A stretch of DNA of 64,000 nt, taken from positions 81,076-145,075 of the forward strand of contig JAFMHB010000003.1 in assembly GCA_017854795.1 (NCBI GenBank), written 5' to 3'. Under the pieces are notes generated by a model, which was given only the letters and a program-made list of their open reading frames with translations, made no database searches and was not told the origin of the DNA. The stretch is from Candidatus Nanopelagicales bacterium (GTDB taxonomy: Bacteria; Actinomycetota; Actinomycetes; S36-B12). Positions 1-64,000 of the stretch are shown here, piece by piece; position 1 is the stretch's first letter, and every line of letters starts with the position of its first letter. Both the position numbers and the translations under genes were made by a program.

Positions 1-1
1 C

Positions 2-781
2 GTCAAGGTTGGTCTCAAAGCCCAGTCGACGCATATTGTCCGCAGTGATGTCAACCGACGGCATCGAAGGACCGTTAGCCATCGGGCCCATTGCTGTATG
101 CAAGATATGAATCCCCGCTTTGGCAGCTGTGAGGTAGTTCAGGGTGCTGATCCCGGTCGTGTTGTGGAAATGTGCTTCCAGCGGGACCCCGTTAGCGGCC
201 TCAACCATGCGCGGTATCCAGGTTGCTGCACGCTCGGGTGAAAGCACGCCGGCTTCGTCACCCAAGATAATCGTTTCAGTACCCCAAGTAGACATTTCGC
301 GAACAATGTTTGCGTAGAAGTCGTCTGTGTGTACCGGCGAATCAGCGAACATAACTTGCGGAGCGGACTGTGCGCCTGCATCCTGAACGATGCCACTCAT
401 CCACTTCATTTCATCAAGGTTGAATAAGCAGTCGAAGATCCACATGCTGCCGATACCGTGCTTCACCAAAGTTCGAACCCACAGTTCCAAGATCGACCTC
501 GGTGTCAAGCCCATTCCGACAATGGCATTGGCTCGGGATCCAGCTCTCAGTCGACTCTTCGGCATGGCTGCTCGAATTAGGTCAAGACCCTCCCACGGAT
601 TTTCGCGGCAATAACGAACAAGGACTTCCATCAGACTGGAGCCGGTTAAGTCGACAATGTGATAACCCATGCTGTCTATGTCAGCGGCAATGGGAAGGCT
701 ATGACCCGCACGCATCCGCATACCCCACAGACTTTGTTGGCCATCGCGGAGGGTTTGGTCGATGAACTTGATTTCGGTCAC
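2..781 (-). CDS. Pyruvate carboxylase subunit B / oxaloacetate decarboxylase alpha-like carboxyltransferase, 5' part (runs off the left edge; absent from the ORF track)
   Basis: Hand translation from GTG at 781 (GTGA overlap with the accC stop) gives MTEIKFIDQTLRDGQQSLWGMRM...RENPWEGLDL...ETIILGDEAGVL...EAHFHN...MANGPSMP. The frame is open to the window edge and is a clear paralog of 6403..7863. Confidence 0.9.
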   Translation of the reverse strand, partial: MTEIKFIDQTLRDGQQSLWGMRMRAGHSLPIAADIDSMGYHIVDLTGSSLMEVLVRYCRENPWEGLDLIRAAMPKSRLRAGSRANAIVGMGLTPRSILELWVRTLVKHGIGSMWIFDCLFNLDEMKWMSGIVQDAGAQSAPQVMFADSPVHTDDFYANIVREMSTWGTETIILGDEAGVLSPERAATWIPRMVEAANGVPLEAHFHNTTGISTLNYLTAAKAGIHILHTAMGPMANGPSMPSVDITADNMRRLGFETNLD

Positions 782-2175
782 GATGGCATCTTCTCCTTGG
801 ATTCGTTGTCTTGGTTCTCGTTTGTCCAGCGGGGTAGGAAGTCCTGTTCGACCCACCGCGTGTGGTGTCGCTGTTGCGCGAAGTCTTGGTCTGCGACAAC
901 ACTGATCAGAAACTCTCGATTTGTTGTCACTCCATCGACTTTCAGGTGCTTGAGTGCCCGGCCCATTCGCGTTACCGCGTCACCGCGATCCGAGCCGTGC
1001 GTGAGCACCTTCGCGATCATCGAGTCGTAGTAGGGTGGAATCAGATATCCGCCGTAGACGTGGCTATCAACGCGGACCCCTCCTCCTTGAGGTGGAATCC
1101 ACTTTGTCACACGACCGGGCGCAGGCATGAAGTTATTTCGGGGGTCCTCAGCATTGACCCGGCACTCAATTGCATGGCCCGTGAGGTGGACCTCCGCTTG
1201 AGTAATCGACAGTGGCTCTCCCGCGGCAATACGCAACTGCTCGCGAACAATGTCAACTCCGGTAACGAGTTCGGTGACGGGGTGCTCAACCTGCACCCGC
1301 GTGTTCACTTCAAGAAAGGCGAACTCTCCCGTGATTGCGTCGACGACAAACTCAACAGTTGCAGCGCCTACGTAGTCCAGCGCCCGGCAGAGTTCAACAG
1401 CAGAAACATGCAGTGCCTCTCGCACCTCCAGTGGTATCGAAATAGCAGGAGCTTCTTCCACGACCTTTTGATATCGGCGCTGGGCCGAGCAGTCACGCTC
1501 ACCCAAGTGAATTACATGACCATGCATGTCGGCCAAGATTTGAACCTCTACGTGCCGCGCTTGTGTAATGAACTTCTCAACATAAACGCGACCGTCACCA
1601 AAGGCTTGCAGGGCTTCGTTGCTGGCTGATGCATACTTTTCATCAAGGTCGGAAAGCTCGTTGACAAGCACCATGCCACGACCACCACCGCCGGCCGCCG
1701 CCTTCAAGAGAACGGGTAACCCAATTGCCTCTACTTGGGTGCGCGCTGCCTCGAGACTTTCAAGTGCTGCGCTACCGGCACCGGTATTGATACCCACTGA
1801 CTCGGCCACAGCGCGTGCCTGAATTTTGTCCCCTCCTCGGCGAATTGTTTCACCTGAGGGTCCGATAAAAATAATTCCGTTTTCAACGCATGCATCAGCA
1901 AGTTCAGGGCGTTCCGCGAGGAAACCATACCCGGGGTGGAGCGCATCACAGCCGGTTGCAAGTGCTGCTTGCATTACCCGATTTATATCTAAATAACTTT
2001 CCGTCGAGGCCCCTGGGCCAATGCACACCACGTAGTCGGCCAAGTAGGCAGCCATACTCTCCCGATCAGCCTCGGACACGATTGCGACAGACTCCACACC
2101 TTCATCCGCGCATGCGCGAATGATGCGGACCGCAATCTCGCCGCGGTTTGCAACTAGGACTCTTCGAAGGGCCAT
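778..2175 (-). CDS. accC: Biotin carboxylase subunit
   Basis: VLVANRGEIAVRII, HPGYGFLAE, KAAAGGGGRGM, ERDCSAQRRYQK, EVNTRVQVEHPVTE and YYDSMIAK motifs. Confidence 0.95.
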   Translation of the reverse strand: MALRRVLVANRGEIAVRIIRACADEGVESVAIVSEADRESMAAYLADYVVCIGPGASTESYLDINRVMQAALATGCDALHPGYGFLAERPELADACVENGIIFIGPSGETIRRGGDKIQARAVAESVGINTGAGSAALESLEAARTQVEAIGLPVLLKAAAGGGGRGMVLVNELSDLDEKYASASNEALQAFGDGRVYVEKFITQARHVEVQILADMHGHVIHLGERDCSAQRRYQKVVEEAPAISIPLEVREALHVSAVELCRALDYVGAATVEFVVDAITGEFAFLEVNTRVQVEHPVTELVTGVDIVREQLRIAAGEPLSITQAEVHLTGHAIECRVNAEDPRNNFMPAPGRVTKWIPPQGGGVRVDSHVYGGYLIPPYYDSMIAKVLTHGSDRGDAVTRMGRALKHLKVDGVTTNREFLISVVADQDFAQQRHHTRWVEQDFLPRWTNENQDNESKEKMPS

Positions 2176-2183
2176 CGATGCCG

Positions 2184-2714
2184 CTACTCGTGTGGGCGAA
2201 TAACGACGAGGAGTTGTCCAAACTCGACCATCTGACCGTTATCCGGTTCAACAGCTACGACTGTGCCAGATACACCAGCCTTGACGTGGTTCATCAGTTT
2301 CATGACTTCGACGATCCCGACGGTATCTTCTGCGTCTACCTCTTGGCCGATGGTCACGAACTCGGGGGCCCCCGGCTGAGGTGAGCGCCAAAAAAGTCCC
2401 AGGGAAGGTGCCTTGACGCTATGGCCGTCTACCGAATTGCTGGCGACCGCGGGCTGACCAGCGCTCGAATGTGTCTCAACGTCAGACGCGGGGGTGGCAG
2501 CAGGGCTGTCCTGCGGAGCGGGAGTTGCAACGGGGGGAGGAGCTATCGTCTGGGAAACGGCAAGCCCTGAATTGCGGTCCGCAGAAACCTCGGGGGGGCG
2601 CCCTGTTCTGGTCAGTTCAAGGGTTGTATCTCCAATTCGAACGGACATTTCACCCCAGTCGGATGCATCAAAAGTAGCAACGAGCGCTTTGATATCTTCC
2701 GGGGTGAGGGCCAT
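2184..2714 (-). CDS. accB: Biotin carboxyl carrier protein
   Basis: EVMKLMN biotinylation motif and a Pro/Ala-rich linker. Start moved to ATG 2714 (GAAAGG RBS 6 nt upstream); 2720 is an alternative. Confidence 0.92.
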   Translation of the reverse strand: MALTPEDIKALVATFDASDWGEMSVRIGDTTLELTRTGRPPEVSADRNSGLAVSQTIAPPPVATPAPQDSPAATPASDVETHSSAGQPAVASNSVDGHSVKAPSLGLFWRSPQPGAPEFVTIGQEVDAEDTVGIVEVMKLMNHVKAGVSGTVVAVEPDNGQMVEFGQLLVVIRPHE

Positions 2715-2762
2715 GGCCATCCTTTCGACTTGGGTATCCACAGGATTCCCATAACTAACACA

Positions 2763-2775
2763 GAGGTCCGATGTT
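2763..2775. promoter_or_regulatory. Degenerate copy of the putative FadR/GntR operator (GAGGTCCGATGTT) in the accB/regulator divergent region
   Basis: The right half matches the AACATCNGATGTT palindrome seen at 9531 and 19428. Confidence 0.5.
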
Positions 2776-2868
2776 TGATGCATACTAGTGCCAGGGAGGA
2801 ACCAAGACAATGAGAACTCTAAAAATAGTCCGTTCGGCTTTCGCGGTCGCAAACCAGAATGAACGCGG

Positions 2869-3645
2869 ATGAGCGTCACCGACAGCACAATAGTTAAAAT
2901 TCGCGATCTGATCGTGAGTGGTCAAATCAAGCCAGGTGATCGTCTGCCCCCAGAGCAAGAACTCGCCCTCTCCATGGGAATCTCACGAAGTTCGCTTCGT
3001 GAAGCCGTCAAAGCACTGAGTCAGGCAAAAGTACTCGACGTACGACGAGGAGATGGCACCTATGTGACCAGCCTCGAGCCCCAATTGCTGTTGTCCGGAT
3101 TGTCCTTCGTCATTGATCTGATGGAAGACCGGACTCTCGCTGACATTTTTGAGGTCCGCAAACTCCTAGAACCATCGTCGACCGCCCTTGCTGCGCAGCG
3201 AATCACCGATGTGCAACTGGAGGAACTTCGAGCCAGCATGGTCTCAATGCGTGAGGCCCACGACCCAGAAGAACTCGTTATCCGCGATATGGACTTCCAC
3301 GCCCAGATTGCAGAGGCGACTGGTAACGCCAGCCTCTGCTCAATCCTTGATGCAATCTCTTCCCGTGCTGTACGTGCTCGCGTGTGGCGCGCCTCGATGG
3401 TCGGCATGAAAACGATGACGTTGTCAGCACACCAACTCATTCTTGAAGCCCTTACCGACCGTGACCCTTCGCTGGCGCACGCGGCCGCAACCGTCCATGT
3501 CTCGGAATCAGAACGTTGGTTAAATGAGCACCTCTCAGTGCAAAAGCCTCACGGAAAAGTACCTTCGCGCAGCAATACGCAAATTCACGGTGAGACCCAC
3601 ATGCAAATGACTCAGACCCCCGTTGAACAAGGAGCTGTAACGTGA
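2869..3645 (+). CDS. FadR/GntR-family transcriptional regulator (wHTH + FCD)
   Basis: GQIKPGDRLPPEQELA...ISRSSLREAVKAL...RRGDGTYV, plus FCD motif DMDFHAQIAEATGN. Confidence 0.95.
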   Translation: MSVTDSTIVKIRDLIVSGQIKPGDRLPPEQELALSMGISRSSLREAVKALSQAKVLDVRRGDGTYVTSLEPQLLLSGLSFVIDLMEDRTLADIFEVRKLLEPSSTALAAQRITDVQLEELRASMVSMREAHDPEELVIRDMDFHAQIAEATGNASLCSILDAISSRAVRARVWRASMVGMKTMTLSAHQLILEALTDRDPSLAHAAATVHVSESERWLNEHLSVQKPHGKVPSRSNTQIHGETHMQMTQTPVEQGAVT

Positions 3646-4880
3646 GTGATCCGATTGTCCTTTCTGGTGTGGGTATCACCCCATTCGGTCGGCAGCCCGA
3701 AGAAACAGTGGCATCATTGGCTGCTGCCGCTACGGCTGCAGCAATCCTTGACTCAGGGATTGCGCCAGCTGATATCGGGGTTGTTGTATTTGCAAACTCA
3801 ACTCAGGGGGCAATGGACGGGCAACATGGGATCCGCGGGCAGTTGGCCCTGTCCGGGATCGACCTCGGTGTTGTCCCGATTATCAATGTGGAAAACGCCT
3901 GCTGTAGCGCCACAACCGCACTTCAAGTTGCAACGGCCTACGTTCGCGCCGGAATGGCACGACATGCTTTGGTCGTCGGGTCCGAAGTGATGACCCAAGC
4001 AAAACCTGAAGCAATCCTGGCCGCCTTCGAGGGGAGTTGGGATGTCGCTCATCGCGATGAGAGCATTGCTCGGCTAACTGACTGGGGCAGCGGAACACCT
4101 GCACCCGCGGATGCCATCGAATTAGCCAGTCGCACAGTCTTCATGGACATATATGCCGCTTTTGCGCGTGATCATATGACCCGATTTGGGAGCACTGCCG
4201 AACAGTTTGCCGCCGTGAGCGCGAAGAATCACATGCACTCGGTTCACAACCCCAACGCTCAGTTCCAGAAGCCCTTCACGGTGGAGGAGATTCTGGCCAG
4301 CAAACAAGTTGTGTGGCCACTCACCGTTCCGATGTGCTCACCCATCAGTGATGGAGCAGCCGCAGCCGTGGTGTCACATCTCGCCGATGCAGCATCTCCT
4401 GACCGGGCCATTGTCATTCGCGGCATTGCCCTCGGACATGGAGGCGCTTGGGATGGTAAAGATCCCCAAGATCACGTCAGTCATCGCACGGCACTACGTG
4501 CTTATCAAGAAGCAGGCCTCACACCCGCGGACGTCGACGTCGCAGAAGTACATGACGCCACAGCGGTGGGTGAAGTTCAACAGATCGAACATATGGGACT
4601 TGTTCCCTATGGTGATGGCGGCGCGGCAGCACAGCGCGGCGATACAGCAATTGGAGGATCGATTCCTGTTAATCCTTCGGGAGGATTGGAATCACGCGGA
4701 CACCCAATTGGCGCGACCGGACTAGCACAAATTCATGAACTCGTCACTCAACTTCGGGGTGATGCGGGGGCGCGACAGGTTGACGGTGCGCGGATTGCGC
4801 TTGCTGAAAATAGTGGCGGACTTGTCGGGGTAGAGGAGGCCGCCGTGGCGGTGACGCTGCTCGAGGCGCGGGGCAAATGA
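3642..4880 (+). CDS. SCP-x/TioL-type thiolase family protein
   Basis: NVENACCSA (active Cys), AEVHDA, NPSGGLESRGHPIGATG. Confidence 0.9.
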   Translation: MSDPIVLSGVGITPFGRQPEETVASLAAAATAAAILDSGIAPADIGVVVFANSTQGAMDGQHGIRGQLALSGIDLGVVPIINVENACCSATTALQVATAYVRAGMARHALVVGSEVMTQAKPEAILAAFEGSWDVAHRDESIARLTDWGSGTPAPADAIELASRTVFMDIYAAFARDHMTRFGSTAEQFAAVSAKNHMHSVHNPNAQFQKPFTVEEILASKQVVWPLTVPMCSPISDGAAAAVVSHLADAASPDRAIVIRGIALGHGGAWDGKDPQDHVSHRTALRAYQEAGLTPADVDVAEVHDATAVGEVQQIEHMGLVPYGDGGAAAQRGDTAIGGSIPVNPSGGLESRGHPIGATGLAQIHELVTQLRGDAGARQVDGARIALAENSGGLVGVEEAAVAVTLLEARGK

Positions 4881-6406
4881 ACCTGGCGGAACTCCTGATT
4901 GCATCTGCTCGACGTGTCCCATTTTCAGTAGCACTAGTGTCGGGAAACCAACCCATCGCAACGTTTCGCAGTCTTGCTCAGCGGGTGGCTGGCCGAGCCC
5001 ACACCTTGACCAAACAACATGGCATCGGTCCTGGGCATCGGGTTGCAATTTATGCCGAGAACAGCCCTGATTACCTCGAGTACCTTCTCGCAATCTGGTG
5101 GACCGGTGCAACAGCTATCCCGATGAGCGCAATGCTGCACCCTCGTGAAGTAGTTGCATTACTCCTTGACTCACGGTCATCCCTCTGTCTTGTGTCAACG
5201 ATTAAAGCCAACGAGTTAGCGTCAGAGTTGGTCCCGTGCCTTGTGCTTGAATGCAGGGAAGTGAGAGTCGCGGACCACACCGACCCGCCGCGGGTAATGG
5301 AATCCTTTGATCCAGCTTGGATTTTCTACACGAGTGGGACCACCGGAACCCCCAAGGGTGCTGTCCTCACGCACGGCAACCTCATGGCAATGACTTTGGC
5401 TTATCTCAGTGATGTCGAACCCCTCGACGAACGTTCGGGGCTACTACATCTCGCTCTCATGAGCCATGCGGGTGGACTTTTTTCACTTCCTTTTATCGCT
5501 CGAGGGGGACGCCAGGTTGTACCTGAGTCGTGCACTGCCGATCCCGCCGAAACGTGGTCACTGCTCGCAGACCAGTCAGCCTTAAGTCTGTTCGCACCCC
5601 CGGTTCTTTTGCGGCGACTTGTTAATGCACCAGAGGCAGACCCAAGCGCGGCCGAGCACATGGGCACTGTCCTTGTTGGTGCAGCGCCGGTGCTGGTCAA
5701 CGACCTTGTAACGGGGGTCGAAGTGTTCGGTCCACGAATTTGGAATGGCTATGGTCAAGGTGAAACCCCGTGCACGATCACGGCCCTGGACGCACGCAGT
5801 ATCGGCAGCGCCGTTGCCACTTCAGACCTTGATCTGCTGCGCAGTGTCGGCTATCCACGAATCGGAACCGAGGTGCGCGTTGTTGACAACGACGCCCGTA
5901 CCTGTCCCGATGGGGAGCCCGGTGAAATCACGGTTCATGGACCCACCGTCATGTCGGGCTACTGGGACCGGCCAACCGCTACCGCAGAGGCGATCCGTGA
6001 TGGCTGGCTGCATACCGGCGATATCGGGGTGTTTCACAACGGAGCCCTCACCTTGCTCGACCGCAGTAAAGATCTCGTCATTACCGGTGGAGCCAATGTT
6101 TACCCCCGAGAAGTAGAAGATGTCCTCCTCTCGCATGACACCGTGACCGACGTCGCCGTGATAGGGATGCCCGATGACGAATGGGGTGAGCGTGTGGTGG
6201 CTTTCATTGTCCCCTCAATCGCCGGCAACATTTCAAAGACAGAACTTGACGCCTACTGCATTGCGAACATAGCCCGCTACAAACGCCCAAAGGAGTATCA
6301 CCAAGTCTCGACCCTTCCACGTAATGGGGCAGGGAAAGTCCTCAAAAACGAACTACGTGCAACCCTCACCGACTCAATTACCAGCCAAATTAAGGAGCAA
6401 CCATGA
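4877..6406 (+). CDS. Acyl/aryl-CoA ligase (AMP-binding)
   Basis: FYTSGTTGTPKG, GYGQGE, WLHTGDIG, and GKVLK with the catalytic Lys. Confidence 0.92.
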   Translation: MNLAELLIASARRVPFSVALVSGNQPIATFRSLAQRVAGRAHTLTKQHGIGPGHRVAIYAENSPDYLEYLLAIWWTGATAIPMSAMLHPREVVALLLDSRSSLCLVSTIKANELASELVPCLVLECREVRVADHTDPPRVMESFDPAWIFYTSGTTGTPKGAVLTHGNLMAMTLAYLSDVEPLDERSGLLHLALMSHAGGLFSLPFIARGGRQVVPESCTADPAETWSLLADQSALSLFAPPVLLRRLVNAPEADPSAAEHMGTVLVGAAPVLVNDLVTGVEVFGPRIWNGYGQGETPCTITALDARSIGSAVATSDLDLLRSVGYPRIGTEVRVVDNDARTCPDGEPGEITVHGPTVMSGYWDRPTATAEAIRDGWLHTGDIGVFHNGALTLLDRSKDLVITGGANVYPREVEDVLLSHDTVTDVAVIGMPDDEWGERVVAFIVPSIAGNISKTELDAYCIANIARYKRPKEYHQVSTLPRNGAGKVLKNELRATLTDSITSQIKEQP

Positions 6407-7863
6407 CCCACATTGATTTTCTTGACAGCACACTTCGTGACGGACAGCAAAGTTTGTGGGGCATGCGCATGCAAGCCGCTATGGCATTACCGGTGGCACC
6501 CATTTTGGATCGCGCCGGCTTCAAAGTAATTGACGCCGCCGCGAGTTCCTTCTTTGAAGTCCTCATCAAATACAAGCGTGAGAATCCATGGCAGGGACTG
6601 GATCTGTTGATGGGAGCTATCCGCCGTACGCCTGTGCGCGGTGGGATGCGCTCGAATGCGTGCATCAGCTTCGGGACAACTCCCGATGCGCTGATGGACA
6701 TCTGGATGCGGCAACTCAACGAGCACGGTGTCCGAAGCTACTGGATTTACGACGGGTTATTCAATATCGACAAGATGGCACGCCTTGCGCGAATTGCAAA
6801 GCAATACAATTCAGAAGTAGCTGGCACGGTCATTTTCGCCATGTCTCCTGTTCACACCGACGAGTACTACGCGGACAAAGTGCGCAAACTCGCAGCCATT
6901 CCCGAGGTTGACACGATTCTTCTTTATGACACCGCGGGTGTGCTTCATACCGACCGGTTACGAACACTTGTTCCGGCATTTGTGGAAAACGCCGGTGGCA
7001 AGCCGATCGAGATGCACTCCAATAACCTGATGGGTATCTCTGGAATGGCCTACTGTGAGGCTGTTCGCCTTGGCGTAAAAGTGCTGCACACGACAGTGCG
7101 CTCAATGGCGAACGGGCCATCAACTCCCAGTACCGAAAGCATGATTCGCAATATTGAACTTATGGGGTACACGCATTCGGTTAATGGTGCCCTGCTGGGA
7201 GCGGTCTCGGACCACTTCGAAAGGGTGGGAAAACAAGAAGGACACCTGGTAAATCAATTTGCCGAGTACGACCTTTTTAGTCTTCAACATCAGATTCCTG
7301 GCGGCATGACCGGCACGTTGAAAGCCCAACTCGAGCAGTACGGGATGACAGACCGCTTGGGAGAGGTGCTCGAAGAAACCGCTCGTGTTCGTCGCGAGTT
7401 GGGTTACCCAATGATGGTGACGCCATTTAGTCAGTTGGTCGGCATCCAAGCCGTACTCAACGTTGTTACCGGAAACCGCTACTCCGTTGTTCCCGACGAG
7501 GTCGTCCAGTACGCCGCGGGTTACTACGGGGAGACTCCGGCTCCCATTGAGCCAGACATTCTTGATCGCATTATGGCCGCTCCTCGAGCCGCGGAAATCT
7601 TTGCTAATCCGCCCGAGCAACCCACAGAGGATGAACTGCGCAAGAAGTTTGGGACTACAGACGACGACGAGTTGGTCCTGAAGGCATTGGTACCGCAGTT
7701 TGACCTTGACGCAATGTATGCCGCCGGCCCGACCAAACGTGACTATCCACTCGCAAGCTCCGAGGTGCTGCAGGTTCGGCAACTGGTCTCCGCCATCAAC
7801 GCGCCCTACGCCCGCGTTGCAACGGAGTCAATGGACATCGTGCTCCGCAGGTCGGGTGCATAA
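6403..7863 (+). CDS. Pyruvate carboxylase subunit B-like carboxyltransferase without its own biotinyl domain
   Basis: DSTLRDGQQSLWG, RENPW, HQIPGGM, ELGYPMMVTPFSQ. The canonical KDMAG is replaced by YDTAG and HxH by HSN. Confidence 0.88.
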   Translation: MTHIDFLDSTLRDGQQSLWGMRMQAAMALPVAPILDRAGFKVIDAAASSFFEVLIKYKRENPWQGLDLLMGAIRRTPVRGGMRSNACISFGTTPDALMDIWMRQLNEHGVRSYWIYDGLFNIDKMARLARIAKQYNSEVAGTVIFAMSPVHTDEYYADKVRKLAAIPEVDTILLYDTAGVLHTDRLRTLVPAFVENAGGKPIEMHSNNLMGISGMAYCEAVRLGVKVLHTTVRSMANGPSTPSTESMIRNIELMGYTHSVNGALLGAVSDHFERVGKQEGHLVNQFAEYDLFSLQHQIPGGMTGTLKAQLEQYGMTDRLGEVLEETARVRRELGYPMMVTPFSQLVGIQAVLNVVTGNRYSVVPDEVVQYAAGYYGETPAPIEPDILDRIMAAPRAAEIFANPPEQPTEDELRKKFGTTDDDELVLKALVPQFDLDAMYAAGPTKRDYPLASSEVLQVRQLVSAINAPYARVATESMDIVLRRSGA

Positions 7864-7873
7864 GAACCTGGGT

Positions 7874-8614
7874 TTAGCCCAGCAAATCGGCTCCCCCATA
7901 AACAAACAATGTTTGGCCGGTGATCATGGACGCATCACTGGAGATGAGGAAGCGCGCAGTCGCGCAGTAGTCCTCGGGCACTACAAGACGCCCACTGGGG
8001 TTTTTTGCCTTGGCTGCCGCGATAACTTCGTCCGTTCGATCGCCAAAAACATCACGCAGTGCATCGGTGTCCTGGGTACTGGGGGCGAGACCGTTGACGC
8101 GAATGCCGAACGGGGCAAGTTCAACAGCCAAGTAACGAATAAGACCATCAGCATACGACTTGGCTGGTCCAACCGTGCCGTAGCCGGCAACGTAGGTGCG
8201 AACACCCCGACTGGTGAGGTACAAAACCGCACTCCCCCGATCCAAATTCGGCCTGGCAGCACGAGTGAGCCACAACAAAGACGTTGCATTCACAGCCAAG
8301 GTGTGTGCAAGATCCTCGTCACTGAGATCCATCAGCGGCCCAGTAACTACACGCACGGTGCTGTGAATCAAAACCCGAATTGGTTCTGCCAACGCGGCAG
8401 CGGCAGCAATAAGTTCCCTCACGCCTTCTTGAGTTCCGGTATCGGCGCGAACAATGGTCACGATTCGCCCGGCGGCCTCCAATCGCACCCGGGCCGACTC
8501 CGCGGCCGCGTCATCGGATCCATACCCGATTACAACGTTCTCCCCGGGCTCGCTCACACCATGTGCAAGTTCAAGGCCGATTCCTTTACTGCCACCTGCA
8601 ACAACAACACTCAT
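7874..8614 (-). CDS. SDR, FabL/FabI-like enoyl reductase type
   Basis: GGSKGIG; YGTVGPAK has YxxxxxxK spacing; ITGQTLFVYGG; GAGGAG RBS. Confidence 0.82.
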   Translation of the reverse strand: MSVVVAGGSKGIGLELAHGVSEPGENVVIGYGSDDAAAESARVRLEAAGRIVTIVRADTGTQEGVRELIAAAAALAEPIRVLIHSTVRVVTGPLMDLSDEDLAHTLAVNATSLLWLTRAARPNLDRGSAVLYLTSRGVRTYVAGYGTVGPAKSYADGLIRYLAVELAPFGIRVNGLAPSTQDTDALRDVFGDRTDEVIAAAKAKNPSGRLVVPEDYCATARFLISSDASMITGQTLFVYGGADLLG

Positions 8615-8637
8615 ATTTCACTCCTCGGTTGGTCAAC

Positions 8638-9531
8638 ATGAGCGCCCATGCCCGCGGCCTCAGTATCGGTTTCGTAACTGTACTGCTCTTTGGTGCGACA
8701 GTGATCTTGCAAGCCTCTCTTGTCAAAGAGGGTGTCAAGCCATTCGCAGCCGTGGGGATTCGTTATCTTGTCGCTGGGATTGTATGCCTTGTGATTGTCG
8801 TGATAACCCGCCAATCATTGTTGCCGCACAAGGGGGAGCGAATCCCCGCGGTGCTGCTCGGAGCGTTCGTCTATGGACTCCAAGCTGTGTTGTTCTACAG
8901 CGCACTTAATTACGGCACGGTTGCCTCCGTGTCACTTCTTTTCTACACGTATCCGGTAATTGTGCTCCTAGCATCGTTGGCCCTTGGGCTCCGAAGGTGG
9001 TCATGGCTAGCAGGTGGGTCAGCGGGGCTATCTGTCGTTGGCGCAGCTCTGGTTGTGGCAACGGGTCGCGCTGTCGCCATTGAACCAATCGGTATCGCGA
9101 TGGCATTGGGGTCAGCCTGTTGCGTTGCCGTCTTTCTACTTGCAAACAAACGACTCATCCCTACAACGCCCGCCATTGTGGCCGCGACGTGGGTCTCCTT
9201 TGGGGTCGCAACATCAACATTGCTAATTGCTTTCCTTTTGGGAGAGATAGAATCCTTTTCAGCGCGAGCGTGGCTTGTTTTGGTAATCTCAGGTGCCTTC
9301 ACCGGCGTCGGAACTGCCGGAATGTACGTTGCGTTGGCGTTATTGGGTCCGGCACCGGCGTCCGTGCTGCTGAGTCTGCAGACTGTCGTAGCAATCACGG
9401 GCTCGGCCCTGCTCCTTGGTCAACCAGTCTTAGCCGGGCAAATTGTTGGCGGCGCCGCCATTCTTGGTGCGATAGCGATTAGTGCCATCGGTACCCGCCG
9501 AGAATCTGCCGCAATCCCACGTCAGCAGTAA
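8638..9531 (+). CDS. DMT/EamA-family transporter
   Basis: About 10 hydrophobic segments in two repeats and an SLLFYTYPV motif. Start placed at ATG 8638. Confidence 0.85.
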   Translation: MSAHARGLSIGFVTVLLFGATVILQASLVKEGVKPFAAVGIRYLVAGIVCLVIVVITRQSLLPHKGERIPAVLLGAFVYGLQAVLFYSALNYGTVASVSLLFYTYPVIVLLASLALGLRRWSWLAGGSAGLSVVGAALVVATGRAVAIEPIGIAMALGSACCVAVFLLANKRLIPTTPAIVAATWVSFGVATSTLLIAFLLGEIESFSARAWLVLVISGAFTGVGTAGMYVALALLGPAPASVLLSLQTVVAITGSALLLGQPVLAGQIVGGAAILGAIAISAIGTRRESAAIPRQQ

Positions 9532-9543
9532 ACATCTGATGTT
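9531..9543. promoter_or_regulatory. Perfect palindrome AACATCTGATGTT, putative FadR/GntR operator
   Basis: 6-1-6 inverted repeat; the same core recurs at 19428. Confidence 0.65.
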
Positions 9544-9651
9544 GCCAAGATAGCCGGGGTGACTCTCGGTGTTAGGCCGCACGCTCGTTGGTGAGGCTTT
9601 GTGCGGGTTAAATATTTCTAAGAATCCCGACGTTACCCCCAAGATGCTTGC

Positions 9652-9666
9652 TATAGTTCCGATGTC
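9652..9666 (+). promoter_or_regulatory. -10 box TATAGT overlapped by an operator half-site (TAGTTCCGATGTC)
   Basis: Lies upstream of a strong RBS (AAGGAGG, 9714-9720) and ATG 9725. Confidence 0.5.
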
Positions 9667-9724
9667 TTCACCGACATGTTCGAGGACAACCGTTCACGAA
9701 TGTCCAGCCACCTAAGGAGGGTCC

Positions 9725-10423
9725 ATGAGCCAGCCAAAGATTATCGACGACAAGTGGGGCAAGGAAGCCATGATGCCCACCGTCGAGTTCTATCACACTG
9801 CTATTCGGCGCTTAGTAGCCGAGAAATTCGCAGCTTCGGGCAAAACTTGGGAGGAAGCGGTTGTCGATCCCAGCCTTGAACTGACACGCTCCGACTTTGA
9901 AAACATCGAGCAGCAGTTGCTAGCGACCGGCTATCTGTTTGAAACTTCTGCTCAGATCTCGTTCATTGAAGAACCAGGGAAGTACAAGCCCGTCCAAGGA
10001 GTCGGTGATTCCGGTACACAAGGCAAAGATGACCAGGGACGACTTATCGTTGGAACCGGCGACAACGTCTTCACAGCCCCAGATTTAGAGGGCACTGCCC
10101 GCTTTGTTGGTACGGTAGACGTAGTCATGGACATGCTGATCAATGGTGTTCCTGAAGGAACCATCGCGATCATTGATGACTCAGGTGGCACCTTGACCGC
10201 ACCCATCCTCGAAGGTTTCGCAGGCGTGGTCTGTATGGGTGGGACGATCCGTTCGCATCTCGGCATCCTCACCCGTGAATATGGCATCCCTTGCCTCATG
10301 GCATCTGAACTTGATGGACTTGTTGAGGGGGATCGCATTTTTGTCGAGTACTCCAAAGATGCCGCCAATGCATACGCCGAGCGTGATGACGCTGCCCGTG
10401 CCTTAATCGTGAAGATCTCCTGA
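9725..10423 (+). CDS. Stand-alone PEP-utilizing-enzyme swivelling phosphohistidine domain protein with an unknown N-terminal domain
   Basis: C-terminal GVVCMGGTIRSHLGILTREYGIPC matches the GGxxSHxxIxxRExGIP mobile-domain motif. No ATP-grasp or PEP-binding barrel is present. Confidence 0.85.
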   Translation: MSQPKIIDDKWGKEAMMPTVEFYHTAIRRLVAEKFAASGKTWEEAVVDPSLELTRSDFENIEQQLLATGYLFETSAQISFIEEPGKYKPVQGVGDSGTQGKDDQGRLIVGTGDNVFTAPDLEGTARFVGTVDVVMDMLINGVPEGTIAIIDDSGGTLTAPILEGFAGVVCMGGTIRSHLGILTREYGIPCLMASELDGLVEGDRIFVEYSKDAANAYAERDDAARALIVKIS

Positions 10424-10440
10424 AAGGGGAATTAAATCTA

Positions 10441-12015
10441 ATGACTTCGAACTACACATACGCAGAACTATTGGCGGACAATGCTTGGATCCGCAAATCC
10501 AGTGACATCTTTTACTGGCAGTGCACAACCCGAACCGTTCAGGAGTCCAAGCTCTTCCCGGTGAACCCGTATATCGCTCTGTCGTACTACAACTGCTGGT
10601 ATCGATACCCTGAACTGCTGCGCAAGATCGACGCGGCAATGCCGGCGGAAGAGATTGGTGACCGTGCTCGAGAAGTATCCACGGGCGTTAACACGATCAT
10701 GCTGGGAATCATCCAGCAATTCTACTTGGGCGGCCGCCAGTTCCTCATGGATATGGGCATGATCAATGCAACCGACGGCATCGACGACATGAAGTTCGTT
10801 CTCGATTTCACACGGCGTGCCAACCTTGGATATCACCGACAGAATTCATACGTTCTCAATAGCGATGACAATAACAAGGGTCAGATACACCCGGAACGCA
10901 CTCTTCAAGTTTTTGAAGCCGACGCGCTCGGATGCAAGCCCGGGGACAAACTACATAACGCTGTAGTGCGTTTCTTGGCGACGGCATCCCAGTACGCATT
11001 CCTTAAAAACTGTGAGTGCCGACTCGGCATTAACAATAGTGGTCCATACAAGGTGGGCAACAATGAAATGCTCGTTCGAGATTTCATTGACTTGGCTGAG
11101 GGCGACTACCCCTGGCTAGATGGAGTTACAGCCGACATTGAGTACAACAACCTGACCATGCCGGTCATTATGAAAGATACTCATTTCAACATTGTCGACG
11201 ACTGGGGTTCTTTCGAAGCTACCCCTTCATATGACCACGACAATATGATCGCCGTCGGTCTCTACACATCTGATTACCTCTCCAACGGTTACCTTCCAGT
11301 GCACATGAATAACGCAAGTGACCTAGCGGACTATCTTGATCACAGTCGCGAAACCATGGCGACGGCAACATCAGAATTGTGGAAGCGAATTTCAGGCTGG
11401 ACGCGTGATCAAATGGTTGATGCTGGTGCGTTGGTCTACTACTCGGTCGCTAAGGACCTTGCTCACTTTGCAGGCGTCTACGAGCAGAACGACTGGATGC
11501 AACTTGAAGAGCGCACTCAACGACTCAAGCCGATCATGAACGATGAATACGGTAATCACGCTATCGCTGAGTTGGTCGGTTACATCTCTCTCAGCAGCCA
11601 GCAGAACAACCCGTACAACATGAACAAGTGGTCGGATCAACCCAATGACATGTGGTCGGCTATCCCGTATTCGGTCCTTGAAGGTAACGAGTGGACCGCT
11701 TCGGTGGGTCCAATTCGCGCAGGAAGTACTTCACTTCCACCAAAGACCCAGAAGTACACGACGACTCAAGGCAAGTTGACTCAGGACGAGTGCAACGCAG
11801 CGGCTCGCAAGTTCGTCTCGGGTCCCGTTGCTGCTGGGTCCAAGATCTACGACGATTCGTGGATCAAGTACAACTACGCATCTCCTGAAGCAAATAACCT
11901 TTACAAGGCAACGCAAGAAAACTCGCGTTTGCTCAAGGGCAAGGGAGCAGGCCTTTCTCGGGCTGACATTGACGCTATCCGTATAGCAGCTGGAGAGCAG
12001 CCACTCGGAGGCTGA
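10441..12015 (+). CDS. Hypothetical soluble protein, 524 aa
   Basis: Long ORF with an RBS (GAAAGGGG), rich in aromatic and Asp residues, with a CECR motif and a strong hairpin downstream. No family recognised. Confidence 0.85.
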   Translation: MTSNYTYAELLADNAWIRKSSDIFYWQCTTRTVQESKLFPVNPYIALSYYNCWYRYPELLRKIDAAMPAEEIGDRAREVSTGVNTIMLGIIQQFYLGGRQFLMDMGMINATDGIDDMKFVLDFTRRANLGYHRQNSYVLNSDDNNKGQIHPERTLQVFEADALGCKPGDKLHNAVVRFLATASQYAFLKNCECRLGINNSGPYKVGNNEMLVRDFIDLAEGDYPWLDGVTADIEYNNLTMPVIMKDTHFNIVDDWGSFEATPSYDHDNMIAVGLYTSDYLSNGYLPVHMNNASDLADYLDHSRETMATATSELWKRISGWTRDQMVDAGALVYYSVAKDLAHFAGVYEQNDWMQLEERTQRLKPIMNDEYGNHAIAELVGYISLSSQQNNPYNMNKWSDQPNDMWSAIPYSVLEGNEWTASVGPIRAGSTSLPPKTQKYTTTQGKLTQDECNAAARKFVSGPVAAGSKIYDDSWIKYNYASPEANNLYKATQENSRLLKGKGAGLSRADIDAIRIAAGEQPLGG

Positions 12016-12030
12016 GCTTCAACCATTGCG

Positions 12031-12064
12031 TTGGGGGTGAGTCAGATTCTTGACTCACCCCCAA
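12031..12064 (+). terminator. Stem-loop terminator/stabiliser after the 9725-12015 operon
   Basis: TTGGGGGTGAGTCA-GATTCT-TGACTCACCCCCAA, a perfect 14-bp stem. Confidence 0.8.
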
Positions 12065-12100
12065 ACTATTTGTGCATGTTGATCCGAAAGGGGTATCCAG

Positions 12101-12853
12101 ATGGGAAATCTTGATGGACGAATCGCAATTGTCACGGGGGCTGGTGCAGGAATCGGCGCTGCTTGTGCACGTGAATTAGCAAGGCGAGGAGCGATCGTCG
12201 TGGTCAGCGACATCAACGCATCGGCAGCTCAGCGGGTCGCCGCCGAGATAACGAGCACCGGCGGCAACGCTACTTCCTCTATGACAGATGTCCGCGAACC
12301 TGAAGCGCTCGTAGCACTTGTCAAGCAAACGGTTAGCGAGCGCGGGCGGCTAGACATTGCAGTCAACAACGCCGGCATCAGCGCTGAACAGCTCCCCATT
12401 GCGGATCTGACCCCAGAACTGTGGCGCAAGACATTGGACATCAATATTGATGGGGTCTTTTTTAGCATGCGCGCAGAAATTCCAGCAATGATCGTCGGCG
12501 GTGGCGGTTCAATCATTAACATGGGCTCGATCTTGAGCAGTATTGCGTGGCCCAATGCTGCTGCCTACACCACATCCAAGCATGCAGTCTTGGGCATGAC
12601 CAGAAGTGCCGCCTTGGACTACGCGTCAGTTGGTATCCGAGTCAACGCTGTCGGCCCAGGCTTTGTGAGCACGGACCTTGTTCGCAATGCCTTGTCGCCA
12701 GAGGTGTTCAACGAGCTCGCATCCATGCACCCGATCGGACGCATGGGTTCCCCTGATGATGTCGCCAAGTTAGTAGCTTTTCTTGCCAGTGATGACTCAG
12801 CAAACATCACCGGTGGCTACCAAGTAACCGACGGCGGCTTCTCTATCCGCTAA
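12101..12853 (+). CDS. Classical SDR, secondary-alcohol dehydrogenase-like
   Basis: TGAGAGIG, NNAGI, YTTSK, HPIGRMG. The Asp after beta2 (VSDIN) suggests NAD use. Confidence 0.88.
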   Translation: MGNLDGRIAIVTGAGAGIGAACARELARRGAIVVVSDINASAAQRVAAEITSTGGNATSSMTDVREPEALVALVKQTVSERGRLDIAVNNAGISAEQLPIADLTPELWRKTLDINIDGVFFSMRAEIPAMIVGGGGSIINMGSILSSIAWPNAAAYTTSKHAVLGMTRSAALDYASVGIRVNAVGPGFVSTDLVRNALSPEVFNELASMHPIGRMGSPDDVAKLVAFLASDDSANITGGYQVTDGGFSIR

Positions 12854-14030
12854 TACTTCTAACCATCATCGGTACGGGACGGAATACCACCAATGCAACA
12901 CCTAGGAGGGCTAAAGCGGGAACAATGAGGAACGCCCATTGCAATCCAAATCCATCTGCCATTGCACCGAGCGCGAATGGAGCAATCATGACCGCGATGC
13001 CCGCGGCCATCGTGCCGGTGCCGGATGCTCGGTCTGCAAATTGTGGTGCACTGCGAATGGAGCGGCCTATCGCTAAGGGCCAGTGTAAGCCAACTCCACA
13101 ACCGGTAATCACTAAGAATAGCAACATAATTCCGACATTTGGGATTGACCAGACTACCAAGAATGCCAAGCCACTGAGTGTGAAAGCTCCTATCAAAAGT
13201 CGCTCTGGATTCACCCGCTCTGCAATGCGACTGCCAACCACCCTGCCAAGCAGTAAACCAATGACGATACCGACCAAGGCGGCTTGCTCGGCACCGCCAT
13301 CCAATCCACCGCGCTCTTTCAGGTAATCCGTACTCCACAGTGCTAGGCAATATTCAATACCTGCCGCTGGAAGCATCGTGAGTGCAGTCCACCAAAACAA
13401 TTTCGGGAGATCACGCACTTTGCTTGGCAATTCACGTGTATCTCCCCGACCGTCGTACTCGCGCACACTTCTGCCTCGAAAAATTTCAACAAGGAGAAAG
13501 CACAAGGCGACGGTCCACAGTGCTGGGCGCCAGCCCCATCCAATTGCAATTCCTACTCCCGCGACGACGGGCCCAATAAAACTCGCTACCGCAGCTAATG
13601 CGCTCGCCTCAGATAATGCTGCGGGTGCGGCTAAGCCCTGCTGTGCGCTAACAAACGCGCTCACGCCCGATACGGCAAGTGCGCCTCCACATGCCGCGAT
13701 GAACGTACCAACTAATGTGACTGCAAATGGTAATCCACAAGTTATCATCAAAATGCCGGCTATAACAACGCATGACCCGAGCCTCATGCTGCCACCACGA
13801 CCCAGTTTTCCAGCCACTCGAGCATTGAGCCCGGACATCACCACTAAACCTAGAGCTATGGCAGTTCCATAGAGGCCTGCAACGGTCAAGGAGATGCCCT
13901 GCTCAGCAGTTAATGAAGCACGTGTCGCACCAAATGCGTATACCCAAGCCCCGTAGGCTCCCATCAAAAAGTAGGTCACCCAAGTTGTTTTCACTCGGGT
14001 AGGGCGCAATTCAACTTGTGAATTCTGCAT
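12843..14030 (-). CDS. MFS transporter
   Basis: About 12 TM segments and GKLGR / GRVVGSRIAER motif-A-like loops. Confidence 0.85.
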   Translation of the reverse strand: MQNSQVELRPTRVKTTWVTYFLMGAYGAWVYAFGATRASLTAEQGISLTVAGLYGTAIALGLVVMSGLNARVAGKLGRGGSMRLGSCVVIAGILMITCGLPFAVTLVGTFIAACGGALAVSGVSAFVSAQQGLAAPAALSEASALAAVASFIGPVVAGVGIAIGWGWRPALWTVALCFLLVEIFRGRSVREYDGRGDTRELPSKVRDLPKLFWWTALTMLPAAGIEYCLALWSTDYLKERGGLDGGAEQAALVGIVIGLLLGRVVGSRIAERVNPERLLIGAFTLSGLAFLVVWSIPNVGIMLLFLVITGCGVGLHWPLAIGRSIRSAPQFADRASGTGTMAAGIAVMIAPFALGAMADGFGLQWAFLIVPALALLGVALVVFRPVPMMVRSISG

Positions 14031-14108
14031 AATGAACTGTAATCGGTTTTGTTGTGCCGTATCCCTAGTTTCTCAACTGTTCACTTTGTTCATCAGTTAT
14101 TTGCGGAA

Positions 14109-15863
14109 TTATTTCTCCCGTGCAACTCTGACCGCGAGAACTTGAAGAGGGAGAACCGGCCGTGCAACAACTCGCGAGATGCCAGCATCAAGGGCGGCCT
14201 TCATCCCCGCTGGGGTCGACAACAGGGAACCGCGCACGCACTGAGCACCGACCAAGATCGAAGCTAAACCGGCAAAATCAATAGTGTTACCTTCAATACC
14301 CACACCAAACCCGGCTGCATCAAGATCCAATACCCCACCAGGATCTGATTCCACTACGTCGATCGGTGCGTAATCTTGCGCCCATTTTGCGAATTGGGTC
14401 AGCCAAAGGTCGTCAGAGATGCCGGTCTCAATCATGGGCATCTCGCCGAGGTAGACGCGTCCACCTTCACCGTCAACAGTGAGTAACTTGCCAGCCAAAC
14501 TTTGCGCCACTCCCTCACCTACGCCGACCACGCTCGGTCTACCCAATGCCCGGGTAACAACGGCCGCATGCGAGGTTGATCCACCAAGTTCGGTGACAAC
14601 CGCGACGGCTGCGATCATGCCGTGTACATCGTTCGGGCTTGTATTGGGGCGAACCAAAACTATTGACTCGCCTTCGGCTGTACGTCGCTCTGCTTCATCC
14701 GGATCAATTACACCGATCCCACAGGCGACACCAGGACAGGCGGGCTCACCACTTGCGGTCAGATGTTTTTCACTGTGCACCGGATCAAGTTTCGGAAGCA
14801 AGACGGTTCGAACTTGCTCAGGTGTAACTCTCGCTACCGCTTCTTCTGCCGTTATCGCACCTTCGCTAGCTAGATCCACTGCGATTCGGATTGCTGCTTG
14901 CGGGGATCGCTTTGCCGATCGGGTTTGAAGTAGGTACAGGCGCCCCTCTTGCACCGTGAACTCGATATCTTGAACTTCACCATGCTCGCGTTCAAGAATA
15001 TTGGCCCAAACAAGTAGCTCTTCATGAACATCAGGCATGGCACTTTCCAGCGTCACCATGTCTTGGACTGCGTGCGTTCCACCCACTACGTCATCACCTT
15101 GACCGCCGGGCAACCACTCGCCATAAGGTTTTGGATCACCCGAAAGTGGGTTGCGAGTGAACAGGACGCCGGTGCCCGATCGATCGCCGAGGTTTCCGAA
15201 CACCATTGCCTGTACCGTTACGGCGGTGCCGCCAACCTCGTTCATATTCCAGTGTCGGCGATAAGCTTTCGCCCTTGGCGAGTCCCATGAGTTAAAGACC
15301 GCGCAGATTGCGCCACTCAGCTGCTGAAAAGGGTCTCGTGGTATTTCCTCATCTGTATCCGTTAGTACTTCTGCACGTATTTCCTCAGCACTCATGCCAC
15401 CGCTATAAGTTTCAAGATCTGCTTTGAGGACAACATCTCCATACTGGTGACAAAAGCGCGCGTGCGTATCAAGTGCGTACTCGGCATTTCCTGTGAGATT
15501 GGCCAAGCCAACTTCAACCCCATCAGTGACTCCGAGGTTCAATACAGTGTCCATCATCCCTGGCATGCTGATTGCCGCGCCCGATCGGACAGAGACCAGC
15601 AGTGGAGCTTCCGGGTCGCCGAATCGCCTGCCGGTCATAGTTTCGAGGTAGGCGATGCCCTCAAGGACACCGGTCCAAACTTCATCCTCTAAAACCGCAC
15701 CACCCTCGTGGTATTTGCTGCACTCACTGACCGGTAAAACGAAAGCCGGAGGAACCCGAAGTCCCAAACTCAACATGCGACCGATACTCCAGGCCTTGCC
15801 ACCAATGAGTTCCCGTGGTGGAAGTTGGGTTCCTTCCAGACAAATCACGCGCGATTCGGACAT
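14109..15863 (-). CDS. Truncated pyruvate,phosphate dikinase-like protein (ATP-grasp + phospho-His domain, no PEP/pyruvate TIM barrel)
   Basis: IGGKA, LLVSVRSGAAISMPGMMDT, VQAMVFGN, QDIEFTVQEG, LLQTR and GGSTSHAAVVTR are present. The protein ends about 110 aa later without GLCRTEHM/GTNDL motifs. Confidence 0.88.
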   Translation of the reverse strand: MSESRVICLEGTQLPPRELIGGKAWSIGRMLSLGLRVPPAFVLPVSECSKYHEGGAVLEDEVWTGVLEGIAYLETMTGRRFGDPEAPLLVSVRSGAAISMPGMMDTVLNLGVTDGVEVGLANLTGNAEYALDTHARFCHQYGDVVLKADLETYSGGMSAEEIRAEVLTDTDEEIPRDPFQQLSGAICAVFNSWDSPRAKAYRRHWNMNEVGGTAVTVQAMVFGNLGDRSGTGVLFTRNPLSGDPKPYGEWLPGGQGDDVVGGTHAVQDMVTLESAMPDVHEELLVWANILEREHGEVQDIEFTVQEGRLYLLQTRSAKRSPQAAIRIAVDLASEGAITAEEAVARVTPEQVRTVLLPKLDPVHSEKHLTASGEPACPGVACGIGVIDPDEAERRTAEGESIVLVRPNTSPNDVHGMIAAVAVVTELGGSTSHAAVVTRALGRPSVVGVGEGVAQSLAGKLLTVDGEGGRVYLGEMPMIETGISDDLWLTQFAKWAQDYAPIDVVESDPGGVLDLDAAGFGVGIEGNTIDFAGLASILVGAQCVRGSLLSTPAGMKAALDAGISRVVARPVLPLQVLAVRVAREK

Positions 15864-15865
15864 CA

Positions 15866-16471
15866 CTACTCCTGACGTGTACGGCCGAGCATGCGGAGAA
15901 GATCCTCATGCAACTCGAACCAAACGGTGTGGTAACTATCGATACGGACGCCACTAACCCAATCAATTTCCCCTGCAAGCACTCGGTCGTAGGCTGATTC
16001 AAGTCGTTCGAGATACCTCGTCAATCGAGGCTGGGCCTCTGCGCAGCGACCGACTACTCGCTCGGCTCGCTCGTGAAGGTCGCCAAGTCGGTCGATAATC
16101 CCATTGTCATAATCCTTATCTTCATGATCATTGGGGATCCGAGTTGAACCCGTCGGCACGGTCTGCCAATCGGTAAACAGGGCCAGCAGTCCGGTGTTCA
16201 CTTTTTCAAACCGTTCATAAGCAGCGGTTAAGGCGCCGTCCTCACGGGCCGCCGCGAAGACAATCGGGTATTGGGCTGCAAGCATGGTTTGGCCATCAGG
16301 GGCAACCATGTACGTTCCTCGAGCACCAGCGACTAAACCTTTACCTGCAGCGGCCTCTAGCGCGGCGGTCACTTCTTCTTCATTGAGCCCCAGCAGATCC
16401 GCAACAGCCGCCGGCCCCGCCGCCTTGCGAACTGCCAATCCGTGAACTGCTAAAAATTCGATGTCGGTCAT
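15866..16471 (-). CDS. Rv1126c-like protein (N-terminal wHTH + conserved helical domain), partner of the truncated PPDK
   Basis: The C-terminal IDSYHTVWFELHEDLL and TDWQ..PNDH.D..YD motifs match my recollection of M. tuberculosis Rv1126c. Start at ATG 16471 (GAAGGA RBS); the stop abuts the PPDK-like start. Confidence 0.75.
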   Translation of the reverse strand: MTDIEFLAVHGLAVRKAAGPAAVADLLGLNEEEVTAALEAAAGKGLVAGARGTYMVAPDGQTMLAAQYPIVFAAAREDGALTAAYERFEKVNTGLLALFTDWQTVPTGSTRIPNDHEDKDYDNGIIDRLGDLHERAERVVGRCAEAQPRLTRYLERLESAYDRVLAGEIDWVSGVRIDSYHTVWFELHEDLLRMLGRTRQE

Positions 16472-16664
16472 ATTGCCGTCCTTCAAGAGATTCGATTCCG
16501 ATTCAGTTTTACACATTAAGTTGAAGTGCATCATTGTGTTATGAACTCGTCCAGGAAATCGGAAAATCAGTGTGTTATTCCACACACCCATTCGATAATG
16601 GGATTCTCGTATTTCTCGATCGCTCTTGTGGCAAGAACATAATTTTTTATTCTATTGCGTTAAA

Positions 16665-16692
16665 ACTAACGTATGTTAGTCTAGCGTATGTT
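16665..16692. promoter_or_regulatory. Palindrome ACTAAC-GTAT-GTTAGT plus a tandem partial copy, TetR-like operator candidate
   Basis: Sits in the AT-rich divergent region between the Rv1126c-like gene and the acyl-CoA dehydrogenase. CTAACGTATGTT is repeated as CTAGCGTATGTT 15 bp downstream. Confidence 0.5.
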
Positions 16693-16733
16693 TTGAAGGT
16701 TTACCGTCATTGCTCTCGAAAGGACAATCGTTA

Positions 16734-17879
16734 ATGAAGCGCACCATTTTCAACGAGGACCACAATGCCTTTCGAAAAAGTTCTCGGGCATTCGTCGAGC
16801 GAACCCTTGAGCCCGGTTACGGATCATTTGTTGATAACAAGGAGATCTCGAGAGAAGTTTGGATTGAAGCCGGACGCAATGAACTCTTAGGCCTCGATGT
16901 TCCGGAAGAGTTTGGTGGTGTCGATGCTGGGGACTACCGTTTCAATGCGGTACTAGGAGAAGAACTCGCTCGTGCCTCGATGGCATTCAACTCATGCTTC
17001 CAGATGCACTTCGATGTGACACTTCCTTACATCGTTAAGTACGGGACTACCGAGCAGAAACAACGCTGGTTGCCAGGAGCGTGTTCGGGAGAGATTCTTA
17101 CTACGGTGGCAATGACTGAGCCCTCCGGTGGGTCTGATCTTGCCGCCCTTCGCTCAAGCGCAGTGCAATCCGGTACAGACTGGATAATCAATGGCTCCAA
17201 GACTTTCATTACAAACGGCTACACGGCCGACTTGGTTGTTGTTGCAGTCAAAACCAGTCCCGACAAGGGCGCAAAAGGGATCACCTTATTTGCGGTAGAG
17301 GATGGGATGCCTGGTTTCGAGCGCGGACGAAAACTTGACAAGGTCGGGCAGCCGGAAGCCAATACTGCTGAACTGTTTTTCCAAGATGTACGAGTCCCTG
17401 CCGAAAACATCATCGGTGAAGTAGATCGTGGATTCATTCAGATGATGGAGCAACTGCCGCAAGAGCGAATTGGTGCGGCCGTAGGTAACCTCGCCCATGT
17501 TGCCGCGATCCTTGATGAGACCCTCGAGTACGCCAAAGAGCGTCAGGCTTTCGGCCAGTCAATTGGCTCTTTCCAACACAATAAGTTCTTGCTGGCTGAG
17601 CTGTACACCCGAATTGAAGTGAGTCAGGTGTATGTCGACGCTTGTGTATTGGCCCACTCGGAGGGAGAGCTCTCTGCGGTTGACGCCGCCAAAGTGAAGT
17701 ACTGGACAGCAGATGTCCAAAATGATGTGCTCGATGCTTGTGTACAGCTCTACGGTGGTTACGGCTACATGCGCGAATATCGGGTGGCTCAAGCCTGGAT
17801 GGATGCCCGGGTAACCAAGATCTGGGGAGGCACTAATGAAATCATGAAGGAAATAATTGGGCGAGATTTAGGCCTCTAA
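16734..17879 (+). CDS. Acyl-CoA dehydrogenase (long-chain-specific/FadE20-like)
   Basis: AMTEPSGGSDL, NGSKTFITNG, ERQAFGQ, QLYGGYGYM, IWGGTNEIM. Start at ATG 16734. Confidence 0.93.
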   Translation: MKRTIFNEDHNAFRKSSRAFVERTLEPGYGSFVDNKEISREVWIEAGRNELLGLDVPEEFGGVDAGDYRFNAVLGEELARASMAFNSCFQMHFDVTLPYIVKYGTTEQKQRWLPGACSGEILTTVAMTEPSGGSDLAALRSSAVQSGTDWIINGSKTFITNGYTADLVVVAVKTSPDKGAKGITLFAVEDGMPGFERGRKLDKVGQPEANTAELFFQDVRVPAENIIGEVDRGFIQMMEQLPQERIGAAVGNLAHVAAILDETLEYAKERQAFGQSIGSFQHNKFLLAELYTRIEVSQVYVDACVLAHSEGELSAVDAAKVKYWTADVQNDVLDACVQLYGGYGYMREYRVAQAWMDARVTKIWGGTNEIMKEIIGRDLGL

Positions 17880-17928
17880 CGCTAGTAAGCAACCACACAA
17901 TTTCATTCAAACTCAACCAAGGAATCCC

Positions 17929-18666
17929 ATGCCAAACTTGACTTTTAACTTCACGCAACAAACAGTGATAGTTACCGGGGCCGCACGCGGCGTCGGGCTT
18001 GAACTCGCTCGATTCTTTGCTGAGGCCGGTGCCGATGTTGTGGCCGTCGACTTCGATGGTGATGTCCTAGCAAGTGCGGTAGCCGATTTCAACGCCTTTG
18101 CTATCCAGGCCGATGTCAGCAACACCGTTGACGTCCAGCGCGTTGTTGACGCCACTGTCAATAAATTTGGTCAAATAGATGTTTTGGTCAACAACGCCGG
18201 AATTCTCCGGGATGGTGTTCTGTGGAAGATGACCGATGAGGATTGGGATGCAGTCTTGGCAGTTCATGCTGGTGGCACTTTCAAGTTCACACGTGCTTGT
18301 GTCCCACATTTTCGCGCCCGATCCTACGGACGAATCATCAACGTCACCTCCTACACCGGATTGCGTGGCAACACCGGACAGGCCAACTACGCCACCGCGA
18401 AGGCTGGGATCATTGGATTTACAAAAACTGCCGCAAAAGAACTGGCACGTTTCGGGATTTCTGTCAATGCGATCTCACCGAACGCGGAGACGCGCATGGT
18501 TGCAGCGATTCCGCCAGAAAAATTAGCTGAACTCGCAGCGACAATTCCCATGGGTCGTTTTGCACAACCGTCAGAAATGTGTGCAGCCGTGGGTTTCCTG
18601 GCGTCAGACGTCTCGGGTTACATTACAGGCGTGGTTTTACCTGTTGATGGTGGAATTTCAATGTAA
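17929..18666 (+). CDS. 3-oxoacyl-ACP/CoA reductase (FabG-like SDR)
   Basis: TGAARGVG, NNAGILRD, GNTGQANYATAK. Confidence 0.9.
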   Translation: MPNLTFNFTQQTVIVTGAARGVGLELARFFAEAGADVVAVDFDGDVLASAVADFNAFAIQADVSNTVDVQRVVDATVNKFGQIDVLVNNAGILRDGVLWKMTDEDWDAVLAVHAGGTFKFTRACVPHFRARSYGRIINVTSYTGLRGNTGQANYATAKAGIIGFTKTAAKELARFGISVNAISPNAETRMVAAIPPEKLAELAATIPMGRFAQPSEMCAAVGFLASDVSGYITGVVLPVDGGISM

Positions 18667-18672
18667 GTGTGG

Positions 18673-19416
18673 TCAGTCTGAAATAAGAACTTGCCGTAAA
18701 ACTTCAAGGGTGTCTTTGGAAACCCCGATGGATTGCAGATATTTATCTCCCGACCCATACTCGCTATAGAGTCCATCGAGGAAACCGCTCATGGTCTCCG
18801 GGGCAGAGTCTTGAACCCCCGTCGGTTGTTTATCTAGGTACTTGCCGTAACTCTTGAGGCGCAGTAACCGAGCGTGCACGAGCGGATAAGTTTCACGGGA
18901 TCGCACATAATCAGCAACAATGGCTTCACGCTGAACATTGATTGCATCCAGGATCACCGCAACTACAACGCCAGTTCGATCCTTGCCAGCCGCGCAATGA
19001 ACGACTGCGGGAAGACCCTCGCTCGCGAGCACTTCAGCGATAGTTCCGAAGGAATCGCTACTCACTGTGAGAAACCCTAAATAGTGCGGCACCAACATTT
19101 CTGGGGTGATCAACGGGACGGCTGTTCCAGGAACACTGGGATCCACACTGATCAGAGGTACGTTCACATGCCGGACTTCGCTGTGATTTTCCAGAGAGCC
19201 GCGACCCTCACGGACGACCTCCCCCTCAAGCCGGAGGTCGATCACGGTTCGAAGACCGACTTCATTCGCCAACCGATGGGCATCGGAATTATCAATTTCC
19301 TGCAAGGTGTCACTGCGAAAGATGCGGCCTGCTCTCACCCGACTACCTCGTGTTGTTGGCAGCCCGCCAAGATCGCGCCAGTTGTATGCCTGTTGGGGTG
19401 TCCATGACGTATCCAT
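18673..19416 (-). CDS. Tyrosine-phosphatase family protein (IphP/MptpB-like)
   Basis: NWRDLGG, IFRSD, VIDLR and the P-loop HCAAGKDRTG. Start moved to ATG 19416 (TATACT -10 box 7 nt upstream). Confidence 0.9.
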   Translation of the reverse strand: MDTSWTPQQAYNWRDLGGLPTTRGSRVRAGRIFRSDTLQEIDNSDAHRLANEVGLRTVIDLRLEGEVVREGRGSLENHSEVRHVNVPLISVDPSVPGTAVPLITPEMLVPHYLGFLTVSSDSFGTIAEVLASEGLPAVVHCAAGKDRTGVVVAVILDAINVQREAIVADYVRSRETYPLVHARLLRLKSYGKYLDKQPTGVQDSAPETMSGFLDGLYSEYGSGDKYLQSIGVSKDTLEVLRQVLISD

Positions 19417-19427
19417 CTTCTCCAGTA

Positions 19428-19440
19428 TACATCTGATGTT
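19428..19440. promoter_or_regulatory. TACATCTGATGTT, putative FadR/GntR operator over the phosphatase promoter
   Basis: Same ACATCTGATGT core as 9531; overlaps the minus-strand -10 box (19424-19429). Confidence 0.65.
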
Positions 19441-19573
19441 TCTATGCGTTGGATTCCACAACCGACTAGACTCAAACAAGATTAACCCTAAAATTTGCCC
19501 CGAAGGTCCTACGGCTGAAAACTTCTGTCTGTGGCTTTCGCAGGCCCTTTCCACATCATGAGGAGAAAACATT

Positions 19574-20728
19574 ATGCGTGACGCAGTCATCGTCGGAGCT
19601 GTTCGCAGTCCCATTGGAGTTGGCAAGCCCGAGAAGGGGTCACTGAGTGGCATCAACCCGGTTGACCTCTCTGCAATGGTGCTTGAAGGACTGATGGCAC
19701 GCACGGGAGTGGACCCCGCTTTGGTCGACGACGTCATTTGGGGATGTGTCTCCCAAGTTGGCGAACAATCATTTAACATCGGTCGAAACGCGGCGCTTGC
19801 TGCCGGTTTCCCCGAGTCAGTACCGGGCGTGACCGTGGATCGCCAGTGTGGATCGAGTCAGCAGGCAGCACACTTCGCAGCTGCAGGAGTTATTGCCGGC
19901 CAGTACGACATGGTGATCGCCGGTGGCGTTGAGTCAATGTCCCGAGTCCCCATGTTTTCAAACACGGTGGGTGGCGACGGTCCTTTCGGGCCGCGCATGT
20001 TGGATCGCTACGAAAACAATCTCGTCCCACAGGGAATCAGCGCCGAGATGATCGCCACTAAGTGGGGTCTTTCGCGAACTGACCTTGACGAACTCGCGGT
20101 GGCTTCCCATGCGCGCGCAACAGCAGCCACTGAATCTGGAATCTTTGGTGAAGAGATCATCCCAATAACCACCGCGGCCGGAATTGTTTCAACTGACCAA
20201 GGAATCCGTCCCGGTACTAGCTTGGAGGGACTCGCCGCGCTAAAGACCCCGTTCCAAGAAGGTGGAGTTGTCACTGCAGGTAACGCCTCCCAAATATCCG
20301 ACGGTGCAGCAGCCCTACTCATCACAACATCTGAGCGAGCTGCCGAATTGGGACTCACACCACTAGCCCGATTCCACACCTTCGCACTTGCCGGAGTAGA
20401 TCCGGTAATTATGCTGACGGGTCCCATTCCGGCAACCCAAAAAGTTCTACAACGTAGCGGCCTGTCCATCTCAGACATTGGTGCCTTCGAAGTTAACGAG
20501 GCTTTTGCTTCCGTGCTGGGAGCCTGGCTAAAAGAGACGGGGGCTTCACACGAGTTGACCAACATCAATGGAGGCGCCATGGCACTTGGTCACCCACTCG
20601 GTGCTTCCGGGGCGCGGGTAATGACCACGCTCGTGCACCAGATGCGCCGAAGCGGAGCTCGTTATGGACTGCAATCAATCTGTGAGGGTGGCGGCATGGC
20701 GAATGCCACAATCCTCGAGCTTCTGTAG
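19574..20728 (+). CDS. Acetyl-CoA acyltransferase (thiolase II/FadA type)
   Basis: DRQCGSSQQA, EVNEAFAS, GHPLGASG, ICEGGG. Confidence 0.93.
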   Translation: MRDAVIVGAVRSPIGVGKPEKGSLSGINPVDLSAMVLEGLMARTGVDPALVDDVIWGCVSQVGEQSFNIGRNAALAAGFPESVPGVTVDRQCGSSQQAAHFAAAGVIAGQYDMVIAGGVESMSRVPMFSNTVGGDGPFGPRMLDRYENNLVPQGISAEMIATKWGLSRTDLDELAVASHARATAATESGIFGEEIIPITTAAGIVSTDQGIRPGTSLEGLAALKTPFQEGGVVTAGNASQISDGAAALLITTSERAAELGLTPLARFHTFALAGVDPVIMLTGPIPATQKVLQRSGLSISDIGAFEVNEAFASVLGAWLKETGASHELTNINGGAMALGHPLGASGARVMTTLVHQMRRSGARYGLQSICEGGGMANATILELL

Positions 20729-20730
20729 GG

Positions 20731-21516
20731 GTGTCCAAGATGACCAACAAGGTCTACGCCAGTGCTGCCGAGGCACTCTCCGATATCAGCAACGGCGCAA
20801 CTATTGCTGTTGGAGGCTTTGGCCTGTGTGGCATTCCCAGTGTGCTTATCAATGCGCTTCTACAGTTAGCACCAAAAGACTTGCAGGTGGTGAGCAACAA
20901 CTGTGGCATTGATGATTGGGGGCTCGGCCTACTACTTCGAGCTGGCCTTATCTCGCGAATGACTTCTTCTTATGTTGGGGAAAACAAAGAGTTCGAGCGT
21001 CAATACCTTTCCGGTGAGCTCGAGGTCGAACTCGTACCGCAAGGAACCCTCGCCGAACGTTTGCGGGCCGGTGGCGCCGGGATTCCGGCCTTCTACACGC
21101 CAGCGGGTGTCGGAACTTTAGTCGCTGAAGGCGGAATGCCACTGCGTTACAACTCAGATGGCTCAGTGGCAATTGAGTCCGCACCCAAAGTTGTCGGAAC
21201 ATTCGACCTCGAGGGCGTACCCAACGAGTACGTTCTTGAACACGGCATTCGCACCGACTTCTCCCTAGTTCGAGCAAGTATTGGTGACACCGCAGGCAAC
21301 TTGGTTTTCCACCGAAGTACCAGAAATTTTAACTCGCTGGCTGCAGCGGCGGGGCGAATCACAATCGCCGAGGTAGAGGATCTTGTGGAGCCGGGGCAGA
21401 TCGACCCCGAACTCGTCCACACGCCAGGAATCTTTGTTCAGCGCATCGTTCCGCTCAATGCGGAACAGGCTGCCGACAAGCGAATCGAACGTCGCACACT
21501 GAGGAGTACCCCATGA
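20731..21516 (+). CDS. scoA: 3-oxoacid CoA-transferase subunit A
   Basis: [37 protein letters not shown]. Confidence 0.92.
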
Positions 21517-22163
21517 GTTGGACTCGAGAGCAGATGGCCGTCCGGGTAGGTCAAGAGCTTCAGGACGGGCAGTATGTAAACCTTGGAATTGGCCTCCCAA
21601 CGCTCATCCCCAACCACCTTCCGTCCGGTGTGAATGTGATTTTGCAGAGCGAGAATGGCATCTTGGGTACCGGGGCTTATCCCGATGAAAATGAAGTCGA
21701 CGCCGACCTCATCAATGCGGGCAAAGAAACCGTTACCGTCCTTCCGGGGGCATCATTTTTCGACTCAGCAACTAGTTTCGCGATGATCCGCGGCGGCCAT
21801 ATCGATGCCGCTGTCCTCGGCGCAATGCAAGTTTCCACGGATGGTGACCTTGCTAACTGGATGATCCCCGGCAAGATGGTTAAAGGCATGGGTGGTGCAA
21901 TGGATTTGGTTCACGGTGCTAAGAGAGTGATAGTGATGATGGAACACACTGCCAAAGACGGGAGTCACAAGATCGTCGATACCTGTGACCTTCCGCTTAC
22001 TGGCCGGAAGGTTGTTCATCGGATCATTACAGACTTAGCCGTTATTGACGTTACACCGGAAGGTCTCGTCCTTCGGGAGACCGCACCCGGTGTAGATCTC
22101 GAGCAGGTTCAGTCCGCAACAGGACCTACCTTGATCATTGCCGAGAGTTACAGGCAGGCATGA
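21513..22163 (+). CDS. scoB: 3-oxoacid CoA-transferase subunit B
   Basis: [16 protein letters not shown] (catalytic Glu), KGMGGAMDL. Confidence 0.93.
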
Positions 22164-23209
22164 GTAACTTGCCATCAGCCAGTTTTAAGATCGACGCAAA
22201 CTTCGGCACTGGAGCTACGGGCGACATCCAAGACATTCGGGATTTGGCAATATCCGCGCAAAGATCAGGATTTAATGCGATCTGGTCCTCCGAGGCGAAA
22301 CACGATCCATTCCTCCCTTTACTCGTTGCCGCAGAAGCCACAAGCACTCTCACTGTGGGTACATCTATCGCCGTCGCCTTCGCTCGCTCCCCGATGACCC
22401 TCGCCCAGACAGCCTACGACCTTCAGTCACTCACCAAGGGACGGTTCGTGCTCGGGCTCGGCAGCCAAGTGAAACCCCACATCCAAAGACGATTCTCTAT
22501 GCCCTGGAGTGAACCAGCTCCACGAATGCGCGAATACGTTCAAGCACTCAAAGCCATCTGGTCCGCATGGCAAGAGGGGACACCATTGCGCTTTGTTGGG
22601 GAGCACTATAAACACACACTGATGACACCGTTTTTTGCCCCCGACTCACATCCGTACGGCCCACCGCCCGTCTACGTCGCTGCCGTTGGATCAGTTATGA
22701 CCAAGGTTGCGGGTGAAGTAGCCGACGGCGTGATTTTGCACGGCTTCACAACTCGCCGCTACATCAAAGAGGTCTCACTTCCCGCCGTTTCGGCGGGCCT
22801 GAAGCAAGGGGATCGCGAGGAAGGCGCTTGCGCCATAAGCCTCATGGGTTTCGTAGTTAGCGGAGATACCAGTGAAGAAATGGATCGGGCCGCAGCAGCC
22901 GTTCGACAGCAAATCGGTTTCTACGGCAGTACACCGGCTTACCGTCCCGTGCTCGAACTACATGGTTGGGGTGAACTAGCCGACACACTTTCCGGCCTCG
23001 CACGTGAAGGTGGTGACGCTTGGGCGACTATGGGAGAACATATCCCCGATACGGTGCTGGAACAGTTTGCGGTGATTGCCCCTCGCAATGAGTTAGCAGA
23101 GGCAATCACCCAACGGTTCGAAGGTGTTCTCGACCGGTTCTCCTTCTATGTTCCCTACCAAGTTGCCAATGGTTTTTGGGACCCGGTCGTTCGCGACTTG
23201 CGCGCTTAG
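22160..23209 (+). CDS. LLM-class, probably F420-dependent oxidoreductase (TIGR03617-like)
   Basis: [48 protein letters not shown]. Confidence 0.85.
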
Positions 23210-23928
23210 CCGGGACGAACTACTTCGCCGTCACCGGACAAACGGCGGTAGGCGAGTGCATCAGCCAAGTAGCTAAATGCTGCCACGAATACGTTGACAA
23301 ACAACGCTATGACTGCCACAACGACAAGAAGAATTGAAGTCAGAACATTCGAATCTGAATCAAGCATGCCCGTCAAAATTCCCTGCGCAAGCGCAACAAC
23401 CAGAGTGATGGCGACGGTTGACCCGATGAGCACAATTCGGAAACCAATGAAACGCCAGAACGACGTTGTGATTAACTCCCAACTCATTGCGAGAGAAGCA
23501 AATCCGGTCATACCTGGCTTACCAATAAGAGCATAGGGAAATAGCGCGAACATGAACGCAAAAATCAATCCAGGAATAATGAATGCAAACAGTCCAATGG
23601 TGACTATGCCGATATAGACGACGCCCGCGACCAGGAACCACCAGAAGCGATCAGATCGCAGCAACACACTCACTGATGGCTTGGCGCCTTCCGAGGCGTT
23701 GTAAGCATTTCGCAGAATCCCCAGGAATGTGTAAAAGAAGCCCAGGATTCCGATAAAGATCACAATTGCACCGAGCGCAGGAACTGCAATAGCAGCCAGG
23801 ACGCCGACGACAATAATTGCGGAAGGAATCGCAATCGCAACCACAATCACTAGCAACCAGTGCCAGTATTGACGCTTGGCCAAACTCCAGGCTTCATCAA
23901 GTACTGCGGCAATATCAAATCCACTCAT
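23206..23928 (-). CDS. Hypothetical integral membrane protein (DUF975-like)
   Basis: 5-6 TM segments, LFAFIIPG and SWEL motifs. Start at ATG 23928 with a GAAAGG RBS. Confidence 0.7.
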   Translation of the reverse strand: MSGFDIAAVLDEAWSLAKRQYWHWLLVIVVAIAIPSAIIVVGVLAAIAVPALGAIVIFIGILGFFYTFLGILRNAYNASEGAKPSVSVLLRSDRFWWFLVAGVVYIGIVTIGLFAFIIPGLIFAFMFALFPYALIGKPGMTGFASLAMSWELITTSFWRFIGFRIVLIGSTVAITLVVALAQGILTGMLDSDSNVLTSILLVVVAVIALFVNVFVAAFSYLADALAYRRLSGDGEVVRPG

Positions 23929-24096
23929 GGGTTTACACCTTTCTTCATATTTTCCGTCACCCATCCGGGTGATTCATTACCCCCAACTATGACCTAGTTG
24001 TCCTTGAAATCACCGTAATGAGACAGGAATTAGGTAAATCATTCGCTACCTTTAACTGATTGGGTGTATTCAAACACCCTCAATCTGAGGAGAAAT

Positions 24097-24447
24097 ATGT
24101 CTTTCGGAGACGCGATCAAATCTGGATTTTCAAATTATGTGAAGTTTGACGGTCGAGCCAGCCGCTCTGAGTTTTGGTGGTTCATTCTATTTATCTCCAT
24201 CATCGGGGTCGTTATTAACATAATTGATAACGCCATCGGGACGGGGATTGTCATTAGCTTGATCTGGTCGCTCGCAGTATTGCTACCTGTGCTCGGGCTT
24301 TATTTCCGCCGTTTGCACGACACTGATCGCTCAGCCTGGTGGTTACTTATTGGGTTTATCCCATTCGTCGGATCAATTGTGTTAATTGTGTTCTGGGCAA
24401 TCAATGGAACACCTGGTGACAATAAATATGGTGCACCTGCCAGTTAA
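24097..24447 (+). CDS. DUF805 (YhaH-like) membrane protein
   Basis: FDGRASRSEFWWF, RRLHDTDRSAWW, GDNKYG; GAGGAG RBS. Confidence 0.92.
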   Translation: MSFGDAIKSGFSNYVKFDGRASRSEFWWFILFISIIGVVINIIDNAIGTGIVISLIWSLAVLLPVLGLYFRRLHDTDRSAWWLLIGFIPFVGSIVLIVFWAINGTPGDNKYGAPAS

Positions 24448-24463
24448 GAATTCTCAATCGATT

Positions 24464-24492
24464 GTGGGTGAGCACCCAAAGTGCTCGCCCAC
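24464..24492 (+). terminator. Intrinsic terminator after DUF805 (probably bidirectional)
   Basis: GTGGGTGAGCAC-CCAAA-GTGCTCGCCCAC followed by TTTCATTTT. Confidence 0.75.
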
Positions 24493-24501
24493 TTTCATTT
24501 T

Positions 24502-25545
24502 CTAAGGCGCAGAACGTAGATCGCTCAACACGTATGCCAATAATTCTTGTCCATGATCTGACGCTGTCACAATGTCTGCGACGTGCAGATCAACGCCGCC
24601 GAATGACTGTAGGCGCAGAACATCTCCATTACGATTTCGATTAGGGAAAATCCCAGCAAAACTAAATTGTAAGGCGCTCTCTTGCTGTTCAAGAACAATT
24701 TGTGTTTGCGGGACCTGCAACGGCATATCGAGATACACGGCGTCACGACCCTTAACATCAAGTTGCTCGCTTCGAATGTGTGACACAATTTGCGCCAAGT
24801 CATATCCTGGTATCTCAACATGGATCACTGCCGAGTTGTGGTCATCCTTTTCTTCAACGGTGAGAACCGTTTCATCGACAATGTGTATTTCAGGAGAAGC
24901 CGCGACGATCTCGCCATGAAGGCCTGAGGTTTCCAGAATAGACAACACAATTACTCGGTGTTTTTCAGGGACGAACATAGGTCGGTTCTCACCACCATTG
25001 AGTTTCAGATAAAACAAAGCAACTGACTGACGGTGGGCATCGGGGTCTACGGCTGCATTGTTGCTCACCGTTGAAGGAATCCACCCAAGCAAAAATCCTG
25101 TTTCATGCGCACCTAATGCGATGTTTGCTTTTTGTGAATACGGGTGTGCTGCCGTTGCTTCACTAAAGATTCCTAGATACCCAGCTTCAGCCGCCCACTG
25201 AGCGGCAAATCTTTTCAATCTCTCAAAAACATGATGGCCTCGTGCTGCGTCACGCACAACGGCGACTCCCGCATGCATGACCCGCTCCGTGGTTTCCTCA
25301 ACCATAAGTGCCATGTGACCAAGGATGGTGCCATCAGATAGGTGACCGATCGCGCTACGCAGCGTATGTGTGTTGATCCGGTGCGCAATTTGATCGGGTT
25401 GATACACCCACTCCGCGTCATAAGTGTCGCCATAAGCCTCGCGGACAAGCTCCACCAGAACACTGGATTCTTCAGCCGCAAGAAAGCGGATATGAACCTC
25501 AGCTTCCTCCGTCGCTGGCGCTTGCTCAGAGGATTGGTAATTCAT
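24502..25545 (-). CDS. GNAT-fold hypothetical protein
   Basis: AVVRDAARGHHVF resembles the acetyl-CoA motif; AYGDTY and HPYSQK. Confidence 0.65.
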   Translation of the reverse strand: MNYQSSEQAPATEEAEVHIRFLAAEESSVLVELVREAYGDTYDAEWVYQPDQIAHRINTHTLRSAIGHLSDGTILGHMALMVEETTERVMHAGVAVVRDAARGHHVFERLKRFAAQWAAEAGYLGIFSEATAAHPYSQKANIALGAHETGFLLGWIPSTVSNNAAVDPDAHRQSVALFYLKLNGGENRPMFVPEKHRVIVLSILETSGLHGEIVAASPEIHIVDETVLTVEEKDDHNSAVIHVEIPGYDLAQIVSHIRSEQLDVKGRDAVYLDMPLQVPQTQIVLEQQESALQFSFAGIFPNRNRNGDVLRLQSFGGVDLHVADIVTASDHGQELLAYVLSDLRSAP

Positions 25546-25577
25546 TGGTTGATTATGACAATGATTGCGGCCATAAA

Positions 25578-25618
25578 ACGAAGGTGGGGCCGCTCTTACG
25601 AGCCGGCCCCACCTTCGT
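25578..25618 (-). terminator. Terminator of the rpsF-ssb-rpsR-rplI operon
   Basis: ACGAAGGTGGGGCCG...CGGCCCCACCTTCGT long stem, with a T-run on the minus strand. Confidence 0.8.
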
Positions 25619-25631
25619 GTGTTTCAAGATA

Positions 25632-26078
25632 CTAGTTAGCTGCGACCTCAAAGGTAACCTTCGCGGTGACGCCAGGATGAACCTCAACGGTGGCGCTGTG
25701 CTTTCCAACCGTTTTGACTGCGCCGGCCAGGTGCACCTTGCGCTTATCAATGGAGATGTTGCCGGCAGATTTAACTGCACCAGCAATATCAGCGGTCGTA
25801 ACTGAACCAAAGAGCTTGCCGGTTGCTCCAGCCTTAGCGGGAACAACAATCACCATTGATTCAAGTGACTGCTTGATTTCATTGGCATGATCGCGGTCGC
25901 GAACCTCGCGCACCTTGCGGGCGCGCTTGATTTGTACAACCTGCTTCTCGCCGCCACGGGTCCACGAGATTGCAAAGCCACGTGGAAGTAGGAAGTTACG
26001 GCCGTAACCGTCCTTCACTTCAACGATGTCTCCAGCAGTTCCGAGACCATTAACTTCCTGAGTGAGTATGAGTTTCAT
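25632..26078 (-). CDS. rplI: 50S ribosomal protein L9
   Basis: MKLILTQEV..LG..GDIVEVKDGYGRNFLLP. Confidence 0.98.
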   Translation of the reverse strand: MKLILTQEVNGLGTAGDIVEVKDGYGRNFLLPRGFAISWTRGGEKQVVQIKRARKVREVRDRDHANEIKQSLESMVIVVPAKAGATGKLFGSVTTADIAGAVKSAGNISIDKRKVHLAGAVKTVGKHSATVEVHPGVTAKVTFEVAAN

Positions 26079-26094
26079 TGTGAGTCTCCTTTAC

Positions 26095-26355
26095 TTACCG
26101 CGTTGCCGCTGAGTAGGGAAGAAGTGCCATTTCACGGGCGTTCTTCACAGCCATGGCAACATCGCGCTGGTGCTGGGTGCAGTTACCTGTTACCCGGCGA
26201 GCACGAATCTTGCCGCGATCGGAAATGAATTTGCGAAGTAGGTTTACGTCTTTGTAGTCAAGACCCTTTACTTCTTTCTTGCAGAAAGCACAGGCCTTGG
26301 CCTTCACCATCTTGTTCTTGTCCAACGTTTGTTGGCGCTTGTTATCGCGTGCCAT
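26095..26355 (-). CDS. rpsR: 30S ribosomal protein S18 (Zn-binding C+ type)
   Basis: [29 protein letters not shown]. Confidence 0.98.
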
Positions 26356-26396
26356 TGTGTTAACTCCTTGAAGTTATTGTTGTTAAATTTATATGA

Positions 26397-26867
26397 TTAA
26401 AAAGGTGGTTCGTCAAAGTTTGCAGGAGGTGCATCAGTTGCCCAGGGGTCGTCTGCAGGAGCTGCGGAACCACCACCTGAACTAAATCCACCATCGGAGC
26501 GCTGAACTCGATTGACCTTCGCTGTTGCATAACGCAGTGCGGGACCAACATCCTCGACTTCAACTTCCATCACTGTTCGCTTTTCGCCCTCACGGGTTTC
26601 ATAGGAACGCTGCTTCAACTTGCCCGAAACCATTACTCGAGTTCCCTTTGTGAGTGACTCGGCAACATTCTCGGCGTATTGACGCCACACACTGCACCGC
26701 AAGTAGGTCGGATCCCCGTCTTTCCATTCATTTGTCGTTTTGTCCAAGTAACGTGAACTTGTAGCAACGGTGAATGAGGCGACAGCGGCGCCGCTGGGGG
26801 TGAAGCGCAGTTCAGGATCGTTGGTCAGGTTGCCAACAACCGTCACGTTGATATCCCCGGCCGCCAT
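26397..26867 (-). CDS. ssb: Single-stranded DNA-binding protein
   Basis: [16 protein letters not shown] and C-terminal DEPPF. Confidence 0.98.
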
Positions 26868-27175
26868 TAGGAAGCCTTAACCGCAACGGACCAGTTGGGA
26901 CGAATCACCTTGGTGCGAACAACAGCTTCGTTGAGTGAAAGTTGACGGTCCAGTTCAGCAACTGCTTCAGGGGTCGACAACAACTCAATGACGGCGTAGT
27001 AGCCCTCGGTCTTGTGATTGATCTCGTAGGAGAAGCGACGCTTGCCCCATAGATCTACTTTTTCAACAGTTCCACCGTCTGCCTTGATCACATTAAGGAA
27101 TGTGTCGAGACTGGGGGCAATTGTTTTTTCTTCGAGTTCAGAGTCCAGAATGACCATGACTTCGTATTTACGCAT
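26867..27175 (-). CDS. rpsF: 30S ribosomal protein S6
   Basis: [20 protein letters not shown]. Confidence 0.98.
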
Positions 27176-27240
27176 GAATTAACCCACCTCCTTCGGACTA
27201 AACGGTCACGGCATTTCCGTGACAGGAGGGTTTCTGCCCC
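27176..27240 (-). ncRNA. S6:S18 ribosomal-protein leader (cis-regulatory)
   Basis: On the minus strand: anti-SD CCTCCT, hairpin GTCACGG-AAATG-CCGTGAC, CCG motif, then SD AGGAGG upstream of rpsF. Confidence 0.7.
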
Positions 27241-27368
27241 CGAAGGCTATCTGCATCCACCGATTACCCGTGCGCTGCCCCCATATCCACACTCCCCTGA
27301 TGCTTTTCCCATGTGCTGACTCATGATGGAATCCTGTAGACGTGTCCATTTTCCCTCCACAGCACGAT

Positions 27369-27389
27369 TGGTACCGAAAATGGTACCGT
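27369..27389 (+). promoter_or_regulatory. vapBC operator/promoter: two TGGTACCG boxes 12 bp apart, overlapping -10 TACCGT
   Basis: TGGTACCG at 27369 and 27381 (GGTACC palindromes). The -10 box is 6 nt before ATG 27396, suggesting a leaderless start. Confidence 0.65.
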
Positions 27390-27395
27390 TTTTCC

Positions 27396-27683
27396 ATGAG
27401 TTTGAACCTTAGGCTTTCTGATGACCTAGCCGCCGGCCTTCGATCATTGGCTCAAGACACCGGGAAGTCACAGCAGGCCTTGATCCGCGAGGCGATCGAG
27501 ATGTACCTGCGGGATTACAAAGTCCAGGCGTATCCACCTGAGATCCGGTACGCGATCACTCCGGCGACAACCACTTACGCGGCGGCGCTGGAAGAAGTAA
27601 AGGCCATGGGGGACCTAGAAACCTTGACCGATAAAGAATCCATGCTGGCAACACTTCAAGAACTACGTGAAGATCGTGTGTGA
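27396..27683 (+). CDS. vapB: Ribbon-helix-helix antitoxin (VapB/CopG-like)
   Basis: MSLNLRLSDDL...LA...GKSQQALIREAI RHH pattern; lies upstream of a PIN gene. Confidence 0.8.
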   Translation: MSLNLRLSDDLAAGLRSLAQDTGKSQQALIREAIEMYLRDYKVQAYPPEIRYAITPATTTYAAALEEVKAMGDLETLTDKESMLATLQELREDRV

Positions 27684-27695
27684 ACGGGCTCAAAA

Positions 27696-28082
27696 ATGAA
27701 GCTATACGTTGACACCAACATTCTCCTTCAGGATTTGATTGACCACCCGGATTCAGGTGCAGTTGCGGGGGAGTCTTTTCGGTTTCAGAGCCAAGGCCAC
27801 ACATTGGTTTCCAGTGTGCTGACCGCCGTTGAAATCGATCGGGTCTTGCTACGGCACGGCGGTTCACGGACCCAGATAACGGCAACGTTGCTCCGTGGAT
27901 TCGACCTCTTGGCGATCACGCCTGCAGTACTTGACCTGGCGCGCGTCATTCCCGTGCAATTCCTCAAGACCTTGGACTCACTGCATCTCGCAACGGCGGT
28001 CATCAGTCGTTGTGACGCGGTGATCACCATGGACCAGCAATTGGCCCAGGCTTGCGCAGAAATTGGATTAGCTGTCGCCTAA
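27696..28082 (+). CDS. vapC: PIN-domain toxin
   Basis: YVDTN, AVEI, KTLDSLHLATA and ITMD acidic tetrad. Confidence 0.9.
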   Translation: MKLYVDTNILLQDLIDHPDSGAVAGESFRFQSQGHTLVSSVLTAVEIDRVLLRHGGSRTQITATLLRGFDLLAITPAVLDLARVIPVQFLKTLDSLHLATAVISRCDAVITMDQQLAQACAEIGLAVA

Positions 28083-28171
28083 AAGGAATTCCATCTTTAA
28101 TACACACCCTTGTGTCATGCCAGTGAATCAATAGCGCGAAGTCCAGAGTGGGTGGGGAATAGGCTGCTCCC

Positions 28172-28951
28172 GTGCGGATTGCTACTTGGAATGTGAACTC
28201 TGTCGGGGCCCGGATTGATCGGGTGGTGGAGTGGTTGGAGAGTGTCCAACCTGATGTTGTGGCATTGCAAGAACTCAAATGCACCGATGAAGCGTTTCCC
28301 CACCTACCTATCCAGGCTGCAGGGTACGAGGCGCTGACCCACGGTACGGGTCGCTGGAATGGTGTTGCGATCCTGACTCGGGTGGGTGCAACCGATGTTG
28401 TCCGCGGTTTGGTCGGTCAGCCTGAATTTGACGGTGCTGCAGAGCCTCGTGCAATTGGGGCGACGTGCGGTGGAGTGCGGGTGTGGAGTTTGTATTGCCC
28501 AAATGGCCGCGAACCTGGACACGATCACTACAACTACAAGTTGGAGTGGTTCAAAGCTTTGAATGCGACGGTTGAATCTGAGTTGGCTGCTTATCCGGAT
28601 CTTCCATTTGCTGCAATTGGTGACTACAACATTGCACCGACTGATGCAGACGTGTGGGATATTTCGAAATTCATTGACTCAACCCATGTGACTGCTGCAG
28701 AACGGGCGGCGCTGACTGATCTTTCTGCTCTTGGATTGAGTGAGGTAATGCCCCGTTCACTCAAGGGCGAGCCGTACACGTTCTGGGATTACCGCAATGG
28801 TTCATTTCACCGTGGGTGGGGAATGCGGATTGATTTGGTATACGGCAATGCTGCGTTCACTTCGCGGGTGAGTGATGCGTACGTTGATCGCGATGCACGC
28901 AAGGGTAAAGGCGCCTCCGACCACGCACCGGTGGTCGTTGATCTGACATGA
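28172..28951 (+). CDS. xthA: Exodeoxyribonuclease III
   Basis: MRIATWNVNS, LQELK, GDYNIAP, TFWDYR, MRIDL, SDHAPV. Confidence 0.95.
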   Translation: MRIATWNVNSVGARIDRVVEWLESVQPDVVALQELKCTDEAFPHLPIQAAGYEALTHGTGRWNGVAILTRVGATDVVRGLVGQPEFDGAAEPRAIGATCGGVRVWSLYCPNGREPGHDHYNYKLEWFKALNATVESELAAYPDLPFAAIGDYNIAPTDADVWDISKFIDSTHVTAAERAALTDLSALGLSEVMPRSLKGEPYTFWDYRNGSFHRGWGMRIDLVYGNAAFTSRVSDAYVDRDARKGKGASDHAPVVVDLT

Positions 28952-30063
28952 TTTTAGAAGTCCGTCGGATTAGCACCGAGCAGCATTCTGATTACCTGGA
29001 TGGCGTGATTGCCTCAGGATCACTAGGGGTGTCATTTTTGCAACTGCCTGCTTGGGGCAGTGTCAAAGTTGGTTGGCGACCAGAGTCTGTTGGTTGGTTC
29101 CACGATTCAACACTCGTTGGCGTAGCACTTGTTCTCTACCGACCGATTCCCAAGTTGCCTCAACGATCCTTGGCTTATGTTCCTGAAGGTCCGATCATCG
29201 ATTGGGAAAGTAATGATCTTTCTTCATGGTTAACACCTTTGATTTCACACGTTAAGGGGCGTGGCGCTTTTCAATTAAAGATGGGTCCACCGGTTGCCGT
29301 GCGTCAATGGGATGCACAAACGATTAAGGCGTCAATCGATAGCGTCTCTCTGCTCGGTGAAGTCATGGCGGATCGGGAATTCTCCGTAGGTGAGAGTGTG
29401 ATTGAGTCGTTGCGTTCAATGGGATTTGTGCAGGAAGTCAATGTTGGTGCTGGTTTTGGTGACGTACAACCACGATATGTTTTTCAAGTCCCGCTCGCAG
29501 GTCGATCCGAAGATGACGTGTTCGCTGGTTTCAATCAATTGTGGCGCCGCAATGTCCGCAAGGCTAACAAGGCCGGGGTGGAAATTTCGTTGGGAACACG
29601 CGACGACCTTGCTGCATTCCATGCCGTTTACGTTGAGACCGCCGCGCGTGATGGGTTCACTCCTCGCGGCTTGGTGTATTTCGAAAGAATGTGTGATGCA
29701 CTCGGTGATCACTTCACTGTGCACATAGCTCGTCATGAAGGACACATTGCTGCTGCAACAATCATGATCACGGTGGGTGGGCACGCCTGGTATTCCTATG
29801 GTGCTTCCACGACTGCGGACCGCGATGTTCGGCCTTCAAATGCATTGCAGTGGTCCATGATTAAAACGGCACTTGCGTCCGGGTGCAGTGTTTACGACCT
29901 TCGAGGAATCTCGAACACACTTGATACATCTGACCATCTCTTTGGATTGGTCTCCTTCAAGTTGGGTTCAGGTGGTTTCGCCCAGGAGTATGTTGGTGAG
30001 TGGGATTACGTGATTCGTAAGTCGTGGGCTCGCGCTTTTTCGATCTACCAACGGCGAGGCTAG
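28948..30063 (+). CDS. femX: FemABX-family lipid II peptidyltransferase
   Basis: SFLQLPAWG.VK, QLWRRNVRKA, WYSYGAS, YDLRGI, FKLG. Confidence 0.88.
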   Translation: MILEVRRISTEQHSDYLDGVIASGSLGVSFLQLPAWGSVKVGWRPESVGWFHDSTLVGVALVLYRPIPKLPQRSLAYVPEGPIIDWESNDLSSWLTPLISHVKGRGAFQLKMGPPVAVRQWDAQTIKASIDSVSLLGEVMADREFSVGESVIESLRSMGFVQEVNVGAGFGDVQPRYVFQVPLAGRSEDDVFAGFNQLWRRNVRKANKAGVEISLGTRDDLAAFHAVYVETAARDGFTPRGLVYFERMCDALGDHFTVHIARHEGHIAAATIMITVGGHAWYSYGASTTADRDVRPSNALQWSMIKTALASGCSVYDLRGISNTLDTSDHLFGLVSFKLGSGGFAQEYVGEWDYVIRKSWARAFSIYQRRG

Positions 30064-30098
30064 TAAGCGGATCTCATGGATCCTGACATGATGAACAG

Positions 30099-31259
30099 GT
30101 GTCCTTCACCCTCCAAATAAACGGCGAAAAATGGCGTACTCACCTGCGCGCTGTTGTTAATGCGCTCACCAGCGCAAGTGGGAGTTCCCCCGTCCCTGTG
30201 ATCAAGGGAAATGGCTACGGCCTCGGCCAAGAATTCCTCGGTGCAACCGCAATGGATCTTGGCGCCGACACAATCGCTGTTGGAACCGTCTTTGAAATTG
30301 AGTCCGTTGTCGGGGTAACCGAAGGCGACATTGTGGTTCTTCAACCATTTGATCCACGTGATGCCGTGGCCGCCAAGAAATGGTGGGAGATCGGTGAGAA
30401 GTTTTATTCCGGGCGAATTATTCGCACGGTTGCAAGCCTTGAGGCACTCACAGAGTTGGTTAACGGGGCCGGAAGTGTGCGAGTAATTCTTGAGGCTCGC
30501 AGTTCCATGGTGCGATTTGGGTTCACTGAATCCGAACTCATTGGTGCATTGAATAACCCTGAGATCCGCGCTGCCCTCGCAACTGGTCGAATCTTTATTG
30601 AGGGAATGACCATTCACCTGCCCATTGATCGCAGTAAACCCAGTGAACCCAGTGAATCCGGTGCAGCTGATTCACATGCTGTTGAAGTGATGCGTTGGGC
30701 TGGACTGTGGGAAAAGGAAACTGCCGTGTGGGAAGGCCACTCGCCCCCTGCACCCGTGATTTGGGTTTCACATTGCACTGATGCAGAGCTTGCAACTATT
30801 CGGCAGAGTGTGAGCGAGTTGATTGTGCGCGTGCGAGTGGGTACCAGGCTTTGGCTGGGTGATCGATCCGCACTGTCCGCTACTGGAACAGTGTTAGCGG
30901 TGCATCCTGTTTCTGAAGGTGTGAAGGTCGGCTACCGGCAGCGAAGCGCGGGCAAGAATGCCACTCTTATTGTCGTTAGTGGAGGTACAGCCAATGGAAT
31001 TGGTTTGAGTGCACCTTCACCAACCACGTCACTGCGACAGCGAGTCACCTCGTTGGGAGTTGGGGCACTTGATGCCGCTGGAAAGGCAATGTCGCCTTTT
31101 AATATTGGTGGTAAACAACGCTGGTTTGCCGAGCCCCCACATCAACATGTTTCGATGTTGTGGTTGAACAACGAATCGGTTTTGCCGCGAGTCGGTGATC
31201 AGGTGAGTGCTGAGGTTCGATTTACCACATCACGCTTTGACTCTGTGTTTGTTGTCTGA
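30099..31259 (+). CDS. Alanine racemase-like PLP protein
   Basis: PVIKGNGYG PLP-lysine motif; conserved position after femX. Confidence 0.75.
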   Translation: MSFTLQINGEKWRTHLRAVVNALTSASGSSPVPVIKGNGYGLGQEFLGATAMDLGADTIAVGTVFEIESVVGVTEGDIVVLQPFDPRDAVAAKKWWEIGEKFYSGRIIRTVASLEALTELVNGAGSVRVILEARSSMVRFGFTESELIGALNNPEIRAALATGRIFIEGMTIHLPIDRSKPSEPSESGAADSHAVEVMRWAGLWEKETAVWEGHSPPAPVIWVSHCTDAELATIRQSVSELIVRVRVGTRLWLGDRSALSATGTVLAVHPVSEGVKVGYRQRSAGKNATLIVVSGGTANGIGLSAPSPTTSLRQRVTSLGVGALDAAGKAMSPFNIGGKQRWFAEPPHQHVSMLWLNNESVLPRVGDQVSAEVRFTTSRFDSVFVV

Positions 31260-32548
31260 TCTGTGTTTGTTGTCTGCCCTTGCTGAATATCAATCACAAT
31301 CCGAATTGCGAAATAAAGGGTCGCTGCAATGTGGACAAAGGTAGCTGCGGCATACCACTGCGGTGTCAGTGTTTGTGATTCGTCGACTCCATATCCGGCT
31401 AGAAACCACCAGATCGCAATAAAGTAAATAACCTCACCGAACTGCCAGATCAGGAAATCGCGCCAGTTCGGTCGGGCCAATACGGCAAGTGGCACGAGCC
31501 AAAGAACGTATTGAGGTGAATACACCTTGTTAGTAACGACAAATGCAGCAAGGATCAAGAATGAAATCTGGGCAAGGTTAGGTGAATGTGGAACCCTTTT
31601 CACCATAATTGCAATCCCAATGAGTAGTAGCACAAACAATGCGGTCGAAGCAAAGTTGAGTAAATTCTCCGGGATTGTTGGTAATCCAATTTGGGTTAGG
31701 GCGTACCAGAAGGAACCGAAGTCAATGGATCGACCGAAGTTGAACGAATAAAAATGAATCCATCCTTCAAAGTTTGCAATCGCAAATGGGATGTTGACCG
31801 CAAGGAAAGTCGAGAATGTTGCCACGATCATGTTGAGTGTTGGTCGCCATGATTTATTTTTCCAGGCCAAAAGAAGGAAGCCAATGAGAAGGAAAACTGG
31901 ATAGAACTTCGATGCTACGGCTAGACCCAGTAAGACTCCGGTGAGCACTGGTTTCTCTTTTGACCAAGCGAGAAATGCGAGGGAAACAAGGGCAATCGGG
32001 ATGAGATCCCAGTTGATCGTTGCCGCCAAGATCATGGTGGGAGCAAAAACAATCATCGCAGCCCGCCACGGATCCTTCGGCTTGGTAAGCGCCGTCGCGA
32101 TTACGGTGACAACAAAGGGTATGAATAAAAGGATCACATTGACATCGAAGAATGCCCGGTATCCGTCAGGGTAATGCGGGAGGATCCATCCCGTTATCGC
32201 TGCTGAGATGTACATAAAAACACCTGCACCCACCGGATACTCCAAGTACATGCCATTTGTTCCCGTTTGGACATAGGGAAAAATTCCTTCCGCGAATCCA
32301 CGGTCAACATAGAGCGGTGGAATATCCGAGTAACACAGGTGCATGTAGCGCTGCGGGTCACTCCATCCATTCGCCATGCAAGAGAAGTCGAGTAGGTATC
32401 CCAAGGCATAGGTGATTGCAGCCAAAATAATAAGTACGTAAATCGGCGGTAGAAGTGTGTAACCTCGATTGGCAAGTCGGCCAAACGGTCCCCCGAGGCG
32501 CTCGGTGATTGCTGGCTCGCTCACAAGTGAATTATGGTCTGCCTTCAT
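31199..32548 (-). CDS. GT87 / DUF2029 polyprenyl-phosphomannose-type membrane glycosyltransferase
   Basis: CYSDIPPLY, LEYPV, INWD, KFYP, NKVYSPQY; many TM segments. Confidence 0.88.
   Translation of the reverse strand: MKADHNSLVSEPAITERLGGPFGRLANRGYTLLPPIYVLIILAAITYALGYLLDFSCMANGWSDPQRYMHLCYSDIPPLYVDRGFAEGIFPYVQTGTNGMYLEYPVGAGVFMYISAAITGWILPHYPDGYRAFFDVNVILLFIPFVVTVIATALTKPKDPWRAAMIVFAPTMILAATINWDLIPIALVSLAFLAWSKEKPVLTGVLLGLAVASKFYPVFLLIGFLLLAWKNKSWRPTLNMIVATFSTFLAVNIPFAIANFEGWIHFYSFNFGRSIDFGSFWYALTQIGLPTIPENLLNFASTALFVLLLIGIAIMVKRVPHSPNLAQISFLILAAFVVTNKVYSPQYVLWLVPLAVLARPNWRDFLIWQFGEVIYFIAIWWFLAGYGVDESQTLTPQWYAAATFVHIAATLYFAIRIVIDIQQGQTTNTDQTTNTESKRDVVNRTSALT
31242..31276. repeat. 17-bp direct repeat with 18-bp period in the overlap of two convergent genes
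   Basis: TCTGTGTTTGTTGTCTG at 31242 and 31260; encodes QTTNTD/QTTNTE in the GT87 C-terminus. Confidence 0.85.
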
Positions 32549-34688
32549 CTATCGGTGGATCTGTTGGGGGTGCATCCGGTCCGAACTCATTCGTCGGCGC
32601 TTCGGTTTCGTTGAAGTCAACGGTTGCCGGATCCGAGCCAGTGTTCTCAGGCCCAAACTCGTTTATGACCTCAGGGATTGGGCAGCCGAATGGGATTTCC
32701 TCCAAATCGGTTTCAATGAAGTCTGGGCATTCAACAGGGGTAAACACATCATCTGGAGGTGCCGGGAAATCCATGACAGGTTCTTTTTTGAGTGCGTCCT
32801 TCATGAACGCGGTCCAGATTGAACCCGGAAAAGAGCCGCCTGTAACCGTGGCCAACCCACCTGTTCCTGACATAGAGATTGGTATTCCATTCGAGTCTTC
32901 TTTTGCCATAAGAACAGCGGCAGAAATTTGCGGTGTGTAGCCGGCAAACCAGGCGCTTTTGTTGTCATCTGTTGTTCCCGTTTTGGCGGCCGCTGGTCGA
33001 TCCAGTGCAAGAGCGGTGGTTCCTGTGCCATTGGTAACAACTTTGGCCAACGAGTAACTCACGGTGTTTGCTACATCCGGACCGAAGGCGTTCGTAAGTG
33101 TTGGCTCGTACTGGTACAGCAAACCACCATTGGGACCAAAGACTTGTTTAACAAATGTTGTGCTGCTGCGTACTCCTTCGTTGGCAAATGTTGCGTAGGC
33201 ATTCGCCATGTCTAGTCCTGAAGGGGACGCGGTGCCTAGGACAAATGTCAGATCAGGTGATTCCAAGTTCATGCCCGGGGTCGTATCAGGGACACCAGCG
33301 GCGAGGGCGGCGTTAACCACACTCCCAACACCAATGTCAGCCGTGAGTTCGACGTAGGCGGAGTTAATGCTTAGTTCCGTTGCTTGAAGGAGTGAGACAA
33401 CGCCATAAGAATTATTTCCGTAGTTGTTGAAGGTATAACCGTTAACCGTTGAAGGTGAGTTTCCATTCCACAATGAATTCAGTTGCACAGATTGGTCTAG
33501 CCCTGCCGCGAGTGCAAATGGTTTAAATGTTGAACCCGCCTGGGCAAACTGTTGGGTGGCGTTATTGATTTGGTCGGTAATAAAGTTGGTACCGCCATAC
33601 ATTGCGAGCACCTCGCCCGTTCCTGGTTGTACCGCTGCCAGGCCAATGCGTAGTCCGTCAGTTCCTGAAGTTGGACCTTGATCTCTCACGGCTCGTTGGG
33701 CGGATCGTTGGGCTTTGCGATCAAATGAACTAATGATCTTTAGGCCGCCAAGTTGAATCTCTTCTTGGTCGTAGCCTTGGGCGATTAGTTGTCGCTCAAC
33801 TGCTGTGAGTAGGAATCCGACTTGACCACCGAGACGGTCCTTTTGTTTGAAGTCAACGATTTTGGGAAAGTTTGCGGAGTCCCGTTGCTTTTGGGTGATG
33901 TCACCCATTTCCACCATGGAGTCCAGAACATATGACCAACGGGCTTTGAGGCCGCTTAAGTTCTCTTCGGGACTGAGTCCTGATGGAGATTTGATAACGG
34001 ATGCAAGGACGGCACCTTGGGTGAAGTCGAGTTCTTTTACCGGTACCCCGAAGTAGGCGATCGAGGCCGCTTCAATTCCATTTGCGTTTCTACCGAAGTA
34101 GATTGTGTTCAAGTAGTCCTCGAGGATTTGTTCTTTTGAAATTACCGTTTCCAATTTGAATGCGAGTAGTGCTTCACTGACTTTGCGGTTCCATGTTCGA
34201 TCCTGTGTGAGGAATGCAATCTTGGCGTACTGCTGCGTGATGGTTGATCCACCTTGAGTATTGCCACCCGTGAGATTGTTGAAAGCTGCGCGCGCGATTC
34301 CTACTGGTGAAATTCCGCCATGGTTGTAAAAGTCTCGGTCTTCCGCTGATAGGACAGCTTGTTGAACGTCAAGGGGGATGTCGGCTAATGAGACGGATCG
34401 TCGGGTTGATTCACCCAGGCGACCAATTTCATTTTTACCGTCGGCGTAATACACGACGGTTGCTTCACTTGTTGCCAATTCATTCGGTGTTGGCACCTCA
34501 GTGCGAGCTAGTAAAATAGCAAATACGGTTGTGCCTACGGCTGCGAGGAGAACGAGAATCCACAGGGTTCGGCGTAGCCAGCGGCGGCGCCATAGCGGAA
34601 CGTACGCATTGGCGCTTGTGCTCCGCTTGATCGGCTTTTTCTTCGCCGTGCTTTTAGCAGCGGAGCTCTTCTTGGCTGGGGAGCTCAC
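32532..34688 (-). CDS. ponA: Class A penicillin-binding protein
   Basis: SAEDRDFY, QGGSTITQQY, GSTFK, SIN, KTGT. Confidence 0.93.
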   Translation of the reverse strand: MSSPAKKSSAAKSTAKKKPIKRSTSANAYVPLWRRRWLRRTLWILVLLAAVGTTVFAILLARTEVPTPNELATSEATVVYYADGKNEIGRLGESTRRSVSLADIPLDVQQAVLSAEDRDFYNHGGISPVGIARAAFNNLTGGNTQGGSTITQQYAKIAFLTQDRTWNRKVSEALLAFKLETVISKEQILEDYLNTIYFGRNANGIEAASIAYFGVPVKELDFTQGAVLASVIKSPSGLSPEENLSGLKARWSYVLDSMVEMGDITQKQRDSANFPKIVDFKQKDRLGGQVGFLLTAVERQLIAQGYDQEEIQLGGLKIISSFDRKAQRSAQRAVRDQGPTSGTDGLRIGLAAVQPGTGEVLAMYGGTNFITDQINNATQQFAQAGSTFKPFALAAGLDQSVQLNSLWNGNSPSTVNGYTFNNYGNNSYGVVSLLQATELSINSAYVELTADIGVGSVVNAALAAGVPDTTPGMNLESPDLTFVLGTASPSGLDMANAYATFANEGVRSSTTFVKQVFGPNGGLLYQYEPTLTNAFGPDVANTVSYSLAKVVTNGTGTTALALDRPAAAKTGTTDDNKSAWFAGYTPQISAAVLMAKEDSNGIPISMSGTGGLATVTGGSFPGSIWTAFMKDALKKEPVMDFPAPPDDVFTPVECPDFIETDLEEIPFGCPIPEVINEFGPENTGSDPATVDFNETEAPTNEFGPDAPPTDPPIDEGRP

Positions 34689-34744
34689 GGTTGTCCTATC
34701 GGGGGAAGGGGACAGATTTGCCTTAGTAATGCCTTAGATATGCC

Positions 34745-35263
34745 TTAGTCCAACAGATCATCGGCCTTAAAAGCCGGTACGGCGCGCCGGGGAGTTCCAT
34801 CTCCGAGGGAAAAGGCACGAATCAGGTAGTTCCAATGGCAGTCGGGGCAGACCTCAACAACATAGACCCGGAATTCACCGAATTTGCTGCACATCGGTGT
34901 TAGTTCTTCGGCTTTGCGGATTCTTCCCGCGTAGGGGCCTAGTTCATCACCGTATATATAGTGCAAATCCACGAGGTGTTTACTTCTGCAGGCAGGGCAG
35001 TTGCCTTTGGCTGGCTCCCCGTGGAATTTGGCCGCTTTGAGCAAATATGGGTCTGCTTCACAGTAGTCACTGGTGAGGGCGCCGCCGCGGTGCAGTTTTG
35101 TGACGTCTGCCGCTCTGGAGAGTCCGTAATCCACCACGTTTCGTGGTTTTCGAGGGTCTGATACAGGTTCTGGGGCAGGGATTGGGCCTCTTTTGGGTGG
35201 ATTTTTGGCGGATTCTCCACGGGCCACTCGACCTCGCACCCCTTCCCTGCGCATCTGAGCCAT
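34745..35263 (-). CDS. DUF5318 family protein
   Basis: VVDYGL, CEADPYLLKAAKFHGE, CPAC, YVVEVCPDCHWN; conserved synteny. Start uncertain. Confidence 0.85.
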   Translation of the reverse strand: MAQMRREGVRGRVARGESAKNPPKRGPIPAPEPVSDPRKPRNVVDYGLSRAADVTKLHRGGALTSDYCEADPYLLKAAKFHGEPAKGNCPACRSKHLVDLHYIYGDELGPYAGRIRKAEELTPMCSKFGEFRVYVVEVCPDCHWNYLIRAFSLGDGTPRRAVPAFKADDLLD

Positions 35264-35327
35264 GTCATGAGTTTAAACCCGAATTGCGTTATGCGGCTAA
35301 TCTAAGTTACGGGGTATTGCACATTAG

Positions 35328-35346
35328 ATATATCGAAACGATATAT
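35328..35346. promoter_or_regulatory. Inverted repeat ATATATCG-AAA-CGATATAT, probable PadR operator
   Basis: Perfect 8-3-8 palindrome immediately before padR-ino1. Confidence 0.7.
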
Positions 35347-35924
35347 TGACCCACGTGAGTAGCCGCCGCGATGTCTTAAGCTTCGCAATCCTGGGCGTAC
35401 TCGGTGACGGCCCGCAGCATGGTTATGAATTGCGGAAACGACTCACGACGGTCCTCGGTCCATTTCGAGCACTTTCCTATGGCTCTTTGTATCCAGCACT
35501 GAAGCGGATGAACGCCACCGGACTGATCGAGGAAGAGTCGCTCACGCCAGCCACAGAAAGCACCGCGCCTGCTCTGTCCGGACGACGGGCTCGAATTGTT
35601 TATGCAATCACGGCTGAAGGAAAAGAAATTTTTGGTGAGTGGGCGAATAAGCCAGGGCCTGAAGCCTGGGAGGACGAAGGTTTTGCTGCACACCTTGCAT
35701 TTTTTTCGGCAACCGAAGAGCGCACCCGTCTTCGTATATTGGAAGGCCGCCGCTCTCGGCTTGAAGAGCGTGTTGAGGCCTTACGTGAATCACTCACCCG
35801 GGGCAAAGAGCGCGTAGACGCATACACACTTCAACTTCAACAGCACGGACTAGAAGGGGCTGAGCGCGAAGTGCGCTGGCTCACGGAATTAATTGATCAA
35901 GAGAAAGTAACCCAAGAAAGGTAA
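35346..35924 (+). CDS. PadR-family regulator
   Basis: HGYELRKRL, SYGSLYPAL, YAITAEG. Confidence 0.92.
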   Translation: MTHVSSRRDVLSFAILGVLGDGPQHGYELRKRLTTVLGPFRALSYGSLYPALKRMNATGLIEEESLTPATESTAPALSGRRARIVYAITAEGKEIFGEWANKPGPEAWEDEGFAAHLAFFSATEERTRLRILEGRRSRLEERVEALRESLTRGKERVDAYTLQLQQHGLEGAEREVRWLTELIDQEKVTQER

Positions 35925-35927
35925 CAA

Positions 35928-37022
35928 ATGAGTGCACAATCCGGCGGAGAAATTCGCGTAGCAATTGTTGGTGTTGGAAACTGCGCCGCATCCCTCGTTC
36001 AGGGTGTGGAGTACTACAAGAATGCCAAGGTAGGTGAGTTTGTCCCCGGACTCATGCACGTTCAGTTTGGCCCCTACCACGTAAGTGACGTCAACTTTGT
36101 TGTCGCATTTGACGTTGACTCCAAAAAAGTTGGTCTTGACCTCGCTGATGCAATCGGTGCATCCGAGAACAACACAATCAAATTGTGTGACGTTCCCAGC
36201 ACCGGCGTGAAGGTGTCACGTGGCCAAACACTTGATGGTCTCGGCAAGTACTACCGCGAGACAATCACCGAGTCTGACTCCCCTGAGGTTGACGTTGTTC
36301 AAACTCTCAAAGACGCCAAGGTTGACGTTGTCGTCTGCTACCTGCCCGTAGGTTCGGAAGCAGCAGCAAAGTTCTATGCACAGTGCGCAATTGATGCCGG
36401 GTGCGGTTTTGTTAACGCCCTTCCCGTCTTCATTGCAGGCACTCCTGAATGGGCAAAGAAATTCGAAGACGCCGGTCTACCAATTGTTGGTGACGACATT
36501 AAGAGCCAGGTTGGCGCAACAATCACGCACCGTGTTTTGGCCAAATTGTTCGAGGACCGCGGCGTAATCGTTGACCGCACCTACCAACTCAATGTTGGTG
36601 GAAACATGGACTTCAAGAACATGCTTGAGCGCGATCGCCTTGAGTCTAAGAAGATTTCAAAGACGCAGTCGGTCACTTCCCAGCTCTCACACGACCTGGG
36701 TGAAAAGAATGTTCACATCGGTCCTTCGGACTACATTGCTTGGCTCGATGACCGCAAGTGGGCCTTTGTCCGCCTAGAAGGTCGCGCATTCGGTGACGTT
36801 CCCTTAAACCTCGAGTACAAACTCGAAGTGTGGGATTCACCCAACAGTGCCGGTGTAATCATCGATGCGGTTCGTGCAGCAAAGATCGCGATGGACCGCA
36901 AGATTGGTGGACCGATTCTCTCGGCGTCCAGTTACTTCATGAAATCACCTCCAGTGCAGTACAACGACTCCGAGGCAAAGCAGGCAGTCGAAGACTTTAT
37001 CGCTGGCACCATCGACCGATAG
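35928..37022 (+). CDS. ino1: myo-inositol-1-phosphate synthase
   Basis: [32 protein letters not shown]. Confidence 0.97.
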
Positions 37023-37051
37023 TCCTTCGACAACCGGTAGCCTGCGTCCTT

Positions 37052-38338
37052 GTGCAGCGGCTACCGGTTGTTCGGTCCCTACTTCACCGCAAGGATTTCC
37101 GAGCCCTCTACAGCACTCGATTAGTTGGCCAATTCGGGGACGGTTTTTTTCAGGCAGCACTTGCCTCATTTGTTCTTTTCTCACCAGAGCGCGAACCGAA
37201 TGCCACCGCAATTGCGGTGGCATTCGGTATTTTGCTCTTGCCCTATTCTTTAGTTGGACCCTTTGCGGGTGTCTTCCTTGACCGTTGGTTGCGGCGAAAT
37301 ATTTTGGTTCGCGCAAACCTGTTGAAAGCGCTGCTCACAATTCCCGTCATTGCGGCCGTTCTTGCGGGAAGTGAATCGGTCATCCTTGGGATTTGTGTTC
37401 TCGCTGTACTCGGGGTCGGCAGATTTATCTTGGCGGGGCTATCTGCGTCCTTGCCCCATGTTGTCAGCGGGAAAGAACTGATTTACGCGAACGCGTTAAC
37501 ACCTACCTCGGGAACCATTGCATTCGTTGTTGGTGCAACGACCGGTTTAGGAATTAGGCAACTTTTTGGTGGTGGAGATTCTGGTAGCGTCGCGCTGCTT
37601 CTGTTTTCGATAGGTACCTTTATCTCTGCTGCCTTTATTGCGCGAACATTCGCGGTTCATGCTTTAGGACCGACACACCAACTCAAAGCCTCAATGGTCG
37701 ACTCACTCCGTGGAGTCACAGGAGATCTTCTTGTCGGTGTGCGCACATTAAGTGCACATAGAGAAGCTGCCAGAGCGCTCACGCTCGTTGCCTTTAACCG
37801 AATTTCATTCGGTGTAATCACCGCTGGAGCGCTGTTACTACTTCGGAACACATTTCACCAAAGCAGTAATGCCAATGCTGCACTTGCAGACTTTGCGATC
37901 CTCTCCGGCTTTGCAGCCGCTGCCGCGCTCATCGCTGCTATTTTGACCCCTTGGGTGTCCCGGAAAATTGGGATTCCTCGTTGGTCCGCCCTGACCGTTG
38001 CCCAAGCATCAATTGGCATGGTGCTTTTCGCGGTCGCTGCAATACAAGAGAATTTTCCACTTCTCCTGGTGGCCGGATTTAGTCTGGGCTTTGCGGGCCA
38101 AGCGGTCAAAGTGTGTTCGGACACCGTCATTCAACGCAAAATCCCCGATGAAAGCCTCGGTCGAGTCTTCTCCCTTTTCGACATGAGTGTGAATGTCGCC
38201 CTGGTCTCCGGAATCATTTTGGTGGCATTACTTGCTCCGGTATCGGGAGTCGCGCCAATTGTGTACATCGGGGTTGGTGTTGGTTTGGCGCTGGCCAGTA
38301 TTTGGTACTGGCGTTCGGGCAGCCAAAACCCGGTGTGA
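37052..38338 (+). CDS. MFS transporter
   Basis: GQFGDG, GPFAGVFLDRW; 12 TM segments. Start moved to GTG 37052 (TAGCCT upstream). Confidence 0.85.
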   Translation: MQRLPVVRSLLHRKDFRALYSTRLVGQFGDGFFQAALASFVLFSPEREPNATAIAVAFGILLLPYSLVGPFAGVFLDRWLRRNILVRANLLKALLTIPVIAAVLAGSESVILGICVLAVLGVGRFILAGLSASLPHVVSGKELIYANALTPTSGTIAFVVGATTGLGIRQLFGGGDSGSVALLLFSIGTFISAAFIARTFAVHALGPTHQLKASMVDSLRGVTGDLLVGVRTLSAHREAARALTLVAFNRISFGVITAGALLLLRNTFHQSSNANAALADFAILSGFAAAAALIAAILTPWVSRKIGIPRWSALTVAQASIGMVLFAVAAIQENFPLLLVAGFSLGFAGQAVKVCSDTVIQRKIPDESLGRVFSLFDMSVNVALVSGIILVALLAPVSGVAPIVYIGVGVGLALASIWYWRSGSQNPV

Positions 38339-38392
38339 TCCCGCTAGTGAGTATTGGTACCGCAAACCGGAGTCATTGAGTAGAGTTCTCCT

Positions 38393-39661
38393 ATGTCCAT
38401 GGGAGCTACCGAGCAGTATCAACGCAGTCCAGTTACACGTGACCGAGTTCGTCCACGGACGATTTTCTCCATCATTGTTTTCGTCCTAGCAACTATTTTG
38501 ACCCCTGTCTCTGTCGCTGGGCACTGGGCTCATTCCACGGTTATTGACGCGGAGCGGTACATCGAAACTATAGGACCAATCGGTGCTAGCCCCGAGGTTC
38601 AAACAGCATTCGCTGAAGTGGTCACCGACTCGATCGTTGCACAGGTGGACACAGAGTCGCTCGTCAGTGATTTCCTGGGTGGAATTCTGCCGAACAGTGC
38701 GGTCACCGATCGCCTTGCTGGCCCCATTGCAACGGGGATCAACGGTTTGATTGGACAGGCGGTAGAAACGTTTGTCACTTCCGATGCCTTCACTACCGCC
38801 TGGCTCGCACTCAATAAAGCCGCCCAAAATGGATTCATCGCCCTTTTAAAGAATGAACCCAGTGGACCAATTGAAATTCAAGGTGATGACGTTGTTCTCA
38901 ACCTTGACTCAGTGATCAAGCTTGCTCAAGACAAGTTAGTGGAAAGTGGTATTTCCTTCGCCGCAAATGTCACCGTCCCAACGACAGACAAGCAATTTGT
39001 ATTGATGAGTGCTCCTGCTCTCAGCCAGGCGCGTACCTTTTATGCGTTCTCCGCACCGTTCCTCAGCTGGATCATGGTCTTGATCGCAGCCATGTTTATT
39101 CTCGCAATCTTACTGGCACGACGCAGAGCTCGAACAACTGTGGCCGTCGGCATTGTTGTTATTGGATCATCTCTCTTGCTGTATGCCGGAACCGTCCTTG
39201 GTGAAGGAGCTGTCAATAATCAATTTGCAGGTACTATTTTTGAGAGTGCAGCCGTTGTTGTCTATCAAACTTTCTTGGCCTACTTGATCTCTGGGCTGCA
39301 ATCATTGGCAGCACTCGGTGTCATAGTGATTATTGGAGGTTGGCTTGCTGGGCGCACGAACTCCGCCCAATACGTTCGTGCTCACTTCAATCGGGGACTT
39401 AGCGAAATCGCTGATCGAACAGGTCTAAACACGGGCGAGAAATTGGCACCCTATGCGCCCATTATTCGTTGGGCCGTGGTTTGCGTTTGGCTCCTCGTGC
39501 TTCTGAGCGGTACCTACCTCGGCAGCGTGAGCGGTGTAATGGTCACACTCCTTATGGCTGGGATCTGGACCGGATTGGAGATTCTTATCCGCGCTCGGAC
39601 CACCATTGAAGTAATTGTTGTGTCGCAGATTGAGGTGATTGAGGTCCCTGATCAAGTCTAA
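38393..39661 (+). CDS. Hypothetical integral membrane protein
   Basis: N-terminal TM, an extracytoplasmic domain and 5 C-terminal TM segments; leaderless -10 TAGAGT. Confidence 0.7.
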   Translation: MSMGATEQYQRSPVTRDRVRPRTIFSIIVFVLATILTPVSVAGHWAHSTVIDAERYIETIGPIGASPEVQTAFAEVVTDSIVAQVDTESLVSDFLGGILPNSAVTDRLAGPIATGINGLIGQAVETFVTSDAFTTAWLALNKAAQNGFIALLKNEPSGPIEIQGDDVVLNLDSVIKLAQDKLVESGISFAANVTVPTTDKQFVLMSAPALSQARTFYAFSAPFLSWIMVLIAAMFILAILLARRRARTTVAVGIVVIGSSLLLYAGTVLGEGAVNNQFAGTIFESAAVVVYQTFLAYLISGLQSLAALGVIVIIGGWLAGRTNSAQYVRAHFNRGLSEIADRTGLNTGEKLAPYAPIIRWAVVCVWLLVLLSGTYLGSVSGVMVTLLMAGIWTGLEILIRARTTIEVIVVSQIEVIEVPDQV

Positions 39662-41018
39662 GTTCCATCAGGAACTTATAGGCTTCACCAACCTCACGAC
39701 CCGGTCCTATTCCTAAGATCTCCATGATTTGCGATCCATCAAGATCCGGTCGCATCGCATCAAGTTCTTCCTGCTCCTGCAATTGCGTAATGCGCTGTTC
39801 CAAACTGTCGTAAGCGGCTTGTAATGCCGCCGCCCTGCGCTTGTTTCGGGTCGTTGAATCGGCCCGCGTCAATTTGTGAAGCCGATTCAACTGGGCGCCT
39901 GCATCTCGCACATAACGGCGAACAGCGGAATCACTCCATTCCCCTGTGCCATAACCGTGGAAGCGCAAATGCAACTCAACGAGAGTTGACACTTCCTCGA
40001 TCTGTTCGTTGCTAAATCGAAGAGCCTTCATACGTTTTTTTGCCATGCGAGCACCGACAACTTCGTGGTGGTGGAAAGAGACCCTGCCGTCAGACTCAAA
40101 CTTGCGGGTTTTTGGTTTACCAATGTCGTGCAGAAGTGCCGCTAATCGAAGAATCAAGTCATTGGGGAGAGCGGGTTCATGGATAGTTTCCAAATCGATC
40201 GCTTGCTCAAGCACCGTCAGTGTGTGTTCATACACATCCTTGTGATGGTGGTGTTCGTCTTCTTCTAGTTGAAGCATGGGTAACTCTGGCAATACGTATT
40301 CGGCAAGTCCTGTTTCCACCATGACGGTCAATCCAATTCGTGGATGTTCAGACATGACGATCTTGATTAATTCTTCGCGGATTCGCTCGGCTGAAACTAT
40401 CTCGAGTCGCGGCGCCATTTCACGCATTGCCTCAATGACGTCAGGTGCAATTGAAAAGCGTAATTGAGAGGAGAAGCGCGCCGCCCGCATCATTCGCAGG
40501 GGGTCATCGGAAAATGACTGTGTTGCAGTGAATGGAGTCGTTAACACCTTCTCTTCTAAGTGTTGCAAACCATTAAAAAGATCAACAAACTCCAAAGTAG
40601 GGAGTTTTAGTGCCATCGCGTTCACGGTAAAATCTCGGCGACCAAGGTCTGCGGCTAACTCTGTTCCAAACTCAACATCGGGCTTACGGGAATCCGCGTT
40701 GTAATTCTCACTGCGATAGGTCGTGATTTCAATCTGGCGTTTGTCTTTACTGGCACTGATAGTGCCAAATTCGATCCCTGTGTCCCAAGTGTGCTCAGCC
40801 CATCCACCCAGAATTCGCTTAATGTCTGCGGGGTGGGCGCTAGTGGTGAAGTCAAGATCCGCCAACGGGGAGGTGTGCCCGAGAAATGCGTCCCGAACTG
40901 GGCCGCCAACCAGGGCAAGTTCAAAGCCTGAAGTGTGGAAAAGCATTCCGAGTTCATAGAGCAAACCGGCGACGGGAGCTAGGCCCTCGAGTGCTTGACG
41001 CTGAAGTGAAGTGGACAC
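39585..41018 (-). CDS. cca: CCA tRNA nucleotidyltransferase with HD domain
   Basis: LVGGPVRD, DLDF, RRDFTVNAM, DDPLRM, LLHDIGK. Start is GTG 41018 or TTG 41027. Confidence 0.93.
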   Translation of the reverse strand: MSTSLQRQALEGLAPVAGLLYELGMLFHTSGFELALVGGPVRDAFLGHTSPLADLDFTTSAHPADIKRILGGWAEHTWDTGIEFGTISASKDKRQIEITTYRSENYNADSRKPDVEFGTELAADLGRRDFTVNAMALKLPTLEFVDLFNGLQHLEEKVLTTPFTATQSFSDDPLRMMRAARFSSQLRFSIAPDVIEAMREMAPRLEIVSAERIREELIKIVMSEHPRIGLTVMVETGLAEYVLPELPMLQLEEDEHHHHKDVYEHTLTVLEQAIDLETIHEPALPNDLILRLAALLHDIGKPKTRKFESDGRVSFHHHEVVGARMAKKRMKALRFSNEQIEEVSTLVELHLRFHGYGTGEWSDSAVRRYVRDAGAQLNRLHKLTRADSTTRNKRRAAALQAAYDSLEQRITQLQEQEELDAMRPDLDGSQIMEILGIGPGREVGEAYKFLMELRLDQGPQSPQSATQQLLQWWSERG

Positions 41019-41059
41019 GGCAGCCAAGGTTACTCACCCACTGCCTTTATCCTCGATAC

Positions 41060-43234
41060 ATGGTGTTTTTGGGCGAGCGCATTCCCTCATGGCACCGCTT
41101 GCTCTTGGTGATCCCTTTCCTAGTTTCCAGCCTGGCCGTAATCGGGGTTGGAGCAACACCCACGGCCGCTGACCCTACGGGTTCGGTGATAGCTGTAGTG
41201 CTCGACCGGATGACTCCCATTGCGCCACGCCCCGGCAGCACCTTGCGGATTTCCGGAAAATTACTCAATTCGTCGGGTTCGGCGGTTAACAAGGTCTCTG
41301 CGCGTCTTGGAATTTCGGCCAGTCCGCTTGATGAGCGCGCTCAAGTCTCCAAAACCTCAGATCTTGAGCTCAATCCTGAAATTGACCCCGTTGACTATTT
41401 CCTTAACCGGACCAAGGTGGACGTGAGTGATGTGTTGAGGCCGGGTGATCAAGCCACCTTCGAGATTTCCGTCCCGGTAAATGACCTACCTCTTGGCCGT
41501 GATGGTGTCTACACCGTCATGATTGAGATTCTGGGATCGACCGGAGTAGGAAATGTGAGCCGCCAGGGTGGTGTCAGGACGTTTATTCCCTGGATGGGTC
41601 CGAAGTCCAATCCCATTGATTTGGTGTGGCTGTGGCCACTTGCTGACTACCCGGCTCAGGAAGCAAATGGCGTTCTGTTGAATGAGGGGATACCGCGTTC
41701 TTTGGCCCCAGGGGGTCGGCTTGCCTCACTTCTGGACATTGCAGTCAGAAACTCCAGCAAAGTGAGTTGGATCGCAGATCCTCAATTACTGCAGGTCGCC
41801 CAAGACCTATCCGGTGGCTATCAAGTTCGCAGCGGTGATTCGATTTCAGTTGGTGATCTATCCCAAGACGCTGGTCAATGGTTGAACCGATTAGGACAGG
41901 CACTGAATTCGAGCCGGAATACGGAAGCTGCTGGATCGGCTTCCGCTGATCGGCTGCCACTTCGAGTGACACCGTATGCAGATATTGATGCAAGTGCCGT
42001 AACACGTTCCGGTCTAGACACCGATGTTGTTCGTTCGACCACAACTGCGGCAGGTGTGGCATCTAGTGTTCTAGGTCAAAGTGTTGAAGGCACTTTATTT
42101 TGGGCGCCAAGTGGACGACTCAACAAGAAAACCGGCGACCTGCTGGCATCAAGTGGTGTTCGCACCGTGATCCTGCGCGGTACAGCCCTGCCACCCTCGA
42201 ACCCAGCAACTGTGTCAACCGGATTCGGTGTGTTAGGTACAACATACGGTGGAATGAATGCGGTACTCATTGACACTGGTTTGAGTACAACCTTAAGTCT
42301 TCCTCAAACTTCAGCATCCGATGAAATTTTGATGCGTCAACGATTTCTGGCCGAGACTGTCCTGCTCAGTCAACTTATTCCTACTGAATCTGCTTCCCGA
42401 ATGATCGTTGTCGGTCCGCAGGACATTCACTGGAACCCTTCATCCCTTGCCCTTAATTCATTGTTAGACGCCACAGGGAAGGTGCCTTGGCTCAATGCAG
42501 CCTCACTCTCCGAGTTGCTCAACGAAAACAGTACCGAGATCCCGCGTAAGCGGCTTGGATACGGGCCCAGAGCCAGAGGTGCTGAACTCCCAGCCACCTA
42601 TATCCAAAAAGTACAAGTAGCCAGTGATGAGTTGGCATCCCTTACAGCTGTACTCGACAACCCCAGTGGTATCACGGATGCCTACTCTGAGGCGATCTTG
42701 CGGGCACAATCAAGTGCTTGGCGTCTCGACCCCGCTACGGGTGTTGAACTTGTTTCCAGTATTTCAACGAGTCTACGGGAGCAAATTAATAGGGTTTACG
42801 CCCTCTCCGAAGGAACAATCACGCTCTCTGGTGAGAGTGGTTTAGTTCCGGTAACCATTGCCAATGATCTTGATCGCAGCGTCACAATTGGTGTGCAGTT
42901 GCGGGGGATTCCCAATGTGCGTCTTGAGAGTGACCCCCTTTATGAAATCACCATTGGTCCCGGCAAGAAAGTCAGTGTTGAACTTGAGGCCACGGTTGTG
43001 GGTGGTCGAACATTGAGTGCTGGCGTTCAGTTACTCACCCCTGAAGGTCAAGATTTTGGGCTACCGGCACGAATTGAACTTGTTTCCACGGCATATGCCC
43101 GGGCCGCTGCTTGGGTGATTGGCGCGGCATTCGCTGCAATCGTTCTATTTGTTGTTGTGGGAATTACGCGGCGCGTTCACAAGGCTGCTACTGGAGCTCG
43201 GGGCAATTCACAGAAGAATGAGTCACATGTCTGA
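41060..43234 (+). CDS. DUF6049-like secreted/membrane-anchored protein
   Basis: Signal peptide, WLWPL, GGRL, PYADID and a C-terminal TM; conserved position before murJ. Confidence 0.78.
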   Translation: MVFLGERIPSWHRLLLVIPFLVSSLAVIGVGATPTAADPTGSVIAVVLDRMTPIAPRPGSTLRISGKLLNSSGSAVNKVSARLGISASPLDERAQVSKTSDLELNPEIDPVDYFLNRTKVDVSDVLRPGDQATFEISVPVNDLPLGRDGVYTVMIEILGSTGVGNVSRQGGVRTFIPWMGPKSNPIDLVWLWPLADYPAQEANGVLLNEGIPRSLAPGGRLASLLDIAVRNSSKVSWIADPQLLQVAQDLSGGYQVRSGDSISVGDLSQDAGQWLNRLGQALNSSRNTEAAGSASADRLPLRVTPYADIDASAVTRSGLDTDVVRSTTTAAGVASSVLGQSVEGTLFWAPSGRLNKKTGDLLASSGVRTVILRGTALPPSNPATVSTGFGVLGTTYGGMNAVLIDTGLSTTLSLPQTSASDEILMRQRFLAETVLLSQLIPTESASRMIVVGPQDIHWNPSSLALNSLLDATGKVPWLNAASLSELLNENSTEIPRKRLGYGPRARGAELPATYIQKVQVASDELASLTAVLDNPSGITDAYSEAILRAQSSAWRLDPATGVELVSSISTSLREQINRVYALSEGTITLSGESGLVPVTIANDLDRSVTIGVQLRGIPNVRLESDPLYEITIGPGKKVSVELEATVVGGRTLSAGVQLLTPEGQDFGLPARIELVSTAYARAAAWVIGAAFAAIVLFVVVGITRRVHKAATGARGNSQKNESHV

Positions 43235-44894
43235 GCGGGCGTTGTTGGGTCCTAGCACCGTTATGGCCGCGGGCACCGTTACTTCACGCGTAACGGGAAT
43301 CGCGCGCGACATCACGATGACGGCTGCGCTCGGATTCTTTTTGGTATCCGATGCATTTTCGTTGGGTAACTCACTTCCCAACATGATTTATATTTTAATT
43401 CTTGGTGGCGCATTAAACGCTGTCTTTATTCCACAACTCGTTCGCAAAATGAAAGACGACGCAGATGACGGACGTGCTTATGCCGACCGACTCATTACGT
43501 TGACGGCAACGGCTTTACTTGCATTGTCGATCATTTCAATTATTTTGGCGCCATGGATTGTTGACCTTTACACACCGAGTGACTATCCACAAAGTGAGTT
43601 TGATTTAGCTGTTGCATTTACTCGCTTATGTTTACCACAGATATTTTTCTATGGTCTCTACACAATGTTCAGTCAAGTGTTGAACACCCGCGGAAAATTT
43701 GGTGCACCGATGTTCGCTCCCATCGCGAACAACATTGTGGCAATCTCAACCTTCCTTCTGTTCATTTATTTCGCAGGCACCAGTGCCGCAGCTGATGGCA
43801 ATCTCACATCGGGTGAGATTTGGTTACTCGGCTTGGGTACCACTTTGGGTGTCGTTATTCAGGCCTGCATTTTGATTCCTGTCCTGTACCGCGCTGGATA
43901 CGTGTGGCACCCACATTTTGATTGGAGGGGCTACGGTCTTCAAAAGGCAGGGAAACTGGCTGCATGGACAATTGGTCTCGTACTTGTTAATCAATTGACG
44001 TACCTAGTAATCACGCGATTTGCTACCCAAGCGAACATCAATGCGATCTCGTCTGGCGCCGCGGCAGCGGGACTCACTACCTACCAAAAAGCACATCTGG
44101 TTTTCATGTTGCCCCACAGTGTGATCACAGTTTCCGTCATCACGGCCTTACTTCCTTCACTTAGTCGAGTTGCACACTCAGGAAAACTCACTCAGGTTTC
44201 ACGTGACCTCGTTGGCGCAATGCGTCTGGTTTCATTTCTCATTATTCCTGTTACGGCCATGATCTTGGTCGGTGGCACTTCAGTGGCTGTTTTGCTCTTT
44301 GACTTCGGTGCTGCAACAACCGATCAAGCCCGAATACTGGGCGGAGTCATCTCAGTCTTCATGCTGGGAATGCTTCCATTTACTCTCTTTTACGTCTTAC
44401 TGCGCGGCTTCTACTCACTGGAAGACACCCGAACCCCATTTTTCATCACTGTCGTTTTCTCGCTGGTCTTCCTTGGCCTTCTCGTCCCTATCTTTGGTCT
44501 CCTCACCGGTGAAGGTGTGCAAATCACCTACATTGCCTTGTGTTACAGCGCCTCTTACTGGGTAGGCCTCGTCATTGCCTGGATTGTTTTGGCCCGCAAG
44601 TTAGGTGGACTCTCATCACTTTCTGTAATCGGATCGATTGGACGAATGCTGGTCGTCGGCATTCTCTCTGTTCTCGTCATGCTGTTCACCCAAAGCCGAC
44701 TCAATCAATTCTTTTTCGGTGACACCAATTTCGTGAATTATTCTGACAAAACCACGCTGCTTATTCGGCTAGTTTTGGTAATCCTTAGTGGAGCAGTCAG
44801 CTACATCGCTTTGTCTTGGCTCTTCCGTGTTCCTGAGATAACCCTTGCCTATCGTGTGTTCCGCGAGAAACTAAGTCCTAAGGTGAAGTCGTGA
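43227..44894 (+). CDS. murJ: Lipid II flippase
   Basis: SRVTGIARD, LPNMIY, LPQIFFYG, LPHS, FYSLEDTRTP. Confidence 0.93.
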   Translation: MSERALLGPSTVMAAGTVTSRVTGIARDITMTAALGFFLVSDAFSLGNSLPNMIYILILGGALNAVFIPQLVRKMKDDADDGRAYADRLITLTATALLALSIISIILAPWIVDLYTPSDYPQSEFDLAVAFTRLCLPQIFFYGLYTMFSQVLNTRGKFGAPMFAPIANNIVAISTFLLFIYFAGTSAAADGNLTSGEIWLLGLGTTLGVVIQACILIPVLYRAGYVWHPHFDWRGYGLQKAGKLAAWTIGLVLVNQLTYLVITRFATQANINAISSGAAAAGLTTYQKAHLVFMLPHSVITVSVITALLPSLSRVAHSGKLTQVSRDLVGAMRLVSFLIIPVTAMILVGGTSVAVLLFDFGAATTDQARILGGVISVFMLGMLPFTLFYVLLRGFYSLEDTRTPFFITVVFSLVFLGLLVPIFGLLTGEGVQITYIALCYSASYWVGLVIAWIVLARKLGGLSSLSVIGSIGRMLVVGILSVLVMLFTQSRLNQFFFGDTNFVNYSDKTTLLIRLVLVILSGAVSYIALSWLFRVPEITLAYRVFREKLSPKVKS

Positions 44895-46477
44895 TCGGTT
44901 CAGGAACCAAGTTCAATCGGTACACGCTGCTGGAAATTATCAGCGAGCACCCTCCCGTGGATGGAGGTCAGTTCACGGTTCAGTTGTGGCGTGGTCGCGA
45001 CGACATCTTGGATCGAAACATTGCTATTCGTCTAATGCGGACACAAGATCAACGCTTGGTCAAAGTTCTCGGAGCTGCTCAAGCTGCCGCAATGGCCGAT
45101 GACCGCCGACTTCTCCGAGTACTCGATATTCTCGATATTGGTGCTACGGAGGACGATCCCCCGTACACCGCAATTATTAGCGAATGGTGCACCGGGACAC
45201 CACTTCACATTGCCGTTGACGGTGTAGACACCCCGGCATACGATGCCGAATTTTCACTGGATTCTGTTTCTAGTATTGCTTGGGCATTGAATGCCTGCCT
45301 ATCAATTAATCTTGAGCACGGTCGGCTTCGCCCCAGTTGTATCTTCTTGACCGAAAACTCTGAAGTGTTAATTAGTGGCCTCGCTGTTGACCACGCACTA
45401 TTCGGCCCTTTGTTTGAGACACAGAGCTCACAGGATGCTACTACTGGGAGAGACGTTAACGGGCTGGGTTCATTGCTCTACTGCTTCACAACAGGTTTGT
45501 GGCCCTACCCCGTGTATTCCAGTGAGAAGAATCCAGATCCAATGTTGAGCGTTCACGTTCCCTTCTCACCCAAAGCGGGAAAAGACATTCCGTTACCGTC
45601 GAGTGTAAAAGCGAGTATTCCTCGCGCCGTCGACGACATTGTCAGTCGAAGTGTGATCGGTGCAAGTAAGTCCCGCGGTGTAACGCGAATTCAAGACTCC
45701 CTCGGTTTCGCCAACTCAATTGCTGCTGCTCGGGATTACCACACCCCACTGAGCACGACAACTGTCCGAGCACCTGTTGGTATCTCTCAAGACACTTCAC
45801 CCAAAAGTGTTATAAAGCGTGTAATTGGTGTGGTGATTGCTGCCACCATCATCCTTGCTGTTTCATTATTGGGAATACAACTCCTAAGTGCATCCAACTC
45901 AACTACCGCTCAGGTGGATTCCGAAGGTAGCGTGGTCAACTCAACCGAAATTCTCACGAGCCCAGCGACCCCATACATTGAAATTGAAGTCGGCAATACC
46001 GCCGGCACCATTCCCATTGCCTCCGTGCGCTCATTTGACCCGCGCGGTGGTCCACCCAATGGTGCTTTGGGTACCGAACGAGAAAATAGTGCCCCACGCG
46101 CAATTGACGGTGATGCCGTCACCGCTTGGACCACCAAGACCTACAAAACTGCATCCCTTGGTAAAAAAGGTGGGGTTGGCTTGATCCTTGATCTTGGTGA
46201 GGAAGCGGATGTCACAGGTGTTTCTCTCGGGTTAGTTGGCTACGGAACCGACCTACAGGTTCGCGTTGCCAATGAGATTTTGCCTGATCCAGATTTGTGG
46301 ACAAAGTTGGTCAGTATTGATGACGCGGGCCCACAAATAGACCTTCGTGCCCCCAGACCCGTATCCGGTCGTTATGTGCTGATTTGGTTGACGGGTATTC
46401 CGCCAAAGGAGAGTGGGGAGAAATTCCAGGGGGGAATCACGAGTGCATCCGTATTCGGAGCGATCAAAGACGACTGA
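44891..46477 (+). CDS. MurJ-associated pseudokinase-TM-extracellular beta-sandwich protein
   Basis: WRGRDDILDR.IAIR, RLLRVLD; degenerate catalytic loop HGRLRP; C-terminal AIDGD..TAW, KGGVGL, RYVLIWLT. Confidence 0.75.
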   Translation: MIGSGTKFNRYTLLEIISEHPPVDGGQFTVQLWRGRDDILDRNIAIRLMRTQDQRLVKVLGAAQAAAMADDRRLLRVLDILDIGATEDDPPYTAIISEWCTGTPLHIAVDGVDTPAYDAEFSLDSVSSIAWALNACLSINLEHGRLRPSCIFLTENSEVLISGLAVDHALFGPLFETQSSQDATTGRDVNGLGSLLYCFTTGLWPYPVYSSEKNPDPMLSVHVPFSPKAGKDIPLPSSVKASIPRAVDDIVSRSVIGASKSRGVTRIQDSLGFANSIAAARDYHTPLSTTTVRAPVGISQDTSPKSVIKRVIGVVIAATIILAVSLLGIQLLSASNSTTAQVDSEGSVVNSTEILTSPATPYIEIEVGNTAGTIPIASVRSFDPRGGPPNGALGTERENSAPRAIDGDAVTAWTTKTYKTASLGKKGGVGLILDLGEEADVTGVSLGLVGYGTDLQVRVANEILPDPDLWTKLVSIDDAGPQIDLRAPRPVSGRYVLIWLTGIPPKESGEKFQGGITSASVFGAIKDD

Positions 46478-46560
46478 TTCATGGCAAATTGGTCGGAATT
46501 AGGTGTCCCACAAGCAATGGGCAACCACAGAAGGTGCCGCCCTTTCATTAGGCTAATCGC

Positions 46561-47205
46561 GTGCCTGCAACCGATCTCCACGAATTAAGTGATCGTGAGT
46601 TGATGGCAGCCCATGTCGCAGGGGATTCCCAAGCATTTAGTGAACTTATTTCTCGGCACAGGGACCGCCTCTGGTCGGTCTCACTTCGAACGACGGGTGA
46701 CCCTGAAGAGGCCAGTGATGCCCTCCAGGACGCTTTGATCTCCGCTTTTCGACGTGCCGACCAATACCGTGGTGAAGCCGCCGTCACCACGTGGTTGCAC
46801 CGGATTGTGGTCAATGCCGGATTGGATCGGCTTCGTCGCCGGGCGGTACGCCCTACAACCACTTTGCCTGACCACCATGACAACAATGCCTTGGAGATCG
46901 TAGAGCCTCGGGACGCTATTACCGAGCGGGAGAACTGGATCGAGATCTCAGCTGCCCTTGCCGAGTTGCCGCAGGACCAAAGGGAAGCCATTATTTTAGT
47001 TGATGTCCAAGGGTACTCGGTTGAGGCGGCCGCAAAGGAACTTAATTGCCCCACTGGGACGATTAAAAGCCGATGTAGCCGTGGCCGAGCCAAACTCGCC
47101 GAGAGTTTGGGTCACCTGCGGAACCAAGACGTCGGAGAAATCGTCACAACGACAGATCGAGAATCAGCGGGCAGGAATTTAACCAAGTCAGGGGAGGAGG
47201 AGTAA
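46561..47205 (+). CDS. sigM: ECF RNA polymerase sigma factor SigM
   Basis: RHRDRLW, DALQDA, TTWLHRIVVNA, GTIKSRCSRGR. Confidence 0.92.
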   Translation: MPATDLHELSDRELMAAHVAGDSQAFSELISRHRDRLWSVSLRTTGDPEEASDALQDALISAFRRADQYRGEAAVTTWLHRIVVNAGLDRLRRRAVRPTTTLPDHHDNNALEIVEPRDAITERENWIEISAALAELPQDQREAIILVDVQGYSVEAAAKELNCPTGTIKSRCSRGRAKLAESLGHLRNQDVGEIVTTTDRESAGRNLTKSGEEE

Positions 47206-47207
47206 AC

Positions 47208-48131
47208 GTGAAAGACCATAACGAAAGCTCCGAATTCCCAGAAGGTGAGTTCCCAGAAGGTGAGTTCCCAGAGGGTGAATTCAGGGAACCCTACGGCGAC
47301 ATAGCAGCCTATGGCCGGTACTTGGACGCTGAACCGCTAGAGGCGATGCCAACGAGTGTCTGGGAGCACATCTCCACGACCCTCTCCTTAGAGTCCGCCG
47401 ACCGAGTGATCCCGGATTCACCAGCAGCCCTTGGCTCAGATCCCGCGGTCCGTGAACTTGAGAGCTACCGAAAGCACCGTGTCGGGGGCAAATGGGTTGG
47501 TGGTTTGGTGGCTGCGAGTGTGACCCTGTTCGCTGTCGGGATAGGTGTCAATGTCCTAAATTCAGACACCGCTGATCAGAATTCTGTCGTCGCTGGGGCT
47601 CAGCCGGCTCAATCTGACTCGCTGGCTGCTGCTTCGCCTCAGATTATTCAGGCGGGTTTTGTCCCACCCGCTGTCGAAGTACTCGAAAGCGGCAGCGACT
47701 ACAACTCGACGAATCTCAGGGACAATGTGACCCTCCTGTTGAGCAAACTGGGAATTAAGAAACCTATGGACATTTTCATGACTCCTGTGAGTGACATGAC
47801 AACTAAAAAGATGACCAAAGCGACAGGGATGACGGGAAGTTTGGAATCCTTGCGCAACTGTCTCAATGAGATCACCCAGTCGGAGTCCTCTCAGGCCATT
47901 TTCGTTGACCGAGCTACCTTCCAAGGGATGGACGCCGGAGTGATCGTGATACCTATGGTCATGTTCAAAGGCATGGATACTCTCGCAACCAGTGATGACC
48001 GAATGAAATTCGCATACGACCTTGAGTCCTCAGGGGCTGACCTTGGTGCACTTGATGTTTGGGTTGTTGGCCCTGACTGTGGAACTTTGGCACTTGATGT
48101 TTACTCACATGTGAGCCACTCACTCAAATAG
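47208..48131 (+). CDS. Probable anti-sigma factor (RsmA-like), single TM
   Basis: Downstream of sigM; MP..V...I...L motif, a TM segment, SGSDY and VWVVGPDC. Confidence 0.65.
47232..47282 (+). repeat. 15-bp tandem repeat x3.4 (EFPEG)n
   Basis: GAATTCCCAGAAGGT GAGTTCCCAGAAGGT GAGTTCCCAGAGGGT GAATTC. Confidence 0.9.
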
Positions 48132-48208
48132 TTCAACCCGAGTCTGGAGCGGTAGACTCGCACCGCCCATATATTCCTCGGCAGCACAAGTTGAAAGTAG
48201 TGGTTTTC

Positions 48209-49138
48209 GTGAGTGAAGTTCGCAACGTAATAATTGTTGGATCCGGTCCTGCCGGCTACACGGCAGCGGTTTACGCGGCGCGTGCGCAACTTAATCCACT
48301 CCTTTTTGAAGGGGCAGTGACCGCTGGTGGAGCGCTCATGAACACGACCGAGGTTGAGAACTTTCCTGGCTTTGAAGACGGAATCATGGGACCGCAGCTC
48401 ATGGAAAATATGCGCGCACAAGCTGTTCGATTTGGCGCCGAGATTATTACCGATGACATAACCGAGATTAACGTTGAAGGTGACATTAAGTCAGTGACTG
48501 ACGGTGCTGGCAACGTTCATCAAGCCCGAACCTTGATTTTGGCTATGGGATCGGGTTACCGTGAACTTGGTTTGCCCAATGAGAAGCGACTCAGTGGTCA
48601 CGGGGTTTCATGGTGTGCAACCTGTGATGGTTTCTTCTTCCGCGACCAAGACATTGCTGTCGTTGGAGGTGGTGACTCTGCACTAGAAGAAGCAACCTTC
48701 CTCACCCGATTCGCTAGGTCTGTGACACTGATTCACCGTCGCGGCGAACTTCGTGGCAGCAAGATCATGCAAGAGCGTGCGCTGGCAAACGAGAAGATTC
48801 ACGTCGCTTGGAACAGTGAGGTTGCTGCAATTCATGGTGATGCAAAACTCTCTGGCATCACACTCCGCGACACGGAAAACGGCACCGAACGTGAACTCGC
48901 CGTCACCGGACTGTTCATCGCAATCGGCCATGATCCCCGATCGGAACTACTCCCAGGAAAAGTTGAACTCGACCCCGAAGGCTACGTACTTGTTCAACCG
49001 AATTCGACCCGAACCTCGGCCCCTGGGGTGTTTGCCTGTGGGGATCTCGTTGACCACATCTACCGTCAGGCGATCACCGCGGCTGGAACCGGTTGCTCGG
49101 CAGCCCTTGACGCTGAGCGGTATCTCGCCCACCAGTAG
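48209..49138 (+). CDS. trxB: Thioredoxin reductase
   Basis: [28 protein letters not shown]. Start at GTG 48209. Confidence 0.97.
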
Positions 49139-49190
49139 CAGTAGCGCCAGACCTTTTCGCTAAGTTAGCCACTAATCAAAGGAGAATCAC

Positions 49191-49511
49191 ATGGGAGCAA
49201 CCAAAATCGTCACCGACGCCAACTTCGCCGACGAAGTACTCATGAGCGAGAAGCCCGTTCTCGTTGACTTTTGGGCCGAATGGTGTGGACCATGCAAGAT
49301 GGTTGCCCCGATCCTTGAGGAAATTGCAGCAGCCAATGATGGAATCGTGATCGCAAAGATGAATGTTGACGAAAACCCGTCAACACCCGCCTCTTACGGC
49401 ATCACGTCAATCCCCACCATGAACGTGTACCAGGGCGGTCAGATCGTAAAGACAATCATTGGTGCAAAGCCAAAGGCTGCTTTACTCGCTGACCTGGCTC
49501 CGTACCTGTAG
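49191..49511 (+). CDS. trxA: Thioredoxin
   Basis: WAEWCGPC. Confidence 0.98.
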   Translation: MGATKIVTDANFADEVLMSEKPVLVDFWAEWCGPCKMVAPILEEIAAANDGIVIAKMNVDENPSTPASYGITSIPTMNVYQGGQIVKTIIGAKPKAALLADLAPYL

Positions 49512-49514
49512 GCA

Positions 49515-50564
49515 ATGCTCCGCCTTGGTTCAACCGGGGCGGCCGTTGCGGAGGTTCGCGCACGGCTCGCGCACCTCGGTTTACTTGATAACAAGAACGA
49601 CAGTACCGACACCGAAAATATCTATGATGAAAACGTCGCTATTGCTATTCGCACCTTTCAACAGGAGCGCGGAATCACCGTTGACGGTCTTGTTGGCCCA
49701 GAAACCTTTCGCCGTCTCGAGGAAGCGCGCTGGCAATTAGGGGATCGGGTACTTTCATTCACTCCGGGTCATTTAATGGTCGGGGACGACGTAACCGAAC
49801 TCCAGCGCCGGCTCAATCAACTGGGCTTTAATGCTGGGCGCCCTGATGGCATTTTTGGCTCAGGGACTGATCTTGCACTGCGCGAGTTTCAACGTGGTGT
49901 GGGTGTAAGTGCTGACGGGACCTGCGCATTAGACACACTGCGTGCATTTGAGCGACTCTCTCGCTCGATTATTGGTGGGGACTCGGGTGCATTACGTGAG
50001 CATGCATCCCTTGCCTCACTGCGAACTGGAATCGTAGACAAAGTGATCGTGATTGACCCGGGTGAGAGCGTCCACCCGGAATTGACTTACGCAATTTGCG
50101 CTCGAATCGAGGGTCGGTTGGCAGCCCTAGGTACTCAAGTTCTTCTGACCCGACCGGAAATTCCCGTGGTTCAGAAAACTCAGTCGACACTTGCGGAGTT
50201 TGCAAACGCTATGGACGCCGACATTGTGATCTCGTTGCATCTTGATCACGTGGAGAGCCCAAAACCCAATGGGATTTCTGTTTACTATTTTGGTTTGCCT
50301 AATGCTGGTGTCCATTCACCCGGTGGTCGAATTCTGGCGGGGTTAATAAATGAGGAACTCATCAGCCGAACCGATCGGAAAGACTGTCAGATTCACGCGA
50401 GGACTTGGGACCTACTGCGGTTCACCAAGATGCCCACCGTTCGCATTGAGCTCGGATACATGTCTAACGTTGGAGATGCGAAGCGTTTAACCTCGGAGGC
50501 TTTCCACGACGCCGTGGCTGAAGGCGTTGTGGCAGCACTCACAAAGTTTTGCTCTCCCCGTTAG
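49515..50564 (+). CDS. cwlM: CwlM-like protein: two PG-binding domains + degenerate Amidase_3 domain
   Basis: FQQERGITVDGLVGPET, GDDVTELQRRL, IDPG, ISLH, MPTVRIELGY; synteny after trxA. Confidence 0.8.
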   Translation: MLRLGSTGAAVAEVRARLAHLGLLDNKNDSTDTENIYDENVAIAIRTFQQERGITVDGLVGPETFRRLEEARWQLGDRVLSFTPGHLMVGDDVTELQRRLNQLGFNAGRPDGIFGSGTDLALREFQRGVGVSADGTCALDTLRAFERLSRSIIGGDSGALREHASLASLRTGIVDKVIVIDPGESVHPELTYAICARIEGRLAALGTQVLLTRPEIPVVQKTQSTLAEFANAMDADIVISLHLDHVESPKPNGISVYYFGLPNAGVHSPGGRILAGLINEELISRTDRKDCQIHARTWDLLRFTKMPTVRIELGYMSNVGDAKRLTSEAFHDAVAEGVVAALTKFCSPR

Positions 50565-50640
50565 GCCAAACCAGTCGCAATAGAAAACCTAGTCCAACGC
50601 CAATACCGATCAAAAGCACTGCCGAGAAGAATCTTTTCAC
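50539..50640 (-). CDS. Small membrane protein, 33 aa (MKRFFSAVLLIGIGVGLGFLLRLVWPNGESKTL)
   Basis: GGAGG RBS 6 nt before GTG 50640; a single TM helix with a basic N-terminus. Confidence 0.55.
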   Translation of the reverse strand: MKRFFSAVLLIGIGVGLGFLLRLVWPNGESKTL

Positions 50641-50652
50641 CTCGTACCTCCC

Positions 50653-51099
50653 ATGTGGAAGACTACGCGAATGAGTAACTGGGGCGGCTACACCCACCGG
50701 GTTCGATACAACGAGGTTGACCCGCAGAGCATTGTGTTCAATTCCCGCTACCTTGAGTTTTTTGATGCAGCTAATATTGAATTTTTCCGGGAATACGGCT
50801 ATCCACTTGACGCAATGGCCGCGGCAGGACTCGAGCCTGTTGTTGTTGAGGCAAATATTCGCTACCACGCCTCGGCACAGGTCGATCAACTCCTTCATAT
50901 TGATGTGAGTTGCCCACGATTGGGAAATACAAGTTTTGATTTGAGTTTTGAAGCTCGGATTCAGGATCCTGAAACTGGCTCACTCTCAGAGAGAGTCATC
51001 ACTTCAGCGACTATCAGTTACGTGAATGTGGACCAAGTAACTAGGACGTCAACACCAATTCCACAGGAATTCCGAAGTTTCCTTGGGTCGGCAAAATAA
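50653..51099 (+). CDS. Acyl-CoA thioesterase (YbgC/4HBT hotdog fold)
   Basis: RVRYNEVDPQSIVFNSRYLEFF, LGNTSF. Confidence 0.88.
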   Translation: MWKTTRMSNWGGYTHRVRYNEVDPQSIVFNSRYLEFFDAANIEFFREYGYPLDAMAAAGLEPVVVEANIRYHASAQVDQLLHIDVSCPRLGNTSFDLSFEARIQDPETGSLSERVITSATISYVNVDQVTRTSTPIPQEFRSFLGSAK

Positions 51100-51101
51100 A
51101 A

Positions 51102-51944
51102 TTACGCAACAAGCTGCGTAATGGGCGCTAAAAGTTCATTAATTTGATTTGTGCGTAATACGGTGAACGCGACAAGAATCAGAATCAATCCGACAACTCC
51201 AGCAATCTGTACCGTGATTCGGATTCGTTTTGGTGGGAACACCATTATTGCGGCTACGGCCGCACCAACGACTAAACCACCAAAATGCGCTCGCCAGTCA
51301 ACCCCTGGTGAAAAGAATCCAATGGCAACGTTGACGACAAGTAGAAACAACACCTGCTTAATGTCATAGCGCAATCGGCGACCGGCAACGATTAATGCAC
51401 CCATCAAACCAAAGATCGCACCTGATGCTCCAACAGAAACTGTTTGTAAATCTGAGAACCAGTATGAAGCGACTGAACCACCGAGTGCGGAAAGAAGGTA
51501 CAAAACAATAAATCGCGTGTGCCCAAGAATTCGCTCAAGGGTTGGACCGAGAAAGAACAGCACATACATGTTGAATGCTATGTGAATAAAGGATCCGTGC
51601 AAGAAAGCGCTTGTAAATAAGCGCCACCACTCGCCACCTTGTGCAATTGCCACGGGGTACATGCCGTAGTCGACGGCTACTTTGTTAACGCCTTGGGCAT
51701 ATTGAATCGCAAACAAAACAACGTTGAGCCCAATGAGGAAGTAGGTAACACGCGGAGTGCTGATCAATGCACCACCAGCAACCGTTTTGGCAGCTGGTGG
51801 CACATTGGTTTTCATGCAGTCTGGGCACCTATATCCGACGGGTGCGGCAATCATGCATTCGGTGCAAATTGGATTCTCACACCGTGAGCATGAAATACGC
51901 GTTGGTCTATCCGGATGCCGATAGCAGGAGGGGGTTTCTTCCAC
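51102..51944 (-). CDS. Rhomboid intramembrane protease with N-terminal B-box
   Basis: CYRHPDR..CSRC..ICTEC, WRLFTSAFLH, VGASGAIFG, AHFGG. Confidence 0.93.
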   Translation of the reverse strand: MEETPSCYRHPDRPTRISCSRCENPICTECMIAAPVGYRCPDCMKTNVPPAAKTVAGGALISTPRVTYFLIGLNVVLFAIQYAQGVNKVAVDYGMYPVAIAQGGEWWRLFTSAFLHGSFIHIAFNMYVLFFLGPTLERILGHTRFIVLYLLSALGGSVASYWFSDLQTVSVGASGAIFGLMGALIVAGRRLRYDIKQVLFLLVVNVAIGFFSPGVDWRAHFGGLVVGAAVAAIMVFPPKRIRITVQIAGVVGLILILVAFTVLRTNQINELLAPITQLVA

Positions 51945-51949
51945 TGAAA

Positions 51950-52468
51950 TTAGCTGCGAACAATCTCAATCGATTGGATCACAACATCTGACTTCGGGCG
52001 ATCTTGCGAACCAGTTTCAACAGCTGCAATTGCGTCGACGACATCGCGACCGGCCTGATCTGCAACTTCACCGAAAATCGTGTGCTTGAAATTTAGCCAC
52101 GTGGTTGCAGCAACGGTAATGAAAAACTGTGAACCATTTGTTCCTGGTCCCGAATTTGCCATTGCCAAGAGGTACGGCTTATCGAATGTGAGTTCTGGGT
52201 GTGCCTCGTCCTCGAAGCGGTAACCGGGTCCACCTGTTCCTGTACCAAGTGGGTCTCCACCTTGAATCATGAATCCTGGAATGATCCGGTGAAAGATAAC
52301 GTCCTTGTACAAGGGTGCGGACGTCTTCGCGCTCACGCGGGGGTCGGTCCATTCCTTGGTTCCTTCTGACAGGCCAGTGAAGTTTTCTACTGTTTTGGGT
52401 GCGTGGTCGGGGAAAAGATTGCAGGTAATGTCGCCAAGATTTGTATGAATAATCGCTTGTAATGTCAT
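51950..52468 (-). CDS. ppiA: Cyclophilin-type peptidyl-prolyl isomerase
   Basis: FHRIIPGFMIQGGDP, LAMANSGPGTNGSQFFIT. Start moved to ATG 52468. Confidence 0.95.
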   Translation of the reverse strand: MTLQAIIHTNLGDITCNLFPDHAPKTVENFTGLSEGTKEWTDPRVSAKTSAPLYKDVIFHRIIPGFMIQGGDPLGTGTGGPGYRFEDEAHPELTFDKPYLLAMANSGPGTNGSQFFITVAATTWLNFKHTIFGEVADQAGRDVVDAIAAVETGSQDRPKSDVVIQSIEIVRS

Positions 52469-52599
52469 GGGCTGATCTTTCCACGCTGCCTTGGCACCTA
52501 TTCGCGCGGGCGTGTACTTGTGGCCTGAAAGTGAGCCAATCGTTGCGCCTGTGCGCTCACCAACGGGCACAAGTGCTAACAAACAAGTAATAAAACTTG

Positions 52600-52672
52600 T
52601 GGAGCTTAGGAGACTCGAACTCCTGACATCTGCCTTGCAAAGGCAGCGCTCTACCAACTGAGCTAAAGCCCC
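52600..52672 (-). tRNA. tRNA-Ala(TGC)
   Basis: GGGGCTTTAGCTCAGTTGGTAGAGCG-CTGCC TT TGC AA GGCAG-ATGTCAGGAGTTCGAGTCTCCTAAGCTCCA. Confidence 0.97.
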
Positions 52673-52730
52673 TCATGTAACGGGATGTGCTCCGGAAACA
52701 GTGTGAACTGTTTTCGACGCGAGGGAGATG

Positions 52731-52856
52731 CTAGCGCAGGTCCTGACTGGCCCCAACTTCAGACCATAGGTCGTCGTCAGTTTCAACTTCAGTGACCTTT
52801 CGATACACCAAATACCCGACACCTGCTAAAAGGATGAGTAACAGCAACTTCTTCAT
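52731..52856 (-). CDS. DLW-39 family small membrane protein, 41 aa (below the ORF-track cutoff)
   Basis: MKKLLLLILLAGVGYLVYRKVTEVETDDDLWSEVGASQDLR; DLW motif and the typical position between tRNA-Ile and tRNA-Ala. Confidence 0.85.
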   Translation of the reverse strand: MKKLLLLILLAGVGYLVYRKVTEVETDDDLWSEVGASQDLR

Positions 52857-53047
52857 GGGTCAAAGATACACCGCTATCCCTCTAAGACAAAAATCCTGGT
52901 TTCTCCTGCTCCAATGTCCATATATTTCGCATTCTGACTAAATCCATGGATATTCGCTAATCGACCATCTGTGAACAAATACTCCCGAATATGCCAATTG
53001 TTGACCAAAAGTGCCTGGAAAATGCTGATGGCGGGGTCAAGGCTGGG

Positions 53048-53122
53048 TGGGCCCAGATGGACTTGAACCATCGACCTCTTCCTTATCAGGGAAGCGCTCT
53101 AACCAAGCTGAGCTATGGGCCC
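53048..53122 (-). tRNA. tRNA-Ile(GAT)
   Basis: GGGCCCATAGCTCAGCTTGGTTAGAGCG-CTTCC CT GAT AA GGAAG-AGGTCGATGGTTCAAGTCCATCTGGGCCCA. Confidence 0.97.
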
Positions 53123-53290
53123 GCATCGCACGAATGGCGAAGGTTAAGGCTACCGCCTCGCGTTACCGGCTACAAACCCGGTTCACTACTTGGAAAAAGT
53201 GTCGCGCTACCAAAGGTAATCGGTGGTCGATCGTGTTCAGTCTGATAGGACGAAAAATAGGACAATTGAGGGTTGTTACGCACATCGAAA

Positions 53291-54745
53291 CTACTTCAGC
53301 GAGGACAAAATTTCCGAGACCTCAACAGTTGAACATCGAATTTGCCAGTCACTAATGCCGTAGGGAACGATCAATCGGCCTTGGTGCACTAAGCCGCCGC
53401 AGGAGTAGACGACATTCGGCACATATCCATTGCGTTCTTCCTCTGTTGGTTCGATCAAAGGTTCCGGCAAACGCCCAAGCACCTTACTGGGATCAGACTT
53501 GTCAAGGAGTAGAGCTCCAATGCAGTAACGCCGCATCGGACCTGCACCATGCGTTAAGACCAGCCACCCTTCATCAATTTCCATGGGTGATCCGCAGTTA
53601 CCCATGTGCACGAGTTCCCAGGGTTGTTCTGCGCCAATAAGGGGATTTACGTCGTTCCAGTGGTATCCGTCAGAGGAAAATGTCAAAGAAATGAATTCGC
53701 GATCATGGCGCGAGAGTGCGCAGTACCTATCGGCAATTCGTTTTGGAAAGAAAGCTAATCCTTTATTTTGCACGGCGACCCCTGTCATCGGCATGGAGGA
53801 GAAGGATTGAAAATCATCGGTTTCTATCACGCGTGTGTTAACAGAAGAACCGTCATATGCCGTGTAACTGGCCCGATAGCGAACCGGCTCGTCTTCATCC
53901 TCGAGCCTGACAAATCGTGCATCTTCCATTCCTCGACGTTCATCGGGGGCAACGGGCCACAACACTCGCTCGCTGAGATCTGAGTCATGTGGGAAGTCAC
54001 TTTCATAACTACTACGAGCTATCTCATCCATAGCCCTAATGAGTTCTACTGATGGGGTATGCCGCACCCCAGCCAAATCAAGTTGGGTCAGACTCGCCAT
54101 GAGATCTTCTGGTGTGAACTTATCCGGCAACATCGCCAGAACCAACTCTAAATCAGCGCTATCAACCCCTGCCTCAAGTGCAGCCTGACGTACCAAACGA
54201 TTACGAAGAACTGTGAATCTCTTCGCGCGGGTAGACGCAAAAGGGGATGCTGGATCAACGTTAATTTGTCCATCGCTCGATATAAAACCTGAGCGAAACA
54301 CTATGGTAGAAATGTGACCTTCACCAACAGCTCGTACGCTGAGGATGAAGCGTAAAGTGTCCGAATCTTCCTCCCCTTCATTGGGAAAAGGGACTATCGA
54401 AGGATTGAAATAGGCAGCCCCTTCAAGGGCGTACTCCTGAGTGAAAAAGGCCCCGATAAGTGCTTTGCGTTCATCTGAAATGGGTTCCTTAACGAGATGG
54501 GCAACAGCCCGAAAGTGGGCATCAAATTGCCCTTTCAGATTTTTGTGGCGAGACTCGAATTGCTTTTCCACTGTATGCAGTGTCCGAACAACAACGTCCT
54601 CTTTCAAGGACAGTGCACGTTGGAGAACCTGAGGAATTCGAGAATGACCGTTGATGAGTTCCTCTTCACCAGGAATGAACAACCGACACAGCACCCGCTC
54701 AGAGTCGCCGTGAAGAGAAAGAGAGGTTCGCTGGAAGGTCTTCAT
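53291..54745 (-). CDS. GH130-like glycosidase/phosphorylase (5-bladed beta-propeller) with insertions
   Basis: FNPS, MEDAR, NKG, GNCGSP, GWLVLTHG, GYVPNVVYSCG. Confidence 0.82.
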   Translation of the reverse strand: MKTFQRTSLSLHGDSERVLCRLFIPGEEELINGHSRIPQVLQRALSLKEDVVVRTLHTVEKQFESRHKNLKGQFDAHFRAVAHLVKEPISDERKALIGAFFTQEYALEGAAYFNPSIVPFPNEGEEDSDTLRFILSVRAVGEGHISTIVFRSGFISSDGQINVDPASPFASTRAKRFTVLRNRLVRQAALEAGVDSADLELVLAMLPDKFTPEDLMASLTQLDLAGVRHTPSVELIRAMDEIARSSYESDFPHDSDLSERVLWPVAPDERRGMEDARFVRLEDEDEPVRYRASYTAYDGSSVNTRVIETDDFQSFSSMPMTGVAVQNKGLAFFPKRIADRYCALSRHDREFISLTFSSDGYHWNDVNPLIGAEQPWELVHMGNCGSPMEIDEGWLVLTHGAGPMRRYCIGALLLDKSDPSKVLGRLPEPLIEPTEEERNGYVPNVVYSCGGLVHQGRLIVPYGISDWQIRCSTVEVSEILSSLK

Positions 54746-55740
54746 GCCGGTACCTCAGCAAAAATATTTGCTCGATCAGCCACACTGAGATAGGCGAGGG
54801 TGGATTCAGCACCATTGTTTTCGTTCCTGCCATCTTGAGTTAGGCCGTCGAACCCTGCTCCTGTCGCGAGGTCACACATAGAGACACCTTGGTCGTTATG
54901 ACCATCAAACCATTGGTACGCCCTACGAATCGAACGAATCCACATTGGATCACTTGTGATGTCATAGGCAGTTGAGCATGCATCTGCCATAGCTGCAATT
55001 TCAATGGGCTGCTGATCAAATGCAGGCAAGACATCACCTGGCGCCCACCCTTTGTGGGGAATGGGTGAAAAGTGGTCACCATTCATTTGTATCTCAATCA
55101 ACCAATTGAGCATCAGCATTCCCAATCGCATCTGGTCTTGTCGCTGCAAGTGAAGTCCCCCCAACATAAGCACCTCAGGAATTACTGCATTCGCATAAGT
55201 GAGCCTCGGCTCCGGCCACGGCCAAGTCAGCGTCGTTGGAATGGGTATTGCAGCAAGTGCATCCTCGAGGAGTGCTTTAGCTACACGATCTCCGGGAAGC
55301 ACATGCAGAACTTCGGAAGCACCAAGTGCGGCAAAGGCCATGGATCGCACGAATGGGGAACGTCTGCGTGCAGAAAGCTGGAATCGTTCGTACGCCTCAG
55401 TACCCTGATTGTTATCACCACTCATTCGGACAGTTGTCCCCCAGGCCCACAGTGCCCGACCCCAATGATCATGTGTGCTCGGTTCACCTGACCATAAGCC
55501 GTCAATGCTAAGCCTATTCTGAATGAGGCCCTGAGAGTCTTGGGATTGTTCAAGGAAAGCTAAATAGATAGACAGCATGCGTTGAAGTTGCAGGTCTTTT
55601 GATCGTAACCTTTGTAACACAACTACACCGCGTGCAACGTCATCAACGCAATAACCGTGTTCGGGACGTGGTTGGTTCCCGTCACAATGTTCGAATAGAC
55701 CTACGTTGTCCGTGATGGATACGAGATGATCCATCCTCAT
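54742..55740 (-). CDS. Glycosyltransferase-associated (alpha/alpha)-barrel-like protein
   Basis: GLFEH, GYCVDDVAR, WGRALWA, LTYANA, FDQQPIE, GAESTLA. I recall this domain as often fused to the C-terminus of GT4 enzymes. Confidence 0.65.
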   Translation of the reverse strand: MRMDHLVSITDNVGLFEHCDGNQPRPEHGYCVDDVARGVVVLQRLRSKDLQLQRMLSIYLAFLEQSQDSQGLIQNRLSIDGLWSGEPSTHDHWGRALWAWGTTVRMSGDNNQGTEAYERFQLSARRRSPFVRSMAFAALGASEVLHVLPGDRVAKALLEDALAAIPIPTTLTWPWPEPRLTYANAVIPEVLMLGGLHLQRQDQMRLGMLMLNWLIEIQMNGDHFSPIPHKGWAPGDVLPAFDQQPIEIAAMADACSTAYDITSDPMWIRSIRRAYQWFDGHNDQGVSMCDLATGAGFDGLTQDGRNENNGAESTLAYLSVADRANIFAEVPA

Positions 55741-56915
55741 GAGGCTTCACTCAGGGCAGCACGAACTAATGGTTCACGCTCAAGTGTGGCTCCACTCAGC
55801 GGGTTTCTTTGTTCATAGATGATGGAATGGGCAAGTTTATTGAATTCATTTCCCACGGAAGGCCAAAGGAACTTAGTTGACTTAATCCGGGTCTGTGAAC
55901 GCATATGCCTTCGAATTTGCGGCTGCAGAATCAATTGTTGTAAGGCATCAGCGATGTCATCCGGATTTTGATGATCCACTAGGGCTCCCGTGCCGTCACC
56001 TAGAAGTTCAACTGCATGTGGAAAGCGTGTCGCGATAACTGGGCCACCCGCAACCATCGCCTCAGCTAACACACCAGATGTAACCTGATCTCGCGCATCG
56101 TATGGCAACAAATAGAAGTCGGCCGACGTGATCACCCGCGCCAACGCCGCTGAATCAAGGTAACCATCTAAAAAATGGACATGATCGGCAACACCAAGTG
56201 TTCGGGCCAGATTTTCTAAGTATTCTCGGTATCGGTAACCGTCACGTTGCACCACTTTAGGGTGGGTTTGACCGACAACATAATAATCCGGCATTGGATC
56301 AACGTCGCGTAGTTGCGCAAGGGCTTCAATCCCCCATTCGATTCCCTTCCCTTCTCCCAAGAGTCCCCATGTGAGAATTCGGGGTCGCATTCGGATTTCT
56401 TCACCACGCTCAGGAATGCTCAGCCCCGGCGCACCGTGTGGAATTACTTTGATACGACGTTTATAAACATTATGTGATCGAATCAGGGATTGAAGTGCTG
56501 ATTCGGAAAGCACAACGACAGTGTCCGAGTCATCTAGAAGGGTTTGAACAACATGCTGTTGTCCTGGAGTCGGTTGAGCCGCAACGGTATGCAAAACACT
56601 AATGAAAGGGACCTTCAGGCCACTGAGAATCTCGAGAAGCTCAACTCCATCGTCCCCGCCGTATATGCCAAACTCGTGCTGCACGATCACAATGTCGTGG
56701 TCATTAAGTGTGCGGATGGTTCGTGCGACATCACTTTTCGTGTCGTGGTCAGCAATGATTATCGGATTGTTCGCTGGTTCCTTATTTCCCCCTAACCGCA
56801 CGATATTCACGTCTATCCCCGTCCCTGTGATTGCCGTCGCGAGTGATCGCGAAAAAGTCGCGATTCCACATTGGGTCGGTGGATAAGTGCTGAGCATGGC
56901 AATCCGCAAATTCAT
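55737..56915 (-). CDS. GT4 glycosyltransferase
   Basis: STYPPTQCGIATF, QHEFGIYGG, KGIEW, QVTSGVL. Confidence 0.88.
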   Translation of the reverse strand: MNLRIAMLSTYPPTQCGIATFSRSLATAITGTGIDVNIVRLGGNKEPANNPIIIADHDTKSDVARTIRTLNDHDIVIVQHEFGIYGGDDGVELLEILSGLKVPFISVLHTVAAQPTPGQQHVVQTLLDDSDTVVVLSESALQSLIRSHNVYKRRIKVIPHGAPGLSIPERGEEIRMRPRILTWGLLGEGKGIEWGIEALAQLRDVDPMPDYYVVGQTHPKVVQRDGYRYREYLENLARTLGVADHVHFLDGYLDSAALARVITSADFYLLPYDARDQVTSGVLAEAMVAGGPVIATRFPHAVELLGDGTGALVDHQNPDDIADALQQLILQPQIRRHMRSQTRIKSTKFLWPSVGNEFNKLAHSIIYEQRNPLSGATLEREPLVRAALSEAS

Positions 56916-57106
56916 CTGCTAGTCCCTTCAATTGGTTAGAACGCCAATGGTGCTGGAGATCCAGAGTCAAAACGCGGTCAAAGTAGGCAATAGTCAGACA
57001 ATGACCATTCATTTGGGACCATTTCGCGAGTCGCATATGACCTCGCGAGCCAACACATTGGAGGTGTTGCTGATATTCGGCCCACTGTGAGCGATAGCCT
57101 TACGAG

Positions 57107-57970
57107 GTGAAGGGAATAATTCTCGCTGGGGGGACCGGAAGTCGGCTGTGGCCGGTCACCAAAGGGGTAAGCAAACAATTGCTCCCGGTCTACGACAAGC
57201 CGATGCTGCATTACCCGCTGGCCACCTTGATGGCAGCCGGTATTAGGGAAATTTTAGTGATCACTACCCCTGAAGATTCAGAGTCCTTCTCGCGACTATT
57301 AGGTGACGGTTCAGCTTGGGGGATGACAATTAGTTTTGCAACACAACCAAAGCCGGATGGTCTGGCCCAAGCTTTTTTGATCGGTGAGAAGTTCTTAGAC
57401 GGGGATTCCGCTGCTTTGATTTTGGGGGACAATCTTTTCTATGGCCCCTCATTGGGACGTAAGCTTGCTGACTTGACTTCGGTGGTTGGCGCCCATGTGT
57501 TTGCCTACGAGGTTGCAAACCCCAGTGAATACGGTGTCGTCGCATTTGATGGTGCTGGTGTGGCAACTTCCATTGAAGAAAAACCTGTGAACCCTCAAAG
57601 TTCCTACGCTGTCCCAGGTTTATATTTTTATGACAATACGGTTGTTGAGGTCGCCAAGTCCATTAAGCCTTCGGCTCGGGGTGAATTGGAAATCACGGCG
57701 GTGAATGACCACTACTTACAGGCTGGAGCACTGAAGGTCGCGGTTTTGGAGCGTGGAACTGCCTGGCTGGACACGGGAACATTTCGTTCTTTACAGGATG
57801 CTGGTGAGTTTGTTCGCGTGATGGAAGATCGCACCGGAACTAAAGTTGGTTGCGTCGAGGAAATCGCGTGGCGTAATGGCTGGATCACTTCGGCACAATT
57901 ATTGGAACTTGCCCAACCGCTGCTCAAAAGTGGTTACGGCGATTACCTTGTTGCACTTGCCAACAAGTAA
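57107..57970 (+). CDS. rfbA: Glucose-1-phosphate thymidylyltransferase
   Basis: [43 protein letters not shown]. Confidence 0.96.
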
Positions 57971-57990
57971 TTGACAAAAAGTTTTTGCGT

Positions 57991-58365
57991 TTAGGCGTCC
58001 TCGGAGAGTACAACTTCAATACCACCGGTGATTCCTACCGTAAGGTTGTACAGAATCGTGAACAAGCCCGCGAGCGCTGAAATCAAGACGATTTCAACCG
58101 AGGCAATAATGAGCGTTGCACCGATCACTTGCCAAAATCCAAGCGAAGTAATTAGATCAAGTCCACTCGTACTGCCAACAACGTCTGTGACCGTTCCGGA
58201 GAGTGATTCAATAACGCCCGTGCGGTCCAGAATGAACCACACGGACGTTACCGCTATGACGAGAACAATTCCAATCGCGAGCGAGAGAATGAAAGCCGCT
58301 TTGGTCACCGACCAGGGATCAAACCTGGAAACGTAAAGGCGTGCCCGCCGCTGACCTACATTCAC
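57991..58365 (-). CDS. DUF3566 membrane protein
   Basis: [26 protein letters not shown]; follows gyrA. Confidence 0.9.
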
Positions 58366-60941
58366 TCGCTTGCCTGACCTTCGACTTCTTCAACTACCTC
58401 AATCGCGGGTGCTTCTTCAGACGATTGCCTATCTTTGGTGAGTTCTTCACCATCTGTGACTTCTTCGTCGTCTTCCGTGCCCTTGGCAACAGCCACGACA
58501 CTGACGTCTTCACCTAGGCGCATCATGCGAACACCCATCGTGTCTCGACCGGAGGCACGGATCTCGTCGACTTTGGTGCGAATAACGACTCCGTTCGATG
58601 CGATTGCAAAAATCTGATCGGATTCCGCACACACCATGGCGCCAACGAGCTCACCGCGTTCTTCTGGCAATTTCATTGCACGAACACCCTTAATGCCACG
58701 CCCTTTTGCCACCCATTCATCAACTGAAGTTCGTTTGGCGAACCCACCGTCGGTGATGGTGACTACGAAAGTACCCGGGGTAACAACGTCCATGGACAAA
58801 AGTGCGTCGTCGCCACGGAATCGCATTCCAATCACGCCACCCGTTGCCCTACCCATTGGTCGCAATGTGTCGTCGTTGGCTGTGAATCGAGCTGACAAAC
58901 CTTTTCTGGAGACTAATAGCAGGTCATCTGTTTCGGACACGAGTCGTGCTCCGATTAGCTCGTCACCTTCGTGCAGGTTGATCGCGATAATTCCACCTTG
59001 ACGGTTGGTGTCGTATTCACTCAATCGAGTTTTCTTCACCATCCCGGATTTTGTTGAGAGTACGAGGTAGTCACTTGCTGCATAGTCTGGAATGGCAAGA
59101 ACCTGCGCAATTGTTTCATCGGGTTGGAATGCCAACAGGTTAGCGACATGTTGTCCGCGTGCATCACGTCCTGTTTCCGGTAACTGGTAAGCCTTCGCGC
59201 GGTAGACCCGACCAAGGTTGGTGAAGAACAGGATCCAATGGTGGGTGGTGCTGACAAACATGTGCTCCACAACATCGTCTTGTCGCAGGTTCGCACCTTT
59301 GACTCCACGACCGCCGCGGCGTTGAGACCGATAGAGGTCACTCAGGGTCCGCTTGGCGTACCCACCGGAAGTGATAGTGACAACGACATCCTCGACCGCA
59401 ATCAGATCTTCATCGGTAACGTCACCGTCCCAAGCAACAATCTCGGTGCGACGTTCGTCACCGAACTTGTCAGATATTTCCGTGAGTTCGTCACTGACAA
59501 TTGTTCGTTGACGTTGATCTGATGCCAAAATATCGTTGTAATCCGCGATCTTGCTCATCAGTTCTTCGTATTCGTCAATTATCTTTTGACGCTCCATTGC
59601 GGCAAGACGACGTAATTGCATGTCAAGAATTGCTACTGCCTGGATTTCATCTATGTCGAGAAGATCAATCAGACCGCTACGGGCTTCTTCAACTGTTGCA
59701 CTGGCACGAATTAATGCGATGACAGCGTCGAGGGCATCAAGTGCTTTGAGGTAACCACTGAGGATATGCGCGCGCTCTTCAGCTTTGCGTAGACGAAATC
59801 GGGTGCGACGCTGAATCACTTCAATTTGGTGCAATACCCAGTAACTCAGGAATTGCTCCAGGGTCAACGTTCGCGGCACCGAGTCAACGAGTGCCAACAT
59901 GTTCGCACCGAAGTTGTCTTGGAGTTGCGTGTGTTTGAACAACTGGTTCAACACAACCTGAGCCACAGCATCACGTTTGAGTTCAACAATCAATCGCATG
60001 CCGGTACGCGAGGATGAATCATCACGTACATCGGAGATGCCGGTGAGTTTTCCGTCACCGACCAATTCAGCGATACGAAGCAGAAGGTTGTCCGGGTTTA
60101 CCTGGTAAGGCAATGCGGTGATAACCAAGATTTGACGACCACGTTTGTCCTCGTCGACAGTGACAACTGCGCGCATGGTGATTGAACCACGACCCGTGCG
60201 TTGGGCGTCTTCGATTCCTTTGCGACCAACAATCAGTGCACCTGTTGGGAAGTCTGGTCCCTTGACCAATTCCATGAGGGCGGCTTGGCGCTCTTCAACC
60301 GTTGACGTTGGATTGGCCAGCAGCCATTGCGCGCCTGCAGCAATTTCACGCAGGTTGTGCGGTGGAATATTGGTTGCCATACCGACTGCAATGCCCGAAC
60401 TTCCGTTGACCAAAAGGTTGGGGAACCGACTTGGGAGAACAGATGGCTCAAGCGTGCGTCCGTCGTAGTTCGGTTGGAAATTGACGGTATCTTCATCAAT
60501 ATCGCGGACCATTTCCATGGCAAGCGGTGCCATTCGGCATTCCGTGTAACGCTGGGCTGCGGGGGGATCATTGCCTGGTGAGCCAAAGTTCCCTTGTCCT
60601 TGAACGAGCGGGTAGCGCAATGACCAAGGCTGGGCAAGACGCACGAGCGCGTCGTAGATTGCACTGTCACCATGTGGATGGAAGTTACCCATAACGTCGC
60701 CGACTACACGAGCGCTCTTAGAGAAGTTGCGGTCAGGTCGGTAGCCGCCGTCATACATTGCATAAAGGACTCGACGGTGGACGGGCTTGAGGCCGTCTCG
60801 CACGTCTGGCAGTGCACGGGAAACGATTACTGACATGGAGTAATCAAGATATGAACGCTGCATTTCAGTCTGTAGGTCCACCGGATCAATTCGGCCGTGG
60901 CTACTGACCACTTCAACTTCTACTTCAATGTCGTCTGACAC
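58362..60941 (-). CDS. gyrA: DNA gyrase subunit A
   Basis: [33 protein letters not shown], GyrA-box QRRGGRG. Confidence 0.98.
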
Positions 60942-60968
60942 TCTGTTCTCCGTTAACTAGTTGCTTGT

Positions 60969-62939
60969 TTAAATGTCGAGGAAGCGAACGTCGCGGGCAT
61001 TTTGTTGAATGAAATTTCGACGAGATTCAACGTCTTCACCCATGAGGACGCTAAACATTTCATCGGCTTGGGCTGCGTCGTCGAGTGTCACTTGTAGAAG
61101 TACTCGCTCGGCGGGATTCATCGTGGTGTCCCACAGTTCGTCGGCATTCATTTCACCAAGACCTTTATAGCGCTGAATCGACTCTTCCTTGGGTAATCGT
61201 TTTCCAGCTGCGAGGCCCGCTTCCATGAGTGCATCTTTTTCACGGTCGGAATAGGCGAAGTCGGCTGTTTCCCGAGACCATTTAATTTTGAACAGTGGTG
61301 GTTGGGCTAGGAAAACGTGACCGGTTTCAACAAGTGGCCGCATGAAGCGGAACAGGAAGGTCAGTAGCAATGTGCGGATGTGTTGCCCGTCAACGTCAGC
61401 GTCAGCCATGAGAACAACTTTGTGGTACCGCAGACGGTTGAGGTCGAATTCATCTTGGATACCCGTACCAAAGGCTGAGATCAATGCTTGTACTTCAGTG
61501 TTCTGAAGTACTTTGTCAATCCGGGCCTTTTCAACGTTGATGATTTTTCCGCGGATTGGGAGGATTGCTTGGGTTCGCGGGTCACGACCCTGGCGCGCTG
61601 AACCACCAGCACTGTCACCTTCCACAATAAAGACTTCACACTCTTCTGGTTCACGACTGGAACAGTCAATGAGTTTTCCAGGCATTCCGGCGCCGCCTAG
61701 TAATCCTTTTCGGTTGCGGGCTAGGTCACGCGCTTTTCTGGCAGCGATTCGCGCAGTTGCCGCGTTCATTGATTTACGTGCAATTTCTTTACCTTCGGCT
61801 GGGTTTTGTTCAAACCAAGCTCCCAGTTGATCGTTGACTACTTTCTGTACAAAAGCTTTCATCTCAGTGTTGCCAAGTTTAGTTTTTGTTTGACCTTCAA
61901 ACTGAGGATCAACAAGTTTCACACTAACAATCGCAGTGAGTCCTTCGCGGATATCTTCACCGGACAGGTTGGTGTCTTTCTCTTTGAGGATGTTCCACTC
62001 GCGTGAGAATTTGTTGACCAGCGATGTGAGAGCCGTACGAAAACCCTCTTCGTGGGTTCCACCCTCTGTGGTGTTGATCGTGTTCGCGAAGGTGTACACG
62101 GACTCTGCATACGTGTTGTTCCATTGCATTGAAATTTCAGCGCTGAGAGTTTTGTTTTCGTTCTCAGCCACCAAGTCAATGACGGTGGGGTTTGCCACTC
62201 CTTTACTCGCGTTGATGTGACGAACAAAGTCAGAAATTCCACCTTCATACATGTAGGAGACGTGGCGGACCGCTTCAATTACCTCGGTTGGGTTGTCTGG
62301 ATCAATGACAGTGAATGAACCTGGTCGCTCGTCGGTCAGTTCCAACTTTAGGCCGCGGTTGAGAAATGCCATTTCTTGGAAGCGACGGGCAAGGGTTGTG
62401 AAGTCGTAAGTTGTGGTCTCAAAAATTTCACCGTCAGCCCAGAAAGTTACTGTTGTTCCGGTGCGATCTGTGGCTTCACCTTTGTCGAGAGGAGCCACGG
62501 GCACGCCGTACTTGTAGTGCTGGCGGTACACATTTCCTTCACGGTGAATTTCAACGGCGAGGTCGGTAGAAAGGGCGTTCACCACGGAGACACCCACTCC
62601 GTGTAGTCCACCTGACACCGAATACCCACTGCCACCGAATTTTCCACCAGCATGCAAAACGGTGAGAACGACTTCAACCGCTGGCTTTTTTTCGATGGGA
62701 TGCTCGTCAACGGGGATCCCGCGACCGTTATCCACCACCCGAATCGCGCCATCGGGGAGGATCGTGACCGAAATTTCAGTGGCGTAACCTGCCAGAGCTT
62801 CGTCAACGGCATTGTCGACCACTTCGTAAACCAAATGGTGTAATCCGCGCTCACCCGTCGAGCCGATGTACATACCGGGGCGCTTACGAACGGCGTCGAG
62901 TCCTTCGAGAACCTGGATCGCACTAGCGTCGTAGGTCAT
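60969..62939 (-). CDS. gyrB: DNA gyrase subunit B
   Basis: [40 protein letters not shown]. Start at ATG 62939 (AAGGAGG RBS). Confidence 0.98.
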
Positions 62940-63176
62940 GTGGGGCCCTCCTTGGAGCGAGTCGAACAATAGGTTATTCACACAAAGCAACAAAGGACAG
63001 TCTACCTTGAAGTTCTGACATCACCTAGCCCATAAATGCCAATCAGGACATAAATAAGCCTTGAGACCCCCTGGTTGCTAGTAGATGTACGAATTAGTGC
63101 TGAAAATCCTTCCTATTTCGCGCTAGGGGGCAAATTCGGCTTGTTACACGGTGGTCACCCGACTGCCCGCTAGGGA

Positions 63177-63641
63177 CTAGTTGTAGGTGTCTCGGGGTCC
63201 TCGGCCTGCAACGTGCCAGGCGCCTTTCTTCCACGATGGACCCTTTGGACCAGAAATCGAAATTTTGGTCACGACACCATCACCTACTTCGCCCGCAATT
63301 TTGGCCATAATTTGATTTTGGAGCAGTCGTAATTGGGTTGCCCAGGCGGTTGACTCTGCCGTGAGCCGTAACGTCCCTTCCTCAAAGCCTGCGGGGATGC
63401 AGTGGTCAGCGATCTCAGGGCCAACGATCACCTGCCAGGAATTTAATAGCTTAGCCATTGAGCTTTCTTGCTCCCAGCCACTTTCAATCATTAGCTTGTC
63501 CAAGGCTGTGCCGAGGAGTTCTGGGTCACGCCCACTTTTTGTAGATTTCCGGGTTTTTTTAGCAGGTGGGCCTTTGGTTGTGCGTCGCAACAATCGATCA
63601 GCAGCTTGGGCCGCCTCCTCTGGTGTGATGTCTTCACTCAT
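63177..63641 (-). CDS. dciA: DUF721 / DciA helicase-loader-like protein
   Basis: [33 protein letters not shown]; lies between recF and gyrB. Confidence 0.88.
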
Positions 63642-64000
63642 TGGACTCACCGACAGGAATGACGGTGCCGAGGGATACGTGAAAACGTGCCCCGTCAAGT
63701 TCTATGGGAACATCAGATTCCACTGCTGCCGTGATAAATACTTGTGGTGCATTTTTGGTTAGTTCTAAAATGGTGGCTCGCCGCATTACATCGAGTTCAG
63801 CAAAAACATCATCAAGAATAAGGATTGGTTCGATTCCATCCATTTTCAAGACATCGGCACTTGCAACTCGAAGTGCTAATGCCGCGGACCAACTTTCACC
63901 ATGCGATGCATAACCTTTTAGTGGTAGCTCACCAAGTCCAATGAAGAGTTCATCACGGTGTGGTCCAACCAGTGTTACACCGCGAATAAGTTCGTCTTTT
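63634..64000 (-). CDS. recF: RecF, 3' part (runs off the right edge)
   Basis: [32 protein letters not shown]. Confidence 0.95.

Follow-up and report, generated by a model that had tools for sequence, protein, structure and literature searches.

An optional island in a freshwater actinobacterium that encodes a predicted four-protein phosphotransferase next to a biotin-dependent carboxylase and probably serves ketone degradation

Why do genes for a relative of pyruvate phosphate dikinase (PPDK), a biotin-dependent carboxylase, CoA ligases and thiolases lie together in a freshwater actinobacterium, and what would such a set do? The locus comes from Candidatus Nanopelagicales bacterium (contig JAFMHB010000003.1, positions 81,076-145,075 of the plus strand), and the 64,000 nt of this stretch are called the window here. 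With a probability of roughly 0.6 we take it for an optional catabolic island, the core of which most likely degrades a ketone via phosphorylation-primed, biotin-dependent carboxylation; the reading draws on gene content, homology, conserved linkage, fusions and one predicted protein interface, all obtained in silico. Every gene type listed in an earlier note on this DNA was recovered in place from ORFs, Pfam and NCBIfam. That note had let the island start at base 2, which is a window artefact: the carboxyltransferase gene CT1 is cut at the edge, and the upstream flank of the contig shows that the island takes up the window's leftmost 23 kb and extends at least 18 kb further upstream. The upstream portion holds a second ligase, a thiolase, three genes of the acetoacetate decarboxylase family, SDRs, a Zn-ADH, a second Y_phosphatase3 and a Liv-type ABC transporter. 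The island is accessory, being present in 5 of 22 genomes of the genus, and the gene of its 524-aa protein was found in none of 19 genomes from other genera of the same order. Metatranscriptome contigs from four libraries match parts of the island, a single one of 2,409 nt spanning the His-carrier and 524-aa genes; this is weak evidence for expression, because DNA carry-over is possible. Apart from the carboxylase and phosphotransferase genes, the window part of the island comprises:

2869..3645, plus strand: GntR/FCD regulator (PF00392 and PF07729), heading the plus-strand operon
3642..4880, plus strand: SCP-x/lipid-transfer-type thiolase (PF22691 Thiolase_C_1 and Thiolase_N; NF006102 and NF004720, about 273 bits)
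4877..6406, plus strand: AMP-forming acyl-CoA ligase (PF00501 and PF13193)
7874..8614, minus strand: SDR1 (PF13561 and PF00106)
8563..9531, plus strand: EamA/DMT transporter (PF00892)
12101..12853, plus strand: SDR2, a candidate secondary-alcohol dehydrogenase (PF13561 and PF00106)
12843..14030, minus strand: MFS transporter (PF07690)
16710..17879, plus strand: acyl-CoA dehydrogenase (ACAD; Pfam ACAD N, M and C domains)
17929..18666, plus strand: SDR3, FabG-like (PF13561 and PF00106; NF004198 258.9 bits, cut-off 296)
18673..19779, minus strand: Y_phosphatase3 (PTP-type) phosphatase (PF13350, 180 bits), likely true start M122 near 19416
19574..20728, plus strand: degradative thiolase thl2 (Thiolase_N and Thiolase_C; TIGR01930 458.7 bits)
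20731..21516 (scoA) and 21513..22163 (scoB), plus strand: 3-oxoacid CoA-transferase (TIGR02429 235.8 and TIGR02428 335 bits, both above the cut-offs)
22160..23209, plus strand: F420-dependent LLM-class oxidoreductase (TIGR03617 463 bits, cut-off 278)

Which of these genes travel together was read from 43 related loci in which the 524-aa gene is flanked by 7 kb or more on either side (full-flank loci) and from a wider set of 80. The conserved core is made up of the phosphotransferase genes, the carboxylase (BC, BCCP and PycB-type carboxyltransferases), CoA ligases, thiolases and a PTP-type phosphatase. The clustering is far beyond chance. Among the full-flank loci the phosphotransferase partners are the His-carrier (43/43), the 201-aa gene (41/43) and the short PPDK (38/43), and the catabolic partners are a CoA ligase (39/43), a thiolase (37/43), a carboxyltransferase (CT, 30/43) and a biotin carboxylase (BC, 21/43). 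An SCPx-type thiolase occurs in 35 of the 43 and a thl2-type one in 7, an SDR2-type SDR in 30 and the GntR/FCD regulator in 10. The window ligase, like the other ligases of the island a generic AMP-binding enzyme, is always paired with a CT2-type gene, and the pair is kept in Thermoleophilia. No CT lies within 10 kb of the 524-aa gene in 13 of the 43 loci. All five Thermoleophilia genomes checked carry a BC-CT1-like pair at another place in the genome; where it shares a contig with the CT2-type gene (3/5), the distance between them is 24 to 30 kb. In 3/5 a BCCP fragment is found at the locus edge. In cultured Acidithrix, Pseudonocardia and Rhodococcus the island gene set makes up one operon, and in Novosphingobium it is clustered; the order is BCCP-BC-CT-His carrier-524-ligase-201-PPDK-thiolase-PTP in Acidithrix ferrooxidans and His carrier-524-ligase-201-PPDK-BCCP-BC-CT-OB fold-thiolase-PTP on the Rhodococcus plasmids pRB98 and pA. 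Other genes are more restricted: SDR1 has matches of at least 40% identity in 12 of the 80 loci and the ACAD gene is kept in close relatives only (5/43 full-flank loci). The earlier note had also counted scoAB and the LLM, MFS and EamA genes to the island. They are present, but are not conserved with the core elsewhere and are lineage-specific: neither scoA nor scoB occurs in any of the 80 loci, the LLM gene occurs in one (39% identity), the MFS gene in two and the EamA gene in seven, these seven all being from close relatives.

What had been described as a dikinase module is indeed encoded, and its precise form is four genes in two pairs:

9725..10423, plus strand: 232-aa phospho-His carrier (PF00391, PEP-utilizers mobile domain, at residues 143-207)
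10441..12015, plus strand: 524-aa protein (undescribed family), proposed as the phosphotransferase subunit that faces the substrate
14109..15866, minus strand: short PPDK (PF01326 and PF00391 only; NF004531 673.9 bits, cut-off 456)
15866..16471, minus strand: 201-aa protein of an undescribed family (the listed ORF extends to 16591)

The short PPDK is made up of an ATP-grasp and a swivel His domain and has no PEP/pyruvate-binding domain; a canonical three-domain PPDK of 912 aa, to which it is 39% identical, is encoded elsewhere in the genome. Its motif GGSTSHAAVV is intact, as is the catalytic-His motif GGTIRSHLGILTRE of the His-carrier. Profile searches of Pfam and NCBIfam gave no match for the 524-aa protein even at E≤1, nor a family match for the 201-aa protein. 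The former has 1007 homologues, the best 120 of which are at least 58% identical, and the latter 1961, with a typical length of 201 aa and with H10, H116, H181 and H188 invariant. The His-carrier gene adjoins the 524-aa gene in 78 of 80 related loci, and natural fusions connect three of the kinase components: the carrier lies N-terminal to a 524-like domain in P0291, P0335 and L085:2841-4778, and the 524-aa and 201-aa proteins are joined in P0241, P0242 and L069. The short PPDK is absent from gammaproteobacterial versions of the module. For the 201-aa protein a winged helix and a four-helix bundle are predicted, and region 520-724 of the model resembles MarR-like wHTH proteins and helical bundles in structure comparison (Z about 10-12). 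When modelled together, the short PPDK and the 201-aa protein reached an ipSAE of 0.80, 0.81 and 0.80 in three runs (best of three controls 0.00), a mark reached by 116 of 157 solved complexes versus 2 of 215 mismatched pairs. Contacts were at least 91% alike between runs, with a partner pLDDT of at least 88, and the interface brings PPDK residues 427-441, including the catalytic His433, to an invariant His/Asp patch of the 201-aa protein, on which the PPDK His domain is thus predicted to dock.

The second conspicuous component is the carboxylase, which has one BC, one BCCP and two CTs:

2..856, minus strand: CT1, PycB/OadA-type (PF00682 and PF02436), of which the window edge leaves the N-terminal 285 aa
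778..2175, minus strand: BC (Biotin_carb_N, CPSase_L_D2 and Biotin_carb_C; NF006367 612 bits, cut-off 597)
2184..2888, minus strand: BCCP (PF00364; TIGR00531 110.9 bits, cut-off 115.2), likely true start near 2720
6403..7863, plus strand: CT2, a PycB/OadA-type paralog with altered metal site (PF02436 and PF00682)

The biotinylation motif VEVMKLMN of the BCCP is intact. CT1 is 509 aa in full length (L001:827-2356, minus strand), with the likely true start at about 781, right after the BC stop, and is 44% identical to CT2. A CT phylogeny, named as a check in the earlier note, was calculated with OadA as distant row. CTs linked to the 524-aa gene form a single clade (UFBoot 100, SH-aLRT 99) of 52 rows, 51 of them from loci with the 524-aa gene, in which CT1 belongs to subclade C2a and CT2 to subclade C3 (27 rows, 100/100). 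This clade neighbours, but falls outside, the Hpe/Acv-type clade (100/100), which takes in the canonical hpeHICBADEF-ordered cluster of a Rhodococcus plasmid. The carbamylated Lys of the PC/OadA metal site is missing in 52/52 CTs of the module clade and kept in 4/4 of the Hpe/Acv type. CT1 has Gly at this position and Glu two residues further along but retains HxH and the Thr, while 27/27 C3 rows have Tyr in its place, Asn instead of the second His, and the Thr. This Thr, which we take to be the catalytic residue, is retained in 61/61 CTs compared. Since the Lys is lost, and in CT2-type enzymes the second His as well, canonical CT catalysis cannot be assumed. An Arg that presumably contacts the anionic group of the substrate in the pyruvate site of PC is mostly kept in the module clade and lost in 4/4 Hpe/Acv-type CTs.

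The retained Arg could also be read as a sign of central metabolism, i.e. of a split pyruvate carboxylase or oxaloacetate decarboxylase acting with PPDK at the PEP-pyruvate-oxaloacetate node, the ligases and thiolases being unrelated. NCBIfam naming would give 'pyruvate, phosphate dikinase' and 'pyruvate carboxylase subunit B', and CT2 finds its best PDB matches in PycB, OadA and 5S. We nevertheless regard this as highly improbable: CT scores fall far below every equivalog cut-off (e.g. 326 versus 402 bits for NF006761), the short PPDK lacks the domain for PEP and pyruvate while the canonical enzyme is encoded elsewhere, the carbamylated Lys is lost, the island is accessory, and ligase and thiolase genes are tightly linked to the module.

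In the favoured ketone route, all individual reactions, the sequence in which carboxylase and phosphatase act and the class of substrate are what we infer from the gene set. A secondary alcohol would be oxidised to the ketone by SDR or ADH enzymes. The substrate would then be phosphorylated by the PPDK-derived four-protein phosphotransferase, in which the short PPDK may pass a phosphate of ATP to His433 and swing it to the 201-aa protein, which in turn may act with the 524-aa protein and the second His-carrier of 232 aa; in other bacteria the 201-aa and 524-aa proteins occur as a single polypeptide. BC and BCCP would provide carboxybiotin, and CT1 and CT2 would use its CO2 to carboxylate the position adjacent to the carbonyl, so that a beta-keto acid results. 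The PTP-type phosphatase, in which the CX5R motif HCAAGKDRT is intact and which is 40% identical to an operon-encoded 'tyrosine-protein phosphatase' of Rhodococcus pRB98, would take off the phosphate, the AMP-forming ligase would form the beta-ketoacyl-CoA, and a thiolase of SCP-x or classical type would yield acetyl-CoA and an acyl-CoA. One BC/BCCP and one kinase serve both CT-ligase-thiolase sets of the island, which hints at a pair of related substrates. Several observations given here speak against the route: the phosphatase is near the module in a minority of loci, some loci have no nearby CT, the CT metal site is altered and gammaproteobacterial versions lack the short PPDK.

A single kinase for both sets would fit a machine that recognises the carbonyl which the substrates have in common, not a distant hydroxyl. 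It is one argument for a variant that we consider possible, if rather unlikely, in which this PPDK-derived machine transfers phosphate to the enol oxygen of the ketone and the CT, lacking the carbamylated Lys, carboxylates the enol phosphate, freeing phosphate, with the phosphatase as accessory or proofreader. PPDK phosphorylates the enol oxygen of pyruvate, and the ATP-handling subunit is a genuine paralog of PPDK by the NF004531 score and the identity given above. A phosphatase gene of the PTP type is found near the module in 9 of the 43 full-flank loci and is missing from 34, and the remodelled metal site and the mostly retained Arg point the same way. However, compact operons (Acidithrix, Pseudonocardia, several Mycobacteriales) include the PTP-type gene, which argues for a stable phosphate ester, and no biotin enzyme with an enol phosphate as substrate is known. 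The introduction of PMC13677872 presents enol phosphates as intermediates proposed for the Acx and Apc carboxylases; if the enol variant is true, the island enzyme would be functionally analogous to acetone and acetophenone carboxylases, but dependent on biotin.

How far does the proposed ketone route resemble known ones? Phosphorylate-carboxylate-dephosphorylate chemistry is described as established for HpeHI/HpeCBA/HpeD in PMC9618137 and for AcvAB/AcvCDE/AcvF in bioRxiv 10.1101/2022.04.28.489975. The island has its general logic and a three-part carboxylase of the PycB type in common with these pathways of lignin ketones (for Hpe, see PMC9618137). This might indicate a plain Hpe/Acv/Xcc orthologue degrading 4-hydroxyacetophenone or acetovanillone, since a PTP-type enzyme would fit an aryl phosphate and phenolic ketones from lignin or humics would be plausible in lakes. 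The separate position of the CTs in the tree and their lost Lys make such orthology improbable, and neither ring-cleavage genes nor genes for 4-hydroxybenzoate or vanillate turned up in the window and upstream parts of the island. Among the BLAST matches listed for 15 window and upstream proteins there was none to the PpsB-like, MarK, HAD, AcsA-like or amidohydrolase references; the 524-aa protein gave no match to the PpsA-like (HpeH/AcvA-type) protein, and that of the short PPDK was limited to the phospho-His domain of about 75 residues. The BC is 47-50% identical to Hpe/Acv-type BCs, and CT1 and CT2 are 32-37% identical to the corresponding CTs versus 28-30% to OadA. In contrast, the phosphatase is a PTP in the island and a HAD in Hpe/Acv, C-C cleavage would be by a thiolase instead of an amidohydrolase, and the ligase is not AcsA-like, having no BLAST match to the HpeE-type enzyme. 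The earlier note had inferred a route related to, yet distinct from, Hpe/Acv/Xcc that would lead from an alcohol via ketone, phosphorylated intermediate, beta-keto acid and CoA ester to thiolysis, and this reading is supported. Judged by these sequence comparisons, the carboxylase alone is related to its Hpe/Acv counterpart; the island's phosphatase, ligase, cleavage enzyme and kinase are no orthologues of the Hpe/Acv enzymes, and the putative kinase is a new four-protein machine.

The window lies at C27:81076-145075 of a 2.36 Mb genome that is assembled in 60 contigs and is 99.5% complete; the public loci nearest to its island belong to lake Candidatus Nanopelagicales MAGs (98-90% protein identity). 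All gene types named in the earlier note, which had proposed a ketone route related to but distinct from the known Hpe/Acv/Xcc pathways, were recovered by ORF listing together with Pfam and NCBIfam matches. They are listed here in window coordinates:

2-856, minus strand: CT1, carboxyltransferase of PycB/OadA type, cut by the window edge; 509 aa in full
778-2175, minus strand: biotin carboxylase (BC), NF006367 612 bits
2184-2888, minus strand: biotin carrier protein (BCCP), motif VEVMKLMN
2869-3645, plus strand: GntR/FCD regulator
3642-4880, plus strand: SCP-x-type thiolase
4877-6406, plus strand: AMP-forming ligase
6403-7863, plus strand: CT2, second carboxyltransferase
7874-8614, minus strand: SDR1
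8563-9531: EamA
9725-10423: 232-aa His-carrier, PEP-utilizers mobile domain
10441-12015: 524-aa protein, no family
12101-12853: SDR2
12843-14030, minus strand: MFS
14109-15866, minus strand: short PPDK, 585 aa, only PPDK_N and His domain, NF004531 673.9 bits
15866-16471, minus strand: 201-aa protein, no family, homologues 201 aa long
further right, in this order: ACAD, SDR3, Y_phosphatase3 (CX5R motif HCAAGKDRT), thiolase, scoA, scoB and a TIGR03617 F420-type LLM ending at 23209

The regulator, SCP-x-type thiolase, ligase and CT2 genes are plus-strand neighbours with 4-nt overlaps. The left boundary that the earlier note had placed at the window edge is an artefact, as the island genes go on in the upstream 20 kb (L005) with the remainder of CT1, then a second ligase, a thiolase and three acetoacetate-decarboxylase-family genes, and further with three SDRs, a Zn-ADH, a second Y_phosphatase3 and a Liv-type ABC transporter. 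The three decarboxylase-family genes (PF06314; L005:8766-9575, 11054-11932 and 15778-16548) lie 18.5-3.5 kb upstream of the window in the same island; in a Baekduia genome (L102), a similar gene comes next after the BC-CT1-like pair. The GC content is barely raised, with 0.52-0.56 over the ~40-kb stretch against 0.524 for the genome, and no flanking tRNA was found in window 1-32000. To the right of the island, at window 23206-25545, GC falls to ~0.50, and this segment encodes, besides a 252-aa protein without family, the DUF805 membrane protein at 24064-24447 and a 347-aa protein whose sole match is a weak one to GNAT. Window 26000-64000 contains 33 ORFs of at least 150 aa.

The island is accessory in its genus. 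DNA of window 1-20000 was found at 86-89% identity in four of the 21 other genomes of the genus; the remaining 17, of which six are at least 90% complete, gave no island-length match, and three of these yielded just a match of 300-430 bases (68-71% identity). The 524-aa gene is present in 3/21 other genus genomes, the fourth island-bearing genome having a contig break at this gene, and in 0/19 genomes from other genera of the order. No full-length orthologue was found either when 400 additional genomes, sampled evenly over the phylum, were searched; six of them (one, G122, unpublished) contain paralogs of ~33% identity that align solely to query residues 14-355. Among 185,579 species genomes we identified 168 stretches encoding a relative. 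Carriers within the Actinomycetota are Nanopelagicales, Mycobacteriales, Pseudonocardiaceae, Geodermatophilaceae, Acidimicrobiia and Thermoleophilia, and the other carriers are some Alpha- and Gammaproteobacteria as well as Rhodococcus and Novosphingobium plasmids. Three MAG contigs titled 'Bifidobacterium breve' (L006, L018, L022) carry the island, their proteins being 73-98% identical to those of the window, and group with Nanopelagicales; their organism label looks wrong. For lake ecology, the island would mark the use of an optional carbon source by the minority of strains that carry it, in a genus of freshwater actinobacteria with small genomes (~2.4 Mb).

Contigs of 95-100% identity from four metatranscriptome libraries of four studies (X14, X16, X17 and X18) cover 24, 21, 11 and 17 of the 30 bins of window 1-20000, and one contig of 2,409 nt spans 9680-12066, bridging the His-carrier and 524-aa genes. 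We regard this as a weak hint only that the island is transcribed, because DNA carry-over is possible and genes cannot be ranked from contigs. For the latter reason no use was made of differences in depth from gene to gene, and uncovered parts of the island were not taken as silence.

Linkage was surveyed by tblastn of all island proteins against 80 loci around relatives of the 524-aa protein, with partners counted in the 43 loci that have at least 7 kb on both sides; genes in high-GC loci were called with a GC3 filter and tblastn anchoring. The His-carrier is present in 43/43 of these loci, the 201-aa gene in 41, a CoA ligase in 39, the short PPDK in 38, a thiolase in 37 (SCP-x type in 35), and a CT and an SDR2-type SDR in 30 each. 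Lower counts were obtained for BC (21), BCCP (17), GntR (10), Y_phosphatase3 (9), ACAD (5), EamA (1), LLM (1), MFS (0) and scoA (0). The conserved core therefore consists of the four kinase-like genes, carboxylase, ligase and thiolase. This part of the gene set put forward in the earlier note holds; scoAB, LLM and transporters, which it had included, are local additions.

In Acidithrix ferrooxidans PY-F3 a single operon comprises, in this order, BCCP, BC, CT, His-carrier, 524-aa protein, ligase, 201-aa protein, short PPDK, thiolase and PTP (the Y_phosphatase3), and divergently transcribed SDR, SCP-x thiolase and GntR genes adjoin it. Two annotated plasmids, pRB98 from Rhodococcus oxybenzonivorans and pA from R. 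pyridinivorans, show the gene order 'PEP-utilizing enzyme', hypothetical (525 aa), AMP-binding protein, hypothetical (202 aa), 'pyruvate, phosphate dikinase', biotin/lipoyl protein, BC, carboxyltransferase, OB-fold protein, thiolase, 'tyrosine-protein phosphatase' and SRPBCC protein. Further versions occur on a Novosphingobium resinovorum megaplasmid and in gammaproteobacterial MAGs. CT2-type genes are always the downstream neighbour of a ligase of the type found at window 4877-6406. In the five Thermoleophilia genomes checked, which have no BC near the module, a BC-CT1-like pair is encoded elsewhere (5/5), and in the three that have it on the same contig as the CT2-type gene the distance between them is 24 to 30 kb; a third CT stands beside a thiolase, and a BCCP fragment lies at the locus edge in 3/5 genomes. 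This arrangement fits one BC/BCCP that may serve several CT subunits.

The catalytic-histidine motif is intact in both His carriers of the module: the 232-aa protein has GGTIRSHLGILTRE, and the short PPDK has GGSTSHAAVV. The short PPDK consists of PF01326 and PF00391 only, without the PEP/pyruvate-binding domain of the three-domain PPDK (EC 2.7.9.1), and scores above the cut-off of NF004531, a short 'PPDK' model. A canonical 912-aa PPDK with all three domains is encoded on contig C19 of the same genome, and the short version is a specialised paralog. The 524-aa and 201-aa proteins had zero Pfam or NCBIfam family matches even at E<=1, and a sequence search of the PDB returned nothing usable for either. 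Conservation is strong in both and homologues are numerous, 1007 for the 524-aa protein (the best 120 of 1007 being at least 58% identical) and 1961 for the 201-aa protein. In an exhaustive HMMER search two representatives of 726 and 728 aa combine both proteins in one chain, the same fusion is found in a gammaproteobacterial locus, and in other relatives a 524-like domain is preceded in the same chain by a His domain. Invariant residues in the 201-aa family are His10, His116 (in an NDHSD motif), His181 and His188.

A first AF2 model of the 524-aa protein, made from an 18-row alignment, had a mean pLDDT of 55.3 and was discarded. The natural fusion P0241 was modelled with pLDDT 91.2 and pTM 0.78. 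Foldseek with this whole model gave 0 matches in the PDB at E<=0.001, and VIA-align wide returned matches only for residues 520-724, where the C-terminal 200 residues are predicted to form a MarR-like winged helix and then a four-helix bundle (Z ~10-12). From ESM Atlas we rejected GH18-like clusters for the 524-aa protein, whose values of 0.83-0.85 are at chance level, and for the 201-aa protein its own unannotated clusters, the only ones returned.

The predicted complex of short PPDK and 201-aa protein reached ipSAE values of 0.80, 0.81 and 0.80, with 0.00 for the best of three controls; contacts agreed to at least 91% between runs and partner pLDDT was at least 88. The ipSAE mark is reached by 116/157 solved complexes and 2/215 mismatched pairs, a calibration that holds only roughly because alignments made for this analysis were used. 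In the modelled interface PPDK residues 427-441 around His433 contact residues 96-127 and 173-189 of the 201-aa protein, which form the patch of invariant His and Asp. The model fits the idea that the swivelling phospho-His may dock on the 201-aa protein, which would stand in for the PEP/pyruvate domain that the short PPDK lacks.

Related proteins occur elsewhere. A paralog pair on contig C54 of the same genome consists of a 201-like protein and an 861-aa PPDK-like protein that retains the PEP-binding domain. C54 (L099 1-20000, L100 1-14000) is a second catabolic region. It encodes two 583-aa PpsA/HpeH-like proteins whose His domain is C-terminal, together with a Rieske oxygenase, an OYE-type reductase, Y_phosphatase3, HAD, LLMs, SnoaL proteins, a ligase and an ACAD. 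Two further His-domain matches are on contig C8; either one lies in an open frame of 589 aa, and stop codons (2 TAA, 1 TAG) are reported within the match. Phosphorylation by a His-swivel kinase, with a PTP-type phosphatase as its pair, appears to be a recurrent strategy of this small genome. Upstream of the operon, the Rhodococcus loci L085:1537-6001 and L087:58-2855 carry a paralogous three-gene set encoding a 442-aa 524-like protein, a fusion of His domain and 524-like domain (645 and 542 aa) and a protein of 381-389 aa with a weak DUF7065 match. A 371-aa homologue of the latter is located between CT and BCCP in a gammaproteobacterial locus without short PPDK.

CT1 (in full length) and CT2 combine the HMGL-like and PYC_OADA domains (PF00682 with PF02436), the architecture of PC, OadA and 5S, and PycB, OadA and 5S are their nearest relatives of known structure (phmmer matches in the PDB, E-values 9e-64 to 9e-51). 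BCCP matches PF00364, its VEVMKLMN motif agrees with the biotinyl signature (A/V)MK(M/L), and its TIGR00531 score of 110.9 bits is just below the cut-off of 115.2. The island thus encodes a three-part biotin carboxylase with PycB-type CT, a feature of Hpe/Acv/Xcc. As Hpe/Acv-type references we used syntenic plasmid clusters standing in for the true HpeB, AcvE and XccA: a Rhizobium plasmid with PpsA-like, PpsB-like, BCCP, BC, CT, HAD, acetoacetate-CoA ligase and amidohydrolase genes, a Rhodococcus sp. plasmid of identical gene order, and two clusters with a Tm-1-like (MarK-type) kinase. By blastp, CT1 and CT2 are 32-37% identical to the Hpe/Acv-type CTs, 28-30% to Salmonella OadA and 47% to the pRB98 CT; BC and BCCP are 47-50% and 30-35% identical, respectively, to their Hpe/Acv-type counterparts.

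A tblastn search gave 53 CT places in 84 loci, of which 50 with uninterrupted ORFs of at least 400 aa were kept, and the CT phylogeny suggested in the earlier note was calculated from 61 rows with IQ-TREE (LG+C20+F+G4 by PMSF, a single OadA, midpoint root). The module-linked CTs form a clade of 52 rows (UFBoot 100 / SH-aLRT 99), apart from OadA and from a separate Hpe/Acv-type clade (100/100) that is made up of the syntenic stand-ins; neither island CT falls inside the latter. All but one of the 52 rows come from loci with the 524-aa gene (51/52), the lone exception being a Rhodococcus opacus plasmid. The two clades are joined, together with one Sulfitobacter row, at 99/95. Kinase-less CT-BCCP-BC clusters of Burkholderia, Cnuibacter and Arthrobacter branch outside both, and OadA is the most distant row. 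CT1 and CT2 belong to different subclades of the module-linked clade, C2a and C3.

All 61 CTs were aligned on the metal-ligand and catalytic positions of PC/OadA, with the Asp of an RD motif, the carbamylated Lys and an HxH motif as ligands and the catalytic Thr; an aligned Arg corresponds to the residue contacting the carboxylate of pyruvate. The Lys column reads K in 9/9 rows outside the module clade (one OadA, three of the kinase-less group, four Hpe/Acv-type, one Sulfitobacter). In 52/52 module-clade CTs this Lys is lost (E, G or Y), and thus the metal site of PC/OadA/5S is not retained. The replacement is Glu in 11/11 Mycobacteriales-type and 9/9 Acidithrix/Pseudonocardia/gamma rows (C1 and C2b, 20/20), Gly with a Glu two residues on in 4/5 C2a rows including CT1, with Glu in the fifth, and Tyr in 27/27 CT2-type rows, where the second His is also changed to Asn. 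The catalytic Thr position is kept in 61/61 CTs, and the Arg position in most module-clade rows; 4/4 Hpe/Acv-type rows have Thr at the Arg position.

The kinase-less clusters, whose CTs have the canonical Lys, were found on Cnuibacter (L092), Burkholderia (L091) and Arthrobacter (L097) plasmids. Neighbours are scoAB with a thiolase and BioY in Cnuibacter, and acetoacetate decarboxylase, acetate symporter, carbonic anhydrase and biotin synthesis genes in Burkholderia. As candidates, these clusters may encode a biotin-dependent carboxylase for small, acetone-like ketones, a kind of enzyme that is unknown according to the literature.

Chemically, ketones are inert, and the known strategies for activating them are few. 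Our main reading is that the island most likely degrades a ketone by phosphorylating it first and carboxylating it with the biotin enzyme afterwards. A bolder alternative, to which we give a probability of about one in five, is that the four-protein machine turns an unactivated methyl ketone into an enol phosphate, which would then be carboxylated by the Lys-less biotin CT clade; possible ketones would be small and abundant ones such as acetone or butanone, or those that arise from carotenoids or terpenoids in lake water. According to PMC9618137, HpeCBA carboxylates the phosphorylated ketone only and HpeD then dephosphorylates the product, and modelled on this precedent carboxylation of the phosphorylated ketone would also precede dephosphorylation here. 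The PTP-type phosphatase encoded inside the compact operons favours a phosphate placed on a remote hydroxyl as a stable ester, as in Hpe. Three points favour instead a phosphate on the carbonyl itself as enol phosphate: the PPDK ancestry of the kinase, the service of one kinase to two CT sets, and the lack of the phosphatase in 34/43 loci. The enol-phosphate reading, if true, would describe the first biotin-dependent counterpart of acetone/acetophenone carboxylase and a novel application of the phospho-His swivel mechanism, the substrate side being formed by two new protein folds or families. Regarding the substrate, SCP-x-type thiolases with OB-fold partners, SRPBCC proteins and generic medium-chain/aromatic-type ligases suggest a bulky group, and scoAB, classical thiolases and acetoacetate-decarboxylase-family genes in the island and in Thermoleophilia suggest small beta-keto acids too.

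According to PMC13677872, PMC9618137 and PMC12624787, biotin-dependent ketone carboxylation is so far documented solely for 4-hydroxyacetophenone-type compounds. The literature searched contained no description of the operon, the matches being Hpe/Acv/MarK, acetone-carboxylase or unrelated papers. The terms 'tyrosine phosphatase', 'pyruvate phosphate dikinase', 'Pseudonocardia' and 'Amycolatopsis' are absent from the supplement text of PMC9618137 in its accessible part; its figure S5 and the datasets of PMC12624787 could list such clusters as partial hpe homologues. The island would add a further kinase type besides the PpsAB-like and Tm-1-like (MarK) ones, joined to a separate biotin CT clade whose metal site is remodelled. 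Two 'hypothetical' families (1007 and 1961 homologues) and the truncated 'PPDK' family NF004531 acquire a testable role with it, and cultured, genetically tractable carriers are available for finding the substrate.

Compared with known systems, the island shares its logic with Hpe (Rhodococcus rhodochrous GD02, hpeHICBADEF), Acv (Sphingobium SYK-6, acvABCDEF with vceAB), XccABC (Aromatoleum aromaticum EbN1) and the Novosphingobium MarK variant, with the published pathways taken from PMC9618137, bioRxiv 10.1101/2022.04.28.489975 and PMC12624787. In Hpe/Acv/Xcc, and presumably in the island, a kinase step is followed by ATP- and biotin-dependent ketone carboxylation with separate BC, BCCP and PycB-type CT, then by phosphatase and CoA ligase and at last by cleavage to acetyl-CoA and an acyl product. 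The Hpe/Acv and module CT clades are tree neighbours, but the Hpe/Acv-type CTs keep the carbamylated Lys that the module clade has lost. The island kinase is a four-protein PPDK-derived set, whereas HpeHI/AcvAB are PpsAB-like and MarK is Tm-1-like. Compared by blastp with the PpsA-like/PpsB-like pair of the hpe-syntenic Rhizobium plasmid and with a MarK-type protein, only the His domains of window proteins matched (35-38% over 75-110 residues), with no match for the 524-aa protein, and no PpsAB-like or MarK kinase was found in the island. The island phosphatase is of PTP type (PF13350 180 bits, CX5R loop HCAAGKDRT) in place of the HAD (NagD-like) enzyme, its ligases are generic AMP-binding proteins in place of AcsA-like ones, and cleavage would be by thiolase in place of CouO-type amidohydrolase or VceB. 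The 524-aa protein, ligases, phosphatase and thiolases gave no blastp match to PpsA-like, AcsA-like, HAD or amidohydrolase references, and no HAD phosphatase, AcsA-like ligase or CouO-type/VceB cleavage enzyme was found in the island.

Acetone and acetophenone carboxylases (Acx, Apc; hydantoinase family) catalyse a like net reaction, from ketone, bicarbonate and ATP to a beta-keto acid that is then activated with CoA and thiolysed, and an enol phosphate is the intermediate proposed for them (PMC13677872); they have no homology to the island enzymes and use no biotin. With PycB, the OadA alpha subunit and transcarboxylase 5S the island CTs share the HMGL-like TIM barrel and the PYC_OADA domain as well as the RD motif, first His and catalytic Thr positions, but the carbamylated Lys is replaced and BCCP is not fused. 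The ATP-grasp nucleotide domain and the GGxTSHAAVV swivel domain are common to the module and to the class of PPDK, PpsAB, CreHI and rifampin phosphotransferase, and the second carrier of the module likewise has a catalytic His. In contrast to this class, the PEP/pyruvate TIM-barrel domain is missing from the short PPDK, and the His domain is predicted to dock on the 201-aa winged-helix/four-helix-bundle protein, which is fused elsewhere to the 524-aa protein without family match. The pathway logic and a homologous carboxylase are already known; what is new is the distinct CT clade and a kinase architecture that draws on two protein families not described before.
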